DNA from: an uncultured delta proteobacterium
GTDB taxonomy: Bacteria > Desulfobacterota > Binatia > UBA9968
Assembly (NCBI GenBank): GCA_963840855.1
Contig: CAWJBB010000001.1
Location: 37,013 to 101,012 of the forward strand
Direction: 5' to 3'
Length of the DNA stretch: 64,000 bases
The notes beneath the pieces were generated by a model. That model had not been told where the DNA came from. It saw only the letters and a program-made list of their open reading frames with translations, and ran no database searches. Positions 1 through 64,000 of this stretch are shown here, in pieces (within the stretch, counting starts at the first letter, position 1; each line of letters opens with the position of its first letter). A program made the position numbers and the translations under genes.

Positions 1-328
1 ACGACCGCGGTTTCTTGAAGTTAAGACTCCACACCGCGGTCTGCTCGAACAGGTGTCTGAGCTCTTCCTGAAAAATGACCACGATCATGATCAAAAAAAT
101 CGCGAAAAAGCCCTGAAATATCCATGCCACCATTTGCAACTCGAGATAGCGGGCGATGATGTAGATGCCGCCAAAAACCAAGATGCCCCGGACGACGAGC
201 GCCGCGCGCGTGCGCTGCGCCCAGACCACGGCAGTGTAAAGCAGTGTCGCTACCAGGAAGATGTCGATGATCTCCGCGATAGTGATCGACGGCAGGGGAT
301 TGATGAAAGGGCTTTCGCTCATGGCCAT
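1..328 (-). CDS. cdaA: Diadenylate cyclase CdaA/DacA, N-terminal membrane part (partial, runs off window)
   Basis: Manual translation MAMSESPF...IIDIFLVATLLY...RTRAALVVRGILVF...IVVIFQEELRHLFE shows the three TM segments and IFQxELR motif of CdaA; not in the ORF track. Confidence 0.7.
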   Translation of the reverse strand, partial: MAMSESPFINPLPSITIAEIIDIFLVATLLYTAVVWAQRTRAALVVRGILVFGGIYIIARYLELQMVAWIFQGFFAIFLIMIVVIFQEELRHLFEQTAVWSLNFKKPRS

Positions 329-477
329 CTCGAAGTCGGCGTTTCTACCTATAGGATGCCATGCCGGGTTGTTTGAGTAAATGCCTGTCCGACTGAAAAG
401 TAAAAAAAGAGAACACGAGAGCCGGGAGTCAGCCCTAAAGGCTCGAATCTGAGCTGCCGAGCAGAGCTTGGCCGGGG

Positions 478-1533
478 TTAGATCAGCCGCACCCAGGGCT
501 TTTGCAGTGAAGTCGCGTAGCCCACCGCTACAGCCTCTTTGACACCGGCGGCGTGAAGTTCGTCGATGAGTTTGGCGGCGTGGCGTTTGGCAACCGCGAT
601 CAATAGCCCGCCGGAGGTTTGCGGATCGATGGCAACTTCCGCCAGTCCTTCGCGCACCGTCGGCTCGATGACCATCTTGTCGTTTAGATAGTCGCGGTTT
701 CGCTTGCAGCCGCCGGTGAGATAGCCCTTCTCCGCCAAGCGCGGCGCGCGGGGGAGAAGCGGCATTTTGGCTGCTTCGATGACAAGCGTCACGCTGCTGC
801 CACTGGCCATTTCCAGCGCATGGCCGAGCAGGCCAAAACCCGTGACGTCCGAGCAGGCGTGCACCGGGAATCTGCGCATCACGGTGGAAGCGGCGGCATT
901 GAGCGTGCTCATGGAGCGCACCGCTTCGTCGACGCTTTCCTTGGCGGCTTTGCCCTTTTTCAGCGCGGTGGAAATGATTCCCGTTCCCAGCGCTTTGGTC
1001 AAGATCAGCGCGTCGCCTTCCTGGACGCCAACGTTGCGAAAAATCTTGTCCGGATGAATGGTGCCGGTGACCGCCATGCCGAATTTGATCTCTTCGTCGA
1101 TGATGCTATGGCCGCCGATCACCACGGCGCCGCTTTCTTTGACTTTTTCGGCGCCGCCTTTGAGAATCTCGCCGAGAATTTCCATGTCCATCTTGCCCTT
1201 GGGGAAGCAAACGATATTGAGGCAGGTTTTGGGCTCTCCGCCCATGGCGTAAATATCGCTCAACGAATTGGCCGCGGAAATTTGGCCGAAGGTGTAGGGG
1301 TCGTCGACAATGGGCGTGAAGAAGTCCACGGTGTTGACGATGGCCAGGTCGGGACGCAGGCGAAACACCCCAGCGTCGTCGGCGGTCTCGGTGCCGACCA
1401 GCATGTCCGGGTTATTAAACTTTGGCAGGCCGTGCAAAACTTGCACGAGGTCGGCGGGGCCGAGCTTGGCAGCTCAACCCGCGGCCTTGACCGTCTGCGT
1501 CAGTCTTATGGCTTTTTTCTTGCCGAGCATCAT
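478..1533 (-). CDS. selD: Selenophosphate synthetase, selenocysteine-containing
   Basis: DDAGV, TVDFFTP, DVTGFGL, DPQTSGGLL motifs; frame extends upstream through TGA at 1476-1474 (RLTQTVKAAG-U-AAKLGP) to ATG at 1533 or 1530. Confidence 0.95.
1431..1447 (-). promoter_or_regulatory. SECIS-like hairpin of selD
   Basis: mRNA CGUGCAA-GUU-UUGCACG; loop G lies about 33 nt 3' of the UGA. Confidence 0.6.
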
Positions 1534-1567
1534 AGAAAACTCAGTCTAATTCCACCGACGGTTTATT

Positions 1568-3497
<1,930 letters not shown>

Positions 3498-3507
3498 CTT
3501 GAATTCA

Positions 3508-3671
3508 GTTTAAGGTTCAAGGTTCAAGGTTCAAGGTGACGCCTTCGACGCGGTTCAAGGGCTTCGTCTGTTCAAGGTTCAAGGTTCAATGTTCAACGTG
3601 GCGCCTCGGTTCAAGGTTCCGGGTTCAGCGACCCAGTCCCACCTTGAACATTGAACGTTGAACATTGAACC
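3508..3671. repeat. Heptamer (GGTTCAA)n tract followed by inverted (TTGAACR)n tract
   Basis: About 10 GTTCAA-type units at 3508-3626 and four inverted units at 3643-3671 in the selA-selB spacer. Confidence 0.8.
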
Positions 3672-3707
3672 AATAACTTTGGTCATGGCCAGGTAATGCT
3701 GGAATCA

Positions 3708-5102
3708 CTACACTTTCTCTGTCGCGCTGAAATTTGGTACCAATTCGTTGGCGTCGAAGATCGTGCGCAGGTCGAGTAGAAAACGGTCGTCTTTGATTCT
3801 GCCGATGACCGGCGGGACGGCGCCGCGAAATTTGGCGGCGATGGCGTTGGCGCTTTGTTTGTCATGTTCAAGCGCGATCACGAACGTGGGCAGTTCTTCG
3901 GTGGGCAGCGCGCCGCTGCCGATTTGTGAAGTGGATTCTTCGACGTAGACCCGAAACTCCTGGCCCAGGGCCGTGCGTAGTTGGGCGGCGGCTTTTTCGC
4001 CCGTAGCACGAATGTCGGCGGGCGAACGGGTGAACGCTCTGAGCGTCGGAATCGCCTGCGCGATGTCCGGCGACTGGCGGTACAGACGCAGTGTCGCTTC
4101 CAGCGCCGCCAAGGTCAGTTTGCCGCAGCGCAATGCCCGCTGCAGAGGATTCTTGTTGATCCGGCCGATGAGTGCTTGCTTGCCGACCATCAAACCCGCT
4201 TGGGGCCCCCCAAGAATTTTGTCGCCGCTAAACGTGATCACGTCGGCGCCGGCAGCGATGCGCTCGGCGACGATGGGTTCCTTGGGCAAGCCGTAACGGC
4301 TGAGATCTATGAGCGCGCCGCTGCCCAGGTCTTCCATGACCGGAAGCTTGTGCCGCTGGCCGATGGCCACCAGCTCTTCGAGGGTGACTTCCGAGGTGAA
4401 GCCGACGACCTTGTAATTGCTGGTGTGGACTTTCAAAAGCAGCGCGGTTTTTTCATCGATGGCGTTCTCGTAGTCGGCCGTATGGGTGCGGTTGGTGCTG
4501 CCGACTTCCTTTAATAGCGCGCCGCTCTTGGCCATGATCTCGGGGATGCGAAAGGCGCCGCCGATCTCGATCAGCTCGCCGCGCGAGACGATGACCTCTT
4601 TGCCTTGGGCAAGGGTGTTGAGACCCAGCAGAACGGCGGCGGCATTATTATTGACTACCGTGGCGGCTTCCGCGCCGGTGAGCTCGACCAGCAGATTTTG
4701 CAGCGTCTCTTCACGCCGCCCGCGCTTGCCGGCGGCGAGATCGTATTCCAAGTTCACCGGGTAGCTGCCCACGGCGGTCATGGCATCGATGGCCTCCGGC
4801 GCCAGCAGCGCCCGCCCCAGATTGGTGTGCAGGATCGTGCCGGTGGCATTGACGACGCGGATATGGCCGGGCCGGCTCTCCGCCGCGATGCGCGCTTCGA
4901 CCTGGCCGATTAATGCATCATCGTCGCTACTCGCGCCCTTCCCTTGCCTGATGGCGGCACGCAATTGATCGAGCGCTTCGCGGCACTTTTGCGTGACATA
5001 GTCGCGGTTGTAGCGGGTTAATAAAATCTCACAGCGCGGATGCTTGAGCAGCCGGTCCACCGAGGGAATTTCGCGCAGGAGATTTGCCGCTGGTTCGGTC
5101 AT
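3708..5102 (-). CDS. selA: L-seryl-tRNA(Sec) selenium transferase
   Basis: VNATGTILHTNLGRA, VNNNAAA, SRGELIEIGG, FSGDKILGGPQAG; start taken at MTEPA. Confidence 0.96.
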   Translation of the reverse strand: MTEPAANLLREIPSVDRLLKHPRCEILLTRYNRDYVTQKCREALDQLRAAIRQGKGASSDDDALIGQVEARIAAESRPGHIRVVNATGTILHTNLGRALLAPEAIDAMTAVGSYPVNLEYDLAAGKRGRREETLQNLLVELTGAEAATVVNNNAAAVLLGLNTLAQGKEVIVSRGELIEIGGAFRIPEIMAKSGALLKEVGSTNRTHTADYENAIDEKTALLLKVHTSNYKVVGFTSEVTLEELVAIGQRHKLPVMEDLGSGALIDLSRYGLPKEPIVAERIAAGADVITFSGDKILGGPQAGLMVGKQALIGRINKNPLQRALRCGKLTLAALEATLRLYRQSPDIAQAIPTLRAFTRSPADIRATGEKAAAQLRTALGQEFRVYVEESTSQIGSGALPTEELPTFVIALEHDKQSANAIAAKFRGAVPPVIGRIKDDRFLLDLRTIFDANELVPNFSATEKV

Positions 5103-5221
5103 ACGAAAAATCAGGTTTGCACAAGGTGGGAGTAAATTCAACATAAGAATATTGCCGCGACTCACGTAAGTAGATGGTCAACACGCGCCCTTGATAAATC
5201 TGATTGCCAGCTCGGTTGACT

Positions 5222-5446
5222 ACTGAATGGCACGCCCTGGTTGATGGCGATACTGTTGTACGGGGCAGGATTGCGGTTCTCCAGAAGGCCGTCAAAGATG
5301 CCTGGCTCAAGGCCAACATCGCGAAGCCAGCTGGCCCGCACACCTTGCGTCATTCCTTTGCGACCCACGTGCGGGCAGATGGCTACGACATCCGGACCGT
5401 GCAGGAACTCCTGGGACACAGCGACGTGAGCACCACGATGGTGTAT
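5222..5446 (+). pseudogene. intI: Integron integrase remnant, internally deleted and cut at the catalytic Tyr
   Basis: [13 protein letters not shown] fused out of frame to VLQKAVK...[11 protein letters not shown]...[22 protein letters not shown]. Confidence 0.8.
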
Positions 5447-5473
5447 TATGCGCAGTGGATGGTTATGTAGAGT
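5444..5473 (+). repeat. RIT left terminal inverted repeat
   Basis: TATTATGCGCAG-TGGATG-GTTATGTAGAGT. Confidence 0.85.
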
Positions 5474-5588
5474 CGCGTCGGTAAGTGCTTGCCTGTCAGG
5501 TCATTTCTCTTTTATCGCAGCACATAAGATTTCACGATGATCTCCTCGGTGGCCATAGGGGTCGCCGCCATTTCAAAGGAGGTCGATC

Positions 5589-6855
5589 ATGGATCAATCC
5601 AATCGTTTAGTTTCGGAGAACTCGCCGCTGGGCCGACTCGTTGAGAATGCCTTGGGCGAGCTCAAGCAGTTAGGGTACAGCAGGAGATCGCTGAATCGGT
5701 ATCGAGCAATATGGGAACACTTCATCGAGTTTTCCCGCCAGAAGAAACTGGGAGTTGAGTTTTCCGGGAATCTGGCAGCTCGCTTTGTGGAGGAGTATCC
5801 GGTTGGGAATGAAGTGGTGGATGAGCCGGGCGAGGAATGGCGGCGGCATATCGTGGTTGCTGTAAAGGTGCTTGCGGACTTTGCTCAATACGGCCGCATC
5901 GGACGTGCCCGCACCGACATCGAAGAGATCCATCTTTGTCCGGCCACAAAGAAGGTGCTTCAGGACTACGAACAGTACTGTAAGGATCGACTTCAGTTTC
6001 GGCCGGCGACCCTTCAAAAGCGTAGCGGGGAACTCACGATCTTTTTGGATTTTCTGAGTTCGAGGAAAGCGAGGACCCTGGGCCAGATTCAGGCGCTGGA
6101 TCTGTCCGAATTCCTGTCTTTTCGGGGTCACTTGAAAGCCGAACACCGTCTCGCGACTGGTCTCGGATGTGCGTTCCTTTCTTCGGTTCCTGACCATGCG
6201 TGGGATTCTCCAAAAAGATCTCAGTGCGGAGTTGCCAACAATCCGTGTTCACAGAGATGCCAGTATCCCCTCGGTGTGGGATCACGAGCTCATCATCAAG
6301 CTGCTCGGGGCGATCGATCGCAGTTCGGCCAAAGGCAAACGGGATTACGCCATTCTCTTGCTGGCATGCCGGTTGGGATTGCGTACCGGGGATATTCGCA
6401 CACTGAAACTGGATCATCTCCATTGGGAAGATTCCAGGATAGAGATTACGCAGTCGAAAACGACCACGCCCCTCAGCCTGCCTCTGACCGAAGAGGTCGG
6501 CGAAGCATTGATCGACTACTTGAGATCGGGTCGTCCCAAAACCGCGCACCGAGAGATCTTCCTCAAATTGAACCCTCCTTTTGATCCTTTTGGTCGAAAC
6601 AACAACCTATACGACGTTGTTACGTATTGGCGCCAACTGGCGGGGATCACATTTCGCACTCCACAAAAGCGAGGAATCCATTCCCTTCGCCACACTCTGG
6701 CAACTCGGCTTCTGGAGCAGGGTACTCCTTTTCCCACCATTGCGGACATCTTGGGGCATACCAGTTTGGAATCGACACGCATTTACGCCAAAGCCGATGT
6801 GGAAGCCTTGCGCAGCGTGGCGTTGGATACTGAGGAGGTGAATCATGCCGAATGA
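5589..6855 (+). CDS. RIT tyrosine recombinase A, frameshift near 6140
   Basis: ORFs 5589-6584 and 6169-6855 join at HLK/PNTVSRLV; RDYAILLL..RLGLR, HSLRH, LGH, RIY. Confidence 0.85.
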
Positions 6856-7828
6856 TCAATCCAGCGCTCAGTTCCAAAGCATCCTCGCTCCTCTCATGGA
6901 CAGATTTGTCCAGGAAAAGAACGCCTGTGGATACCAGTATCATGAGCCAAGCCGAATCTTGCGGTGCCTCGACCATTTGCTGGTCCAGGAAGGGTTGACG
7001 ACCTATGAGTTACCTCGACCCATCGCCCAAAAATGGTTAGCCAAGAGGACCCACGAAAGTCCCAGAACCCAACAGCAACGGGTCATGGTCGTTCGCCAGT
7101 TCTCCAGGTTCCTGTTCCGGCTTGGTTATTCTGCGTATGTGCCCGATTCAACACTGGCTCCACGAGGTCAATCGAGTTTTACACCAAGAATTTTGACTCA
7201 TGAAGAGATTGGAAAGCTCCTTCAAGCCGTGGACGCGCTCGAACCCACCGCACGTTCGCCTCTGCGGCACCTGATTATGCCCGAAGTTTTCCGCCTCCTG
7301 TATGGCTGCGGTTTTCGTCTCGGGGAAGTGTTGAATCTACGTGTCCGAGACGCAGACCTCGATCAAGGTATCGTCACTGTACACCAAGGAAAGTTTAGAA
7401 AAGATCGCCTGGTTCCTCTCGCCCTGTCGCTGGTGAATCGCTTACGCAAGTACGCCGCCCGTTTCGAAAATTGCCCGCTCGATGCGATATTCTTCCCGGC
7501 GCCCGATGCAGGACCCTACAGCTTGCGGACCGTTTACGGCCTGTTTCGTAAACTGCTACTGCAGTGTGGGATTGCTCACGCCGGACGAGGCAAGGGACCC
7601 AGGGTCCACGATCTTCGCCACACCTTCGCAGTCCATACCTTACTGCGTTGGTATCGAGACGGCGAGGATCTCAACGCCAAACTTCCCCTTCTGGCCACCT
7701 ACCTGGGCCATCAGCATCTTTTGGGAACGCAGCGCTATCTTCATCTCACCGCAGAACTTTTTCCCGAGATCACAGCGCGACTCGACGCGGTCTTCGGTGA
7801 GGTCATTCCGAGGAGGATTGAGCTATGA
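6845..7828 (+). CDS. RIT tyrosine recombinase B
   Basis: LYGCGFR, GKFRKDR, HDLRHTFAV, YLGH, TQRYL. Confidence 0.92.
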   Translation: MPNDQSSAQFQSILAPLMDRFVQEKNACGYQYHEPSRILRCLDHLLVQEGLTTYELPRPIAQKWLAKRTHESPRTQQQRVMVVRQFSRFLFRLGYSAYVPDSTLAPRGQSSFTPRILTHEEIGKLLQAVDALEPTARSPLRHLIMPEVFRLLYGCGFRLGEVLNLRVRDADLDQGIVTVHQGKFRKDRLVPLALSLVNRLRKYAARFENCPLDAIFFPAPDAGPYSLRTVYGLFRKLLLQCGIAHAGRGKGPRVHDLRHTFAVHTLLRWYRDGEDLNAKLPLLATYLGHQHLLGTQRYLHLTAELFPEITARLDAVFGEVIPRRIEL

Positions 7829-8835
7829 AACCGACCGATCTCTCAGTTCACGTGACGACCTTTTTGACCCATTACCTGGCCGCACAGCGGAATATGAGCC
7901 CCAATACCATCAAGGCATACCGCGACGTGTTTACTCTCCTTCTCAGATTCTGCCGCGATGTCCAGGGAATCGCGCCGGAAAGACTACGTCTCGAACAGAT
8001 CGATGTTTCTTTGGTGGAAGCGTTCCTGGATTACTTGGAAAGAGAAAGGGGCTCTGCGCCCACTACACGAAACCATCGCCTTGCCGCCCTGCACGCATTT
8101 TTCCGATATGTTCAGTCCGAGGAGCCCGACCGCCTGCTTCAGTGCCAAAAAATCCTCGCCATTCCCCAGCGCCGACACGCCCGTCCGACGGTTGGTTATC
8201 TTTCCAAAGAGGACTTGGGTGAAATTCTGGCGCAGCCGGACCTGACAAATCCAGGGGGCCGAAGAGACGCGGTTTTGCTAAGCATCCTCTACGATACCGG
8301 AGCGCGAGTTCAGGAGCTGATCGATCTTTCAGCGGGAGACGTGCGATTGGATCCACCCGCGCAGGTGCGCCTTATAGGAAAGGGACGCAAGATGCGTGCT
8401 GTACCTTTGATGCAGAAGACCGTCCAGCTCCTACGCGATCATATGCACGAAAACCATTTGGATCGTCCCGAACAGTTTGACCGGCCTCTTTTCCGCAACG
8501 GATGCGACCAACGATTATCCCGTTCTGGAATCCGCTACATCCTTCAAAAACATGTCAGGAAGGCACGAAGCAAGCGTGCGGGTCTGAACCGAACGGTGAC
8601 TCCGCACATGCTTCGCCACACCAAAGGAATGCACCTGTTACAGAGTGGAATCACCCCTGAGATGATCCGGGACTTCCTGGGCCATGTGGACGTCAAAACG
8701 ACTCAGATCTATGCGAGGGCAAATCTTGAGATGAAGCGAAATGCTCTTGAGAGAATCAGCGACTCTTCGCCGGTCCAAGCGATTCCATCCTGGCAACAGA
8801 ACAAGAACCTTCTTGAGTGGCTCCGTTCTTTGTAA
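7825..8835 (+). CDS. RIT tyrosine recombinase C
   Basis: LYDTGARVQE, GKGRK, HMLRH, LGH, TQIYA; ATGA overlap with recombinase B. Confidence 0.92.
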   Translation: MKPTDLSVHVTTFLTHYLAAQRNMSPNTIKAYRDVFTLLLRFCRDVQGIAPERLRLEQIDVSLVEAFLDYLERERGSAPTTRNHRLAALHAFFRYVQSEEPDRLLQCQKILAIPQRRHARPTVGYLSKEDLGEILAQPDLTNPGGRRDAVLLSILYDTGARVQELIDLSAGDVRLDPPAQVRLIGKGRKMRAVPLMQKTVQLLRDHMHENHLDRPEQFDRPLFRNGCDQRLSRSGIRYILQKHVRKARSKRAGLNRTVTPHMLRHTKGMHLLQSGITPEMIRDFLGHVDVKTTQIYARANLEMKRNALERISDSSPVQAIPSWQQNKNLLEWLRSL

Positions 8836-8938
8836 AACATCGGGGGATACCCATGCCAGGTCTGAACCGAGCTCCGCCAACCGCAACCAGATTGTTATGT
8901 GGAGTGCCACCAACCAGATGGCCCTGCAATCAAAAGGG

Positions 8939-9967
8939 TTAGGGCACCTCACTGCGCATAACTACTGTCTGCGCATAATAAATCATGGTAGTCGTCACAT
9001 CCGTGTGACCCAAAAGCTCTTGGACCGTTCGGATATCGTAGCCATCTTCGAGCAAGTGCGTGGCAAAAGAATGGCGAAACGTGTGCGGGCTTGCCGGCTT
9101 GAGAACCCCGGCTTTTTGCACGGCCTCTTTCACCGCCTTCTGCAAGACTGACTCGTGAAGATGGTGCCTGCGCCTCTCCCCCGTTACCCTGTCTGTGTAA
9201 TGGTTGGTCGCCGGAAACACCCACTGCCATCCCCACTCTTTCCCGGCGTTTGGATATTTTCGCTCAAGGGCATTGGGCAGAGCGACTCGACCCAGGCCTC
9301 GCTCGAGATCGCACTGGTGTTGTCGTCTTATCACTTCTAGGTGCTTTGCGAGAGGTTCTTTGACTGCCGCGGGAAGCATTGTGTGCCGATCCTTGTCTCC
9401 CTTACCGGCGCGAACTACGATCTGGTTGCTGGTGAAATCAAGATCCTTGACCCTCAGCCGCAAGCATTCCATCAATCGGACACCGGCTCCATAAAGCAAC
9501 ATGGCCATGATCCAATCGGAGCCGTCGAGGGAAGCGAGAATAGATCTGACTTCCTGCCGTGTCAACACTACCGGGAGCCTGTGCGGCCTTTTCGCCCGAA
9601 CGACACCGTTCACATATCCGATGTCTTTCTTTAAAACCTCACGGTAGAGAAACAGGAGGGCATTGAGGGCTTGGTTCTGAGTGGACGCGCTGACGTGTAA
9701 TTCGGTGGCCAGGCTCGAAAGAAATCCTCCGATTTCTTTTTCACCCATCTCCGCCGGATGGCGTTTGTTGTGAAAGAAAATAAATCGCTTGATCCAATGA
9801 ACATACGCCTTCTCGGTCATATAACTGTAGTGGCGTGTTCGAATCGCCTGGCGCACTTGGTCGAGTAACTTTGGTTTCGCCGATGATGGTAGCACGCTGG
9901 CCGTTGGCGCCGGTTGATTCGCGGAAACTCGGTGTCGGCTCAGTTGGTATACTTTGGCGTTTTCCAT
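8939..9967 (-). pseudogene. intI: Integron integrase with its C-terminal tail replaced by RIT sequence after the catalytic Tyr
   Basis: [20 protein letters not shown], IntI-specific patch [36 protein letters not shown] followed by YAQTVV instead of the usual THV; GGGAGG RBS before ATG 9967. Confidence 0.9.
8951..8980 (-). repeat. RIT right terminal inverted repeat
   Basis: Reverse complement TATTATGCGCAG-ACAGTA-GTTATGCGCAGT. Confidence 0.85.
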
Positions 9968-10079
9968 GGTGTGTCCTCCCGTTGTGTGACTCCATTCCAA
10001 GGGTTCCCGATCACGTGTAGCAAGAAGTCGTAGATCGCTTTTTGCCTGGCAGTCAGTGCGGGACGCATGAAAGGCTATA

Positions 10080-10099
10080 TACTGAAATTAATTACAGTA
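10080..10099. promoter_or_regulatory. LexA-like (SOS) box upstream of intI
   Basis: TACTG-AAATTAATTA-CAGTA, one mismatch to CTGT-N8-ACAG. Confidence 0.5.
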
Positions 10100-10229
10100 G
10101 TCAACGGCAAGGCATAGTCATCGGTGTCGAGTCTAGAGTTAAGTAATTCTGCTTGAAGGATGTGACGGCAAACGATTGATGAGGAGAAGACAACCAGCGT
10201 TTTCCCCGTGAGTATAATTTACATGTTCG

Positions 10230-10325
10230 TCAGATCCCCAAGTGCTGACACAGGAATTCCGGTTGGACGATCAATTCACTGCCCGTGCCCTCGAACGCGA
10301 TGCGGCCTTTGACCAGAATGACGTT
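10230..10325 (-). pseudogene. C-terminal stub of a LivF-like ABC ATPase
   Basis: VILVKGRIAFEGTGSEL...QHLGI* with no upstream Walker motifs. Confidence 0.5.
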
Positions 10326-10573
10326 TCCGTCGCCGGGCCCCCTGCCGATGAGAATATTGACGACTTCGCGCGCGGCTTGGGTTTGGCAGTCGACAAGGAG
10401 ATCATCGCAAATCACTAATTCATTTTAAGCAACCTTTTAATGTTGCCTGACATGATCAAGCGAAGATCTTCGATTGGACTGACTACTTGTTGCGGTGGCA
10501 CCAATTCCCAAACAACCTGGATGGCTCATACCAAAGTGGCGCAAAGGCGTGAACGCGCTTTGGGGATTGATCA

Positions 10574-11293
10574 CTATGCGGGTAAATCGGCAACAGGCAC
10601 TCCCCTGTCAATCGCCGCGCATTTCACCGCTTCGGCGGCGGACTTGTGTCGCGCCATTTCCAACACTTCGGCGGCGCGCGCCCGCGGGATGAAGCAGACC
10701 CCCGTGTCGTCGGCGAACACGATGTCTCCGGGGGCCACTCGAATACCGGCCACCACGATCTCGCTGTTGATCTCAATGGTTTCGATGCGCCATTTTCCGG
10801 TGACCGGCGTTATCTCGCTGGCCCAAATGGGATAGCCGACGCGGCGCGAATGAGCGAGATCGCGAACTCCACCGAAAACGATCGCTCCAACTTCGCCCTG
10901 GCGCTTTGCCGTCTGCGCTGAAATGCCGCCCATGTTCGATATTCCAACCACGCCGTCGATGACGACGATGTCTCCCGGCAGCGCTAAGTTGTGAGCTTCG
11001 AACTCAGCCATCCTGTTTACGTGCCGCCGAGCGGCTTCATAAACATGCTCGCGCTGGACGATATTACGCACCGTCAGCGCCGGCCCGACGATCGAAGAGC
11101 CGGGAATCGTCGGCTTCAACACCGACGCGCCGATCACGCCGGTTATGCCAAGCTCGTCCATCACGTCCGATACAATACCGCTGGCATCTCCGAGCGCCCG
11201 AAACCCGTCGATAATACCCTCGGGCGGCCGCGGCGTTGCCATCAATCGGATTCGCTCACGCGCGATCTTGCCGGTCAGTCTTATTTCAGCCAT
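10574..11293 (-). CDS. RraA-like / HMG aldolase family protein
   Basis: VSDVMD, GPALTV, GGVRD, VAPGDIVFADDTGV. Confidence 0.85.
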   Translation of the reverse strand: MAEIRLTGKIARERIRLMATPRPPEGIIDGFRALGDASGIVSDVMDELGITGVIGASVLKPTIPGSSIVGPALTVRNIVQREHVYEAARRHVNRMAEFEAHNLALPGDIVVIDGVVGISNMGGISAQTAKRQGEVGAIVFGGVRDLAHSRRVGYPIWASEITPVTGKWRIETIEINSEIVVAGIRVAPGDIVFADDTGVCFIPRARAAEVLEMARHKSAAEAVKCAAIDRGVPVADLPA

Positions 11294-11318
11294 CGTCCCA
11301 CTCCGTTTTTTTACTTCA

Positions 11319-13739
11319 TCATCCGCCCAGTAGCCGCGAAAGGGCAGCCGTGATTGTCTGTGCGATGCGTTCAGAGGTCAAAGAAGACGGCAGGGGAATA
11401 TGGAGAGCTGGTTTATCATCCGCTGGATCTTTTTTGACGAGCGGTGCAATGGCCGCTTCGATATTGCGGGCGAGTTGTCCAATTCCAGCGCTTTGAGGGC
11501 GCGGCCCTTCGCGCGGCGCTCTCCCGGCGGCGGGTTGAGTAGAGCCTTCATTGGATGCGCCAGTTTCGCTTAGTGAGAGACTTTCGAGAAATTTCATCCC
11601 TGCCTCCAGCAACATCCCCAGCGCGTGACCGATACCGTCCGGCCTCTCGAACCCTGGTTGAGCAGCCGACTCCCGGTTAATCGTCTCGCCGCGTTTACCG
11701 GTCTTCATGTCGGTCGCTGGCTCGGCCGGCGCCGCCGCGTCCGGCACAATTTCTTTTAAGGTTTCCATCATCGATCTTCGGCCCAGCTTTTCGAAGCTAA
11801 CTTCGGAACTGGCGCCGTCGAACAGACCTTCAAACAGCGCCTTCTTGAGCCGAATGGTTTCCCAAACGCGCTCCTCGATGCTGTTTTCGGTCAACAAGTG
11901 CACGGCAAGCACCGGCCGCGATTGTCCCATGCGGTGAACCCGAGCGATGCGCTGTTCAAGACGGGCGGGATTCCAGGGCTGCTCGATGTTGATCACCGCG
12001 GAGGCAGCCTGAAGATTGATGCCGACGCCGCCGGCATCCGTGGACAGGAATACTTTTATGTCGTTTTGCTCGCGAAATTTGGCGATCAGTTGGCCGCGCC
12101 GCCGCGTCGGGATGGCGCCGTGCAGCGAGACGTAACCGATTTTCATCTTCGCCAGCAACTCACCGACCAGGGAATTCATTTTTTCCCACTCGCTGAAGAC
12201 CACGACTTTGCGCTTCTCTTCGATGACGAGTTCTCGCAGGATTTCCTTTAGCTCCTCCATCTTCGGCGAGACCTTGGTTTCCTTGTCAAAGAGAAATGTC
12301 GAGTCACAGATCATGCGCATGTTTTGAATCGCGCACAGCAAGCGCTGCTGATCCACGGGCGACAGCCACCCCTGGCGCTCCATTTTGCGCACGAGCGCGG
12401 CGACGATAATTTGCTGATCGCCATAGTATGACGCCTGCTCCGGACTCATGGGAACGCGAAAGATTTTATCGGTGCGGGGCGGGAGATCTTTCAACACCTG
12501 GTCGCGGCGCCGGCGCAGCAAAATCGGCGCAAGCTTTTCCCGGACTTGATCCAAATTGCGGTAGCCGATGAGTTTTCCCTTCTCATTGACTTGCTGGTGC
12601 TCGCTCAGAAAACGGAACGCCGGCCCGAGCCGTCTGCCGTCCACGAACTGAACCACGGAATAGAGCTCTTCCAGTTTGTTTTCCAAAGGCGTCCCAGTAA
12701 GGACCAGAGCGTAACGGCTGCGCAAGAGTTTTATGGTACGGGCGGTGGCGGTTTCCCAGTTGCGGATGCGCTGAGCCTCATCCAAAATGATCAGATCGGG
12801 CAACAGCGCCGACACGCTATCGATATCGCGGCGCACCAGCTCATAGTTTACGATCTTGAAGAAAGCCTCTGAGTTGTATAACGCGCCGCGCCGCTCGGAC
12901 GAACCGTCGATCACCACCGCGCTGCGGTCGCTGAAGCGATTGATCTCTGTCAGCCATTGATGCTTCACCGAAGCCGGACAAATCACCAGCGCGCGGCTGA
13001 TGCCCCGGTGGCGCGCCAGCATTTCCGCGGCGCCGATCGCCTGGATGGTTTTGCCCAGTCCCATATCATCGGCGATAATGGTCCTTCCCCGACCAGCAGC
13101 AAAGAGCACACCGCGCATTTGAAAAGGATACAGAGGAACTTTCAGGAGTTTGTCCAGCGGCAGCTTGCCCTGCTCCAACAAGCGCAGCTCTTTGGCTTCA
13201 AATGCCAGCGATTCGGCCGCCGCTATTTCGCGGTCGACCCATTCCAGAACGTCCCCGTAAATCACGACCTTTTCATCGAGCGAGCGAAATCGGCCCAACG
13301 CCTGAGCAAACTGATTCAGCCGGTCTGGTTTGAGCAAACCCTCGGCGTCGAAAAACTCATCTTTCAATTCGCGCAGATCCGATGAGATCTGGCGCGGAGA
13401 TTTGATGCGCACTTTCGGCGGGTCGCGGTAGTCTAGGTAGATAGTTGTGTGCTCGCGCTGGTAGCGCGCATGATCGAGCTTGCGGCCAAAGCGTGAGCGC
13501 GCGCGCAGCAAGACCGCCTCGATATGTTTGCAGGTGCCGAGCGTGTTTACGGCGTAGTCGGGGCAAGCGCAGTAATTTTCAAAAAGCCCCACGCCGCGCA
13601 GCGCCACGCGATACAACCGTTTGCTCGCCGGAGAAAAGACCTGGTAATCCCCAAATACGGCCAGGCTCTGCGACTCTATTTTAAAAGTTTCCTTGCGCGC
13701 CCGTAACCGCCGCTCCGCGATTTGTTCTTCAATCAGCAT
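11319..13739 (-). CDS. SWIM zinc-finger SNF2-family helicase
   Basis: CACPD...CKH; DDMGLGKT, DEAQR, LTGTP, QRIARVHRMGQ. Confidence 0.92.
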   Translation of the reverse strand: MLIEEQIAERRLRARKETFKIESQSLAVFGDYQVFSPASKRLYRVALRGVGLFENYCACPDYAVNTLGTCKHIEAVLLRARSRFGRKLDHARYQREHTTIYLDYRDPPKVRIKSPRQISSDLRELKDEFFDAEGLLKPDRLNQFAQALGRFRSLDEKVVIYGDVLEWVDREIAAAESLAFEAKELRLLEQGKLPLDKLLKVPLYPFQMRGVLFAAGRGRTIIADDMGLGKTIQAIGAAEMLARHRGISRALVICPASVKHQWLTEINRFSDRSAVVIDGSSERRGALYNSEAFFKIVNYELVRRDIDSVSALLPDLIILDEAQRIRNWETATARTIKLLRSRYALVLTGTPLENKLEELYSVVQFVDGRRLGPAFRFLSEHQQVNEKGKLIGYRNLDQVREKLAPILLRRRRDQVLKDLPPRTDKIFRVPMSPEQASYYGDQQIIVAALVRKMERQGWLSPVDQQRLLCAIQNMRMICDSTFLFDKETKVSPKMEELKEILRELVIEEKRKVVVFSEWEKMNSLVGELLAKMKIGYVSLHGAIPTRRRGQLIAKFREQNDIKVFLSTDAGGVGINLQAASAVINIEQPWNPARLEQRIARVHRMGQSRPVLAVHLLTENSIEERVWETIRLKKALFEGLFDGASSEVSFEKLGRRSMMETLKEIVPDAAAPAEPATDMKTGKRGETINRESAAQPGFERPDGIGHALGMLLEAGMKFLESLSLSETGASNEGSTQPAAGRAPREGPRPQSAGIGQLARNIEAAIAPLVKKDPADDKPALHIPLPSSLTSERIAQTITAALSRLLGG

Positions 13740-13778
13740 GATTACTGGGAACTCTCCCGCTATTTTCCGCGCCCGCTT

Positions 13779-14828
13779 TTAAAAAGCCACCGGATACATT
13801 CGCTTTGGATTCTCCGTCATGATCTTTTGCTTGGTGTCCATCGACACATCTTCTCGCGCCAGGAACTTTTCGACGTTCTCATGGAACTCGGTACGCGGTT
13901 CGTGGGGAAAATCGGTCGCACAAAATAGAATGTCGTCGCGCAATAGTTCGGCGATTTGCGCGATGCTCCGGTCCTCGAGCTCGCAATGAATAAAAATTCT
14001 GCCGCTCTTCAAATGCTCCGAAGGCACCACTTTACATTCGGGCGCCTGAGCACTCCGGTGCTCATACTCCATATCCAACCGCTCCATCAAATAAGGCACC
14101 CAACCGCAGCCGGCTTCCGCGTAGGCGATCCGTAACGACGGGAAACGGTCGAACACCCCGCTATAGATCATGCTCGTCATCTGGATCATCTGCGCGAAGC
14201 CGTGGCTCAGGGCTCGCACCTCGATAAGTTTATCGAACGCATCCAAGCCAATCCCCTGCGTCGGCGCCGCGTGCACCGCCAGCAACGCTCCCAATTCCTG
14301 CGCCGTTTCGTAGACTGGCCTATACATGTCGTGACCCAAAGGCTGGCGCAAGCCAACGGCGGGAAGCACGGCACCGACAAAGCCGAGTTCCCCGACGGCG
14401 CGCCGCAACTCTTTCACGGCATCGGGAATCGACTGCAAAGGGATCAACGCCATCCCTTTGAGCCGCTTCTCCGGTTTGGTAAAGCACTCGTAGAGATAAT
14501 TGTTATAGCCCGCGGCCAACGCGCAGGCCCATTCCTTGTCCCGCACCATGCCGAAAGTTAGGCCGGACGTCGGATATAAGACTGACCAGGCAATCTCGTC
14601 CTCATCGAGAAACTGTTGCCACTCTTTCAGACTGCCCTTGACGATGTAGCGCCCTTTGCCATCGACCACTCTGAGGGCCTGGCGGTGAAAACCGTCCAGT
14701 GTTGGGAAAAAAGAAAACGAGAGCAAATCCTCGCGCCCTCTATACGGCGGCGGCAAAAACTTCAGAAGCTCGGTATCGCTTTCAACAACATGCCCGTCGG
14801 CATCGATAAAACCCTTGACATTCGTCAT
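13779..14828 (-). CDS. Amidohydrolase family protein (Amidohydro_2)
   Basis: IDADGH, EAGCGW, TDFPH; GGAGG RBS. Confidence 0.88.
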   Translation of the reverse strand: MTNVKGFIDADGHVVESDTELLKFLPPPYRGREDLLSFSFFPTLDGFHRQALRVVDGKGRYIVKGSLKEWQQFLDEDEIAWSVLYPTSGLTFGMVRDKEWACALAAGYNNYLYECFTKPEKRLKGMALIPLQSIPDAVKELRRAVGELGFVGAVLPAVGLRQPLGHDMYRPVYETAQELGALLAVHAAPTQGIGLDAFDKLIEVRALSHGFAQMIQMTSMIYSGVFDRFPSLRIAYAEAGCGWVPYLMERLDMEYEHRSAQAPECKVVPSEHLKSGRIFIHCELEDRSIAQIAELLRDDILFCATDFPHEPRTEFHENVEKFLAREDVSMDTKQKIMTENPKRMYPVAF

Positions 14829-14897
14829 AGCGAACCTCCATGGCCGCACTTAATGATATAGACACTTCCACGGTGTTCACAATCTCTTTTCCGGCGC

Positions 14898-14978
14898 CTA
14901 TCTATAAACATTCTTTATAAACCCGCTGGTTTCAAGCTCGCGCACGAAACGATCGTCAATGACCGAGTCGACTTTGTC
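14898..14978 (-). pseudogene. C-terminal stub of an NMT1/SsuA-like solute-binding protein
   Basis: KVDSVIDDRFVRELETSGFIKNVYR*. Confidence 0.5.
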
Positions 14979-15010
14979 AAGAACGGACGTTTCTTATTCT
15001 CCTTCGCCGA

Positions 15011-15175
15011 ATACCTCGCAGCTTGGTGCGAGGATGAAGGTGACGAGAACCCTCCGTAGCCTTGGCGAAGGAGGGTGGAAGGGCTTCGGCCTTCGCCGAC
15101 CGAAGTCAGCTACGGCCGACGAAGGTCGGAGAATTTCGCACAGATACCTCGGAGCTTTGCTCCGAGGAGCTTCAT
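15011..15175. repeat. Cluster of REP-like and IS200/605-end-like hairpins
   Basis: CCTCGCA-GCTTGG-TGCGAGG (15014-15033), CCCTCC-GTAGCCTTGGCGAA-GGAGGG (15050-15075), CCTCGGAGC-TTT-GCTCCGAGG (15147-15167). Confidence 0.65.
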
Positions 15176-15254
15176 CCGCTTCGCGAAAGTACGCGCCATT
15201 TTTTGCTTTCTTTCGTTACGCGGGGTTGATATGGAGTCCAGTGGTTGCGGGAGT

Positions 15255-15429
15255 GTCGATTCAGCCCTTACCGTCGCTCGAAGGGCTCAAGAACATGCAA
15301 AGACTCCTGGCGATGCAGAACCCCAAACTCGCCGACGTCAACCCGGCTAATCTCATGGACACCACTTTCATACGCAGGCTGGAGGAAAGTGGTTTTTTTG
15401 CCCAGCTGCAGGCGCGTTATCGAGAATAA
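15255..15429 (+). pseudogene. C-terminal stub of a second NMT1/SsuA-like solute-binding protein
   Basis: PLPSLEGLKNMQRLL...MDTTFIRRLEESGFF. Confidence 0.5.
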
Positions 15430-15534
15430 CCGTAAAAATCATCAGAATCTCGCTTCGCGTTAGCAAACATACGACACCCAATATCCGGAAGATTGATCCG
15501 TGGAATGTGACGTGAGGGTTCGAGGGTTAAGATA

Positions 15535-16844
15535 ATGAGCAGGCGTTGGTCATCAGCTTTGGCTGAACACGCGAAGCTTTGGGGTTTACTCGGATTGATC
15601 ATTGTTCTGGGCTTCTGGCCGCCTATCAGTTTGTCGAGCCTCCCCCGCCCGAGGCCATACGGATTGCAACGGGAGCACAAGATGGAGCCTACTATGCCTT
15701 CGCCCAGAAATACGCCCGTTTGCTCACACGCGACGGTATTACTCTCGAGATCGTTTCCACCGCAGGATCCGCCGAAAATCTCGACCTCCTCAAAACCGGC
15801 GCGGTTTCGCTGGCGTTGGTGCAGGGAGGCAGCGCGGCGGATGCGGACACCGACCAGGTGGAATCCCTCGGGAGTTTGTTTCTCGAACCGGTTTGGGTTT
15901 TTTATCGAGGACCAACGAGGATCAAACGTCTCTCCGACTTGAAAGGAAAACGCGTGGCGGTGGGCGTCGCCGGAAGCGGCACTCATCTTCTCGCCCTACG
16001 GCTCCTTTCGGCCGACGGAATCACGGAGTCAAATGCGACGCTGCTTCGTGAGAATCTGGCTCAGGCCGCCCCCTCGCTTTTAGAAGGTAAGATCGATGAT
16101 GCTTTTTACGTTGCTTCGGCCGAGGCACCGCTAGTTCGCAAGCTCCTACAGGATCCTGCCATTAGACTGCTGAGTTTCGAGCGTACGCCAGCTTATACTC
16201 ATGTGTTTCCGTTTTTGACTTCCGTAACTCTTACCGAAGGAGTGCTGGACTTGGAGCGCAATACTCCCTCCCACGACACAAGGCTCGTGGCAGTTGCAGC
16301 CAGCTTGGTAGCGCGAAAAGATTTAGATGACAATCTGATCCCAGCTCTCCTGAAGGCGGTTACCGAAGTCCATCAAGAGGGAGGCGTATTGGAGCGAAGA
16401 GGACAGTTTCCGTCGATAGACCTCGTCGACCTCCCATTGAACGACGACGCCCGGCGCTATGTCACAGACGGCCCTTCGCTTTTGTATCGATGGTTTCCGT
16501 ACAGAACCGCGGTGCTCCTGGACCGTTTGAAAATATTGATCCTGCCTTTCTTGGTTTTGATCCCGCTGTTTAAGATCGCCCCGCCGCTTTACAATTGGCG
16601 CATTCGGTCCCGGATTTACCGCTGGTATGCGGCGCTGCGCGAAATCAATGCAGTAATCGAGCAAGAGGGAAGTGCGGGAGAAGCGGAAGCGGCCTTGAAG
16701 CGGCTAAAGGAAATAGACAAAGAGGTCGCTTCGGTGTCGGTTCTCCTTTCTTACACGGGAGAATTGTACAACCTGCGGTTACATATCGGCTTCATTGAAG
16801 AGAAACTTGCAAAGCTGGCAAACCCGCCGGCGCGTGATTGTTGA
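15535..16844 (+). CDS. TAXI-family TRAP solute-binding protein, N-terminal frameshift
   Basis: IATGAQDGAY, TAGSAENL, GVAGSGT, YNLRLHI; the N-terminal TM segment is in the frame starting at 15535. Confidence 0.8.
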
Positions 16845-16947
16845 GAAAAAGTCGTGCAAGTCAACGAGGCGGCCAATAACCGGACCCAGTGCGGGGCCGT
16901 GGACAGCGGGCTTCAGGTCGGGTAATGCTGTGCCAGATGGAGTACAC

Positions 16948-17025
16948 ATGTCGTCGGCAAAACTGAACCCCGATGTTATCGATGCGGACGCGCACGTGGT
17001 TGAGACCGGGCGAGTGTGGGAGTAG
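16948..17025 (+). pseudogene. N-terminal stub of an amidohydrolase
   Basis: MSSAKLNPDVIDADAHVVETGRVWE*. Confidence 0.55.
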
Positions 17026-17197
17026 CGTCTCCGCGGTGAGCCACACGGAAGATTGAAGACCCAAAATAAATAAGATCAGAAGAGGAGTGGTCTTAACCCT
17101 GCCCGTCGAAAGCCAGAGCGGGGGAATAGAGTGATTCGGTAAAAAAACGCAAAGCGCATGGGCCAAAGAGCAAAAGGTAAGAAACGGGGGAAAACTC

Positions 17198-18187
17198 ATG
17201 AAGAAAAAAGTCATTGGCTTAGCGCCTGGCGCTTTTCTCTTTGCGCTTAGCGTTTCCGCCCCGGCGCAACAGACAGGGAAAATCTTCCGCATCGGATTCC
17301 TGGATAGTAGCACTGCTGCCGGTAGCGCGGTGCTCGTGGAGGCATTCCGGCAAGAGCTGAGCAAGCTTGGATGGATTGAAGGAAAGAATATCGCTTTCGA
17401 GTACCGATTTGCCGAGCAAAAGCCTGAACGACTACCTGAGCTTGTGGCGGATATGGTTCGTCTCAAGGTTGATCTTATTGTGAGCACATCGACGCCATCA
17501 GCGTTAGCGGCCAAGAGCGCCACCACTACCATCCCTATCGTGATGGCAAACGCTGGAGACCCTGTGGGTGCAGGTCTGATTGCCAGTTTGGCGCGGCCGG
17601 GGGGCAATGTCACTGGGCTCTCAGGTTTAAATTTCCAACTGAACACGAAAAGACTAGAGATACTCAAGGACGCAGTCCCCAAGCTCGCGCTAGTTGGACT
17701 TCTGCAGTCGGCGGGAAGGGGCGGACCAGGAAACCTCCAAATGAAAGAGATCAGGCCTGCGGCTCAGGCACTAAAGTTAAAATTGGTGGAGATCGCGACT
17801 CAACCCGATCCCAAAGGTTTAGAGAGTGCCTTTCAAATCGCAAAGCAGAAACAGGTCAAAGCGATTATGACAACCACTAGTCGGCCCTTTTTCGCTGAAA
17901 GAAAGCGGATCGTTGAGTTTGCAGTCAAGTACCGCTTGCCGGCTATTTACTTCCAGAAGGAGTTTGTCGATGACGGCGGTCTCATGTCCTACGGGGCGGA
18001 CTTTGATGACTTGTACCGGCGCGCGGCCGTTTACGTGGACAAGATCTTGAAAGGCGCCAAACCGGCTGACCTGCCGGTGCAGCAGGCAACGAAGTTTGAA
18101 TTCGTCATTAACCTCAAGGCGGCTAAGCAGATCGACCTGACCGTTCCGCCGGAAGTGCTTGCACGGGCGGATAAAATCATCAAGTAA
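17198..18187 (+). CDS. ABC transporter substrate-binding protein (ABC_sub_bind type)
   Basis: Signal peptide; SLARPGGNVTG, GGLMSYG, DKILKGAKPADLPV, INLKAAK. Confidence 0.9.
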   Translation: MKKKVIGLAPGAFLFALSVSAPAQQTGKIFRIGFLDSSTAAGSAVLVEAFRQELSKLGWIEGKNIAFEYRFAEQKPERLPELVADMVRLKVDLIVSTSTPSALAAKSATTTIPIVMANAGDPVGAGLIASLARPGGNVTGLSGLNFQLNTKRLEILKDAVPKLALVGLLQSAGRGGPGNLQMKEIRPAAQALKLKLVEIATQPDPKGLESAFQIAKQKQVKAIMTTTSRPFFAERKRIVEFAVKYRLPAIYFQKEFVDDGGLMSYGADFDDLYRRAAVYVDKILKGAKPADLPVQQATKFEFVINLKAAKQIDLTVPPEVLARADKIIK

Positions 18188-18215
18188 ATCAATTTTTTTG
18201 GAAAGGACTAAATCC

Positions 18216-19259
18216 ATGAGCGATCTCACTGCCATCGATGCGGACGGACACGTCATCGAAAAGGAAAGCGACATTCGGAAATACTTGCAGGAGCCGTGGA
18301 ATCGGCGTTCGACGGCGCTTCGACCGGGCGACCAGCCCTGGGACAATTACATGTTCGATCACTTTGTAACCGAGCGCACCTGGAGCAAGCTCTCGGCCCG
18401 GGAACAGGTTACCCGCTGGGACGAAATCTTGGACGAGCATCAGATGGAATATGCCGTCTGTTTTCCAACCGGTTCAGGAAGCGTCGTCCGGTTGCAGGAA
18501 CTGCCGTTTCAAATCGCGGTGGCGCGCGCCTGCAACGATCAGTTCGCCGGTGAATACAATGCGCTTTCCGACCGCGTGAAGTGCGTCGGCGTCTTGCCGA
18601 TGCGCTCGCCGCAGGCCGCCGCCGAAGAGTTGGAGCGCGCCGTGAAGGAACTGGGAATCATCGGCTTTGAGATTCTTCCGGTCGGTTTGCCGTTGGCGCT
18701 TGGCGATAGCTTCTATGATCCGGTTTACGCCGCGGCGGAGAAGTGCGGCGCAGTTCTCGGCATCCATGGCACCCGCAGCTGGTCGCGGGAGCTCGGCGCT
18801 GAGGGTTTGAACACTTTCGCCGAAGTCCACGCCTATGCCTTTACCGCAGGCATTTTGCTCCAGTTTACCAGCATGATCTGCCAGGGCGTGCCGGTGCGCT
18901 TTCCCAGGCTTCGCTTCGCGTTTCTAGAGATCGGTGCCACCTGGTTGCCCTACTACCTGGATCGTCTCGACGAGCACTGGGAAAAACGCGCCGAGTTCGA
19001 GATGCCGCTGCTCAAAGACAAGCCCAGCGAGATGGTAAGAAAATCGGAGGTTTACTTCAGCATCGAATCCGGCGAGTCACAATTGGCGCAAGCGGTCGAA
19101 TACGTCGGCGCGGACCATTTTCTTTACGCCTCGGATATCCCGCATTGGGACTGTGAGTTTCCCGGAAACCTCCAGCATCTTCGCAACCACGAGGGATTGT
19201 CCGCCGACGTTAAAGAAAAGATCCTGTACAAAAACGCCAAGCGACTTTTTAATTTGTAA
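18216..19259 (+). CDS. Amidohydrolase family protein
   Basis: IDADGH, LEIGATW, SDIPHWD; AAGGA RBS. Confidence 0.88.
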   Translation: MSDLTAIDADGHVIEKESDIRKYLQEPWNRRSTALRPGDQPWDNYMFDHFVTERTWSKLSAREQVTRWDEILDEHQMEYAVCFPTGSGSVVRLQELPFQIAVARACNDQFAGEYNALSDRVKCVGVLPMRSPQAAAEELERAVKELGIIGFEILPVGLPLALGDSFYDPVYAAAEKCGAVLGIHGTRSWSRELGAEGLNTFAEVHAYAFTAGILLQFTSMICQGVPVRFPRLRFAFLEIGATWLPYYLDRLDEHWEKRAEFEMPLLKDKPSEMVRKSEVYFSIESGESQLAQAVEYVGADHFLYASDIPHWDCEFPGNLQHLRNHEGLSADVKEKILYKNAKRLFNL

Positions 19260-19266
19260 ATTCTTG

Positions 19267-19355
19267 CGTCATTACGGGCAAGCTGGCGATAGCTAGCTTG
19301 ACCCGGAATCCAGGAAAATCAAAGGGTTCTGGATTCCGCTTCCGCGGGAATGACG
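19267..19355. repeat. REP-like composite palindrome
   Basis: CGTCATT...GGAATCCAG // CTGGATTCC...GGAATGACG. Confidence 0.6.
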
Positions 19356-19417
19356 GACTCGGACTCCAGACTTTGTAAACGAACTTCAAAGGACATGAGT
19401 GCGCTTTAGGAGTCGAC

Positions 19418-20701
19418 ATGGAACAGCAAAATCTCATCCATGAAGACGGCGAGAGAGGTATCTTTCGAGTGCACCGCTCGGCCTTCACCTCACTGGAGAT
19501 CGCGGCAATCGAGCGCGATAACATCTTCGACAGATGCTGGCTGTACCTCGGCCACGAATCCGAAGTTGAAAAGCCCGGGGACTTCCGGCGGCGGACCGTC
19601 GCCGGGCGCCCGCTTTTTTGGGTCCGAGGAAACGACGACAAGGTACGAGCGTTTCACAATACGTGTACGCATTGGGGCGCCAACGTCTGTCGCGTTGACC
19701 AGGGCAACGCAGATACGTTCCAGTGCTTTTACCACGCCTGGACGTTCGACAATAAAGGGGAGCTGATAAGCGTGCCGGATGAAGCGGGCTATGCTCGAGG
19801 ATTCAACAAAGCGGAGTTGGGTCTCGTTTCGCCGCCTCGGCTAGAGCAGTATCGCGGGCTTTACTTTGTCAGCTTCAATCCGGATGTCACCGACCTCGTC
19901 AACTATCTCGGCGGGGCCAAGGAATACTTGGACCTGATCCTCGATCAGTCGGAAGCGGGGTGGCGCGTGATTCCCGGCACGCAGAACTACGGCGCCAGAG
20001 CTAACTGGAAAATGTTTTCTCTTAACAGCCTGGACAGCTACCATGTGAAACCGTTGCACGCGACTTTCTTTAAATACACCCAGAGCCTGGGGCCGGGCGA
20101 CTCGCCGCCGCCGCTGCCGGATTTTCCCGGAGCTGAAGGACGATCTCTTGCGTTGGGCAACGGCCACGGCGTCGATATCTTTGCCGCCGGCGAGCGGGCG
20201 CGGCCGATTGCCAACTGGCATCCCATCCTCGGCGACGAAACCAAAAATGAGATCCGCGATATCCGGGCACGCCTCGTCGAGCGCTTTGGCGAAGAGCGGG
20301 CTTATCTCATGTGCAACACCAATCGCCTTATGCTGATCTATCCTAACTTCGCGCTGCACGACATCGCCGGCATCAGTCTACGCTACTTCGAACCGGCTGG
20401 GCCTGACTCTATGGAGGTAACGGTGCAGACGCTCGCGCCGAGGAATGAATCGGCGGAGTTACTCAGCCGGCGGCTGGAAAATTTTGTCAGTTTCCTGGGT
20501 CCAGGCGGCTTCGCTCATCCCGATGACATCGAAGCCATGGAGTCCGCTCAGACCGGATTTAGAGCGGGCGGCCCGCTTTGGATCGATGCCTCCAGGGGTA
20601 TGCACCGGAAAGCAACAGCTATTGACGAATGCCATGTTCGATCATTCTGGCGCCAGTGGCAGACCAACCTTAAACAACCACCAACCGCCGGCGCACTTTA
20701 A
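19418..20701 (+). CDS. Aromatic ring-hydroxylating dioxygenase alpha subunit
   Basis: Rieske CTH...CFYH; mononuclear iron site DSYH...H; PDD. Confidence 0.92.
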   Translation: MEQQNLIHEDGERGIFRVHRSAFTSLEIAAIERDNIFDRCWLYLGHESEVEKPGDFRRRTVAGRPLFWVRGNDDKVRAFHNTCTHWGANVCRVDQGNADTFQCFYHAWTFDNKGELISVPDEAGYARGFNKAELGLVSPPRLEQYRGLYFVSFNPDVTDLVNYLGGAKEYLDLILDQSEAGWRVIPGTQNYGARANWKMFSLNSLDSYHVKPLHATFFKYTQSLGPGDSPPPLPDFPGAEGRSLALGNGHGVDIFAAGERARPIANWHPILGDETKNEIRDIRARLVERFGEERAYLMCNTNRLMLIYPNFALHDIAGISLRYFEPAGPDSMEVTVQTLAPRNESAELLSRRLENFVSFLGPGGFAHPDDIEAMESAQTGFRAGGPLWIDASRGMHRKATAIDECHVRSFWRQWQTNLKQPPTAGAL

Positions 20702-21264
20702 TGATCCTCGTGAAGAGATCGGCCGTTAATGACAAGCCCGATGAGAGCACGAATTTGACGACCTATTCCGACAACGAAATCGCCAGGCTCATACTGCATC
20801 GCGAGGTGGAAGCCTTTATCTTCGAGGAAGCGGCTTTGCTCGACCAGTGGCGTCTGGACGACTGGCTCGCGCTTTTTACCGACGATGCGCGATACCTCGT
20901 ACCGGCTACGGACACGCCCGAGGCGGATCCCCGCAAAGCCCTATCGATCATTGACGACGATACGTCGCGACTACGAGGGCGGGTCGAGCGCTTGCAAAGC
21001 CGCCATGCCCATCGCGAGTTTCCCTGGTCCCGCACCCGGCGCTTGGTGACTAACGTGCGGGTCACGGAGGTCGTGGGGACGGATATTCATGTCACCGCCT
21101 CGTTCCTCGTCTATCGCATCCGCGGCGGTCATGTGGACCCTCTCATCGGCCGATACGAGTACACGTTGCGGCGCATCGGAAAAGCGCTCAAGATCGCCTA
21201 CCGAAAGGCCGTGCTGGATCTGGAAGCGCTCCGGCCGCACGGCACGGTGAGTATTATTTTGTAA
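20701..21264 (+). CDS. Ring-hydroxylating dioxygenase beta subunit
   Basis: EAALLD...WLALF, SRTRRLVTNV; adjacent to the alpha subunit. Confidence 0.9.
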   Translation: MILVKRSAVNDKPDESTNLTTYSDNEIARLILHREVEAFIFEEAALLDQWRLDDWLALFTDDARYLVPATDTPEADPRKALSIIDDDTSRLRGRVERLQSRHAHREFPWSRTRRLVTNVRVTEVVGTDIHVTASFLVYRIRGGHVDPLIGRYEYTLRRIGKALKIAYRKAVLDLEALRPHGTVSIIL

Positions 21265-21270
21265 CGTCGT

Positions 21271-21293
21271 GGGGTCAGACTTGGGTCAGACTT
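21271..21293 (+). repeat. Orphan RAYT-type left end, tandemly duplicated
   Basis: GGGGTCAGACTT-GGGTCAGACTT resembles GGGTCAGGCTT at 58879. Confidence 0.45.
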
Positions 21294-21415
21294 CTACCAC
21301 TTGACTATCTTTGCCGTTCGTAGATTGCCGATAAGATATATCCCTGCGCCGGGCCGCTCAAGGTTAGCGCTCGCAGGCTCACTTCCGAGTAATTTCCTTG
21401 AGCAGCTTGTGCCAT

Positions 21416-21883
21416 TCAGCCATGGTTACGCGAAACGGCTTTTTCGTCTGATTCGCGGATGTCCTGTGGATCTTTCGGCGGCGGTTGCGCTCCCACCCAA
21501 CCATGTTCAGTGATATCGATCATGACGGCGTCCGGCCCCTTGTACTTTTCTTCGAAGAAGCCGGTTGTCGCCCCCTCAGGGCGACCGAAGCGATACTCCG
21601 CGCCCGACTCTGCCAGACGACGCCGGGTTTCTTCGGCGTCGTCGATCCAAAATCCGAAGTGATGCAAGCCGAACACGGGTCCTAGCCCGTCTTGCCGGTC
21701 CGCGGCCTCTACCGTTTTGAACCGCAGTACCGCCATGTTGATGGTACCATCGCTCAGATAGATCCCCTTGGCGATCGGTGAATCGGTGCGCCCGACTTCG
21801 ACCATGTCAAATACGCGCTTATAAAACTCCGCCGTCTTCTCCGGATCAGGAGTGTGCAGTGCTATATGTCTCAGCTTCGCCAT
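21416..21883 (-). CDS. VOC/glyoxalase family protein
   Basis: LRHIAL, GLHHFGF, GPD..MIDI. Confidence 0.88.
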   Translation of the reverse strand: MAKLRHIALHTPDPEKTAEFYKRVFDMVEVGRTDSPIAKGIYLSDGTINMAVLRFKTVEAADRQDGLGPVFGLHHFGFWIDDAEETRRRLAESGAEYRFGRPEGATTGFFEEKYKGPDAVMIDITEHGWVGAQPPPKDPQDIRESDEKAVSRNHG

Positions 21884-22357
21884 AGAGCCCCCTTTCGAGT
21901 TGATAAACGTTTCGTTTCAATTGGTGCATGACAGCCGTGTACCGGCATAGTAATTTATTCCAGTTCGCCGTTATGCCTCTGCCATAAGCATAGGTTAGGT
22001 TCACGACGAGCGTCAAGGGATGGAAAATTACTCTAGAGTCGGAAATCACTTAGTAGGGATAGCCGTAGGTCGATCCGCCAATGATCTTTAAATCGCCCAC
22101 GCGTGCCTTGTAGCTCTTCGCGTCGTCATTTTTAGTCCTCCCACTGATGCTCTAGAAGTCAACCGGTAGAAGATTAAGCAAACCGCGCGCGAGGATCAAG
22201 CATTCACTTGACTGATGACCTGGGCTTCGAATATTGAATTCATGTTGCCGAAAGATTCCAACGTCAAAACTCCAAGCGAAAAATCCGAGATCAACGGACA
22301 ATGCCCGCCCCTCCGCCCACTGCGCGCTATCGGCGGCAAGGAAAGGATAAACTGCAC

Positions 22358-23479
22358 ATGAGGTTTCTACCTAGCGCAGCCGCGAGCTGCGCATTACTCT
22401 TTTATTTCTGGCTGGCTTCCGTCCATGGCGGCCAATCCAAACCGGCATGGGAAACGGAGTGGGAGCAGACCGTCGAGGCCGCCAGGAGAGAAGGGCAGGT
22501 TTCGGTCTACCACACTCGCGGGCCGTTCGATCAGGTTTTCGCCGATTTCAATAAGCGCTATCCCGGCATAAAGCTCGTGTCGGTTACGGGCCGCGGCGGT
22601 GATTTGAGCTCACGGATCATGGTGGAACGGAGAGCTGAAAAGTATTTGGCGGACATATACATGGGCTCGACAGGCACGCCCCTCGACGTGTTCTACCCGG
22701 CGAAAATTCTCGAGCCGTTTCAGGCTCTCATGATCTTGCCGGAGGTTAGGGAGCAGTCAAACTGGTTTCGCAAGCAGCACCACTACGGCGACCCCGAGGG
22801 TAAGTTTATATTTGTTTTTGAAGGCGTGGTGCGCTCGGATATGGCTTACAACAGCAACCTGGTAGACCCAAAAGAGTTTCGTTCTTATTGGGATCTGCTC
22901 AAGCCCAAGTGGAAAGGTAAGATCGTCGCGATGGACCCCAAGCTTGCCGGCTTTCCCACCGGCCTGCTTCAGTTCGCCTATTACACCCCGGACTTGGGCA
23001 CGAGATTTTTGAGACAGCTCTTTGGCGATATGGATATCACGCTGTCGCGCGACGGCCGCCAGATCGTCGACTGGCTCGCCGTGGGAAAATTCGCCGTCGG
23101 TTTGGCCGCGCCAGCCAACGAGGTTTTTTCGGCAATGAAGCAGGGGCTGCCGCTGGCGCGCTTCGAGCCTCGGACCTTCAAGGAGGGAATCTACATGCGC
23201 GCCACCCAGGGCTCGCTTAGCGTTCTCTCCCGCAACCCCCATCCCAACGCGACGAAGCTGTTTATCAATTGGCTTCTTTCCATTGAAGGCCAGACTCGTT
23301 ATCAGATGCATTACCTCAGAGTCGATCCGGTATTCAGTTTGCGGGAAGATGTACCTCCGGATCCATCGGTCGAGTCATACCGGCCCAAACCGGGCGACAA
23401 GTTTATCTCCGTCTATCGTCCAGAATTCAGGGATCTCCAAGGGGCGTACAAGGTGATCGATGAAGCGCTAAAGAGATAG
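22358..23479 (+). CDS. Extracellular solute-binding protein (Fe3+/thiamine-type)
   Basis: Signal peptide; AARREG, DLLKPKWKGKI, PHPNATKLFINWLLS. Confidence 0.85.
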   Translation: MRFLPSAAASCALLFYFWLASVHGGQSKPAWETEWEQTVEAARREGQVSVYHTRGPFDQVFADFNKRYPGIKLVSVTGRGGDLSSRIMVERRAEKYLADIYMGSTGTPLDVFYPAKILEPFQALMILPEVREQSNWFRKQHHYGDPEGKFIFVFEGVVRSDMAYNSNLVDPKEFRSYWDLLKPKWKGKIVAMDPKLAGFPTGLLQFAYYTPDLGTRFLRQLFGDMDITLSRDGRQIVDWLAVGKFAVGLAAPANEVFSAMKQGLPLARFEPRTFKEGIYMRATQGSLSVLSRNPHPNATKLFINWLLSIEGQTRYQMHYLRVDPVFSLREDVPPDPSVESYRPKPGDKFISVYRPEFRDLQGAYKVIDEALKR

Positions 23480-23683
23480 AAGAAGACGCAATGGCCTGTC
23501 GGTCAACCCTGATACTGATCATGATCGTACCCTAAAATCAGGTCGTGAACCGCAAACACACGGTTCTTTCGAGTCGGGCCTTGCAAATTAATTCTCGTTC
23601 GGTTCTTCGCTCCGAAAACTTCGATTCTTCGCCTGCGTTTCAGAATGACATTAAGGCACAGTCTCTTAGATTAGAGAGGTGCG

Positions 23684-24958
23684 TCATGTTTGAGAGCGTC
23701 GACCAACGGATTGCGGCAACAACGTTGCGCACATCGTCGCGATCGCGCCACCGACGCCGAGTAGCATGTACGCCCAGCCCCAAACCTGAGGCAATTCGCC
23801 GGCGGCATTGGTTGCGTCGAGAATCCACCCGAACGCCAGGGGAGATACGGCGCCGGCTCCGAACCCCAGGATCGAGCGCAGGGCGAGCAAAGTCCCGAGG
23901 TAGCGTGGCTGGATCGCTTCGGTCATGGCCGTGGACAAAACGCCCGAGTCTCCCAGGACGGCAAATCCGTAGACGAAGGCGATCGGGAGCAGCGTAACGA
24001 GCGGCATGTCGATGAGCCAACCGAAGCTGAGCGACAACAGCGCGCCGCTCAGTGCCGTCAAAATGAGTACGTTGCGACGTCCCCAACGATCGGACGCTTC
24101 TCCCAGCGCCAAGGTCGCGCAGATGCCTGACAAGTGAATCGTCATGGCGATCCATAGTCCCATGGCGGCCGAATCTACGCCGGCATTGCGAAAGGCGGCC
24201 GCGAGAAACGTCGGCGTCCACGCCCACATGCCGAGTAATTCCCATGCGTGCGCCGTGTAACCGACCGTCAGCAAGACGGAACGGCGCGTCAGCAACGCTC
24301 GCACAACGCTGTCGTCCATTTGAGCGCCAGCGGATCGGCTGTGCACAACGTTGGCGGTATCGCGCAAAGCAAGCCAGCCCGCGATGGCACCGATGATCGG
24401 TCCGGCAGCACCGGCATAAAAACCCCACTCATACGACCATCGACTCGATGCGCTGACCGACAGCAAGATGGAAACAAGATAGCCCAGCGAGGCTCCCGCC
24501 TGGATCGCGCCGATCGCGAAGCCGCGGCGCTCGGGCCGGAACTCATCGGCTACCAGCATGATCGACGGCGTATAGGTCCCGCCTTGCGTGACGGCGACGA
24601 TGATGTTGAGTAGCAATGCCGATTCGTAAGAGCGGGCGCCGACGGCGAATCCGACGAAAGCCGCGGCCGAGCTCCAAACCGAAATCAAAAAAACGATTTT
24701 TGCGCCGATTCGGCCAGCCAGCCATGAAGCGATGAGCAGCGAAAACGCGTACGCGATAGTGTACACGGACTGAACGCTTCCCGCTTGCGCCGCCGTCATC
24801 GTCCACGCACTCAGCAAAATGGGCAGACTCCCGGCATACACCATCGTTGCGACTGATGTGCCGAAACGGCTGACACAGAGGAGCAGAAGCTTGCGCGGCG
24901 CTGTCACGGACGCATTGGACACGGCGAAATCACAACCCTTCCCTATCGTTGGAGACAC
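23684..24958 (-). CDS. MFS transporter
   Basis: About 12 hydrophobic segments; SDRWGRR, HAWELLGMW; start uncertain. Confidence 0.85.
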   Translation of the reverse strand: MSPTIGKGCDFAVSNASVTAPRKLLLLCVSRFGTSVATMVYAGSLPILLSAWTMTAAQAGSVQSVYTIAYAFSLLIASWLAGRIGAKIVFLISVWSSAAAFVGFAVGARSYESALLLNIIVAVTQGGTYTPSIMLVADEFRPERRGFAIGAIQAGASLGYLVSILLSVSASSRWSYEWGFYAGAAGPIIGAIAGWLALRDTANVVHSRSAGAQMDDSVVRALLTRRSVLLTVGYTAHAWELLGMWAWTPTFLAAAFRNAGVDSAAMGLWIAMTIHLSGICATLALGEASDRWGRRNVLILTALSGALLSLSFGWLIDMPLVTLLPIAFVYGFAVLGDSGVLSTAMTEAIQPRYLGTLLALRSILGFGAGAVSPLAFGWILDATNAAGELPQVWGWAYMLLGVGGAIATMCATLLPQSVGRRSQT

Positions 24959-25138
24959 CCAAACCTCGTTCCATCGACACCGCGTCGGCCCAGCGGCCGA
25001 ACTTCTGCCTAGAAACTATTAGGATCAATTCCCGACTCATGTGTTTAGTCTACGTTTGACCTAATGAATCTCCTGTTTTCCGATCGTTGACAACCGTTAC
25101 GGCTTTCGACTATTTCGAGCACAGCGGAGGATACGCTC

Positions 25139-26044
25139 ATGATGACCGACCCAAAGTTTATTGAAGTCGATGGAATCCGAACCCGCTATTTTCGATAGGG
25201 GCAGCGGCGAAGTGTTGTTACTGGTGCATGGCAGCCACATGGGTACACCCGACGCGTGCGAGAGTGCCATCGACTGGGAGTTCAACTTCGATGTTCTCGC
25301 CCAATGCTTTCGCGTCATTGCCATGGATAAGCTCGGGCAAGGCTACACCGGCAATCCGAAATCCGACACCGACTACACCATGGCGGCCACCGTAAAGCAC
25401 GCGGCGGGCTTGTTACAGGCGCTCGGGCTCAAAAATGTTCACGTCATCGGCCACTCGCGCGGCGGCTACGTCGTCGCCCGGCTCACCTTGGATTATCCAG
25501 AACTGGTTCGCTCTTGCGTCATTGTCGACAGCGGCACCCTTGCACCCGGACCATCGAAGACGGAATACATCATGGCCGCTGCGCCCAAGCCGCGCCTGAG
25601 CCGCGAAAGCCAGCGCTGGTGCATCGAGCACTACTCCTTCAAATCGAATCACATCAGCCAAACCTGGCTCGACACTTGTGAAGATATCGCCAAGTCGGAA
25701 AAGTACCAGGAAACCGTCAGAAAGATGGAGGACGAGGGGCTAAAGAGAAATCAATTCTTCACGCGGTTGGCGGTGCACAAGGAAGAAACGCTCAATTGGA
25801 TCATTCAAGGGAAGCTCACGCAGCCGACGATGTTAGTCTGGGCTACAACGATCCCACGGCACTGCTCAAACGCGGCCACGCGCTGTTCGAAATCATCGCC
25901 GACAGTAATCCCAAGTCGGAAATGCACATCATCAACGAGGCCGGCCACTTCTGCTACCGCGAACAACCGGAGACGTTCAATCGGGTAATCAAGGCCTTCG
26001 TCGAAAAGTGCGCGGAGGACCACACGGGTCACGTATCGCGTTGA
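25139..26044 (+). CDS. Alpha/beta hydrolase with two frameshifts (near 25190 and 25840)
   Basis: MMTDPKFIEVDGIRTRYF / LVHG, GHSRGG / NDPTA, AGHF. Confidence 0.75.
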
Positions 26045-26147
26045 ATACTAGTGTGGCGTCTCTGAAATTCGTTACATAATTCAGTAGTCATTCCTGGCAA
26101 CCCTCTCGAAAGCGTGCTCGTGGCAGCTGGCATTCACGCGCGAGGCG

Positions 26148-26600
26148 CTAAACTTTCGTTGAGCGGTTTGGTTCGGACGGTTCAGAAATCGTTTTCAGCG
26201 CTTCGTCTGCCAGCTCGCGATCTTCGCTAGCGTGGGTGCGCACGGCGAGATCGCCAAGGGAGAGCATGCCGACTAGACGCTTACTCCGATCCAATATCGG
26301 TAGACGGCGAATCTGCTGAGCTTCCATCACGCTTGCGGCTTCGTCCAGTGATTGATCATCGAAGCAATAAGTCGCGCCCGGCGTCATGATCTCGTTCACT
26401 TTGGTCATCGACGCATCGAGGCCTTCCGCTACAAGCCGCACAGCAATATCGCGATCCGTTATCAAGCCCTCGAGTCTCTCACCATCACAAACCGGCAACG
26501 AGCCGACGTCTAACTCTCTCATCTTTTCGGCAGCTTCTATGGCCGGCGCATGCGAGTTGATAACTTCCGCTCCTGCAGTCATGACCTCTCTAATTTGCAT
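26148..26600 (-). CDS. CBS-domain protein
   Basis: GLITDRDI, QIRRLPI, GMLSLGD. Confidence 0.9.
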   Translation of the reverse strand: MQIREVMTAGAEVINSHAPAIEAAEKMRELDVGSLPVCDGERLEGLITDRDIAVRLVAEGLDASMTKVNEIMTPGATYCFDDQSLDEAASVMEAQQIRRLPILDRSKRLVGMLSLGDLAVRTHASEDRELADEALKTISEPSEPNRSTKV

Positions 26601-27004
26601 ACGTCACCTCCGAAATTACTCAAAAGGAAAGGCAAGCTTCATGCCAGAGCACACGAACCTCAAACGGACAGATAATCGCGTAAAATATGTGCGTTTGGCA
26701 ATTCTGGCTGCCGAGACAAGCTGGAATCAGCCAAGCCCAGACGGTCTCCAATGGTGATCGGGCGCGCTGCTGTTTCAATTTTGCGAATCTTGCTCAAACA
26801 AATGTCCTGATATCGGGGCATGTTATCAACGACAACCCTTTCATTGTCCCCAACACTGCCCGCTCAATCAATAACAATGGTGGCTTTTCTCTTGCGCTAT
26901 TGCATCAGCTAATTCCGAAACTCCCCATTCGCTGAGCGGCTTGCGGTTTGCTAGGTTCTCCTTTTGCTCCCTATCGTAGCGACTGTAATTCGGGACTCGC
27001 GGCC

Positions 27005-28666
27005 ATGGCTCCGTCAAAATTCTTAAGCGGCAACGATTTGCGGATATCGGGCCGGCGCTTGCGCCAATGGTGGTCCGACGGTGGCGGATCTTCAAAAACC
27101 ATCAGGATCACTGCGTGGGCCGCCGCCATAATCTGCCTCCTTCTGCTCATCGCCATCGTGGCTGGTTTTTTTATCGACGAGCCCTTGCGCCGGAGAATGG
27201 AAGCGAGACTCAATTCGACGCTACAGGGCTACACGGTAACGATCGGCAGACTCGACTTTCACCCCATAGGTTTGTCTCTGGACCTGGAAGATACGACGAT
27301 CGTTCAAAATGACAATCCCGAACCGCCGGTCGCCCACATTCCTGTTCTTAGTGCGAGCGTCGACTGGCGCGCCATCCTGTTTGGGCGAATCGTGGCCGAC
27401 TTTCAAATCGACAGCCCTAAGATCTACATCAATCGCAGGCAGGCCAAGAAAGAAATCGACAACGAAGTTCCCATTAAAGAGCGCGGCTGGCAGCAGGCAC
27501 TGCAGGAAATTTACCCGCTGAAGATCAATGAGTTTGTGATTTCCAACGGCGGGCTCACGTACGTCGACGAAGGCCCATTCCGCCCGCTCGAACTCACCGG
27601 CGTAAACCTCCGCGCCGAGAACATCCGCAATGTCAGGTCCGGACAGGGAGTCTACCCTTCCCCCGTCCATTTCGAAGCCAGTGTCTTTGGCCAGGGGAAA
27701 GCGCTCGTCGACGGCAATGCGGATTTTTTGGCTGAGCCGCACGTTAGCTTTAAAACTGATTTATCTCTCCAAAATATAGCTTTGGACTACTTCAAGCCGC
27801 TCATCGAGCCGCACAATTTCGCTGTCCATAAGGGAACGTTATCTGCGAACGGCAATATGGAGTATGCGGCGAATACCAAGTACATCAACATAGGTGAAAT
27901 CCGCGTCCGGGACGCCAACGCGGAATACATCAACAGAACAGCAGACTCAGCGCCGGAGACTGCCGCGAAAAAGGTCGACAAGGTGGCAAAAGAATACAGC
28001 GACGCACCCACTCTCGCGGTCAATGTCGACAAAGTTTATATCAATGGGCGTCTCGGATTTTTGAACACGGCGCGCAACCCGCAGTACCGTATATTCTGGG
28101 ACCCATGCGAGATACAGATTTCCAATTTTACCAATCAGTCCGGCGACGGAGCCATGGTCGCCCGCTTAACCGGACTTTTTATGGGCAGCGGCAAGACGAG
28201 CATAAATGTGACTGCGCGGCCCAACAAAAAGGGGCCGGATCTCGATCTTCGAATCGCCATCGAAGAAACCGATATGAGGTTGATGAACGACCTGTTTCGC
28301 TCCTACGGCAATTTTGATGTCGTCGCCGGGCGCTTCTCGTTTTTCTCTGAGATCGCCGTGCGCGACGGCAACATGAATGGATACGTCAAGCCTCTGTTTC
28401 TCGAAATGGATGTCTACGATCAACGCCAGGACAAAGAAAAAAACGTCTTTCGCAAGCTTTACGAAGGGGCCATGGGTGGACTTTCCTGGCTGTTCCAGAA
28501 TACCCCTCGTGATGAAGTCGCCACCACGATCCAGGTTTCCGGCAAGCTTTCCAATCCACAAACCAGCACCTGGGACACGATCGTCGGTTTAATCCAGAAC
28601 GCTTTCTTTAAAGCGATTTTGCCCGGCTTCGAACGCGCAGCGAGCGCGCCGCAGAAAAAATCGTAA
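27005..28666 (+). CDS. DUF748/AsmA-like protein
   Basis: N-terminal TM segment, beta-rich body, GYVKPLF, NAFFKAILPG. Confidence 0.7.
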   Translation: MAPSKFLSGNDLRISGRRLRQWWSDGGGSSKTIRITAWAAAIICLLLLIAIVAGFFIDEPLRRRMEARLNSTLQGYTVTIGRLDFHPIGLSLDLEDTTIVQNDNPEPPVAHIPVLSASVDWRAILFGRIVADFQIDSPKIYINRRQAKKEIDNEVPIKERGWQQALQEIYPLKINEFVISNGGLTYVDEGPFRPLELTGVNLRAENIRNVRSGQGVYPSPVHFEASVFGQGKALVDGNADFLAEPHVSFKTDLSLQNIALDYFKPLIEPHNFAVHKGTLSANGNMEYAANTKYINIGEIRVRDANAEYINRTADSAPETAAKKVDKVAKEYSDAPTLAVNVDKVYINGRLGFLNTARNPQYRIFWDPCEIQISNFTNQSGDGAMVARLTGLFMGSGKTSINVTARPNKKGPDLDLRIAIEETDMRLMNDLFRSYGNFDVVAGRFSFFSEIAVRDGNMNGYVKPLFLEMDVYDQRQDKEKNVFRKLYEGAMGGLSWLFQNTPRDEVATTIQVSGKLSNPQTSTWDTIVGLIQNAFFKAILPGFERAASAPQKKS

Positions 28667-28833
28667 GTTCAGCCGGGACCCAATGTCCCATAGTTACAAC
28701 ACCGGATCTCTTCTCCGTCAAGTCCGATACGCCTTGGCGTGGCGCGGTCATTGAACGCATTCGCTTCGTGTCTAAGCTATCGTCGTGTTGGAAAGAGTAG
28801 GTTTCGAAACACAGAGGCACAAGAAACCCGAAC

Positions 28834-29349
28834 ATGTGGGAATACACAGGAAGCAAACGGCCGCCTTTCGCCGCAACGCCGGACCCTGGCCAAGAGTCTG
28901 TTTGGGACTATCCGCGTCCACCAAAGCTCGTCGCCGACAAGCGCCACGTCGTCGTTCGGTTTAGCGATATCATTATTGCGGACACTGTCGAGGCTTATCG
29001 CGTCCTTGAAACCGCGGGTCCCCCGACGTTTTATATTCCGCCAAAGGACGTGCGCGCCCAGTTGCTGCAGCCGTTTCCCGGCACGTCAGCATGTGAATGG
29101 AAAGGCACGGCAACGTACTGTTCGCTAAAAGTTACACCGCCCTTGCAACAAGCGATCGGCTGGAGCTATCCGACAGCGCGAGTTCCATATGTGCAAATCT
29201 CCGGATACTTTTCCTTCTATCCCGGTCGCGTGGAGTGCTTCGTCGACGATGAGCGCGTCCGCCCCCAACCCGGTTTTTTCTACGGCGGCTGGATAACCGA
29301 CGAGATCGTCGGTCCCTGGAAAGGGGAGCCCGGCAGGGAGCGATGGTAG
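28834..29349 (+). CDS. DUF427 family protein
   Basis: ESVWDYPRPP, CEWKG, FYGGWIT. Confidence 0.85.
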   Translation: MWEYTGSKRPPFAATPDPGQESVWDYPRPPKLVADKRHVVVRFSDIIIADTVEAYRVLETAGPPTFYIPPKDVRAQLLQPFPGTSACEWKGTATYCSLKVTPPLQQAIGWSYPTARVPYVQISGYFSFYPGRVECFVDDERVRPQPGFFYGGWITDEIVGPWKGEPGRERW

Positions 29350-29367
29350 CGCGCAACCTTTACAGTT

Positions 29368-29500
29368 GGGGTCAACTCCTGAATTCTGCATTTAACCGTC
29401 GTGTGATGTCTCAACCCCAATCTGTCGCGCAACGTCAACGATAAAAATCTAGATGCAAGGTGCCCCCGTTTCCGTAAGTACAAAAGTCACGATTTGACCC
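29368..29500. mobile_element. Non-autonomous 133-bp element with RAYT-type ends
   Basis: Starts GGGGTCAA and ends GATTTGACCC. Confidence 0.45.
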
Positions 29501-29510
29501 TAACAACACC

Positions 29511-29769
29511 GTCCCAGCTCGCCGAGTCGATCTATTCCAGACAATCTGACAGCCCAGTACCGCTTGCCAACGCAAGCCGACGGCGCCGCTCGCTCTGAGT
29601 TCGAGCGAGCGGCGCCATAAGGGACCTTTCGCGCACCTCCCGACCGCTCTCCGGCCGAGCCGCCTGGTACAACAGTGGGTTTTTTATCAAGCAGAAAAGG
29701 AATTGACATCTCTCGCGGTCCTGCGATATGGCTCCGGTCATAGAAAAAGGTGGTTTAAAAATCCTATCC
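29511..29769 (+). mobile_element. ISCR/IS91-like oriIS end, copy 1 (about 259 bp)
   Basis: Last codons RRVDLFQTI*, conserved tail, ends GGTTTAAAAATCCTATCC. Confidence 0.85.
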
Positions 29770-30076
29770 ATAAGTTCATTAATAATCCTCACTGCTTTTT
29801 GTGCCCGATATGACCCTGTCCAATACACGCTGGCAAGTCATTACCCAGTCCCGTTTCCCTTGGGAACAGGAGGCGCTGTCGCGAAAATGTCAGCGATTCT
29901 TAAATAACCCAGAACAACTGAGCCGAGATTTCGAAAATACTTTCGGGATTTCAATGCTAGACTAAGTACATAAGTCAAGATTTGACCCTTCTCCCCTCTG
30001 CCATGCGCGTGTGCACGTTACGGACGATGTCGGGCCAATTCGATTCAGTGATGTCGTTGCGCATCCTTCATCCAGC

Positions 30077-30942
30077 TTATAGGGCATAGGGCAGTTGCTC
30101 GGACACTCCTATGACCGCATCAACCAGAGTAGCTACAGGCTTCACTGCTGGGCCCCGGAGGATGACGCCGCATTCCATTGAAAAATCCCGCGACCATCGG
30201 GTCATGTTCGCTGAGCCGATGTATGCCTTATCATCGTCGGTAAGAAGAATTTTCGCGTGGAACGTCTCGACCGTAGGCGTTCTGAGGCCCGGGTCGTGTG
30301 CGATTGAATAACGAAATATCTTTACCGCGTAGCTGGCAAATTGCGAGCGATGCGCAAGAAGGAGTGCATTCTCCGTCGGGTCACGCCCCCGCACGATCAT
30401 CAGTCGTTCCAGAGACTTCTTGGCTGATGTTTCGAAGAGCTGCGCGATCCATTGCAATCCTTCGCTGTCGACGAAAGGATTAATTATGGCGAGACGGCGT
30501 TCTGCCTGACTAGCCAATTCAATCAGACTATCTTTCGTGTCGAAAAGGCGGGTCCAGGAAAAACCTTGCTTTGGAAGCGTTTCCATCAATCGGGAAGGAT
30601 GGGCGGGCGGGCTCAGAGTGATTTCGACTTGATTGGAGTCCCGTTAGCGATACCGTGCGTAGGCGACTCCGCGCACCGCCGCGTACCGCAATGCGTCGTT
30701 TTTGGAGACGGTGAGGGATATGCCGTCTCCCATTTGGGACAGCAATCCCGCTTCGAGCATCCCCGCAAGCACGGAATCCAGCTTTTGCGAGGTAATGTTC
30801 TGCTGGCGCGCAATATTGTCAAACAGCCCTGTCCGATTGAGAGAGAACTGGCGTTTGCCAAATGAACTAGTAACCCGGCGGCCGCGAGAGGGTCAAAAAG
30901 GACGCCATCAACGATTGCTTCCTCCGGAATCGATGCATTCAT
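30077..30942 (-). CDS. Phospholipase D-family nuclease, DrmC-like (frameshift near 30800)
   Basis: Single HKD motif HAKILLTD...GSANMT; ATGA overlap with the drmB-like stop. Confidence 0.8.
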
Positions 30943-33074
30943 ACGGCAGTTGCCCCGTTTGCTCCAAGTCGAAAAAAACCGGCTAGCGGTGCTCGGTCGG
31001 CATCCCATCCTGGCGGTACGCCGCCGCCGAGAGCGGCGCGGCTGAGCAAATTGTTGCCGGCGATGCAGGCCACTTCGGGAGCCATAATACACGCCGGGCA
31101 TGCGCCCCCACGCTGATCGCAGAGACTTCCCCCGTCGCACTTGAGAGCGCGATCAGTAAGGAGCTGCTCTAACACGGTTAGGCCATGGTTGCGCCACATA
31201 GCGGACAAATTGCCGAGATCAGGCGTCATGCCTCTCCGGTATACGAGAAACGCGAGGTCACTGGGGAATAGATATTCGCCGATAGATCCGTGCTCCAGAC
31301 CGGAGTATTCAACGACCGCATGAGCAAAATGGTGAGCCATCGTATGGAGCAGGAGATAGACGTAATTGGGTACCGAGCGTGGAGTAGGGGGCGTAGCGCG
31401 TTCTCGATAGTCTTCAACAAAACGGCCGAAATCCGCGTACTCTTCAATCAAAAGGCCGCCGAGGCGCATCCCGTCTCGAGGGGGCAGCTGCTGACCCAAG
31501 CCATTTTGGCAAAGCCATTTGATAACTCGCTTTTCGTTGAGGCGGATGTAAAAACCTTCATTTTTCTGTTCAAGGAGATAGATCGGTCGCTTGTTCTTTT
31601 CCACGTAATCAAAGGCGCACAGCCTGACGGGCATCTCCCTATCCTTAACCGTGGTGGAGGGTGTGGAGCTGACGCGCGTATACCCGAAGCTAAATTCGCA
31701 GATGTCCAGTCCCCGAAGAAGGACGAGTTCATCGATTCCGAGCTGCAGCTGGTGCTGTTCAACAGTTGCTGTATATGATTTGCGTTCTTTGGCGTCTGCG
31801 GCATCGATGTCGCAGACTTCGGGATTGAGAACGGATATCGCGGGGAGGCTCGGGTCCGTACCCTGTCTGTCTATGACTTCGGAGCGGAAGGAGGAATGCT
31901 CCACGGCGAGCCGTATCGGATTGTACCGCCTTGCCCATTCCTGGTTGGCTTCGACCTGTGAGGCGAGAGCCTGCGACTGCAGGTGCTGTTTTGCGATGAG
32001 CCCGTCGGCTTCGTAGGCCGCTCGTTTTTCGCTCAACTGTCGTTCCATGGTTTCTTTCATGGCGGGAACTGAAATTACTTTTAAGATTTCCAGAAGATCC
32101 TTGTAGTTCTTCGCCTCATCGTTGCGCCCGTTTTCCCTCAACTGCCTCATGACCTCGTCGTGTGTGAGCGGCGTACCGGGGAAATTGTAGAGTTTCATGA
32201 GTCGGGAGACGAGTTCAGAGCGACGCGCCGCCGTGAGCAGAGTTGTGACCTCAGCATCTCGGAATAGGATGAAGCTGTCGGTCTGGGGGTAAAAGACCGA
32301 GGAAGCCCTGTACGAGACCGGGAGCATGTTCCACTCCTTGGGGAGATTGCCATGCCCGGCATCCATCCCGGGCTTGAGGAGTTCTAGCGTTTCGCGATCC
32401 GCCTGGACGACTTCTTTCGTGGCGAGGCATTGGACACATTGGAAGCGCCAATCGCTGAAGAAAGGAGAAGCTTTGGTCACAAGCTGATATTCTTCGTGGC
32501 CGCAGTTCTGGCATCTTCTTATTTGATTGACCCTGCCATCAGGTGCCATAACCCAACGGTAAGGGCTCAGGCCGCAATAGTTTCCGGACCAGTGGGCATA
32601 GACGACATCCACCTGTCGCCAATTGTGACGACCGGAATCTGCCACTGCGCAATCTGTCCGGTCTTTTGTTTGTGGCCAGCGATGGTGAAGATCCTCCACG
32701 CCGTCAAATTCTGTGAGGCGCCCGCAATCGGAGCAGACAAATACCAAAGGATCCGGTAGAAACCCGATCCGGCTGGGTTGATTGAGGACAAACTTTCCCT
32801 GATCAACGAAAGGCTCGTTCTGGTGATTTAGGAATGCACTGTCGATGCATTGCTCGGGCAGAACAGCAGGTTCCGTACGGCAGTGTGTGGCACGCTGAAA
32901 CCAGCTCTCGACATATTCTGCGAGGTGTTCAAACAACTGCTTTTGGACTGCCGGAGAAGAGGGCGTAACTGGCGCGGATACGGCGACAGAAACGCAACAT
33001 CCGAGTCCGCCCTCATACGTGAAGAGCGCACCGGGAGCGTAGGATGTCGCAATTTGAGTTCTAGATCGATGCAT
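30939..33074 (-). CDS. DUF1998-containing protein, DrmB-like
   Basis: N-terminal RSRTQIATSYAPGA; C-terminal LLHTMAH, EYLF, ACPAC...PEVAC...N.LLSR. Confidence 0.82.
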   Translation of the reverse strand: MHRSRTQIATSYAPGALFTYEGGLGCCVSVAVSAPVTPSSPAVQKQLFEHLAEYVESWFQRATHCRTEPAVLPEQCIDSAFLNHQNEPFVDQGKFVLNQPSRIGFLPDPLVFVCSDCGRLTEFDGVEDLHHRWPQTKDRTDCAVADSGRHNWRQVDVVYAHWSGNYCGLSPYRWVMAPDGRVNQIRRCQNCGHEEYQLVTKASPFFSDWRFQCVQCLATKEVVQADRETLELLKPGMDAGHGNLPKEWNMLPVSYRASSVFYPQTDSFILFRDAEVTTLLTAARRSELVSRLMKLYNFPGTPLTHDEVMRQLRENGRNDEAKNYKDLLEILKVISVPAMKETMERQLSEKRAAYEADGLIAKQHLQSQALASQVEANQEWARRYNPIRLAVEHSSFRSEVIDRQGTDPSLPAISVLNPEVCDIDAADAKERKSYTATVEQHQLQLGIDELVLLRGLDICEFSFGYTRVSSTPSTTVKDREMPVRLCAFDYVEKNKRPIYLLEQKNEGFYIRLNEKRVIKWLCQNGLGQQLPPRDGMRLGGLLIEEYADFGRFVEDYRERATPPTPRSVPNYVYLLLHTMAHHFAHAVVEYSGLEHGSIGEYLFPSDLAFLVYRRGMTPDLGNLSAMWRNHGLTVLEQLLTDRALKCDGGSLCDQRGGACPACIMAPEVACIAGNNLLSRAALGGGVPPGWDADRAPLAGFFRLGANGATAV

Positions 33075-33079
33075 TTGCC

Positions 33080-36000
33080 CTAAGCCTCCCCATCATCGCT
33101 GTCAAGTTCGCCGACGCGGCTCCGTTGCCGTCTTACAATGCGGAGCGCCTCTGCAATCAGCGTCTTCTGATCGGCTCCCCTGATTCTGTGTTTGCCGAAC
33201 GGTCTCGCTGGAATGAATCGCCCCGCCTCGTCAATATCGCGTAGGGACATCATGGGTTTCTGTCCGACGGGAGAGTTCTCCCAATAGTCGCTTAACCTTG
33301 TCGTGGCATTTTCTGTGCGGAATTCGTCTGTCAGGTGCTTGGCAAGATTGCGGATTCGGCCGTCATAGTAGTCCGGGTGCGGCGCGGCGCCCAATCGGCT
33401 AACGCCCCGGCCGGGGACACCAACAGCAAGAACGCAGAATTCCATGAAATCCTTTGCTGCGCCGGGCAGTTGGTTTCCGGTGAAGAGTCGGTTTACGTCA
33501 TTTACCGTTTCGAATCTCGGCGCACGAACCTTGTCCGCGTGTTCCATGAATAGTTTCTGCTCAGCCCAACCACTCAGCCACGCCTGAAAAAGACTAGTCA
33601 GTACACGGTCATGCGCGGTTGCGGCCCACCTTGTGATCGCTGGCGGAGCGATCATGCGTTCCAGGAAACGGTGAAAAACATCGTGGGTTTCGACGATATA
33701 TCTGTCCCGGCGCGCCTGCGGCGTGGGGACGAGGAGACTGAACCCGACATGAGCACGGCCTATGCGGGAAGATGCCTGAATGAACTCTGCGATGTCGTTC
33801 GGCATTCCCGCAAAAAACATCGCGTTAAATTTGTCCACGTCGACCCCGTGGGATATGGCAGACGTTGCGACAATATTTCTCAAGGATTGGTCGAGATCAG
33901 GAAATTCGTCGCCGCCATTGATGCCGCCATCTGCCTGACGCATGATCTCCTGAATTTCCGCAACATCAATGCCTCCGGAAATCAGGCGGGTGTGGAATTG
34001 GGCGATAGTGCGGCCGTGGCGTTTGTGGCCTTTCGCCACTTCCTCCCTGAATGCATCAATGACCTGATCGCCGCCTTTTTTATTGGTCACATAAGTAAGG
34101 GAGATCCGCATCAGATCCAGCAAGGTGAGCAAGACTGCGGGATCTCCTTTCGCATACGCGCTGATCGCCCTCGCATGAAATTGTGTTAGGGGCGTGCCGG
34201 GCGTCAGAGCTTCCAGCAGTCGCTGAGCAACCTGCTCCGTGAGGTTTCCTGTTGACAAGTCCTGCCACATCTCCGTGATCGCGAGGTGATACGCAGCGAG
34301 CACGGCAACCGTCGTGACGGTATGGTTGCGGCCATTCGTCATAATCGACGTGTACAGCCTCATCCAGGGAGCTTCAATTTCCGGGGCCCGGGGGCTGCTG
34401 CCCGCTATCCCCCGGCGCGCAGGATTGGACGGCGTGGCCGGCACCGCATAGAAAGATTTGTAGATTGACGTGCCGGGGTAAGGGAAATGCATATGCCGGC
34501 GCTGATAAAGTGCTCCGAACTGCAGCTGAGGAACGCTGACCGTCGCAGTTGCGGCTATTACCTTGGGAAGGCGGGCTACCTTTGCTCCAAACGGGCTGCG
34601 CGCTACGCGGTCGCCCAGTAGTACCGATCCGCGTGTGAACAACTGCTCCAGCATCGTTTCGAATAGCCCAGCAAAGGTGCCGAGGCTCTCGTCAAGCAAG
34701 TGTGCCTCGTCCTGGACGATGAGGGATGGAAACGGATCGCAGAAGATCTCCCGCCCCTCCTTATAGGCGGGGGCGAGGGCCTCGCACTTGTTTACCGTCG
34801 GGCCTTCCCTCAGCTTTGTCCATGAAGGCATAACAAACCGCCCGGTCGCGGACTCCCTCCATCGCGCGAACCCGAACATTCCCATGACCCTGTTAATCGT
34901 CGCGGGATGCTGGCCGATGAGTGCGAGTTTATCGATTACGCCGAGGAGTACGGCTGGGGCGTGTCGGTATATGTCGCGGTCAACAATCAGGAATGGAAGT
35001 GGTGACCGCGCTGTTTCCAGGTTCCAACGACACTCTGCGTTAAAACAAAAAATACCGATTTCATCTTCGGTTCCTAGGGAGACTCGCCGTAAGCCCGTAT
35101 TCTGCAGGCAGATGGGGCACTTTGGCGTTTTGTTGAAACTATCGTTGACCTCGTTGTAGTCTGCGCCCAAATTGTCATCATTCTGATGCCGCGCGTCTTC
35201 CAGGCGAGGGACAGAAGCCAGGCGAGTATCGTCAGGTCTGTTTGGAGTATTGCCGCTACCGACCCAGAAGCCAATCTCAAAGGGCGCGCCCCCGACAGAT
35301 GCGCTTCGGCGCAGCAATTCGGCGCGCATCAGAATGGAAAGGAGCCTCTGCGCCTGTTGCAGGGTCAGCAATCTCAGCGGGTATCGAATCAACGCGGTAA
35401 CTCCCACGCTTTTGCCGCGGAGGCGATCTAGGAAAAGATTGAAGATGAGCAAGCCAAAGAAGGCTTCTGACTTTCCGCCACCGGTCGGAAAATACAAAAG
35501 AGTAGCGGTCTCTTCATCAAATTCGGGGTCGAACCATGGTGTCTTTGGCGTATTCAGCCATGCGGGAAGCAAGGGTAGGAATGTGAGCGAGAACAAACGT
35601 GAACTGGAATAGGCGCCACTTGTCGATCCCGCGTCCCAGCCCGGCTTCTTGAAATGTTCGATTCAGTAGAAGCCACGCACGGTAAGGCAATGCCTCGCGG
35701 CATTCGGGGTCTGCCCGAAAGCGTTTGAATGCGTGCTCCAGAAGATTTATACCCAGTTCGATTCTGTTGGCTTCGCGCGTATAGTTCGCAATGTCCTGCC
35801 TGAACTTCTCTCGCTCTCGATCTGCCTGATCGGCATCTTCAACGCCGGCGGCCGGGTCCAGATTTTGTTCCTCTGCTCTTATCCAATCTTGGTAAGCCTT
35901 GATGAGAGGACGCATGCTTGCGGGGTCGAAATGTTCAGCGCCCAGAATTGCGAAATCTGTTGGAACGCCCTCGATGTCAGTAGGTACGATCCGGGGCTGC

Positions 36001-37313
36001 TGGTACCGGGGCATCCAGGTTGTTGTGAATCGCAATCTGTCGCCGATGCGGGCCTCGGAAACGCCGCAGTTTATGCCGATCGCAGGATAGGACAAAAAAT
36101 CGCGGAATCTGTAGGAGGGCTCAATGCGATCAAGCTTCAGGGCCCGGTGAGCCTGCGCCGGAAGTTCGATCGCGAGTCCTACCTGATGGATGGAATGGTC
36201 GAACCGGTGACGCATTCGCCTACGCAATTCGTTGCTGTTGTTCTCCAGCATGACCCTCAAGTTGCGGCGGCCGGGGTCACGCAGGTCGCTATCGAATTGG
36301 ACAGTCAGAACAAGGCCGCTCAGATCGGGGCCAAGTTCTCTCGCGGACGGAGCGGTGCTTCTCAGAGTGGAAAGAAAGTTGTTCCACGTTTTCTCTGACC
36401 GGATATGGCTCGGCCTGATATTGGCGGGCCGGTATGCCCAGCTTCGGCCTTCGTCGGTGTCGACCCACGTCGTAATGGCCTTGACCACGGCTTCTCGCAT
36501 TTGTCTGGTCCAAGTCTCTGCCGCGACCTGAACGGCCGCTTCGTCGGATATGTCTGCCGATAGGGGCGCAAGTTCAATGGGAAACCGTTTCCATTTCTGC
36601 GGAATGTCGATCTCCTGGGCTGCCTCGTCCCTGTGAAAAATATAGCGACCCCGCTGGGTGATAAGACGCGCTCCCTCTCCCGCCGTTTCGCCTTGATCGG
36701 AAGAATCGGCCTCCGGCATCCCGGCAGCCTGTTCAGGATTCACGCCGGCGTCAATAACCCAATCGTCCGACGACACCTCAACGCCGTGGGTGCCCAACAG
36801 CTCACGGTAGATCTGTTGTTGAAGGTCACGCCTTGGACGTCTCTGATCGGCGGGTTTGGTTTCTTCTGCTGCAATGGCAGCCGCCATCGGTTCTTTCATC
36901 GCCTCGCGAATGGCCGCTTCCAGGTCTCTGCGCAGAGGTAGATTCGGAAACAGTTCAAGTTCCGGCTTCGTAAGCTCGTCCCAGGTCGGCAAGGTTCGTA
37001 CGTAGATCGAGAATGAAACGGTGATTACCAGATTTCCCCTGGCCGAGGCGGCAATCTGGCAATCGAGACCGTGCGCGCTGATATGAATATCCGAGGTCTC
37101 GTCCTGCTGTCCGCCTTCTTCAAATCGCGGCAATAGAAATCCTGAGACAAATCTTAGAGAAGGTTTCGCTCCGAAGATCGTTTCGCCTTCCGGGCCGGCT
37201 CCGCTTGCCCGCTGCCAGGTAAGATTGAGAAGAGCGTCAACGATTCCCTCCTTGGCATCGTCGAGATTCGCGGCGATCTCGGCCGGGAGTGATTTCAGGT
37301 CAATGACTTTCAT
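33080..37313 (-). CDS. SF2 helicase, DrmA-like, about 1410 aa (frameshift near 35540)
   Basis: WRLFQ, FPTGGGKSEA, YPLRLLTLQQ, QDEAHL, ATAT, SHGVDV, QASSRIGR across ORFs 35517-37313 and 33080-35596. Confidence 0.85.
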
Positions 37314-39955
37314 CGGGACTTCCTTCAGGATCGTTCGAGATTACAGCAACCAGATGCTGTTCAGCAGTTTCATATATCCGCCAGACTTCCTGACGGTGCG
37401 CTTCAGGAAGACGGGAAACTGCCCCGTACGGGTCAATCAGTACGCCCATGAAAACCTGGTGAAATGCGTTGCCGCTGCGTATGCGCATTGAGCGTGTCCA
37501 GAAAATGCCCCAGTCCCAGTAGTGCTGTGCCACATCGGCCGCAATTCCGAGTGCCTTCATAAAACATAGATAGTGGCGGCGGTCGCGCGGAGCCTGTGGC
37601 CTCACTTCGTCACGAGGAACTTCAACCAGATCAGCGACGTCGATCCATTGTCTAATCGACTGTGGCCCCGGCAACGACAGGGATGGATCGATTTTCATGA
37701 TCGAATTGCGAAGAGCGTCAGCTTTGGCGGCCAGATCCTGCCCCGGCAGCTTAGAAGCCGCTTCCGCAACGGTCTTGTGATACAACGTGAGAACCTCCGG
37801 CGCAGTAGCGCCGAGGTGCAGTTTCTGCCGCGCAGCATCTATAAAATCCGGACTAAATACGCATATCTGATCGCCCTGTCTGAGATCTTTCGCAAGCCGT
37901 CGGGAAAAGGGCTGCAAGGCATCTGGATCATAGACCGCTAATTCCGTGCCGTCGAGAGCTCTGATTTGAACATCACCGGATGTGCGAATGATACGTGTCG
38001 GGCCAGCTCCTGGTGCGTGGGGTCCTGTCAGGTCGATGATGCCGACGCGTGGCGGCAGGAGGACGGTATCAAGATCGGGAATATCAATTGTGTGGCCGCT
38101 GAGCGCCTTCTGAAGGCTCTCCTGCACGATCAGTAAATTCCACTCAATGGGAGCGACGCCGTCAAGCTGCAGAAAAGGCCTCGGCGCGTTGAAGGATCTG
38201 TTTTGCGCGCGCAAGGTGGCAGAGCACGGTGACCTTGGGTGGAAGGGTAGGGTGAGTCAAAGTCTGTAGAAAATGGTCCGCATACGGCTCAACAAAGAGA
38301 ATCTGCTGGCAGGGGCCCTGAAGGCTGCTGGCGCGTTCAAGCTCTTCACTCACTTCCTTGTTATCGACAAGAATGATTTCTCGCCCGAGTTTTGTTCGTA
38401 CATCTGCCAGCGTGCTTTCATTCTCGACGCGCCACTCTGCAAAGGAGCGGATAAGGTCGCTCGAAAAAGCGACAATCGATCGCAACGACTGCTTTGCCAG
38501 TCTGGAAACGGCCTCGTCGAACAAACGAGTACCGGGATTGTAGGTTGCAGCGACTGAGCAGAGTTTGTCGTAAGTGTCGAGGAAAGCTGCGAGCTGCGCG
38601 TGATTGGTGCCTGCGGTGCCGAGTTTGATGACAGAGGTGATTTGTCCTCTGGGGGTCAAGTGGTCAAAACGAGACCCTACAGTCTGAAGTTCGTATCCTT
38701 GATAGTTATCCGCAAGAAAAGTCACGAATTGTTGCGGCGGACCGGGGAGGCCGATCAGGTTTTGCAGGGCAATGAGGGCGGCCGTTACCGATGAAGCGAC
38801 AACGTGGTCGCCGGCATCCAGAAGAGAGCGTTTCAGCTTCAGGCCAAAATCAACGAAGTTGAGAAGATCTGCACCGTAGACTTCTGCGGACAGTTCATCC
38901 AGAGAACCAGGAGCCGCAGTTTCCAAATCCAGGATGCCTGTGCTGACGTTGAGGATCAGGCGTGAACGGGCGGGATGTTTAGGGGATGTTGCAATGCCTC
39001 GACGCGCGTCGTAATCATTCACAACCTTCCATCTGAGAGTTTGCAGAACGAAGACTTCGTCGGTCACTGCAAGGGCAGGGGGAGACGCGGCACCGTAGAG
39101 TGTTTCAACTGCACCGAAGAGCTTTGAAACGGCTTCCCGCCAATTTCCCCCGAGCGCATTCCGTGATCGGCGGGTGAGATCAATAAGAATGATATTCGGA
39201 CGCCTGCCGCCATTAATGGGGTCCAGGCCCGCCTTGCGAAACAGCTCTGTCGAGACCGCGTCTGGATGTACACCAAAGAGAAAAAACGGCGTTTGGGATG
39301 AATCGTTCGCAGCATTAATATGTTCGCTGCGTTCGTTGATCCATGTGTAATGCCGCAAACGCTGTAGAAAATGATCGCTATAGTCGCCCACAGTGGCGGC
39401 TTGAATCCCCGCCTGCGGAATGATCTCAAACAGAGTGGGATGCATCAGAGTTGGATCGCGCGCAAGGGCTCTGTGTCGCCGGTTACCCTCCTCCCCGGTG
39501 GAAAGGTGCTTGAGGCTATGAAGTGCCATCAGATAACCAAATGCGGGGTGGCGTGTGCCTTTCGTGTGGACTCGATTCAAAGCGGCTAGGGTGGCTTGGA
39601 CAAGTTGTTCTCTGTCGACCAAGAGTGTCCTCTGTGTGCCTCCGCTGTTGCGGTTCCAAGGAAAGAATAGGGTTGCAAGGGTCTGCGAGTCACACGCGGC
39701 TATCCGGGCAAGCACGGCCAGTGCATGGAATACGGCGATACCCTCGATCGGCTGCGGCCATAACAGGATTGCTTCGCTTTTTCCCTCGGCGAGAACGCGG
39801 TCGAAAGCAGTGAGCACCTCCTTCGCGGTCGGACCCGTATCGCAGCATTGGCTGGATTCGTTGCGACGGCGCAGCCCTATTCGGCGACCTTGGCCTGGCT
39901 CCGCCATACCAATACGTTCGAAACTCTCAGGCGCGGGTTCTTGACTGCCCGGCAT
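37300..39955 (-). CDS. Large hypothetical protein, about 885 aa, tentatively DrmE-like (frameshift near 38175)
   Basis: ORFs 38162-39955 and 37300-38214 join at QRAEAF/LQLDG in a T run; lies between the MTase and helicase. Confidence 0.55.
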
Positions 39956-39960
39956 CGTTC

Positions 39961-41760
39961 TTACCTGCTTGCCGCTGCGGCTGACGACTTTCGAGGAACA
40001 CTCTTTATTGATTCAGCGTAGGCAACCTCAGCGGCCTGCTCGTCTTCGATTCCTTGCCTGAATGCGGTGCGTACCTGCGTCGCAGTTGGAAGGGGGAGCT
40101 GATTTAAACCTTTTGTAGAGACACTCACCGACCCGGACATCCTGCGAAAGCGCGCGTCAACGGCTGCGGTATTGAGCAGGCGACAGAGCATGTTTATTGG
40201 GATTTTCTGTTCTTTCGCAAGGTCAGGAATGATGATGATCGTATGGTTCTCGCCCACAAATCCGCGGCCTCCCGGAACTGTCAGCTTTCTTACGACAGCC
40301 GCATTCAGGCGGCGACTCTGCCGCTTGCTACTTGTCCTCTGGACGATGATCGCGTCTGAGCGAATGATGGCCGTGCTGTCCGGTTTAATTTTCACGAAGC
40401 CGATTCGATGCGAATCCGGCTCGCCGTCATACGGCCTGCAAAGAATTCCAGGTTTAATGTTGTGCGCCCAAAAAAGAGGGACTTCATTCGGGCGCGGTTT
40501 TTTTCCTACGCGATAGCGATGCTGCTCACGATTCCATACGAAGTATCCGGCCTTTGCTATATACCCGTAATCCCGAAGTGTCTCTAATCCATTCCGGAAC
40601 AATCCCTCCTTCTGCTTGTCATCGGGCAGCGCCCACATCCGGCCTGTCGGCTGTTCCGGGAGATCAAGGTTTCCGAGGAAACGATTGGGTTGCCCGATCA
40701 TGAGTAGAGAGCATGTAGGAACCGCTGTGCACTCCGAAATGCCTTTTTTTCGAAGAACTAGGACACAGACGTCGTACAGCACATCGAGAAATACATCGCT
40801 TCGCTTGTCGATGGGATCAAGGCTCAGAACGTGCGATGTTTCTAAAATCCGCTTTCTGAGAGCGGCAAAATACGGTCCTCCCACAAACGACATGGGGATA
40901 ATGAGGCAAATGACCCCTCCGGGTTTTACCAGGCGAAGGGTTTGCTCAAGAAACAAAACGTACAGATTCACGTAGCCATCGGTTATGACCGGAGCAAAAC
41001 CCTCCAGGATCGCTTTGGATGGTCGAAACACGCGCCCGTATGGAGGATTTCCGATGGCGGCATCGTAAAGAATGCCAGGGGGCGGCAGTTTCAGTGTATC
41101 TGCTTGCTTGATTGAAATTCTTGGCCGTCGACCTGCGGATCGGATCTCCTTTCGGAGCAAATCGGTAAGCAATACCTTTGACAGCTTTGTGAGATCCCGT
41201 TCGATCTCCACTCCGGCCAGAGTGGACTCAATTGCCTGCAGGATGCTTTCGGCACTTCCGCCACGCTGACGCCCCTGGGCAGCGATGCGGGCAGCAAGCG
41301 GTACTAAAAACGCCGCGCCGCCTGAGGCGGGGTCGAGAATTCTGTCCTTGCCAGGTTGAATGCCCGCTGCGGTCAGTACGTCAATTGCGTATTGGGCTAA
41401 ATGCGGGGGAGTGAAATACGCCGCAAGCCTGCGCCGACGTGCTGCGGGCATCAGCAGGGCATACAAACTCGAAATCCAGTAATGTTTTTCATCCTCCGGC
41501 AAACCGGCGAAAAATGCGCGTGTCTTGAGGTCAAGAGCGCGACCCTCGATAACCGTACGGCAAATCTCAAGCGGGCTCAGCCGCGATTTTTTCAGTGTCA
41601 GTGCGACCTGGCGAAGCTCGCTGAGGCGACGGCTGATCAGTGGATCAAGTGCTTCCTGTCCATTTATTCTTTGCGCCGGGATCATGTTCCCTTTATCGAA
41701 ATGCATATCAGCTTGCGCCTGTAGCGCATAGGGTTGTCTTGACGTAGCCGTTCCTTGCAA
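39961..41760 (-). CDS. N6-adenine DNA methyltransferase (gamma-type order)
   Basis: YFTP, ILDPASGGAAFL, GNPPY; start uncertain. Confidence 0.9.
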   Translation of the reverse strand: MQGTATSRQPYALQAQADMHFDKGNMIPAQRINGQEALDPLISRRLSELRQVALTLKKSRLSPLEICRTVIEGRALDLKTRAFFAGLPEDEKHYWISSLYALLMPAARRRRLAAYFTPPHLAQYAIDVLTAAGIQPGKDRILDPASGGAAFLVPLAARIAAQGRQRGGSAESILQAIESTLAGVEIERDLTKLSKVLLTDLLRKEIRSAGRRPRISIKQADTLKLPPPGILYDAAIGNPPYGRVFRPSKAILEGFAPVITDGYVNLYVLFLEQTLRLVKPGGVICLIIPMSFVGGPYFAALRKRILETSHVLSLDPIDKRSDVFLDVLYDVCVLVLRKKGISECTAVPTCSLLMIGQPNRFLGNLDLPEQPTGRMWALPDDKQKEGLFRNGLETLRDYGYIAKAGYFVWNREQHRYRVGKKPRPNEVPLFWAHNIKPGILCRPYDGEPDSHRIGFVKIKPDSTAIIRSDAIIVQRTSSKRQSRRLNAAVVRKLTVPGGRGFVGENHTIIIIPDLAKEQKIPINMLCRLLNTAAVDARFRRMSGSVSVSTKGLNQLPLPTATQVRTAFRQGIEDEQAAEVAYAESIKSVPRKSSAAAASR

Positions 41761-42650
41761 AATATCAGGGTGAAGCGTCGGAACGTCACATCACCGAGGG
41801 CGGCGGTATTCTTAAACCGGCCAGCGTTCTTTATCGATATTATTCGCTGCAGCACTGAGTGTCACTTGCCCGTCTCCCAACTCTTCATATTTCAGAATTT
41901 TCACGCGGTACACTGTATACCCTGTAGAAATCTCCTGGCAAATAATGGTGGGCCGCGTCGGCGCCATGGTTAAGTGTTCAAAGCGAAGGGCGCCCCCGGC
42001 GGGGTGTTTTCATAACCATCCCCCTCCCCGCTTGATTTGCGCGGCTCGTCCGGCAGCGCCAACTTTTCCCCATGTAAATTTCCGGGAGAGCGATAAGGCG
42101 GTCCGTCTCAATATGCGTGGCGGAGGAAAGACGCTCGGTAGGGGAGAGCACCGCCTCGCCTGCCGGTGCTGGATACGGTGTTCATGCGCGCGCGGCCGCG
42201 CATACCACCGTATTTTCGTACCTCAGAATTCCTCGTCGAAATAACTATACAGCTGAAATAAAGGCTTTTCGGGGAAACCGATTGATCATTCCGCAACCCT
42301 AGAGCACCATTGTTAGGCGATTCCGCGATTTGCGGATTCGCCAAGTGTCTTTCAACCAACTCTGGAGAGATTTACCACGCCACAAAAATAGGAAACCCGC
42401 CAGGGGCGGGTCTCAAAATTGTCTTCTAGCGATGTGAAAGCCTGAACAACTTCAGCATCGCTCAGGAGAAGGAGCGATGCAAGAGAAAAAATCTCTTTTG
42501 CAGCACTTTTTTGCGGCCTGAATTCTGGAAAGGGTTTTCTTCTTACAAAAGCAGAAAACACCATGCATGTCGCACTGGCTTTGAACCACATAAGCCATAA
42601 TATTCTCGTGCGCCAGAGCGCTGACGATCAGCGCATGGCTTACGCTGCTT

Positions 42651-43134
42651 TCCGCCACAGCGTGCCACCGAGACCTCCAGCGAGAACGCTCACGCGCAGG
42701 GTGCGCCGGCGCGCATCAGTTGGGCCCGGCTGCTCAAACGGGTCTTCGACATCGACATTGAACACTGCCCCAACTGCGGCGGCGCTTTGAAGATCATCGC
42801 CGCCATCGAAGATCCGCCGGTGATTGTCAAAATCCTCGCCCATCTGGGCCTGCCCACCCGCGCCCCGCCACGCTCCCCTGCGCAGCGATTCGATTTATTC
42901 CAGACAATCTGAGGAGCCGAAAACCGGTTGCCAACGCGAGCCGACGGAGCCGCCCGCTCTGAGTTCGAGCGAGCGGCACGATCTGGCACGATTCGCGCGT
43001 TTCCGACTGCTCTCCGGCCGAGCCGCCTGGTACAACAGTGGGTTTTTCGTCAAGCAGAAAAGGAATTGACATCTCTCGCGGTCCTGCGATATGGCTCCGG
43101 TCATAGAAAAAAAGGTGGTTTAAATTTCCTATAC
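42651..43134 (+). mobile_element. ISCR/IS91-like oriIS end, copy 2 (about 484 bp)
   Basis: WARLLKRVFDIDIEHCPNCGG...FQTI*; ends GGTTTAAATTTCCTATAC. Confidence 0.88.
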
Positions 43135-43343
43135 ATACCCAGGTCAATGCATACCCGAGAGTGTGATTGCTTGTGATCCCCTAACCGATGCGACTTAAAA
43201 TCCGCGATGCGGCATGTTGATTTCGTACTGGTAACGTGAACGCCTGGGTGATGGTTACGAACGCGCAGTGATCAACTGCGACAAACCACGGCTGGTGGGG
43301 CCGCACGCACCGGCCACGACGATGATAGAGGAGGATACCGATT

Positions 43344-44201
43344 ATGGATCCGATCAGACGCAAGATACTGAAAACGGGCGCTGCGGCGGCGGCGATCGCG
43401 GCCGCGCCGCAGGTCCTCGCTCAGCAGGGCGGGCAGGGAGGATCCGCTCGCTTTTACGAGAAGGGCCCTGTTCGCATCCGCTACGAAGAGAGCGGTTCCG
43501 GGTTTCCGCTGCTGCTCATCGCCGGCGGGGGGTTGAACGGCTCGACGATCGCCGGCATACGCGGCGGCAATCCCTTTAACACGATCGAGGCGTTCAAGGG
43601 AGAATTCCGCTGCATCTATGCGGACCTGCGCAACTCCGCGGGCCAGTCTACCGGTCCGCTCGAGATCGACCGGGCGTGGGATTCCTATACTGACGACCAC
43701 CTCGGTCTGATGGATCACCTGGGCATCGACAAGTTCATGGTGCTCGGCTTCTGCATTGCGGGACCCTTCATCTGGAACCTCATAAAGCGGGCCCCGAATC
43801 GCGTCGTCGCGGCGGTGCCGGCGCAGCCGGTCGGGTTCCGGCCGGAGCTGCCCAACGCCCTCTACGACAGCCAAACGACCGGGTGGGCTGGGGAAGTGGT
43901 CAAGCGCCGGCCCGACATCACGAAGGAAATGTCCGACCGATTCCTGAACAGGATGTTCCGCACCAACCCCGACTTCGTCTTCACCGTGACGCGCGATTTC
44001 GTGCGCAGTTGTCAGACGCCCGTACTGGTCTTGCCGGATGACACCGCGGGGCACTCATATGCCGCCGCGATCGAGAGTGCGATGCTCGCGCCGAAAGGCC
44101 AATTGAGTATGTACCCGTGGAAAGACACTCCAGAGAAGATTCCGCTGGCTGTGCGCCACGTTCGCAGCTTCCTCCTCTCGCATCGGCCTGCTTCTACGTA
44201 G
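43344..44201 (+). CDS. Alpha/beta hydrolase with Tat-like signal
   Basis: IRRKILK signal; GFCIAG nucleophile elbow; GGAGG RBS. Confidence 0.82.
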   Translation: MDPIRRKILKTGAAAAAIAAAPQVLAQQGGQGGSARFYEKGPVRIRYEESGSGFPLLLIAGGGLNGSTIAGIRGGNPFNTIEAFKGEFRCIYADLRNSAGQSTGPLEIDRAWDSYTDDHLGLMDHLGIDKFMVLGFCIAGPFIWNLIKRAPNRVVAAVPAQPVGFRPELPNALYDSQTTGWAGEVVKRRPDITKEMSDRFLNRMFRTNPDFVFTVTRDFVRSCQTPVLVLPDDTAGHSYAAAIESAMLAPKGQLSMYPWKDTPEKIPLAVRHVRSFLLSHRPAST

Positions 44202-44218
44202 ACGTCGCCTTGGAACGA

Positions 44219-44286
44219 CACAAGTCGGAAGTCACAAGGTCCAAGTCACGACGGGCCGGATTTGTGACTTCTGACTTGTGACTTGA
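44219..44286. repeat. Heptamer inverted-repeat hairpin (AAGTCAC / GTGACTT)
   Basis: CAAGTCGGAAGTCACAAG...TTGTGACTTCTGACTTGTGACTTG between the convergent hydrolase gene and tRNA fragment. Confidence 0.6.
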
Positions 44287-44288
44287 AT

Positions 44289-44328
44289 TGGTGCCGGGGG
44301 TGGGAATCGAACCCACACGTCCCTTGCG
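44289..44328 (-). pseudogene. 3' 40 nt of a long-variable-arm tRNA, probably Leu
   Basis: Reverse complement CGCAAGGGACGTGTGGGTTCGATTCCCACCCCCGGCACCA shows T-arm, discriminator A and CCA; no anticodon or D-arm. Confidence 0.8.
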
Positions 44329-44348
44329 TTCGACAAGCTCACGGCAGG

Positions 44349-44911
44349 CCGCTTCCATGGCGTGCTGGCGCCGAATGCGAAGTTGCGTCGTGAAATCATT
44401 CCCACTCCGCCAGAGCAAGCAACCGCGCGCGCATGCGATCACGCGCACGCGCAGGGTGCCCCAGCGCGCATGAGCTGGGCCAGGCTGCTCAAACGGGTCT
44501 TCGACATCGACATCGAACACTGCCCGAACTGCGGCGGCCGCTTGAAGATCATCGCTGCCCCTTCGACGCGCTCAGAACAGGCATCGAAGATCCGCCGGTG
44601 ATCATCAAGATCCTCAGCCATCTCGGCCTACCGACCCGCGCCCCGCCCCGTGCCCCAGCTCGCCGAGTCGATCTATTCCAGACAATCTGAGGACCCGAAA
44701 ACCGCTTGCCAACGCAAGCCGACGGCGCCGCTCGCTCTGAGTTCGAGCGAGCGGCGCCATAAGGGACCTTTCGCGCACCTCCCGACCGCTCTCCGGCCGA
44801 GCCGTCTGGTACAACAGTGGGTTTTTTATCAAGCAGAAAAAGGAATTGACACTCTTCCCGGTCCTGCGATATGGCTCCGGCCATAGAAAAGGTCGTTTAA
44901 AAATCCTATCC
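44349..44911 (+). mobile_element. ISCR/IS91-like oriIS end, copy 3 (about 563 bp)
   Basis: Starts RFHGVLAPNAKLR; ends CGTTTAAAAATCCTATCC. Confidence 0.88.
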
Positions 44912-45757
44912 AGATGTCCTCTTTTTCCCCTTCTTTCCCTCCCCTCAATTTGTAATAACTAGCAACAAAAGATTTGACCCCCCGGCCGGACCCGTTAAAT
45001 GAATGCCCCGCGTACCCAGTGTCATTATCCCTCACAAGCCCTGGTAGTGGAGCGATAGTAGAATATAGTTCATCGACGGAGCCCCTAGCTTATTTCGATT
45101 TGGTGATTCAATCATCTCGACCGCTCCCTGAGTCGAATGGCATCGGACTAGTAATTAACCAAGATGGTGAACCCAACCCTTACTTGATTTTTTCAGGTGT
45201 TGATCCTGACGAACATCGCACAGTTTTCCGAGAGAAAAACATAATTTTGCCCTTCAGTCCAAAAACGGCTCGACACTCAACCTTTGGGCAGTCCTTGTTG
45301 ACAACAAACGCAAGTTTGGTTCGGTCTATTCGAATCTTGAACAAATTAAAGGTAGCGGATCGGAAGTGGTGATATCAGCAAAAGTGTCAATCACCGCGAG
45401 AGAACGCCCATAGGTACTGATCAAAAGTAGAGGGTAGATTCGCTGCCAGGCATCTGTGTCGGGGATCTTAATGGGGGGCAGGCGTGATATGGGCTGTTTG
45501 GTGATGTGCCTGTGAGGAGACAGGGCCCTATGGCACGGCGCGCGCAGGAGCTCGCGTGTTCTGGCGGCAGGAATTTTACGGACCTGTCGGTCAAGACGAT
45601 ACGACCGATGGTCGGCTGGATCTGAGTGAGTCGGAATGTTTCGGGAGTTGAACGTCGGCTACAACGGGTAAAGGTAATGTAAAACAACATTGCGTCAGCT
45701 CGTGAGATTGGAGAACGTTAAATATCATGCACGACCCCGTCAGGTCCGTTAGCAATC

Positions 45758-46792
45758 ATGCTCGTAAGCCGAAGTGCTAAGAATCGACACACTCCCATGC
45801 CGCAACCTAACCAACCGAAGACTCCACCCGGCACGAAGCGAATCATCATATTCGACACGAATGCGTATCGGGAACTGACATTCGGTCTATCTCTGAATGA
45901 TGCTCGTGCGAAGGCTCTCCAACTCCGCCAGCTTGAGCAGAGCGTCGGGACTTTCGTCTTGGCAAATCCAATAGTCATTTGGGAGTTGATTGGGCATTTG
46001 GGCGCTACCAGCGATCCGGCTTACCGCTATTGCCTCAACGCCCTTGTCGCGTTGGCCGAGCACACTTGGTCTCCGGGCGACCCAAACCGAGGTATCTGTC
46101 TTTTTTCGGACGCCGAATCGACCGTATGTCGCGAGTTGTTTCACACTGTTCCGCCAAGCGCGGAGGCGAACGTCCAAAACCTCAGCAAGCTGGCTGCGTA
46201 TGTAAAACAGCAGGCGCCAAATTTAGACTCGGCCGCAGCAATCAACAACCTACAGGTCTTTTCGACAGAGCTAGCGAAACGGGAAACAGAATGGCTGATC
46301 GACATGCAAACAGTGCTCAACGACTGTGACCCAAAGTTGGCTAAAGCTTGGGTCGGAGGCAGAGATGACAGGGAGGTGCGGAAGAAGCTGCGCTCATTTT
46401 TCGGAAGCCAAGCGTTCATGAATGCTTGGGCTGCAATCACTGTAATGCGTCACGCCAACATTATTGGAGCGAAGCTCACTCCCGAAGAGCTGGCTGAGAA
46501 AGCCAAGGTTGTTCGAGATGTGTTTCCGGTTCCTTTCCATCTTATGTCGCGATTGCTGCAAAAGTTTCCGACGCCACAGCCCATAAATCTCACCAGTCCG
46601 AAAAAGAAACGAGGCAATTTCATGTGGGATGCGGCCATCTGTTTTTCCATTGGAGCTTTCCACGAGGTAGACGGCGCCCCGATGTTTCTCGTGACAGGCG
46701 ATACTGATATCAAAGATGCTGCGATCGCCACCAATTGTTCAAACTGCGTTATTTCACTTACAGATTACCTCCAAAGTGCTGGGTTGCCATGA
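45758..46792 (+). CDS. Hypothetical protein with a PIN-like fold and large insertion
   Basis: IIFDTNAY, WEL, WDAAI, LVTGD acidic motifs. Confidence 0.6.
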   Translation: MLVSRSAKNRHTPMPQPNQPKTPPGTKRIIIFDTNAYRELTFGLSLNDARAKALQLRQLEQSVGTFVLANPIVIWELIGHLGATSDPAYRYCLNALVALAEHTWSPGDPNRGICLFSDAESTVCRELFHTVPPSAEANVQNLSKLAAYVKQQAPNLDSAAAINNLQVFSTELAKRETEWLIDMQTVLNDCDPKLAKAWVGGRDDREVRKKLRSFFGSQAFMNAWAAITVMRHANIIGAKLTPEELAEKAKVVRDVFPVPFHLMSRLLQKFPTPQPINLTSPKKKRGNFMWDAAICFSIGAFHEVDGAPMFLVTGDTDIKDAAIATNCSNCVISLTDYLQSAGLP

Positions 46793-46867
46793 TATGATCG
46801 TCCTCGTTACGAGGAGCAACGAGCCCCAGGGGTAAAAACAGCAAAAGTAAAGATGCGACTCTTTTGC

Positions 46868-47024
46868 CTACGTTTTTGTCTCCATGAAAATATTACGACG
46901 GGATTGGCCGCGGTTCATGATGTGATAGAACGCCCCGGGATATTCGATCCGAAGAGGTCTGGCCATGGCGATCGTTTATTTCATGGAAAATCTCCCGTCA
47001 ATAGCTAAAATCGGACTTGACCCC
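46868..47024 (-). pseudogene. 5' remnant of a RAYT/Y1 transposase with its left end
   Basis: MARPLRIEYPGAFYHIMNRGQSRRNIF from ATG 46966; GGGGTCAAGTCC begins 58 bp upstream (61 bp in the intact element). Confidence 0.8.
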
Positions 47025-47036
47025 TTTATCGAACCT

Positions 47037-48407
47037 CTACACTTTGCTCAGGTCGCGCATCAATTCATGTTCAGCCTCCAGAACGCCCTTGAAGGTCTTG
47101 AGTAGATCTTCCGACCTTTGTTCTACCAGCCGGGTTGAGGGGATCCGCACATCCACATGGAAGTAAGCGTACTGTAGGAAATTGTCGATGTCCTCCCACT
47201 TAGGAAATCGGCCCTGTCCATCAATCTGAATGTAACCTCGCTGCAGGTTCTCCTTGATCTCCGGTGCAAACCTCCCCTGGATGACGGTCTTCGGCACCCG
47301 GTCGAAGGCGTTCAAGGTCCGGTCCCCGAACGTTTCCACGAACGCCTCGTAACCAGCGGGATACGCGTGGACGCCCCGAAGATCACCAAGCCAAGCTGTC
47401 CGAAAACGGCTGTGACGGAAATAGGCGTGGATCCGGAGTACGATCAAGAAGTTAGGGTCTACCGACGCACGCAGCCGATCGAGCAGCTGCCGCAATTCAC
47501 TCGGGTTGGCCAGGATATAGTCCCGGAGTCGTTGCGCCCTCCACATCTTCCCGCTCCCACACACGACGCCGCAGTTCACGCCGTGCTCAGCCATCTCGAC
47601 CCACACGTTCTCGTGCGGCACATCCTCGAAGTAGAGCTTCCAGTCGTTGCCGTACTCTCTGAGTCCGATCTCGGCTCCCAATGAGTTCGCCATCTGCCTG
47701 AGGAACTTATTCAGTTTCCCATGGTTCGGCTGCCCGTCTTCTTGCGTGGTGAAGTCACCTGGCTGAAACCCGAGGAACTCCACGAGCTTGAGCCAGTCGA
47801 GATACTGGACAAACTCCAAAGCGACAAACCGCTCCCGCTCGCCAACGCTCTGCCGTGCCACCCGCTGCAGAAAGTCAGCGATCTCGGTCCACGTGACCTC
47901 CACAAACACTTGGTCGATCGACGTAGATTCCTGAACGAAGAAGGCTCGAAAGTGCCTTTGAATCTGTTCTCGATACAGGCTGTCGGCCAGCTTGATCTCG
48001 AAAATCGCAGTGATTTCGTTTGCCGTATCGGAGACGAGAGCGTCGGGTCTCGCACCACCTAGGGTATTAGGCGTCGCGTCGAAGGTTGGTGCCTGTATCC
48101 CCGAGTAGTTCACTCCGACAATGACACCGTTCGTTGCGTCAAGGCGGTCGCCCTGGTCGTCGGGAGGCGTAACCTGCAAGTCGAACTCGAAGGTACCCTC
48201 GACCAGTAGCCGAACGCGCTCACGCAAGGGAGCCTGCGCATTCCTAAGGATGACATCACGCATGAAGAGCCGGAGGTGGACCGGGGCAAGGTTTCGAAGG
48301 GTGAGAACCAGAGCTCGGGTGACGTTATCTTCCAGGTGTCGGGTCTGGTAGGTATAAAAGAGATTCAAGTGGCGATCCCCGGTTCCTTGCTGTCTGAACT
48401 CGTCCAT
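47037..48407 (-). CDS. Hypothetical protein with an N-terminal PD-(D/E)XK-like nuclease motif
   Basis: EDNVT, RPDALV...FEIK...EQIQRH. Confidence 0.6.
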   Translation of the reverse strand: MDEFRQQGTGDRHLNLFYTYQTRHLEDNVTRALVLTLRNLAPVHLRLFMRDVILRNAQAPLRERVRLLVEGTFEFDLQVTPPDDQGDRLDATNGVIVGVNYSGIQAPTFDATPNTLGGARPDALVSDTANEITAIFEIKLADSLYREQIQRHFRAFFVQESTSIDQVFVEVTWTEIADFLQRVARQSVGERERFVALEFVQYLDWLKLVEFLGFQPGDFTTQEDGQPNHGKLNKFLRQMANSLGAEIGLREYGNDWKLYFEDVPHENVWVEMAEHGVNCGVVCGSGKMWRAQRLRDYILANPSELRQLLDRLRASVDPNFLIVLRIHAYFRHSRFRTAWLGDLRGVHAYPAGYEAFVETFGDRTLNAFDRVPKTVIQGRFAPEIKENLQRGYIQIDGQGRFPKWEDIDNFLQYAYFHVDVRIPSTRLVEQRSEDLLKTFKGVLEAEHELMRDLSKV

Positions 48408-48455
48408 CGTTACCCTCCCGCCAGTTGTCGCAACGTTTCTGCTTCAAATACCTCT

Positions 48456-49192
48456 CTATATCACCCGACCGGCCATCGCCAACGAACGGCTCAAGCGTAA
48501 TCGCGCCGGCCAAGTCGTGCTGCAACTAAAGAGTCCGTACAAAGACGGCACCACCCATATCGTCATGGAGCCGCTGGAGTTCATGGAGCGCCTGGCGGCC
48601 CTGGTGCCGCGGCCGCGCTTACATCTGATTCGCTTCCATGGCGTACTGGCGCCCAACGCGAAGTTGCGCAGTAAAATCGTTCCCACTCCGGCAGAGCGTG
48701 CCACCGCGCCCCCGACCGATCACGCCCCTGCCCAGAGAGAGACGCCGCGCATGAGCTGGGCCCGGCTGCTCAAACGGGTCTTCGACATCGACATCGAACA
48801 CTGCCCGAACTGCGGCGGCGCTTTGAAGATCATCGCCTGTCCTGAGCCTCGTCGAAGGGCCGCCATCGAAGATCCGCCGGTGATCATCAAGATCCTCAGC
48901 CATCTCGGCCTACCGACCCGCGCCCCGCCGCGTGCCCCAGCTCGCCGAGTCGATCTATTCCAGACAATCTGAGGACCCGAAAACCGCTTGCCGACGCAAG
49001 CCGACGGCGCCGCTCGCTCTGAGTTCGAGCGAGCGCCGTGATCCGGCACACTTCGCGCGCCTCCGACCGCTGCGCCGCCCGAGCCGGCCGAAGCAACATC
49101 GGGATTTTCATCAAACAGAAAGACGATTGACATCCTACCGGTCCGGCGATATTGCTCAGGCCAGAAAAAAAGGTGGTTTAAAATTGCTATAC
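48456..49192 (+). mobile_element. ISCR/IS91-like oriIS end, copy 4 (about 737 bp, divergent tail)
   Basis: Starts YITRPAIANERL; ends GGTTTAAAATTGCTATAC. Confidence 0.88.
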
Positions 49193-49424
49193 AGAACGTC
49201 AACGAGATGGCCAAGCTTGCCCCCGTTTGATCCTTGGGTCTCTACGGAGCATCGCGTGCAACAGGCCGTCGTTAGTGAGGGTTAGTTAGTAGACTTAGGC
49301 AAGTCTGACACGGCTGAGAACGGATGTTAACTGTCAACAAAAGATTTGACCCATACGTTTTCAACAGGTTACGACGGGTAAGCGACGGGGCGAAGAAATA
49401 AGGCAATACGAAAGCCAGAGACCC

Positions 49425-50402
49425 TCACCCCACCCTCACGCACGCTGATTCTGCCTTCAGGTCGCGGAGCAATCGGTCCAACTCTTTCTTGTATGAGGCG
49501 TGGTCGAAGTGCCAACGGCTGAAATCTGGGATGTAATATTCACGAATCTCCCGCGCAGAATCTTTGCCGATATCGGCATCAAACGACTTCCATTTTTTAA
49601 TCCGTGAAAAATTTACTAGAGTAATCGGAAACAAGACCCGGCGGGCTTGCTCCTTCTCCTTTTGTCGTGCATAGGCTATTTCAGATTTCACCCATTCACT
49701 AGCCATGCTCGCGTTAGAAAGAATCAACAACAGCTTGTCGTAAATGCGTATCGCAGCGTCAATCTGTTCGTGTATCTTTTTCCCGCCTTGAATGTCATGG
49801 GGAGCGAACCAGCAGCGCACTCCTTTGTTTTGTAGATCAGCATAAAGCCGGTCGGCAAATTCTTGGTCTTTGGTCGAGTAGCTGATGAAGCAAGAAGAAT
49901 AATCTAACACCACTCCGACGAAGGATTTCATGTACTCAATGAAGCGTTCGGGAACGCCGGCGCCCCGTAGAAAGTCCTCTGGAATGTTCCCATTGGATTT
50001 ATAGATTGTGTCGATATCCACGAAAGAAGGGCCATAATGAATCACTGACTTTAGTCCAGTCACGCTCCTAAGATCCAGCGAAGCTAGGATCGTGTGGAAC
50101 ATCTTTGCCCGCCTGAAGTTCGCCCCGCCAATATTTGCCCCGCTGAGGTTTGCCCCGCTGAGGCTAGCACCACTGAGTTTTGCGCCACTTACGTCCGCCC
50201 CTCGAAGGTCCGCGTCGTTGAGATTCACATCGTTGAGCATCGCATTGCTCAGGCGAACGCGGCGAAGATCCGCCCGACGCAGGTCTTCTCGGCGGAGGTC
50301 CGCCCCGCGCAGATCGGGTCGTGTGAAAACGTGACGCTGCCTCCACGCATTCCAAGCGCTAACTCCTTTTTGGAGTTTCTCAAGATGCTCTGGATTAGCC
50401 AT
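49425..50402 (-). CDS. Pentapeptide-repeat plus TIR-domain protein
   Basis: A(D/N)LxG repeats; CFISYS, WVKSEI with the catalytic Glu. Confidence 0.9.
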   Translation of the reverse strand: MANPEHLEKLQKGVSAWNAWRQRHVFTRPDLRGADLRREDLRRADLRRVRLSNAMLNDVNLNDADLRGADVSGAKLSGASLSGANLSGANIGGANFRRAKMFHTILASLDLRSVTGLKSVIHYGPSFVDIDTIYKSNGNIPEDFLRGAGVPERFIEYMKSFVGVVLDYSSCFISYSTKDQEFADRLYADLQNKGVRCWFAPHDIQGGKKIHEQIDAAIRIYDKLLLILSNASMASEWVKSEIAYARQKEKEQARRVLFPITLVNFSRIKKWKSFDADIGKDSAREIREYYIPDFSRWHFDHASYKKELDRLLRDLKAESACVRVG

Positions 50403-50686
50403 ATGTCAGCAATTCATTGAACGTATGGTAGCCGCCCTATTATTTAAATATGATTTTGTTCGACAATGAACAACTTGGTCTTTCCGAGACATAATTTTAA
50501 CGCGCTAACATGACCGCTCATTCCCGCATCGGATTCAGAATAAGTCAAGCCATGAGGGTCTACCATGGGAATTTAGCAGGTAGCAGGATTTAAAAGAATC
50601 CTGTAAAGGAGTACCGGGTTGGACCCGTGCAATGAATTGATTCAGCGAGATAAGATTGCAGAATAGGAGCGACCCCAAAGCTTAGC

Positions 50687-51442
50687 TGCGGCGGTGCGCT
50701 GGCGCGCCGATCAGCGTGTGGAACTGGAGCAGCTCTGCCGCTATATCACCCGGCCGGCCATCGCCAACGAACGGCTCAAACGTAACCGCGCCGGCCAAGT
50801 CGTGCTGCAACTGAAGAGTCCTTACAAAGACGGCACCACCCATATCGTCATGGAGCCGCTAGAGTTCATGGAGCGCCTGGCGGCCCTGGTGCCCCGCCCG
50901 CGTTTACATCTGATCCGCTTCCATGGAGTTTTGGCGCCCAACGCGAAGTTGCGCAGTAAAATCGTTCCCGCTCCGGCACAGCGTGCCACCGAGCCGCCGA
51001 CCGATCACGCCCAAGGTCAGGGAGAGACACCGCGCATGAGCTGGGTCCGACTGCTCAAACGCGTCTTCGATATCGACGTGAAACACTGCCCGAACTGCGG
51101 CGGCGTCTTGAAGATCATCGCCGCGATTGAAGATCCGCCGGTGATCGACAAGATCCTCAGCCATCTCGGCCTACCGACCCGCGCCCCGGCTCGCCGATTC
51201 GATCTATTTCCAAACGATCTGAACAAAGCAAAACCGCCTGCCAACGCAAGCCGATGGCGCCGCTCGCTTGGAGTTCGACCGAGCGGTTCCCTAAGGAACC
51301 TTTCGCGCGCCTCCCGACCGCTCTCCGGCCGAGCCGCCGGTACAAAAGTGGGTTTTTTATCAAGCAGAAAAGGAATTGACCTCTCTCCCGGTTCTGCGAT
51401 ATGACTCCGGCCATAGAAAAAGGTCGTTTAAAAATACTATCC
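50687..51442 (+). mobile_element. ISCR/IS91-like oriIS end, copy 5 (about 756 bp)
   Basis: LEQLCRYITRP...; ends CGTTTAAAAATACTATCC. Confidence 0.88.
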
Positions 51443-51550
51443 AGAGTGCAAAAAGCAACTTCCTATCATCTGTCGGACAAATGTCGAGCGATGTATTCTA
51501 AAGAGTAGTTTATCTATCGGTAACCAAGTCGGTTAAGGAGGTCCGGAATA

Positions 51551-51871
51551 ATGGAAGAGAACAGAACCGAGATCGTACCCGTGATCTTGGAGAGTGGTAT
51601 AACTCTACGCCTAGAAGCGAGAATACTCGGTGCCGGCAGAGAAGAGGTTGGCGTAATTGAGGCTCGGCCTTTTAAAGAACTCACTGATTCGATCGAGGCT
51701 ATCGCTGTCACATTGGGAGAGAGCCTTAAGAGAATCAAGCCAAACAAAGCCACGGTTGAGTTCGGAGTCGAGGTTGGTATCGAGTCCGGTCAGTTGACAG
51801 CGCTCATCTGCAAGGGATCGGGTAAGGCCAATCTTAAGGTAACGCTGGAATTTACCGCGCCGTCTGCTTGA
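51551..51871 (+). CDS. Trypsin-co-occurring domain protein (Trypco1 / CU044_2847-like)
   Basis: PNKATVEFGVEV...GKANLKVTLEF; directly upstream of a trypsin gene. Confidence 0.82.
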   Translation: MEENRTEIVPVILESGITLRLEARILGAGREEVGVIEARPFKELTDSIEAIAVTLGESLKRIKPNKATVEFGVEVGIESGQLTALICKGSGKANLKVTLEFTAPSA

Positions 51872-51889
51872 CGCTCGAGGTTAGGGGGG

Positions 51890-54800
51890 ATGGGCGATCC
51901 GCTTGACCTATTGATCCGCAAGTGCTGCGCCAAGCTACGCGGTGCCGAGCAAGGTGCTGGTTTTTTTGTAGCACCGGGCTTGATGCTGACCTGCGCGCAT
52001 GTCGTTGGCAGGAATCGTCTACCGGGCGATGAGAATTCACAAGTTACGCTTTCGAGCGGAACCACGACGAACGGCCGCCTGAAATCAATCTTTCCCAAAG
52101 CGGATTTGGCGTTATTGGAGGTCACCGCCGGTAACCATCCGTGTGTCATCCTTGGCCAAGAAGTGTGGCCAAACGAGCAGCTCCTTATCGTGGGCTTTCC
52201 AGTTTATGATAATAATATCGGTGCCGAGTGCGATAGTCTTACCGCCGAATATGATGGTAGAACTGAGTCGTCCGGGTCTGAGGCTGGACAGTTCCTCCTC
52301 AAATTCAAGGAGAATCTCGTAGTTGGCGGCTTCAGTGGGGGCCCGCTTCTGAATCTTCATACGGGTCATGTTATCGGGATCGTCACGACAACGCGAGGCA
52401 GAAACTCAGCTGTAGGTGGTTGGGCAATTCCCAGCGAGCTTATTGCTGCAAAACTCCCGGACGTACCTGAACGCAATACTGCGTATGCCGCGCAGACTGG
52501 ACTTTGGAACGAGGCTCTGGAAGAGCGGCTGAGCTTGCTGGGTGATCGGGTGCCCTATCCGCAGCCGAAGCTGCGACGACACGATTCTCAAGGGCTTAAC
52601 CGCTTTTACTACGGTGCGAGGGTAATTCCGCTTTTGGGACGCGATAAAGAGATGGAAATACTCGAAGGCTTCCTTGCCGATAAGCGCCCATTTCTTTGGT
52701 GCCTGGTAACTGGCCCGGGCGGCCTGGGTAAGAGTCGCTTGGCGTTAGAATTGTGCTTGCGTCACAAGATTCCTTGGCGGTCAGGCTTTCTCGACCAAAC
52801 TGACGATTTCAAATTTCGCACTTGGCGGCCAAATCGGCCCACATTAATGGTAGTCGACTACGCCGCGGCCCGGGCGGACGAATTAGGGGAGTTAGCGCGG
52901 TCCCTCCACGAGCGTAGGCGAGAACTGCGCTTACCAGTGCGACTGCTGCTATTGGAGCGAGACAAAGGGGAAGGAAAAGAGCGGTGGTTCGACCGATTTT
53001 TGGGGATTGGTAGCAGCACTAAGCTCGATGCTACAGAGGCCGCTCAATATCCCGCGCCACGCAAAGACCCACTTGAACTGGGTATGCTCACCGCGGACGA
53101 TCTTTGGGTGCTAATTAAATTCGCATTGCACGAATCGAAGCGGCCCATTCCTGATCAAACACAAACTCTGGAGCAACTCCACAAAATCGATCCTTTGAGA
53201 CGCCCCTTGTTTGCCGCCCTCTTTGCGGATGCTATCGCTGCAGGAAGAGACCCGCGGCAATGGAATCGGGAAGCTCTGATACGAGACGTACTGTCGCGTG
53301 ACGAAGAAAATTATTGGAAACCCGCTGGGATCACTAAGAACGACAAGGATTTACTCGCATTGGCGACGCTTTGTGGTGGCATCGATCGCAAGAACCTTCC
53401 GGAGGAACTGTATAGCAAGTTGACCGAGTTTTCGTCCAAACGATACCGGGTGATGTCAGGAAAACGTACGAATGATCGCCTAGATCCATTGGAACCGGAT
53501 ATTCCCGGGGAAATGTTTGTGCTTGACCATCTAGGTTCAGATGATGGCGAAACGAGGGCGGATTGGGCACGGCAGGTTGCATGGAATATAAACCCGCCCG
53601 GCATGTTCAAGTTTCTCACCCGTGCTGGCAAGGATTTTCCCGACCACAAAACCCTGCGCGTTCTCAGCCACCCAGCGAAGCAAACTGCTGCGACACGGAT
53701 TTGGTGGTCGACAGCGGCCCTTAACATGAACGATAGCTATGGCGCTTCGGGCCAGTTCGAGGCAGCCCACACCTTGTACAGTGAGCTGCGCAGGCTTGCT
53801 GCGGAGCATCCGGACGAACCGGTACTACGTCTGCGGCAAGCCCAAGCGGCCTACAACCTAGTCGTCTATGGCAAATCCAGTCAGCCGGCCACAGCCCCCA
53901 CCATGTACAGTGAGTTGCGCAAGCTTGCTGCTGAGCATCCGAACGAACGGGTACTACGTGAAATCCAGTCCCAAGTGGTCGACAAGCTAATCCTCCATCA
54001 CGGTGCAGCCGGTCAGCTGGCCACAGCCCACACCTTGTACGACGAGCTGCGCAAGCTTGTTGCGGAGCATGTGGAGGAGCCTATACTACGTGCGCTGCAA
54101 GCCGACAGCGCCATGGCCCTGATCGCAGTTTACGGCAATGCCGGTTCGCGAGGGACGGTCCACGCCTTATATGACGATGTGCGCAAGCTTGCTGCCGACC
54201 ATCCGGATGAACCTGAGCTCCGTGATTCACAAGCCCGTGCGTGCGTCAACCTCATCGTATTTTACAGCAAGGCGCGTGAGCTGCGGGCGGCCCGTGCCTT
54301 GTACAACGAGCTGCGCAAGCTTGTTGCGGAGCATACAGACGAACCGGCTCTCCATGAGCCGCAAGCCCGTGCGATCGTATACCTGATCAATGGCTACAGC
54401 GACGCAGGTCAACCGAAGTCGGCGCGCGCGCTATACGAAGAACTGCGAAAGCTTGTGGCTAAGCATAAGAATGAACCCGCACTGCGCGATCGGCAGGCCG
54501 GTGCAGCTGCCAATTTGATCAAGGGGTATGGCAATACGGGTCAGCTGAACGAGGCTCGCATTTTATACGATAATCTGTGCCAACTAGCCGCTAAGCATGG
54601 CGACCAACCGGGAGTGCGTGAGGCGCGAGCTCAGGCAGCCCACAACCTTGTCATCTTTTACGGCAAAGCCGGTCAGCTGGCAACAGGCCACACCTTGTAC
54701 GATGAGCTAAGCCAGCTTGCTGCGGAACATACCTACGAACCGGTACTGCGCGAAATGCAGGCCCTAGCGGCCTACAATCTAATCTTCTACTACGGCAAAG

Positions 54801-54913
54801 CCGGTGAGCGGGGCACAGCCCAAACCTTGTACAATCAGCTGTCCAAGCTTGCTGCGGAGCATCCGAACGAACCGGTACTACGTGAAATCCAGTCCCAAGC
54901 TCCGACGGCGTGA
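51890..54913 (+). CDS. Trypsin-like protease + P-loop NTPase + TPR-like repeats
   Basis: TCAHV, DLALL, GFSGGP triad; GPGGLGKS and VVDY; about nine 44-aa repeats. Confidence 0.88.
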   Translation: MGDPLDLLIRKCCAKLRGAEQGAGFFVAPGLMLTCAHVVGRNRLPGDENSQVTLSSGTTTNGRLKSIFPKADLALLEVTAGNHPCVILGQEVWPNEQLLIVGFPVYDNNIGAECDSLTAEYDGRTESSGSEAGQFLLKFKENLVVGGFSGGPLLNLHTGHVIGIVTTTRGRNSAVGGWAIPSELIAAKLPDVPERNTAYAAQTGLWNEALEERLSLLGDRVPYPQPKLRRHDSQGLNRFYYGARVIPLLGRDKEMEILEGFLADKRPFLWCLVTGPGGLGKSRLALELCLRHKIPWRSGFLDQTDDFKFRTWRPNRPTLMVVDYAAARADELGELARSLHERRRELRLPVRLLLLERDKGEGKERWFDRFLGIGSSTKLDATEAAQYPAPRKDPLELGMLTADDLWVLIKFALHESKRPIPDQTQTLEQLHKIDPLRRPLFAALFADAIAAGRDPRQWNREALIRDVLSRDEENYWKPAGITKNDKDLLALATLCGGIDRKNLPEELYSKLTEFSSKRYRVMSGKRTNDRLDPLEPDIPGEMFVLDHLGSDDGETRADWARQVAWNINPPGMFKFLTRAGKDFPDHKTLRVLSHPAKQTAATRIWWSTAALNMNDSYGASGQFEAAHTLYSELRRLAAEHPDEPVLRLRQAQAAYNLVVYGKSSQPATAPTMYSELRKLAAEHPNERVLREIQSQVVDKLILHHGAAGQLATAHTLYDELRKLVAEHVEEPILRALQADSAMALIAVYGNAGSRGTVHALYDDVRKLAADHPDEPELRDSQARACVNLIVFYSKARELRAARALYNELRKLVAEHTDEPALHEPQARAIVYLINGYSDAGQPKSARALYEELRKLVAKHKNEPALRDRQAGAAANLIKGYGNTGQLNEARILYDNLCQLAAKHGDQPGVREARAQAAHNLVIFYGKAGQLATGHTLYDELSQLAAEHTYEPVLREMQALAAYNLIFYYGKAGERGTAQTLYNQLSKLAAEHPNEPVLREIQSQAPTA
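53760..54900 (+). repeat. About nine coding tandem repeats of roughly 132 bp
   Basis: Recurring LYxELRKLAAEHPxEPxLR...QA.AA.NL...YG. Confidence 0.85.
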
Positions 54914-55360
54914 TTGTTTGACCGCCTTGAACTTCTCGTTCACTAATTTGCCAATCTTCTTCCCTGGAAGTTGCGAACGGCAAGAATTGCGTGAGTCGAA
55001 AGTCATGAAAAACAATCGGGGACCGGTGTCCGAGAATCCTATTCTAAAGAACTTTGAGTGGACTGAAAGTCTCGACTATCTAATCTCTATTCCGAAAAGG
55101 AACAGGTAATAGCCGAGTTAGCGAAAGCGATGACTTCAATAACAAACGAGAGAGATTGCATTCTCCCGGAGAAAGACGAGATTTGGGAAAAGAACTGCGA
55201 ATACTTCCTCGCATATGCGAGTCATGTCCGTCGACAGTCAAAAAAGCTGAATCCCCTGACGCGTCAGAGCGCGCAGTTGTCGGATTCGTCGTCGGGTTGC
55301 GCCTCCCGAAGTTATTCGCCAGCCCACTGAATCCACTCGTAGTCGGTCACGCCTGATTCC

Positions 55361-55984
55361 CCGCTGGAGTTCATGGAGCGCCTGGCGGCCCTGGTGCCGC
55401 GGCCGCGCTTACATCTGATCCGCTTCCATGGCGTTTTGGCGCCCAACGCCAAGGTGCGCAGTAAAATCGTTCCCGCTCCGGCAGAGCGTGCCACCGAACC
55501 CCCGACCGATCACGCCCAAGGTCAGGGAGAAACGCCGCGCATGAGTTGGGCCCGACTGCTCAAAAGGGTCTTCGACATCGACATCGAATACTGCCCGAAC
55601 TGCGGCGGCGCTTTGAAGATCATCGCCTGTCCTGAGCCTCGTCGAAGGGCCGCCATCGAAGATCCGCCGGTGATCATCAACATCCTCAGCCATCTCGGCC
55701 TACGGACCCGCGCCCCGCCCCGTGCCCCAGCTCGCCGAGTCGATCTATTCCAGACAATCTGAGGACCCGAAAACCGCTTGCCAACGCAAGCCGACGGCGC
55801 CGCTCACTCTGAGTGCGAGCGAGCGGTGCGAAAAGGGACATTTCGCGCACCTCCCGACCGCTCTCCGGCCGAGCCGGAGCCGTACAACAGCGGGTTTTCT
55901 ATCAAGCAGAAAAGGAATTGACAGCTCTCGCGGTTCTGCGATATGACGCCGGTCATAGAAAAAGGTCGTTTAAAAAGACTATCC
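55361..55984 (+). mobile_element. ISCR/IS91-like oriIS end, copy 6 (about 624 bp)
   Basis: Starts PLEFMERLAALVP; ends CGTTTAAAAAGACTATCC. Confidence 0.88.
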
Positions 55985-56239
55985 ATGAGCGGTCCGAAGT
56001 GATCGGCGCCGGCAAAGAGCGGGAGCGGGTTCGGGTACGGGAGGCGATCAGCTATGTGGGGCGCCATCATACGGAGTTGTCTGTGGTTGATTTGGCCGAC
56101 AGCCTTGGAGTGGATCCGACATGCGTGAGTCGGAGCGTGGGGCGGGTGGAGCGGCGACTGGCAGCGGATCGAGGGTTGAAGAAAATGGTGGCGGATATTA
56201 GCGCCGCGGTAGAGAATAGCAAATATCAGGCTTGACCCC
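55985..56239 (+). pseudogene. 3' remnant of a RAYT/Y1 transposase with its right end
   Basis: HTH-like tail resembling the end of 58940-59896, finishing ...YQA* within CAGGCTTGACCCC. Confidence 0.75.
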
Positions 56240-56386
56240 GTCTTTTTTCCCGTCTTTTTTCTGCTTCACAAGGGCTCATATACCTCGCGACAATCTTCAC
56301 GGGGTCGGCCCCCGGAGACCGGGCTCGGTCTTCTCGGAAACGTGCTGCAGGTGAGTCTGACGTCCGATTACCGGCAGCAAAACGAC

Positions 56387-58744
56387 TCACCTGGCGGAAG
56401 ACGGATCCTTTTCGCATTGCCCGCGTCCCACTCCGGTATTCAACTCGTTCACCAAACGATTCAAAAGGGACAGACCGGGCTCGGTATCGAGCAACGCGGA
56501 CAGCCGAGCCTGGGATGTCGTTGAAAGCGTCCAGCCGAGCGGGACACCTTCTGTCCCCGTCATGGCAAAGTGATAGTAAGAGCCGCCAAGTAAACAGGTG
56601 CGCTCGCGCAGTAGCTCGGCAGTGCCAATCCCGTTTACGCTTCTGGCGTGCATCGTGACGTCGATCGCGCTCGGCTCGCCGAAACCGACAGAGCTGTTCC
56701 GAAAAAAATCTGGAAGTCCCGTAAGGAGCTCCTCCATTTTTCGGAACGGGGCGATTGTTTCAATAAGCGTCTTCTGGAAAGCACTCGTTGCGATCGGCCG
56801 GGGTGCCGGCATCGTTGGCGACGGTGGTGGCGGCGGAGAGCAACGATCGTTGATTGGCTTGGGATCCGCATCGAGCCTGTTGAATAGACACCCCATCTCT
56901 TTGGAAGGGTCATTGGTGATCTGGATAACAACAAGCTTGATACTGTTCTGAAGATCGACGCCGCCCCCATCTTTATCGGCCAACCCATCGAGCAAATCGA
57001 GAATGGTTGCGGCCCCGTAGTTGTCATAGAAGCCCCCGTCTGCAATCCCCTCCAGCCTCCGGCAGCCCGCCGACTTGGGCTGCCGCAGCCAGCCCCAGTC
57101 CGATACAAGCGGAAACCGGGCGCTGGTGCCAATCGCCGCGCTGAGTGGAGGATCGATTTCTTCGACGAGGTTAAGGCGGCAGGGTGTTCGCAGCCGTATC
57201 CAGTTGGGGTCCGTAATCCTCACGTCGGCGGACATCACGCGCTCGCCTCTTACCGATGTCGCATTGAGCAAGAGCAGCGGATGGCTGCCGCCGTCCCGCC
57301 ACAGCGACGCCATCGACGCCGAGAAAACGTCAGCGACCGGACTCTGCTCTCCCACGGTGTTGCGCCACGCGTGCTCCCAACCAAGCTCAAGCGCCTCGTT
57401 CCGGTACGGAAATATCGGCACGAACGCATTGGCCGGAAGTCCCGCCAAAGTCGCGCCGAGCATTGCAGCCAGGAAATCTTGCCGGTGGAATGTCCTAACA
57501 CAAGGCTCGAACGGCCCACCGACGGCTGCGCACTTCAGCGCAGGAGCGGAGATCGGGTCGTTCGAAGCGGCGGCCGAGAGCAGGCCATAAAAAATGCCAA
57601 GGCCAAGCGAGCCGCCCGATACGCCGCTCGCAGCGAACAGCTTGGCTCGCAAATTCGGCACGCGGTCCATGAGGCGGGTAAGTGTCAACGAGGTCCAGTA
57701 GCTTGCCCTTATTCCGCCGCCGGCCGCCGCCACGAGAACAAGCTGCGGCTTCGGTTCGGTCTGATTCCCGCGCCACGCTTGATAAGACATCTTCAGTGTC
57801 GGCAGCGGGCCGGAGTCCGGTCGAGCCTCATGCCGCACATAATCCAGAAAAGGATATCCGCGGAACAAGACGACGCCGGCCTTGATGGCGCCGAACGCCA
57901 GCCAGGACAGTGCGACAACACAAAGAAAGGTGGCCTGGGCGCGATATCCGGTCCGCGAGAGCGCAAAAAAGAAAAGAATCCAGAGCGAGATCAAGGCAAT
58001 CAGCGAGAACGACGAACCGAGCGTCGTCCCGAATTTCCCGGGAAAGTACGCGATGGCCAGCAGGAAGGCGAAGGTAACGCCGCCGACGATATAGCTGGCG
58101 GACATCTGCTGGCGCTCGAAAACAATGAGAATGAGCGCCGCGACCATTCCACCGATCATCGCGCCAATGGGCCAAACACTTGAGAAGAGCCAGATGGATT
58201 CGCCCCAGGATTCGCCAAGGGATCCCGCAAAAAACGCCAGACCGATCGAAATGAAGCCGGTCAGCCCGGCCCATTTCGGGGAAAGCTCAAATATTTTCTC
58301 CGTAGGCACGTCTCTAACGACGTGAAAAACAAGAAACACGACAAGAGCCATGGCGGCGGAAAGCCCCAAAAAGAGAGCGAAACCTGATCCCTCATCCCGC
58401 GCCAATTGAACAAGGTCGCGCCCCTGCTCGGTTTTCGTAAGGACCAATATGACGACCGTCGTCAGCGCAACGATCACCGACAAAACGAGCCGCGCACGAG
58501 AACGCATCGAGAGAAGCCGATCCACCAGCCACTTGGCCGCCGAGAGCAGCCACCTCAATGGCGGCTTCGAGAGCAGCCACGCCACCGGCCGCTTGAGCTT
58601 TAAGAGCAGCGAACCTAACAGCCGCTTGAGCTTTGATAGGAGCCAGACGACAGGCCATGCGAGCAAAACGAAGGGAACCAGCAAAATGATGAAGAACCGA
58701 CGAACCCGATTTGAATCTCGTATCGAAGCAGACGTCTCGGCCAT
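56387..58744 (-). CDS. Multi-pass membrane patatin-like phospholipase
   Basis: GGGIRA, GVSGGS, DGGFYDN; N-terminal TM helices. Confidence 0.85.
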   Translation of the reverse strand: MAETSASIRDSNRVRRFFIILLVPFVLLAWPVVWLLSKLKRLLGSLLLKLKRPVAWLLSKPPLRWLLSAAKWLVDRLLSMRSRARLVLSVIVALTTVVILVLTKTEQGRDLVQLARDEGSGFALFLGLSAAMALVVFLVFHVVRDVPTEKIFELSPKWAGLTGFISIGLAFFAGSLGESWGESIWLFSSVWPIGAMIGGMVAALILIVFERQQMSASYIVGGVTFAFLLAIAYFPGKFGTTLGSSFSLIALISLWILFFFALSRTGYRAQATFLCVVALSWLAFGAIKAGVVLFRGYPFLDYVRHEARPDSGPLPTLKMSYQAWRGNQTEPKPQLVLVAAAGGGIRASYWTSLTLTRLMDRVPNLRAKLFAASGVSGGSLGLGIFYGLLSAAASNDPISAPALKCAAVGGPFEPCVRTFHRQDFLAAMLGATLAGLPANAFVPIFPYRNEALELGWEHAWRNTVGEQSPVADVFSASMASLWRDGGSHPLLLLNATSVRGERVMSADVRITDPNWIRLRTPCRLNLVEEIDPPLSAAIGTSARFPLVSDWGWLRQPKSAGCRRLEGIADGGFYDNYGAATILDLLDGLADKDGGGVDLQNSIKLVVIQITNDPSKEMGCLFNRLDADPKPINDRCSPPPPPSPTMPAPRPIATSAFQKTLIETIAPFRKMEELLTGLPDFFRNSSVGFGEPSAIDVTMHARSVNGIGTAELLRERTCLLGGSYYHFAMTGTEGVPLGWTLSTTSQARLSALLDTEPGLSLLNRLVNELNTGVGRGQCEKDPSSAR

Positions 58745-58878
58745 GGGTCCACCTCCTACGCAGGATGAAGCATCGTATCAGCTCAAACGAGTGCTTTGAT
58801 AGGGCCTGAAACCGACTCGCCAACTGCAACATGAGATGCTCGCCGAATGACGTGATGGGTCACGTGGAGTGATCAAAA

Positions 58879-59899
58879 GGGTCAGGCTTGCATAAATGAA
58901 TCTATTGCGTTTGGTCCCGGATCGGTATAGTTTCTTTGCATGGCCCGACCCATGCGGATCGAATACCCCGGAGCGGTATATCATGTTATTTGCCGGGGCA
59001 ATAACCGCCAGCCGATCTTCCGCGACGACGCCGATCGAAAGCGATACCTGGAGAAACTGTCCCTTTACTGCCAGGAGAAAAAGGTCGATCTGTTATCTTA
59101 CTGCCTGCTCTCCAATCACGTCCATCTGCTGGTGGAGACGGCGCAGGGGAATCTTTCTAAGATGATGCAAGCTTTTCAGACCAGTTACACGGTGTATTTC
59201 AACAGGCGCCACGGACGAACCGGCCATGTATTCGAGCAGCGCTACAAGGCCATGGTGGTCGATAAGGATAATTATCTCCTCCAGGTGAGCCGTTACATCC
59301 ATTTAAATCCGGTCAGCGCCAGGATAGTGGAGCGGCCCCAGGATTTCCGGTGGAGCAGTTACGGTTCGTATCTGAAAGGAAAAGGGCTGACGGGGCTAAA
59401 AACGGAAAGTGTGTTGGCGTATTTCAGCGGATCGAGAAGCCGACAGCTTCGGCAATACCGGGATTACGTGGAGGGTGATGGATCGGATAAGACCCGGAAT
59501 CCCGCGCCGGAGGTGATCAAGCAAATATTTATAGGTGATGACGATTTCGCAGAGGCAACAAGACGGAAAGGGAATGGATCGTCGGTGTACGAGGGGCATT
59601 ATTCATTTCGGCAGATGGTGGAAGCGGTGAGCGCCGTGATGGGCGCAGAGCGGGAGGAGATCCGGCGGCCCCAAAGGAGCGAGAGAGTCCAGAGAAGTCG
59701 GGAGATATTATGCTACATTGCCCGGCGCCATGGGGAAGTGGGACTCCAGGAGCTGGCTCAATTTCTCCAGGCCAAGGAGCTATCCACGGCGAGTCACGCC
59801 GTGAGGCGGGCGGAGAAAAGGCTCAAAGAGGATTCGGGCTTTCGTCGTCGGGTCGAGCAGGTTCTGAAGCGGCTCGATTCAACCATGCAAGCCTGACCC
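58879..59899 (+). mobile_element. RAYT/Y1-transposase element with perfect 15-bp terminal inverted repeats
   Basis: GGGTCAGGCTTGCAT (58879-58893) and ATGCAAGCCTGACCC (59885-59899). Confidence 0.85.
58940..59896 (+). CDS. REP-associated-type tyrosine (HUH, Y1) transposase with C-terminal HTH
   Basis: YHVICRGN, NHVHLL, RYIHLNP, WSSY. Confidence 0.92.
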   Translation: MARPMRIEYPGAVYHVICRGNNRQPIFRDDADRKRYLEKLSLYCQEKKVDLLSYCLLSNHVHLLVETAQGNLSKMMQAFQTSYTVYFNRRHGRTGHVFEQRYKAMVVDKDNYLLQVSRYIHLNPVSARIVERPQDFRWSSYGSYLKGKGLTGLKTESVLAYFSGSRSRQLRQYRDYVEGDGSDKTRNPAPEVIKQIFIGDDDFAEATRRKGNGSSVYEGHYSFRQMVEAVSAVMGAEREEIRRPQRSERVQRSREILCYIARRHGEVGLQELAQFLQAKELSTASHAVRRAEKRLKEDSGFRRRVEQVLKRLDSTMQA

Positions 59900-59910
59900 C
59901 TGATCCTTCC

Positions 59911-60279
59911 CTGCCCGAACTGCGGCCGTGCCTTGAAGATCATCGCCGCGATCGAAGATTCGCCGGTGATCGGCAAGATCCTCAGCCATCTCGGCCTACC
60001 GACCCGCGCCCGGCCGCGTGCGCCAGCTCGCCGAGTCGATCTATTCCAGACAATCTGAGGAGCCGAAAACCGCTTGCCAACACAAGCCGACGGCGCCGCT
60101 CGCTCTGAGTTCGAGCGAGCGGCGCCATAAGGGACCTTTCGCGCACCTCCCGACCGCTCTCCGGCCGAGCCGCCTGGTACAACAGTGGGTTTTTCGTCAA
60201 GCAGAAAAGGAATTGACATCTCTTCCGGTCCTGCGATATGGCTCCGGTCATAGAAAAAGGTGGTTTAAAAATCCTATCC
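59911..60279 (+). mobile_element. ISCR/IS91-like oriIS end, copy 7 (about 369 bp)
   Basis: Starts CPNCG; ends GGTTTAAAAATCCTATCC. Confidence 0.88.
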
Positions 60280-60309
60280 ATATAAACGGATTTTCTTAGA
60301 GTAAAGTGC

Positions 60310-61377
60310 ATGACGGATTTTCGGTATAATATCCTCACAAATTTGCGCATCTATCCAGGTATTGTGGAAGACCCGGACCGCATTGAAACTCTCAACGATG
60401 TCCTCAATGAACTCAGCACATTGGGGTTTGGCAAGCTGGTACAAAACTTTTGCACACAGCCCGATCCTGAACGAGCACGCGACTTTCTATTTGAAATCTG
60501 GATTTGTCAGATGCTCCGCCGTAATCACGACGTGCAGGATTTGCAATATGAGCCACCAGAGGCCAAGAACCCGCCAGATTTTGGTTTTCGCTTACACGGC
60601 GTTAATTTCGCCAAGCAAGTGAAACGGCTCCACAATGTTACGAATGAACAAACAAAGTTTCTCTTCGAACGGGAGTGTCGAAGGCATCTCTCCGATATGC
60701 CGAAGCCATGGTTCATAAACTTCTGGGTTTCTGACCATTTCACGCCACAGCACTTGAATTCGTTCTTTGCTTATCTGAAGCGATCTATTGACCAATTTTC
60801 TTGCGTGACGACCTTGAAAACTCTTTTGGGAGAACCACAATATTCTTGGAAACAGAACGACGAGACACTGGTACAGTTCTCCTTTACTGAAAAGCGTGGC
60901 AAAGAACCTGGTATTTTTCCTGGAGTAATTTCTTTGATGGGGACCGAGAGTGGTCTAATGGGGGCTATAGATACAGGCGCCTTTCGTAGAAGCGTTCAGC
61001 GGCTCCTAAGAAAATCGCGCAAGAGCCTGACACGACCTGTATCCTCCACCCAAGCGAATCTGCTCGTTATGCAATCTGTGCACTTCCTGTTTGCAGACAA
61101 GACGATCCTTGATGCACTATATGGTGATGAGGTTATAGGATTTCACAGAAAAAAAGAGCCAAAGAGTTTTCGTAAGCCAAACGGCTTATTTCGCCCCAAC
61201 AAATTCTCCAACATCTGTGGTCTGATCTTGGTGCCTTCACAATTATGGGCGTTCAGTGAATGGTTCGAAGGCGATTATTTTCTGCACCCGTCTCATATTG
61301 AAAACATCCGATGTCATCCAAAACCATTTCACGAGATGATGTTTGTTCGCTCACGGATCGAGTTATCGGCTGATTGA
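60310..61377 (+). CDS. Hypothetical protein, possibly restriction-endonuclease-like fold
   Basis: 355-aa ORF; LFEI...PPDF...KQVK resembles a PD-(D/E)XK variant. Confidence 0.5.
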   Translation: MTDFRYNILTNLRIYPGIVEDPDRIETLNDVLNELSTLGFGKLVQNFCTQPDPERARDFLFEIWICQMLRRNHDVQDLQYEPPEAKNPPDFGFRLHGVNFAKQVKRLHNVTNEQTKFLFERECRRHLSDMPKPWFINFWVSDHFTPQHLNSFFAYLKRSIDQFSCVTTLKTLLGEPQYSWKQNDETLVQFSFTEKRGKEPGIFPGVISLMGTESGLMGAIDTGAFRRSVQRLLRKSRKSLTRPVSSTQANLLVMQSVHFLFADKTILDALYGDEVIGFHRKKEPKSFRKPNGLFRPNKFSNICGLILVPSQLWAFSEWFEGDYFLHPSHIENIRCHPKPFHEMMFVRSRIELSAD

Positions 61378-61452
61378 ATTGGTCTATCGAGCAAAAGCTC
61401 GGGGGTTTTGCAGAAACCGCTAATACTGCCGTGGAGGGGAGAAAAGGAAAGG

Positions 61453-61989
61453 ATGAAATACTTTGCCTACGGCTCTAATATGTTGGAAGAGCGGCTACAA
61501 GCACCTAATCGCGTACCCACCGCAAAATTTTTAAGTATAGCTAGCGTTCGACGATACAAACTACAGTTTCACAAGAACAGTGATGACCAGTCAGGTAAGT
61601 GTAACATTGTCAGAACCAACTCTGAGGAGGACGTGGTTTACGGCGTTGTATTCAAAATTCCCCATGACCAGTTAGACGCCCTGGATCGTGCGGAGGGTGT
61701 CGGCCACGGATACCACCATGACAACATCTCAATTCGACTCGCTGATAACACAGAGACTATGCTAACGTACGTAGCTGACTCGAACCGCATTGATAACACT
61801 TTGTCTCCTTACGAATGGTATCACAAACTTGTGGTCGCAGGTGCTGAGCAACACCATCTGCCCGAGCACCACATTAAAGAGTTACGAGCAGTTCCGTACA
61901 TCCCAGACCCTAAAGTAAACAGACCCACAAAACTTGAAGCGGAAGTAGCATTGAAAGTATACTACAGCAAAAACAAGATCCGCAACTAA
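61453..61989 (+). CDS. Gamma-glutamylcyclotransferase family protein
   Basis: MKYFAYGSNM, VYGVVF, LDRAEG. Confidence 0.88.
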   Translation: MKYFAYGSNMLEERLQAPNRVPTAKFLSIASVRRYKLQFHKNSDDQSGKCNIVRTNSEEDVVYGVVFKIPHDQLDALDRAEGVGHGYHHDNISIRLADNTETMLTYVADSNRIDNTLSPYEWYHKLVVAGAEQHHLPEHHIKELRAVPYIPDPKVNRPTKLEAEVALKVYYSKNKIRN

Positions 61990-62010
61990 CTGATTTCAAA
62001 TTGTGGCCAC

Positions 62011-62880
62011 GTGCTGAGCTTGCAAAGCCTGCCGAGCGCAGCCAGGCCGTCCACCCCAGAGCTGCGCGTCAACGCGCACGGCTTTAGCCTCCATGCGGCG
62101 ATGCGCTGGCGCGCCGATCAGCGCAAGGAACTAGAGCAGCTCTGCCGCTATATCACCCGGCCGGCCATCGCCAACGAACGGCTCAAGCGTAATCGCGCCG
62201 GGCAAGTCGTGCTGCAACTAAAGAGTCCCTACAAAGACGGCACCACCCATATCGTCATGGAGCCGCTAGAGTTCATGGAGCGCCTGGCGGCCCTGGTGCC
62301 GCGGCCGCGCTTACATCTGATTCGCTTCCATGGCGTACTGGCGCCCAACGCGAAGTTGCGCAGTAAAATCGTTCCCACTTCGGCAGAGCGTGCCACCGAG
62401 CCCCCGACCGACACGCCCAAGGTCAGGGAGAAACGCCGCGCATGAGTTGGGCCCGACTGCTCAAACGGGTCTTCGACATCGACATCGAACACTGCCCGAA
62501 CTGCGGCGGCGCTTTGAAGATCATCGCCGCCCCTTCGACGCGCTCACGACAGGCATCGAAGATCCGCCGGTGATCATCAAGATCCTCAGCCATCTCGGCC
62601 TACCGACCCGCGCCCCACCGCGTGCGCCGGCTCGTCGAGTCGATCTATTCCAGACAATCTGACAGCCCAATACCGCTTGCCAACGCAAGCCGACGGCGCC
62701 GCCCGCTCTGAGTGCGAGCGAGCAGCTAGATAAAGGAGGTTTCGCGCGTCTCGACCGCTCTCCGGCCGAGCCGCCTGGTACAACAGTGGGGTTTTTATCA
62801 AGCAGAAAAGGAATTGACATCTCTCCCGGTCCCGCGATATGGCTCCGGTCATAGAAAAAGGTGGTTTAAAAATCCTATCC
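62011..62880 (+). mobile_element. ISCR/IS91-like oriIS end, copy 8 (about 870 bp, longest)
   Basis: VLSLQSLP...GFSLHAA...LEQLCRYITRP; ends GGTTTAAAAATCCTATCC. Confidence 0.88.
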
Positions 62881-62905
62881 ATAATCCGAAACGGGAGGTA
62901 ACACC

Positions 62906-63970
62906 ATGGCTACCCCCACGACGATGACGGCGGCGGTGCTCCACGACGCGGATGATATGAGGGTGGAGCAGCGATCGGTACCGCAGCCAGGGCTCGGCGA
63001 GGTCCTTTTGAAGGTGGAGGTCGCCTCGATCTGCGGAACCGACGTTAAAGTCCTGCACCGAACGCTTCAGGGACAACCCGCCGGGGAATTCATCATGGGC
63101 CACGAGTACGCCGGCACCGTCGCGGCGCTGGGACCTGGGGTCGACGAGTTTCACATCGGCGAGCGGGTCGCCGTCGAAGTGCACAAGGGTTGTGATTGCT
63201 GCGAGAATTGCATCAAAGGCTGGTATACGTCCTGCCTGAATTACGGCAATTTTGCAAAGGGGCACCGGGCGAAAGGTCTCACCTGCGACGGCGGCTTCGC
63301 CGAGTACGCCGTCAATCACATCAACACACTCTACCGGCTGCCGGACAACCTCACGTTTGAGCAGGCATGCATGGTGACCACCGCGGCCTCACCGCTGTGG
63401 GCGGTCGACCTCATGGGTGGCTACGTTGCCGGCGAGACGGTGCTGGTCCTCGGGCCGGGACCCATCGGTCTCATTGCGGTCCAGCTCTGCAAGGCCTTGG
63501 GCGCAGAGCGGGTCATCCTCAGCGGGACTCGCGATTCGCGCCTGGAGATCGGCAAGCAACTGGGCGCCGACTTCACGATCAACATGCGAGAGGAGAACTT
63601 GGCCGAACGGGTGCGTGAGATCACGCGCGGCAAGGGCGCTGACTCCGTCCTGGAATGCGCCGGCGGTCCGACCTCGATGCAGGAGGCGCTGGAGAACGTC
63701 AAGCGCGGCGGCCGCATCGGCGTTGTGGCCTGGTACGCCGGGCCCGTGCAGATCGATATGAACCTCGCGGTCCGGAGCAACGTTCGGATCTACGCGGCAA
63801 GAGGAGAGGGTGGGATGAATTGTGGCCGTTCGCTCGCGCTCATGAGCGGAGGCAAGATCCTGGCAGATCCGATCATCACGCATCACTTCAAGCTCGATCA
63901 GATTCACGAGGCGTTCCGAACCTATGTCGAACGGATTGATAACGCGCTCAAGGTGGTCATCCATATCTGA
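62906..63970 (+). CDS. Zinc-binding medium-chain dehydrogenase
   Basis: ICGTD, GHE, CxxCxxC, GPGPIG; GGGAGG RBS. Confidence 0.92.
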   Translation: MATPTTMTAAVLHDADDMRVEQRSVPQPGLGEVLLKVEVASICGTDVKVLHRTLQGQPAGEFIMGHEYAGTVAALGPGVDEFHIGERVAVEVHKGCDCCENCIKGWYTSCLNYGNFAKGHRAKGLTCDGGFAEYAVNHINTLYRLPDNLTFEQACMVTTAASPLWAVDLMGGYVAGETVLVLGPGPIGLIAVQLCKALGAERVILSGTRDSRLEIGKQLGADFTINMREENLAERVREITRGKGADSVLECAGGPTSMQEALENVKRGGRIGVVAWYAGPVQIDMNLAVRSNVRIYAARGEGGMNCGRSLALMSGGKILADPIITHHFKLDQIHEAFRTYVERIDNALKVVIHI

Positions 63971-64000
63971 GGCCCGGAAGCAAGGAGCAGACATCATGCG

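What the first reader, a model, noticed from the sequence alone, without database searches (positions are those of the whole stretch)
5222..9967. RIT element joins two different integron integrases, both cut at the catalytic Tyr, in opposite orientations
Seen: the left flank reads ...[11 protein letters not shown] into the RIT on the plus strand, and the right flank reads ...[11 protein letters not shown] into it on the minus strand. Both junctions are TAT-TATGCGCAG, and neither 3' tail (THV...) is present. A simple insertion would leave the 5' and 3' halves of one gene. Inference: the RIT targets the intI active-site codon, and a later recombination or inversion swapped the flanks. It may therefore switch off integrons and rearrange the chromosome.
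Basis: partly seen in the sequence, partly recalled or inferred. Interest (0 to 1): 0.7.

Follow-up and report, generated by a model that had tools for sequence, protein, structure and literature searches.

The report
Recombinase-hunting RIT transposon joining two integrases
A small mobile element carrying three recombinase genes sits between two different integron-integrase genes, both cut exactly at their catalytic tyrosine codon; related elements show this codon is the family's regular landing site, which makes their unknown way of moving testable.

Summary
A 3,531-bp RIT element (5447-8977; ritA frameshifted) lies between an integron-integrase 3' fragment (+ strand) and a near-complete integron integrase (- strand). 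Both read into the element, stop at the Tyr codon, and match the family profile only to position 297 of 315.

Relatives show the rule. Of 101 classifiable ends in 78 related loci, 38 abut a tyrosine-recombinase gene body ending at the catalytic Tyr and 46 abut a 20-nt palindrome. In 39 of those 46 the rest of the gene follows. The target is recombinase genes in general, not only intI.

The usual form is body-7mer|RIT|7mer-palindrome-7mer-tail. Public contigs add an uninterrupted allele of the right integrase and an end-to-end joint through the palindrome, as an excised circle would give.

The window copy is unusual: two bodies, no palindrome, no tails. L013 and L071 look the same, and L035 is the mirror form. 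The likeliest cause is a second exchange between the palindrome-side site and a second intI, giving a deletion or an inversion. A collapsed-repeat misassembly is not excluded.

Earlier reports of this scan noted RIT end palindromes and motif-homing in other RIT clades, but not this target.

The parts
5204..5446 (+). 3' fragment of a second integron-integrase gene (intI_L). Homology is firm from about 5273. The frame ends at the catalytic Tyr codon TAT (5444-5446). The 5' part of the gene is missing, and the selA start lies at 5165.
   Evidence: ORF; TIGR02249 positions 241-297 of 315, 90.2 bits; 72-74% identical to intI_R.
5440..5446 (+). Left 7-mer GGTGTAT, the proposed crossover (overlap) sequence beside the left RIT end.
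   Evidence: In public runs X3 and X17 the same 7-mer lies between the palindrome and the left end. An unrelated intact intI has ...ATGGTGTAT followed by its native tail.
5447..8977 (+). RIT (recombinase in trio) element, 3,531 bp.
   Evidence: The boundaries are fixed by the uninterrupted allele and by the palindrome joints.
5447..5472 (+). Left terminal repeats: TATGCGCAG at 5447 and TATGTAGAG at 5464, both direct.
   Evidence: conserved among relatives.
5589..6855 (+). ritA, split into two frames (5589-6584 and 6169-6855) by one extra A in the A-run at 6135-6137.
   Evidence: Contigs of all 4 runs laid lack one letter at 6135. In L007 the two ritA matches lie in a single frame (308-1570).
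6845..7828 (+). ritB, a tyrosine recombinase.
7825..8835 (+). ritC, a tyrosine recombinase.
   Evidence: One search gave 80 related loci at 67-93% identity.
8952..8977 (-). Right terminal repeats: CTGCGCATA at 8952 and 8969 on the + strand. A third motif copy in the opposite orientation lies at 8896.
8978..8984 (-). Right 7-mer, ATAAATC on the + strand (GATTTAT in gene sense). It is the proposed crossover sequence and includes the Tyr codon.
   Evidence: Loose ends of contigs in X16 and X17 read a native tail right next to it.
8978..9967 (-). Integron integrase intI_R, from the ATG at 9967 to the catalytic Tyr codon at 8978-8980. The C-terminal tail is replaced by 12 codons of RIT-end sequence (to 8939).
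   Evidence: (TIGR02249, 440.7 bits, positions 1-297 of 315).
10009..10099 (-). Remnant of the first ~20 codons of a lexA gene with a CTG-N10-CAG box (10080-10099), directly upstream of intI_R. This is context, not part of the RIT.

Best explanation
The element belongs to a RIT clade whose regular integration site is the catalytic-tyrosine codon of other tyrosine-recombinase genes, integron integrases among them.

The normal product is: gene body - 7-mer | RIT, in either orientation | inverted 7-mer - 20-nt palindrome - 7-mer - gene tail. I read the palindrome with its two flanking 7-mers as the joint of the excised circle. On that reading it holds two mirror-image attachment sites, each made of a palindrome arm, a 7-bp overlap and a terminal repeat. 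Integration would be an ordinary tyrosine-recombinase exchange in one 7-bp overlap, so the palindrome always ends up on the tail side.

In the window, the RIT entered one intI in this way. The unused, palindrome-side site then recombined with the same codon of a second, convergent intI that carried a matching 7-mer. That second exchange removed both tails, the palindrome and whatever lay between them. Had the second gene lain elsewhere, the result would have been an inversion. What remains is body - RIT - body.

Shown here: the target rule, the canonical architecture, the uninterrupted allele, and the end-palindrome-end joint. Inferred: the exchange point, the order of events, and deletion rather than inversion.
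For: Window anatomy.

Survey of relatives. One search found 164 relatives and kept 80 loci. Of 101 classifiable ends in 78 loci, 38 abut a recombinase body ending at Tyr, 46 abut the palindrome, and 17 abut something else. Among the 37 loci with both ends classified, 22 are body+palindrome, with the RIT in either orientation (12 and 10).

Targets. Of 33 body ORFs of 100 aa or more, 23 match PF00589. Of these, 22 end at model position 165 of 172 and one ends at 163. Nine match PF12835/PF12834 and one matches nothing. At 39 of the 46 palindrome flanks an x-Tyr codon and a gene tail follow the outer 7-mer. For example, IYTHVLNRGGR follows in L007 and L043, and IYTHVLNKGGK in L035.

A complete, named example is plasmid pHG1 of Cupriavidus necator H16.

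Public contigs. In X17 one contig joins 8984 to 5440 through 20 letters that form the palindrome. The two 7-mers in that joint are the same two that flank the window's RIT. In X16 and X17, loose ends at 8978 and 8982 read a native ...IYTHVLNRGG tail, that is, an uninterrupted allele. In X1 and X16 the palindrome follows the right end, and in X3 it precedes the left end.

The unusual form recurs. L013 and L071 also have two bodies, and L035 has two tails with two palindromes.

The own genome holds no second RIT, no palindrome and no RIT-type junction elsewhere. This favours loss of the reciprocal product.
Against: No reads from the source sample were seen. The contiguity of the two flanks through the 3.5-kb element therefore rests on the assembly alone (none of the 4 runs laid covers both flanks well).

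The left integrase piece keeps only about 60-80 codons. A further, unexplained deletion towards selA is needed.

Synteny with two same-genus genomes shows only that this is a variable region. It does not show an ancestral pair of convergent intI genes.

Seventeen of the 101 ends are neither body nor palindrome, so the rule is not absolute.

The 7-mers on the body side and tail side often differ at one or more positions, so the exact exchange point is not fixed.

The X17 joint could come from a head-to-tail tandem rather than a circle.

ritA is frameshifted in this copy, so the element may no longer be active. The extra base sits in an A-run and could also be a consensus error.
Confidence: 0.55

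Rival explanations
1. Two RIT copies sat in two different intI genes in inverted orientation. Recombination between the copies, homologous or site-specific, inverted the segment between them. One copy ended up with two bodies (the window) and the other with two tails and two palindromes.
For: L035 shows exactly the predicted reciprocal form, tail-palindrome-RIT-palindrome-tail. Two further body-RIT-body loci exist (L013, L071). Several genomes hold multiple RIT copies (L014/L015, L022-L024).
Against: The 94%-complete assembly holds no second RIT, no palindrome and no RIT end elsewhere. The only orphan intI tail (C4) has no palindrome and starts about 9 nt after the Tyr codon position.
Confidence: 0.22
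2. This is an assembly artefact. Two canonical RIT insertions, one in each intI, were collapsed into a single path through the 3.5-kb repeat, which joined the two body-side flanks.
For: The genome is a metagenome bin with 8.3% contamination. Near-identical RITs occur in runs from 11 studies. L071, another two-body case, is a contig of only 4.4 kb. No source reads were available to check.
Against: Each junction is locally unique: body + 7-mer + end-specific repeats. Only a join through the RIT interior could be false. The leftover palindrome-tail flanks that a collapse would strand at contig ends are absent from the assembly. Both flanks have same-genus orthologues. That contigs in short-read assemblies usually break at such repeats is my own knowledge; it fits the several RIT-only contigs of about 3.5 kb listed.
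Confidence: 0.13
3. The integrase-like arms are the RIT's own long terminal inverted repeats, so the left fragment travels with the element.
For: the repeat finder reports 144-nt inverted arms at 75% complementarity. From my recollection of the abstract of Ricker 2013 (paper not held), RITs have long imperfect inverted repeats.
Against: Relatives carry unrelated flanks at the same boundary, namely different recombinase families or the palindrome. In X3 and X17 the left end is preceded by the palindrome and not by the fragment. The uninterrupted allele places the element boundary at 8977/8978.
Confidence: 0.02

Closest known systems
RIT (recombinase in trio) elements, such as ritABC of Cupriavidus metallidurans CH34 and C. 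necator H16 pHG1 (Van Houdt et al. 2012, PMC3414803, passages read; Ricker et al. 2013, not held)
   Same: Three adjacent, overlapping tyrosine-recombinase genes in the order A-B-C, a length of about 3.5 kb, terminal inverted repeats, and a palindrome at one end. The pHG1 copy at 51.4-54.7 kb aligns over 94% of the element at 66% identity and has the same flank architecture.
   Different: In the passages I read, target specificity is listed as not tested (PMC10214605, Table 1). The ends are described only as a 28-29 bp inverted repeat with an overlapping palindrome (PMC3414803). Here the clade has a defined target, the catalytic Tyr codon of recombinase genes. The window copy has lost the palindrome and joins two targets.
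Tn554 and the SE/GInt tyrosine-recombinase transposons (PMC10214605, passages read)
   Same: Site-specific insertion by several tyrosine recombinases. A short flank sequence (6 bp in SE and Tn554) is carried from the old site to the new one. This resembles the 7-mers that travel with this RIT.
   Different: The gene sets differ (TnpABC; IntA/Tfp/IntB/Srap). Those elements have no palindrome-centred double site, and their targets are not recombinase genes in the passages I read.
Other RIT clades reported earlier in this scan (e1-3915475, e1-757615: Arg-His codons of recombinase genes; e1-1387104: HUH motif of Y1 transposases)
   Same: Homing to DNA that encodes a conserved catalytic motif of another mobile element's enzyme, a built-in end palindrome, and flanks that can be swapped (e1-1387104 describes two outward-facing gene ends).
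   Different: The target motif here is the catalytic Tyr codon. Those are unchecked AI notes. I saw only the nested RITs that interrupt ritB near residues 253-260 in L076, L082 and L083.
Deletions and inversions produced when a transposon end or an integrated att site reacts with a second target in the same molecule (own knowledge of IS elements and site-specific recombination)
   Same: A second reaction of one element end with a nearby target deletes or inverts the DNA between them and leaves the element joined to a new flank.
   Different: Here the second target would be chosen by sequence (the same codon of a paralogous gene), and the reaction would be conservative tyrosine-recombinase exchange. 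This step is inferred and not shown.

Membership tests
RIT (recombinase in trio) element | Three adjacent tyrosine-recombinase genes, ritA-ritB-ritC, on one strand with short overlaps | tested here: met
   ORFs at 5589-6855 (frameshifted), 6845-7828 and 7825-8835. All match PF00589. The B/C overlap is 4 nt and the A/B overlap is 11 nt.
RIT (recombinase in trio) element | Each protein keeps the R...HxxR...Y catalytic pattern | tested here: met
   HSLRH...RIY in RitA, HDLRH...QRY in RitB and HMLRH...QIY in RitC, read from the translations. The PF00589 alignments run to model positions 169-170.
RIT (recombinase in trio) element | Length of about 3.5 kb with terminal inverted repeats | tested here: met
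   The element is 3,531 bp. The ends carry TATGCGCAG plus a second motif copy, and a third motif copy in the opposite orientation lies inside the right end (8896).
RIT (recombinase in trio) element | Palindrome adjoining one end | tested here: not met
   The palindrome is absent from the window and from the whole assembly. It is present at 46 of 101 classified ends of relatives, and beside near-identical copies in X1, X3, X16 and X17. I read the window copy as a rearranged derivative.
RIT (recombinase in trio) element | All three genes intact | tested here: not met
   ritA has a +1 frameshift in an A-run at 6135-6137. Contigs of all 4 runs laid lack that base. It may be a real mutation or a consensus error.
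Integron integrase (IntI), right gene | Score above the curated cutoff of TIGR02249 | tested here: met
   440.7 bits against a cutoff of 265, covering profile positions 1-297 of 315.
Integron integrase (IntI), right gene | Complete C-terminus after the catalytic Tyr | tested here: not met
   The last 18 profile positions are replaced by 12 RIT-encoded residues. Native tails are seen in public contigs.
Integron integrase (IntI), left fragment | Score above the curated cutoff, and the IntI-specific extra domain | tested here: inconclusive
   Only 57 profile positions remain (90.2 bits, below the cutoff of 265). TIGR02249 is the best-scoring family, and the fragment is 72-74% identical to the right gene. 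The extra domain lies in the missing part.
Integron (platform with attI and cassette array) | attI and attC-bounded cassettes next to intI | not tested
   No attC search was run. The genes to the right (10574 onward) lie on the opposite strand and are syntenic in a same-genus genome, so an array is unlikely.

The most novel reading that the evidence does not exclude
RITs of this clade are recombinase hunters. Their palindrome-centred double attachment site lets a single element capture two different recombinase genes at the catalytic-tyrosine codon and delete or invert everything between them. They would thus silence rival mobile elements and integrons, and also act as sequence-guided engines of genome rearrangement. 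On this reading the window shows one such product, and L035 shows the reciprocal type.
Probability: 0.45. Interest if true: 0.8.

Novelty: new variant of a known kind. Interest (0 to 1): 0.66.

Why it matters
RIT elements are widespread, but how they move and what they target were still listed as untested in a 2023 comparison of tyrosine-recombinase transposons (PMC10214605, Table 1).

This locus and its relatives supply three things. They give a defined target, the catalytic Tyr codon of other tyrosine-recombinase genes. They give a concrete site architecture, a palindrome flanked by two 7-bp overlaps. They also give natural examples of an uninterrupted allele and of an end-to-end joint. Together these turn the question into simple bench tests.

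The biology is notable too. One mobile element disables the recombinases of others, including integron integrases. It can also join two such genes, so it may reshape genomes at predictable points.

In the four literature searches I ran and the passages I read, no paper states this target rule. Ricker et al. 2013 could not be read and may bear on this.

Tried and rejected
1. The left fragment as part of the RIT's own inverted repeat. Rejected, because relatives and public contigs carry other flanks at the same boundary.

2. A search of the own genome for a second RIT, RIT ends, the palindrome or orphan tails. It found none, apart from a native tail on the internally deleted intI remnant of C21 and an orphan tail on C4 with no palindrome.

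3. Reconstructing the ancestral arrangement from two same-genus genomes. The selA flank and the RraA-like flank lie on different contigs there and have unrelated neighbours and no intI. The result is inconclusive.

4. A scan of JGI metagenome contigs for the last 24 nt of the left fragment. It returned one unrelated, intact intI (78% over 108 nt). No independent copy of the left junction turned up.

5. Public runs. I laid 4 of the 24 runs listed. None covers both flanks well, so the contiguity of the window through the RIT was neither confirmed nor refuted. A low-depth X1 joint, 5219 to 5377, was not followed up.

6. Ricker et al. 2013 is not held.

7. One search failed because a reference was in the wrong frame. 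I repeated the scan without that reference.

8. No structure prediction or complex prediction was run, because neither would bear on the question.
Full report
WHAT IS THERE

The window holds, from left to right:
- selA on the - strand (3708-5165);
- an open frame at 5204-5446 (+) ending ...[11 protein letters not shown];
- three tyrosine-recombinase genes on the + strand: 5589-6855 (split by a frameshift), 6845-7828 and 7825-8835;
- a long ORF on the - strand whose ATG lies at 9967 and which reads ...[11 protein letters not shown] into the element.

The - strand gene is an integron integrase. TIGR02249 scores 440.7 bits against a cutoff of 265, but the match covers only profile positions 1-297 of 315. 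The left frame matches positions 241-297 of the same profile. Both genes therefore stop at the same position, the catalytic Tyr. Both are followed by TATGCGCAG, the first letters of the element's inverted ends.

The two pieces are 72-74% identical in protein and 73-75% in DNA, so they come from different genes.

THE ELEMENT

The 3,531 bp from 5447 to 8977 have the features of a RIT element. There are three overlapping recombinase genes in a row, each with the HxxR and Tyr motifs. The ends carry two direct copies of a 9-mer (5447 and 5464; 8952 and 8969). A third copy in the opposite orientation lies at 8896.

ritA carries one extra A in an A-run at 6135-6137. Contigs from all four public runs laid lack that base, and also lack one A in a run at 8932. 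The frameshift is therefore private to this assembly. It is either a recent slip or a consensus error.

The assembly holds one RIT only. No RIT match appears among the listed matches in 20 related genomes (126 weaker matches were not listed).

WHAT RELATIVES SHOW

A scan of one genome per species with RitC found 164 relatives, and the best 80 loci were kept (67-93% identity). I located the ends by alignment to the window's ends and sorted the flanks.
- In 78 loci there were 156 possible ends. Of these, 28 lay outside the locus and 27 had a weak anchor or a short flank.
- Of the 101 ends that could be classified, 38 abut an open frame ending ...GH(7-10 residues)Y at the junction, 46 abut a 20-nt palindrome (most often AAATGTGCWGCWGCACATTT), and 17 abut something else.
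- A few of the 17 are bodies that my pattern missed. L022 has an in-frame stop, and L049 is shifted by two letters.

Of the 38 body frames, 33 have 100 aa or more, and these were scanned in Pfam.
- 23 match PF00589. Of these, 22 end at model position 165 of 172 and one ends at 163.
- 9 match PF12835/PF12834, a second integrase family.
- One matches nothing.

In NCBIfam I scanned 28 of the 33, leaving out five near-duplicates. Only L033 passes the integron-integrase cutoff. Integrase-type flanks also appear in L007, L009, L035, L043 and L071, as short bodies or IYTHV... tails. The target is therefore the Tyr codon of tyrosine-recombinase genes in general, and integron integrases are one class among them.

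THE CANONICAL ARCHITECTURE

Beyond the palindrome, 39 of 46 flanks continue with an x-Tyr codon and a plausible gene tail. In L033, for example, the body ends ...STTMIY at one end of the RIT. At the other end the palindrome is followed by VYTHVMNRGGR.

Among the 37 loci with both ends classified:
- 22 have a body at one end and the palindrome at the other, with the palindrome on the ritA side in 12 and on the ritC side in 10;
- 12 have one unclassified flank;
- 2 have two bodies (L013, L071);
- 1 has two palindromes and two tails (L035).

Read in gene sense, the usual insertion is: body - 7-mer | RIT | inverted 7-mer - palindrome - 7-mer - tail. All the 7-mers end in TAY. The body-side and tail-side 7-mers agree at 6 or 7 positions in 10 of 22 loci. 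The body-side and inner 7-mers are identical in 8 of 22 (two loci were out of register). In genomes with several copies the same 7-mers recur beside different flanks (L022-L024), which suggests that they travel with the element.

The archetypal plasmid pHG1 of Cupriavidus necator H16 shows the same layout in a finished sequence. The palindrome and a 7-mer lie left of ritA, and a recombinase body ending ...STTERY lies right of ritC.

EVIDENCE FROM PUBLIC RUNS

Twenty runs from 11 studies hold part of the stretch. I laid Logan contigs of four of them.
- In X17 one contig runs from the ritC side to 8984, then through 20 letters that form the palindrome, and on from 5440 into the ritA side. This is the joint expected of an excised circle or of a head-to-tail tandem. 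It carries the same two 7-mers that flank the window's element.
- In X16 and X17, contigs that match the right integrase stop matching at 8978 and 8982. Their loose ends read on into a native ...IYTHVLNRGG tail. That is an uninterrupted allele, and it places the element boundary at 8977/8978.
- In X1 and X16 the right end is followed by the palindrome. In X3 the left end is preceded by it.
- X3 also holds a short derivative that joins 5604 to 8804.

None of the four runs covers both flanks of the window well. The join of the two flanks through the element therefore rests on the assembly alone.

HOW IT MOST LIKELY WORKS

I read the palindrome with its two 7-mers as the circle joint. On that reading it holds two mirror-image attachment sites, each made of a palindrome arm, a 7-bp overlap and a terminal repeat. 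An exchange in one overlap with the matching codon region of a target gene gives the canonical product. It explains why the element sits in either orientation while the palindrome is always on the tail side. These steps are inferred from anatomy. The literature I could read lists RIT target specificity and movement as untested (PMC10214605). It mentions only a 28-29 bp inverted repeat with an overlapping palindrome (PMC3414803), and a mobilome study found no circle junction (PMC5737581).

The window lacks the palindrome and both tails. The simplest route is a second exchange between the unused, palindrome-side site and the same codon of a second intI. If the second gene was convergent and nearby, the exchange deletes both tails, the palindrome and the DNA between them. 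The left 7-mer GGTGTAT is found beside the palindrome in X3 and X17. It also occurs as the native sequence before the tail in an unrelated intact intI, so matching overlaps were available. The absence of any palindrome, second RIT or RIT-type junction elsewhere in the 94%-complete assembly favours a lost reciprocal product, though only weakly.

RIVALS

A collapse of two canonical copies during assembly cannot be excluded without source reads. Against it, each junction is locally unique, and the palindrome-tail flanks that a collapse would strand at contig ends are missing. The idea that the integrase-like arms belong to the element is contradicted by the relatives and by the uninterrupted allele.

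WHAT REMAINS UNEXPLAINED

The left integrase piece keeps only 60-80 codons and adjoins the selA upstream region. Two same-genus genomes carry unrelated DNA next to selA and next to the RraA-like gene, and no intI there. The region is therefore variable, and the history cannot be rebuilt from these data.

COMPARISON AND NOVELTY

This is a member of a known element type, in a rearranged form. What I did not find in print is the target rule and the two-target product (searches; passages read; Ricker et al. 2013 not held).

Earlier reports of this scan describe the end palindrome as a built-in part of RITs. They also describe other clades that home to the Arg-His codons of recombinase genes, to HUH-motif DNA, to DDE transposase genes and to ardC. 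None describes a RIT at the Tyr codon. I reached the model before reading those notes, and they agree with it.

Noticed in passing
window 10009-10099: Directly upstream of the integron integrase lies a remnant of the first ~20 codons of a lexA gene ([20 protein letters not shown], - strand) with a CTG-N10-CAG box at 10080-10099. It is 85-87% identical to the start and promoter of a full-length lexA on contig C21 (L003 952-1560). That the box is a LexA (SOS) operator is my recollection of the consensus and was not tested.
   Followed up: partly
G000 contig C21 55439-56100 (L002) and contig C4 about 21500-21560: A third integron-integrase gene on C21 has an internal deletion but keeps its native IYTHVLNRGG tail. 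On C4 an orphan integrase tail (VLNRGGRGVQSPADRLM) about 90% identical to it stands alone, with no palindrome beside it.
   Followed up: partly
window 14990-15175: A short repeat of about 100-190 nt occurs at 96-98% identity on many contigs of the same genome (C40, C47, C65, C67, C77, C78, C85 and others) and in a same-genus genome. It is probably a miniature mobile element.
   Followed up: no
L076 2171-5777, L082 2357-5777, L083 2353-5786: In three related loci ritB is interrupted near residues 253-260 (the HDLRH region) by a second, distantly related RIT (38-42% RitC identity). This is a RIT nested within a RIT at another catalytic motif.
   Followed up: no
public run X3, joint 5604 to 8804 of the window: A contig joins the left 160 nt of the element to the right 175 nt, with 15 other letters between. 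It looks like a miniature, gene-less derivative of this RIT.
   Followed up: no
L064 6001-10983: Two related RIT copies (68-69% RitC identity to the window's) lie tail to tail in opposite orientation, about 730 nt apart, on one chromosome.
   Followed up: no
L012, L026, L067, L068, L078: Some relatives have the palindrome at one end but a flank at the other end that does not look like a recombinase gene. Not every member of the clade uses the Tyr-codon target.
   Followed up: no

Follow-up and report, generated by a model that had tools for sequence, protein, structure and literature searches.

Background

To our knowledge, ISCR elements have been studied almost exclusively as carriers of antibiotic resistance on clinical plasmids, and their mode of movement is still debated. 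In resistance regions, the cargo is flanked by 5′-truncated, co-oriented ISCR copies. In integron cassette arrays and arrays of IS26 translocatable units, co-oriented repeats separate single-function modules, many of them uncharacterised, within a strain-specific region.

The rolling-circle movement of ISCR elements is described in PMC9376610 as not experimentally demonstrated. According to PMC13181058, the insertion intermediate of IS91 is a bottom-strand, single-stranded circle, and the target tetranucleotide adjoining oriIS is CTTG or GTTC for IS91, IS801 and IS1294. For IS801, 5′-truncated right-end fragments were shown experimentally to arise and to insert alone; fragments of 229, 360 and 679 nt constituted 26% of the trapped IS801 events (PMC3189936). 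As reported there, the IS801 miniatures start with a target-like or left-end-like tetranucleotide. A sandwich of two co-oriented oriIS, one of which belongs to a remnant, was proposed for the capture of armA by ISCR28 (Yuan et al. 2024, as cited in PMC12772301).

The array described here shares with ISCR1 and ISCR2 (ISVsa3) the transposase family, an oriIS terminus nearly identical to that of ISCR1, the single RYxxRP tyrosine motif and the placement of cargo directly beside the ori end. It differs from the known ISCR elements in that it comprises eight consecutive, diverged chromosomal remnants, none of them full-length, in an environmental host, and its cargo consists of defence and uncharacterised genes, not resistance genes. 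A constant ori end, variable 5′ truncation, lack of autonomy and multi-copy mini-versions are common to the array and the IS801 miniatures; the IS801 fragments are, however, not described as ordered arrays around cargo, and the eight left junctions do not begin with such a tetranucleotide. In the ISCR28 case, as presented in PMC12772301, cargo also lies between co-oriented oriIS, but an ISCR28 element is present, whereas the array forms seven sandwiches in a row in a genome with no intact element. The resemblance to integron and IS26 arrays (co-oriented repeats between modules of a strain-specific region) is one of analogy: there is no DDE transposase here, and in place of a fixed recombination site the repeat consists of a transposon end whose length varies. 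Helitrons are similar in belonging to the HUH rolling-circle family, in carrying host DNA through faulty termination and in occurring mostly as non-autonomous copies, as outlined in PMC4778049. They transduce DNA past their 3′ terminator, whereas IS91-type elements carry DNA located beyond the ter end, the ori end being constant.

Eight truncated ISCR-type ends

The analysed stretch of DNA (the window; 64,000 nt) originates from an uncultured delta proteobacterium (Binatia; UBA9968) and corresponds to positions 37,013-101,012 of contig CAWJBB010000001.1 (assembly GCA_963840855.1). A repeat search, together with blastn comparison of the two longest copies with the window, revealed exactly eight ISCR-type remnants, all on the plus strand, at positions 29514-62884. 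The first-pass annotation had listed eight co-oriented, 5′-truncated copies of about 259, 484, 563, 737, 756, 624, 369 and 870 bp, in good agreement with the refined lengths (260-874 bp). Remnant 1 (29514-29773; 260 bp) consists of the non-coding tail with the oriIS end alone and gives no coding match in tblastn. Remnant 2 (42651-43136; 486 bp) contains transposase residues ~403-485, the tail and oriIS. Remnants 3 (44350-44914; 565 bp), 6 (55361-55988; 628 bp) and 7 (59911-60283; 373 bp) were identified by blastn and tblastn. Remnant 4 (48456-49196; 741 bp) begins within the RYITRP motif, remnant 5 (50687-51446; 760 bp) keeps LCRYITRP and is frameshifted, and remnant 8 (62011-62884; 874 bp), the longest, begins at about residue 280 and is also frameshifted. 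The seven spacers between them measure 12877, 1213, 3541, 1490, 3914, 3922 and 1727 bp, matching the earlier estimates of ~12.9 to 1.2 kb.

All eight copies have the same right terminus, composed of ...AAAAAGGT(G/C)GTTTAAA, 3-4 nt and CTAT(C/A)C, which is followed by A(T/G)(A/G). Each contains a ~240-nt non-coding tail, the oriIS terminus being located ~240 nt past the transposase stop codon. The left junctions, by contrast with this common end, are abrupt, and each lies at a different point of the gene: with a 486-aa full-length relative as the tblastn query, the coding parts start at residues 280, 305, 326, 363, 384, 403 and 439. The HUH motif is located near residue 190 of the transposase, and thus none of the copies keeps it, the zinc domain or anything upstream. 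terIS is likewise absent from all eight: no copy retains sequence from upstream of residue 280, and unique sequence forms each left junction. The left ends start with CCAG, TCCG, CGCT, CTAT, TGCG, CCGC, CTGC and GTGC; no motif is common to the eight left junctions or the flanks preceding them, and none of the eight left ends carries a target-like or left-end-like tetranucleotide of the IS801 type. The motif LCRYITRPAIANERL is readable in copies 5 and 8, and copy 4 begins inside it. No autonomous element, i.e. a zinc-binding N-terminus, HUH and the catalytic Tyr in one frame, is present among the eight copies; they are remnants, not elements. Reading of the junctions and tblastn therefore corroborate the shared right end, the differing transposase starts, the loss of HUH and terIS, and the LCRYITRP-type motif of the longest copies, all of which had been noted at first pass.

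Family assignment and the oriIS terminus

Four of the eight copies give a match to Pfam model PF04986 (Y2_Tnp) that spans at most model positions 84-181, and tblastn with the full-length relative covers seven. The full-length transposase relatives contain the Zn_Tnp_IS91 and Y2_Tnp domains (116 bits for the latter), have a single RYxxRP tyrosine motif, and share ~50% aa sequence identity with the transposases of ISCR1 and ISCR2 (ISVsa3). A full-length relative scores 507 bits against the NCBIfam model ISCR_clade_Ia, below the cut-off of 925, which places these elements in a clade distinct from the known ISCR. Most of the 13 full-length relatives have a ~230-330-nt tail ending in AAAAGGnCGTTTnAAnTTCCTATnC, as does ISCR1, for which a plasmid record contains AAAAAGGTGGTTTATACTTCCTATACCC ~230 nt past the stop codon. 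The terminal 28 nt of the repeats are nearly equal to the ISCR1 oriIS of this record. Within the tail, conservation is highest in the ori core. The repeats are ISCR-type (IS91 family) oriIS ends, as Y2_Tnp, ISCR_clade_Ia and the ISCR1 terminus concur in indicating; this identity had been proposed from the letters alone.

We also inspected the flanks of 116 ori ends. The first position is A in 103 of them (in the metagenome loci this position was set by the search pattern), the second is T in 77 and G in 33, and the third is A in 57. This preference (A, then T or G, then A) is weak, unlike the CTTG/GTTC of the elements named above.

Cargo of the array

Spacer 1 (29774-42650) contains a predicted operon on the minus strand, recognised with Pfam, PADLOC and NCBIfam, with (i) a PLD/DrmC-like gene (30077-30589), (ii) a DrmB-like gene (30939-33074), (iii) a gene for a DrmA-like helicase (33080-35596), (iv) a DrmA-N-like gene encoding 598 aa (35517-37313), (v) two genes without a family match (37300-38214 and 38162-39955) and (vi) an N6-adenine methylase gene (39961-41760), all on the same strand. 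PADLOC scores are 278 bits for DrmA, 47 for DrmB, 37 for DrmC and 339 for MTase_II. The NCBIfam scores fall below their cut-offs (DrmB_fam, 54 vs 240; DrmAS, 48 vs 950), and the operon is labelled here as DISARM-like. The three genes besides these four gave no match. At the DNA level, a search of 89 further genomes of the family did not reveal the module.

Spacer 2 carries an alpha/beta hydrolase gene (43344-44201, plus strand; Pfam), whose orthologues, with 64-68% aa identity, occur in three other genera in unrelated contexts. A tRNA- or tmRNA-like 3′ fragment (T-arm and acceptor; 44290-44349, minus strand) adjoins the left junction of remnant 3; ARAGORN found no whole tRNA there, and the match to a tmRNA 3′ end is weak (12.8 bits). 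The three genes of spacer 3 (44915-48455), at 44974-45372 (plus), 45758-46792 (plus) and 47037-48407 (minus), have no family match in Pfam, PADLOC or NCBIfam, and Atlas yields no named family. Spacer 4 encodes a 325-aa protein with pentapeptide repeats and a TIR domain (49425-50402, minus strand; Pentapeptide, 114 bits, and TIR_2, 81 bits, in Pfam; TIR-family matches in PADLOC). In spacer 5, a gene of 1007 codons (51890-54913, plus strand) with 132-nt tandem repeats encodes a trypsin-like protease with a STAND/AAA NTPase and 44-aa repeats (Pfam); PADLOC matches its protease domain.

The C-terminal 76 codons of a RAYT/DnaA_C-type gene (55990-56217, plus strand) start directly at the ori end of remnant 6, and the N-terminal part is absent from the window. 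At this ori end, therefore, the remnant is joined to half a gene and the remainder is lacking; besides orderly stacking, rearrangement has occurred. Spacer 6 also contains a gene of 785 aa with no assigned family (56387-58744, minus strand), for which a patatin-like assignment is a lead only, and a RAYT-like gene with a DnaA_C helix-turn-helix (58879-59899, plus strand; NCBIfam NF047646, 81.7 bits, cut-off 80), which ends 11 bp before remnant 7. The latter gene is bracketed by 15-bp inverted repeats, and contigs without the gene body exist. Two genes on the plus strand occupy spacer 7 (60310-61989): an uncharacterised one of 355 aa (60310-61377) and an AIG2/GGACT-like gene (61408-61989). Finally, a Zn-dependent alcohol dehydrogenase gene (62906-63970, plus strand) begins 22 bp past the ori end of remnant 8. 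Homology of this region to two other genera starts exactly at the ori end, and the contig terminates 30 bp past the gene.

The cargo had been described as rich in defence-like domains. This holds for spacers 1 (DISARM-like), 4 (pentapeptide-TIR) and 5 (trypsin-STAND); spacers 2, 3, 6 and 7 have no defence-family match. The genes of the seven spacers are mutually unrelated, and the G+C content of the spacers ranges from 45.8% (spacer 7) to 61.2% (genome, 56.2%). In 40 relatives, the only cargo sequences found were the RAYT-like gene, the dehydrogenase, the hydrolase and short repeats. No module of the array was encountered in a second context, either in these relatives, in the 89 family genomes (for the DISARM-like module) or in further searches. 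An Rfam search of the region at the gathering cut-off gave no match, and the ISCR ends are the only recurrent boundaries found. There is no integron integrase at the array: Phage_integrase matches on the contig are confined to window positions 5279-9568, ~20 kb from the array, with none at 28.7-64 kb.

Clustering and orientation

The genome contains 37 ori ends, which are clustered. Eight lie in 33.4 kb of the window, against an expected 0.17 (Poisson P about 2e-11), and all eight have the same orientation (P = 1/128 by chance). Adjacent pairs are co-oriented in seven of seven cases in the window. Elsewhere the figure is 30 of 39, made up of 8/11 in the rest of the genome, 7/7 in loci from G002, G003 and L011, and 15/21 in metagenome loci. 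Orphan ori ends are also frequent in genomes of the same genus and in metagenome contigs from soil, bog and sediment, where they form similar, mostly co-oriented clusters. An even scatter of copies with a replichore-type orientation bias, which would have spoken against the first-pass interpretation, is not what we observed: the ends are clustered, and their orientation shows no link with the sign of GC skew, although this is a weak test, with skews of 0.00-0.05 and unplaced contigs.

It is very improbable that the array, or its order, arose in assembly through the chaining of metagenome contigs via a collapsed repeat. The genome consists of 93 contigs (94% completeness, 8% contamination), the window stops at a contig end, contigs C90 and C65 begin inside a remnant, and some copies are 100% identical over 40-80 nt, so that the module order relies on near-identical stretches of tail. 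The copies nevertheless differ by 4-25% overall, and the left junctions and flanks are unique to each. Repeat hopping alone would produce neither co-orientation nor a remnant spacing of 1-13 kb, and G002, G003 and metagenome contigs bearing two or three co-oriented ends, all assembled independently, have the same architecture.

We regard it as unlikely, though less so, that a full-length ISCR element, since lost or unassembled, repeatedly generated 5′-truncated one-ended products that singly entered intergenic sites of a pre-existing island and never had a link to the cargo. Insertion of fragments in the IS801 manner requires no linkage to cargo, and the frequency of such fragments among trapped IS801 events has been given above. 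In accordance with this, remnant lengths form a continuum from ~43 to ~1377 nt (140 ends), a ~160-nt mini-version is found at five or more sites in the genome, the weak ori-flank preference is of the kind that a target site would leave, and the ATAA following the ori end at the dehydrogenase gene resembles native upstream DNA. Yet the left ends lack the tetranucleotide of the IS801 miniatures. One remnant per module, seven times consecutively and in one orientation, is not expected of random insertion, GC skew offering no guide, and the half gene that flanks remnant 6 on the right does not continue on the left side of the remnant.

Origin of the copies and recombination

Differences among the copies amount to 9.0%, 5.3% and 19.2% at codon positions 1, 2 and 3, respectively, and to 21.5% in the tail. 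This bias indicates that most of the divergence arose under selection on genes and not in place; the copies stem from distinct, once-functional lineages of independent origin. Single insertions into an old island fit poorly with several diverged functional lineages in an array that is not common even to the genus.

The copies are mosaic, with blocks of 100% identity beside blocks of 70-80%; copies 4 and 8, for example, have ~4% differences in the coding part and 23% in the tail. In five pairs of metagenome loci, the ori core and the right flank are 94-98% alike, while remnant lengths differ and the DNA on the left is unrelated, which also counts against solitary insertion, as the same ori-flank junction is found with different remnants. 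In two pairs (L136/L150 and L133/L187), similarity drops ~60-85 nt inside the tail; L131/L155 have, in addition, the cargo-remnant junction in common. Mosaicism and these pairs together point to recombinational exchange inside the conserved ori core. The breakpoints lie 60-85 nt inside the core, not at the nick, a position more in keeping with homologous exchange than with a site-specific reaction of the integron type. This evidence was obtained at other loci, on short metagenome contigs, and the mosaicism of the window copies could predate their insertion.

We propose, with a probability of about 0.55, that the region from ~28.7 kb to the contig end is a hypervariable chromosomal accessory and defence island that was built and reshuffled through ISCR ends and is now non-autonomous. 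The right boundary of each module would be an ISCR remnant, i.e. a truncated, frameshifted 3′ part of the transposase gene with an intact ~240-nt oriIS tail. The modules would have come at different times, with or beside different functional ISCR lineages, and orientation-preserving reactions would have added or swapped new DNA beside resident ISCR ends. Homologous recombination within the conserved ~85-nt ori core is the likeliest such reaction; a second route may have been provided by ori-directed rolling-circle events, acting in trans while a transposase was present. The 5′ parts may have been trimmed by deletions and other mobile elements. We infer the order of events and the role of recombination in the window array, and likeness to IS91 and IS801 suggests a past rolling-circle step.

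Absence of a transposase and present activity

The first-pass annotation envisaged ori modules driven in trans that stack cargo as an integron-like array. The ISCR ends and their clustering withstood analysis; the trans drive and a site-specific reaction gained no support. Matches in tblastn searches of the assembly and 40 relatives nowhere extend below residue 76, i.e. there is no full-length transposase among them, and where 1900 nt or more of upstream sequence was available (74 ori ends), no frame reaches residue 100 or lower. Neither a circle nor an excision joint was seen in small shares of public runs, which contained no informative joints. The array in the assembled genome is non-autonomous; a full-length element may simply be unassembled.

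A platform still at work, in which a transposase supplied in trans, e.g. by an incoming element, nicks two co-oriented oriIS and a single-stranded cargo circle re-inserts beside another, as in an integron with neither integrase nor attC, is therefore decidedly doubtful. Its docking sites would be the orphan ori ends, which number thousands in metagenomes. Seven successive cargo sandwiches, the conservation of the ori core above the rest of the tail, the two-oriIS sandwich proposed for ISCR28 and the IS91 circle (both as given in the sources above) are consistent with it, as are the metagenome pairs that agree in ori core and right flank and differ on the left, and the common cargo-remnant junction of L131/L155. 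Against it, in addition to the missing transposase and the position of the breakpoints, none of the cassettes recurred in our searches, other loci include remnants that lack the ori or have an internal deletion, and ISCR rolling-circle movement itself is called undemonstrated in PMC9376610. Within the reading that we prefer, an island reshuffled through ISCR ends, the array is probably largely a fossil scaffold that is still able to recombine.

Significance

What is new is an ISCR architecture at a larger scale, with seven consecutive modules on an environmental chromosome and defence or uncharacterised cargo. If the ends are only scars, they explain in part the structure of a defence island and flag many unannotated cargo genes. 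If recombination or a visiting transposase still acts on them, the ends would offer accessory and defence genes a general way of gathering at one locus, and such arrays would be a natural data set on gene capture by ISCR. Should the cassette platform prove true, bacteria of soils and sediments would possess a means of assembling and exchanging integron-like arrays of defence and other accessory genes that requires neither an integrase nor attC sites.

Anatomy and classification of the repeated elements

A repeat search of the window revealed a 63-nt motif present eight times between 29.7 and 62.9 kb, with longer repeat families upstream of each copy. Comparison of the two longest copies with the window (blastn) gave eight matches of 79-93% identity, all on the plus strand, as described in the first-pass annotation. 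The right edge of the window is the end of the contig. Boundaries were set by alignment to a longer paralogue on contig C40 of the source genome, which placed copies 1 to 8, all on the plus strand, at 29514-29773, 42651-43136, 44350-44914, 48456-49196, 50687-51446, 55361-55988, 59911-60283 and 62011-62884; the copy and spacer lengths originally read from the sequence agree with these within a few bases. The right ends are constant (...TTGACA..N..GCGATATGGCTCCGG.CATAGAAAAAGGT(G/C)GTTTAAA....CTAT(C/A)C) and the left ends are abrupt, each at a different point.

Translated, the copies correspond to the C-terminal region of an IS91-family transposase (...LCRYITRPAIANERLKRN...HLIRFHGVLAPNAKLR...CPNCGG...LSHLGLPTR...), with frameshifts in copies 5 and 8, and the coding part is followed by a non-coding tail of ~240 nt. 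Four of the eight match the Pfam model Y2_Tnp, always from mid-model to the model end. Aligned with a full-length relative, the copies start at residues 280, 305, 326, 363, 384, 403 and 439, and copy 1 consists of the tail only. The HUH motif (near residue 190), the zinc domain and a possible terIS are therefore absent from all eight, in agreement with the initial reading that none retains HUH or terIS.

Relatives of the transposase are encoded at 78 loci in other genomes. Several are full length (~490-510 aa) and contain (i) a zinc-binding N-terminus, (ii) an HUH motif (NLNIHLHCLVLDG) and (iii) one RYITRP tyrosine motif; one of them matches both Zn_Tnp_IS91 and Y2_Tnp. The full-length relative scores 507 bits on the NCBIfam model "ISCR element clade Ia", below its strict cut-off of 925, and is ~50% identical, over ~90% of its length, to the plasmid-borne ISCR1 and ISVsa3 (ISCR2) transposases. 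In the full-length relatives, as in the copies, the stop codon is followed by 230-330 nt of non-coding DNA and then by AAAAGGnCGTTTnAAnTTCCTATnC; the ISCR1 record carries AAAAAGGTGGTTTATACTTCCTATACCC ~230 nt past the stop. Transposase homology, tail layout and the ISCR1-like terminus identify the repeats as the oriIS-end remnants of an ISCR-type element. Membership of the ISCR group rests on the transposase homology and oriIS; the features of an autonomous element were tested and found absent, and the copies are therefore classed as ISCR remnants.

Other candidate features of the tail were rejected. RNAalifold, applied to 12 tails, predicted zero shared pairs. TTGACA is conserved, but the -10 region of the window copies is poor and a consensus scan reports no outward sigma-70 promoter; by eye, the aligned tails of the relatives show TATAGT at the correct spacing from TTGACA. 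A search of the window at the Rfam gathering thresholds gave no matches.

Divergence and mosaicism of the copies

Pairwise differences in the coding parts amount to 9.0%, 5.3% and 19.2% at codon positions 1, 2 and 3, respectively, and to 21.5% in the tail. This codon-position bias implies that most of the divergence accrued while a working transposase was being selected for. The remnants are best regarded as descendants of several distinct functional lineages, rather than as products of in-place duplication and decay, with the frameshifts added as damage at a later stage. Mosaicism is a further feature of the copies: 40-column blocks of 100% identity lie beside blocks of 70-80%, and copies 4 and 8 differ by ~4% in the coding part and by 23% in the tail. 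This mosaicism points to exchange between ISCR sequences by recombination or gene conversion, either before or after their arrival.

Cargo of the spacers

The G+C content of the seven spacers ranges from 45.8% to 61.2% (genome, 56.2%). The first-pass annotation had called them rich in defence-like domains, which holds for three of the seven and not for the other four. Spacer 1 carries a minus-strand operon with PADLOC matches to DrmA (278 bits), DrmB, DrmC and a type II methylase, Pfam matches to helicase, PLD and Eco57I/N6_Mtase, and three further genes without family assignment; its predicted content is DISARM-like, with the NCBIfam DISARM models matched far under their cut-offs.

Spacer 2 contains an alpha/beta hydrolase gene and, directly left of remnant 3 (44290-44349, minus strand), a tRNA- or tmRNA-like 3' fragment comprising a T-arm and acceptor end. 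A tRNA gene was rejected at this site: there is no whole tRNA, the tmRNA 3'-end match is weak, and this position is without a tRNA in the relatives that possess the hydrolase. The fragment resembles the type of scar left at genomic-island integration sites. Spacer 3 holds three genes without family match, and spacer 4 encodes a pentapeptide-TIR protein. One contig of the public sequencing run X3 joins position 49564 to 50566, skipping 1001 bp, so that a related strain lacks most of the latter gene. The 1007-aa protein encoded in spacer 5 has a trypsin-STAND-repeat architecture, its C-terminal half corresponding to about nine tandem 132-nt units (53725-54909); the resulting 44-aa repeats give weak PPR-type matches.

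Spacer 6 contains a gene fragment, a gene for a 785-aa protein of unknown family (patatin-like as a lead only) and a RAYT-like tyrosine transposase gene (58879-59899), fused to a DnaA_C helix-turn-helix and bearing 15-bp inverted repeats, whose end is separated from remnant 7 by 11 bp. At its ori end, copy 6 runs straight into the final 76 codons of a RAYT/DnaA_C-type paralogue (55990-56217). Because the first ~194 codons of this paralogue are missing from the window, the junction is not a simple insertion. A third RAYT-like copy (contig C85 of the source genome, 55597-56532) abuts an ISCR fragment without ori, and three public runs include contigs with both ends of the RAYT-like gene and the gene body missing.

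Spacer 7 comprises a gene for a 355-aa protein of unknown family and an AIG2/GGACT-like gene. Copy 8 is followed by a zinc alcohol dehydrogenase gene, 83-85% identical to genes of two other genera; the homology begins at the ori end, and the ATAA following CTATCC looks like native upstream DNA.

Distribution in the source genome and its relatives

The source assembly is fragmented (93 contigs, 8% contamination). A profile of the last 125 nt detected 37 ori ends on 14 of these contigs, eight of them in the window against 0.17 expected (P ~2e-11). The other ends are clustered too, with five within 17 kb on C50, three within 10 kb on C40, and smaller groups on C52, C27, C2 and C35.

Several further repeats were observed in this genome. 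A mini-element of ~160 nt was located at five or more sites (C50:82023-82183, C50:98063-98224, C50:99310-99469, C27:165732-165893 and C65:416-576), its copies being 93-95% identical. It combines the terminal ~120 nt of the ISCR tail with ~40 nt of different sequence, which suggests a MITE-like ori-end derivative that has multiplied. Two copies of a 2.7-kb segment (C2:92815-95506 and C85:48382-51074) are 99.9% identical and a third (87%) lies on C27; an ISCR ori end is found no more than a few kb from each of them. About 1 kb of the window (17188-18190), probably another insertion sequence, recurs at 78-85% identity on C41, C34, C30 and C69 as well as in numerous relatives. An IS91-type transposase of the classical kind, bearing a two-tyrosine motif (YLGRYTHR) and from a different branch than the remnants, is encoded at C35:32585-34500 and adjoins a tyrosine recombinase gene.

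The N-terminal 127 residues of the transposase have no match anywhere in the source genome. Among 40 relatives of the same order, seven contain transposase fragments, the longest covering residues 76-287, and none has a full-length gene. The proposal that the ori modules are driven in trans thus finds no full-length transposase in the source genome or in these relatives, and an active ori-to-ori cassette system of that kind is doubtful. In another genus, one locus (L013, 10001-14967) contains a full-length ISCR, a co-oriented 5'-truncated copy ~200 bp past its ori end and a second truncated copy 3 kb further downstream; a small array downstream of an intact element therefore exists in at least one other lineage.

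Arrays of co-oriented remnants also occur in two genomes of the same genus, G002 and G003, where they surround a different set of genes. Most products of these genes lack Pfam domains; ABC substrate-binding proteins and an amidohydrolase are encoded as well. Misassembly of the array is very unlikely, since the copies have diverged, every junction is unique and the same design appears in independent assemblies.

DNA searches of the 40 relatives with both window halves recovered, of the cargo, only the RAYT-like gene, the dehydrogenase, the hydrolase and short repeats, and the DISARM-like module is absent from 89 other genomes of the family. When 24 window proteins were compared with all loci collected and with the remainder of the genome (tblastn), only the RAYT-like protein, the dehydrogenase, DUF748 and weak paralogues were matched. 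Conserved synteny on the left stops at the DUF748 gene (26948-28666). No empty sites or shared modules were found in the relatives, and synteny does not extend to the genes next to the dehydrogenase and hydrolase orthologues. A small part of the counts that take in relatives G009 and G015 derives from unpublished genomes. The six public runs contain only 5-7% of sampled words; in contigs from four of them, the remnants are deeply covered and the cargo is represented by a few short pieces. The joints between remnants are uninformative because these are repeats, and no circle or ori-to-ori joint could be called in these contigs, a negative that carries no weight against such forms.

Metagenome loci, orientation and breakpoints

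An exact scan of metagenomes for the ori motif gave at least 120 stretches, from which 80 loci were taken. This motif is specific to the sub-branch of the array's remnants, and the slightly different ends of the full-length relatives would therefore be missed. The DNA upstream was tallied for all ends with at least 1900 nt available in the listed metagenome loci, the source genome and the loci from G002, G003 and L011. Among the 74 such ends in the matches listed, 42 lack transposase coding sequence; the coding part begins at residue 300 or beyond in 25, within residues 100-299 in 7 and before residue 100 in none. Across 140 ends, remnant lengths form a continuum from ~43 to ~1377 nt. Apparent recurrent truncations were rejected: that at ~86 nt reflects BLAST losing diverged tails, that at ~122 nt is the ~160-nt mini-element (at least five copies), and that at ~487 nt has no exact common start. 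Viral contigs were also dismissed as carriers; two matched the ori pattern, without ISCR homology.

Adjacent ends less than 15 kb apart are co-oriented in 7 of 7 pairs in the window, 8 of 11 elsewhere in the genome, 7 of 7 in the G002, G003 and L011 loci and 15 of 21 metagenome pairs among the matches listed. Replichore or strand bias was rejected as the cause in a weak test, orientation showing no link to the sign of local GC skew (plus/negative, 17; plus/positive, 8; minus/positive, 7; minus/negative, 5; clusters on both sides).

In five metagenome pairs among the matches listed (L131/L155, L136/L150, L133/L187, L134/L190 and L123/L129), the ori core and the adjoining right-hand DNA are 94-98% identical, the remnants differ in length and the DNA to the left is unrelated. 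For L136/L150 and L133/L187, near-identity like that of the flank extends over the proximal 60-85 nt of the tail and falls to ~65% in the distal tail, which places the exchange point inside the conserved core rather than at the nick after CTAT(C/A)C. L131 and L155 also have in common the cargo-remnant junction to the right of the shared block, and diverge ~80 nt inside this second remnant. If cargo plus ori end moved by classical one-ended transposition, pairs with the same left side and different right sides would be expected. No pair with the same left DNA and remnant and a different right flank occurs among the matches listed, which is weak evidence because the contigs are short.

Origin of the array and comparison with known systems

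Transposition of IS91 and IS801 begins at the ori (right) end and proceeds through the gene to ter, and a missed stop at ter causes upstream DNA to be carried along. According to PMC13181058, the insertion intermediate is a bottom-strand single-stranded circle, and the target tetranucleotide adjoins oriIS; the rolling-circle mechanism for ISCR is still called undemonstrated in PMC9376610. Right-end fragments of IS801 (229, 360 and 679 nt), each beginning with a target-like tetranucleotide, are reported for 26% of events in PMC3189936. Independent abortive right-end insertions of this kind into an already existing island are a possible, rather improbable, origin of the array.

We favour, with a probability of roughly 0.55, an ISCR-built island that was reshuffled by orientation-preserving exchange at resident ISCR ends and later trimmed, and that is now non-autonomous. 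Several ISCR-borne acquisitions would have built the island; exchange at resident ends, mainly by homologous recombination in the ori core, would have kept the orientation; and trimming would have come later, the island now being non-autonomous. The joining of each cargo to a truncated transposase gene is explained neither by this reading nor by abortive insertion or a cassette system driven in trans; the cargo/truncated-gene junctions in the window show no motif.

The array is not an integron, since the only tyrosine recombinase genes of the contig lie at 5.3-9.6 kb of the window. That cluster (5279-9568) comprises five Phage_integrase matches in 4.3 kb, one short and three full on the plus strand and one on the minus strand, and may be a recombinase-in-trio type element; syntenic core genes separate it from the array, which begins ~20 kb further right.

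The full-text literature covered yielded no account of ISCR-remnant arrays that carry defence genes. For armA, capture by ISCR28 through a "sandwich" of two sequential oriIS was proposed by Yuan et al. (2024), according to the account in PMC12772301. The array described here works like ISCR-flanked resistance regions and the ISCR28 sandwich, from which it differs in its larger scale (seven modules), its lack of an intact copy, its cargo and its environmental host.
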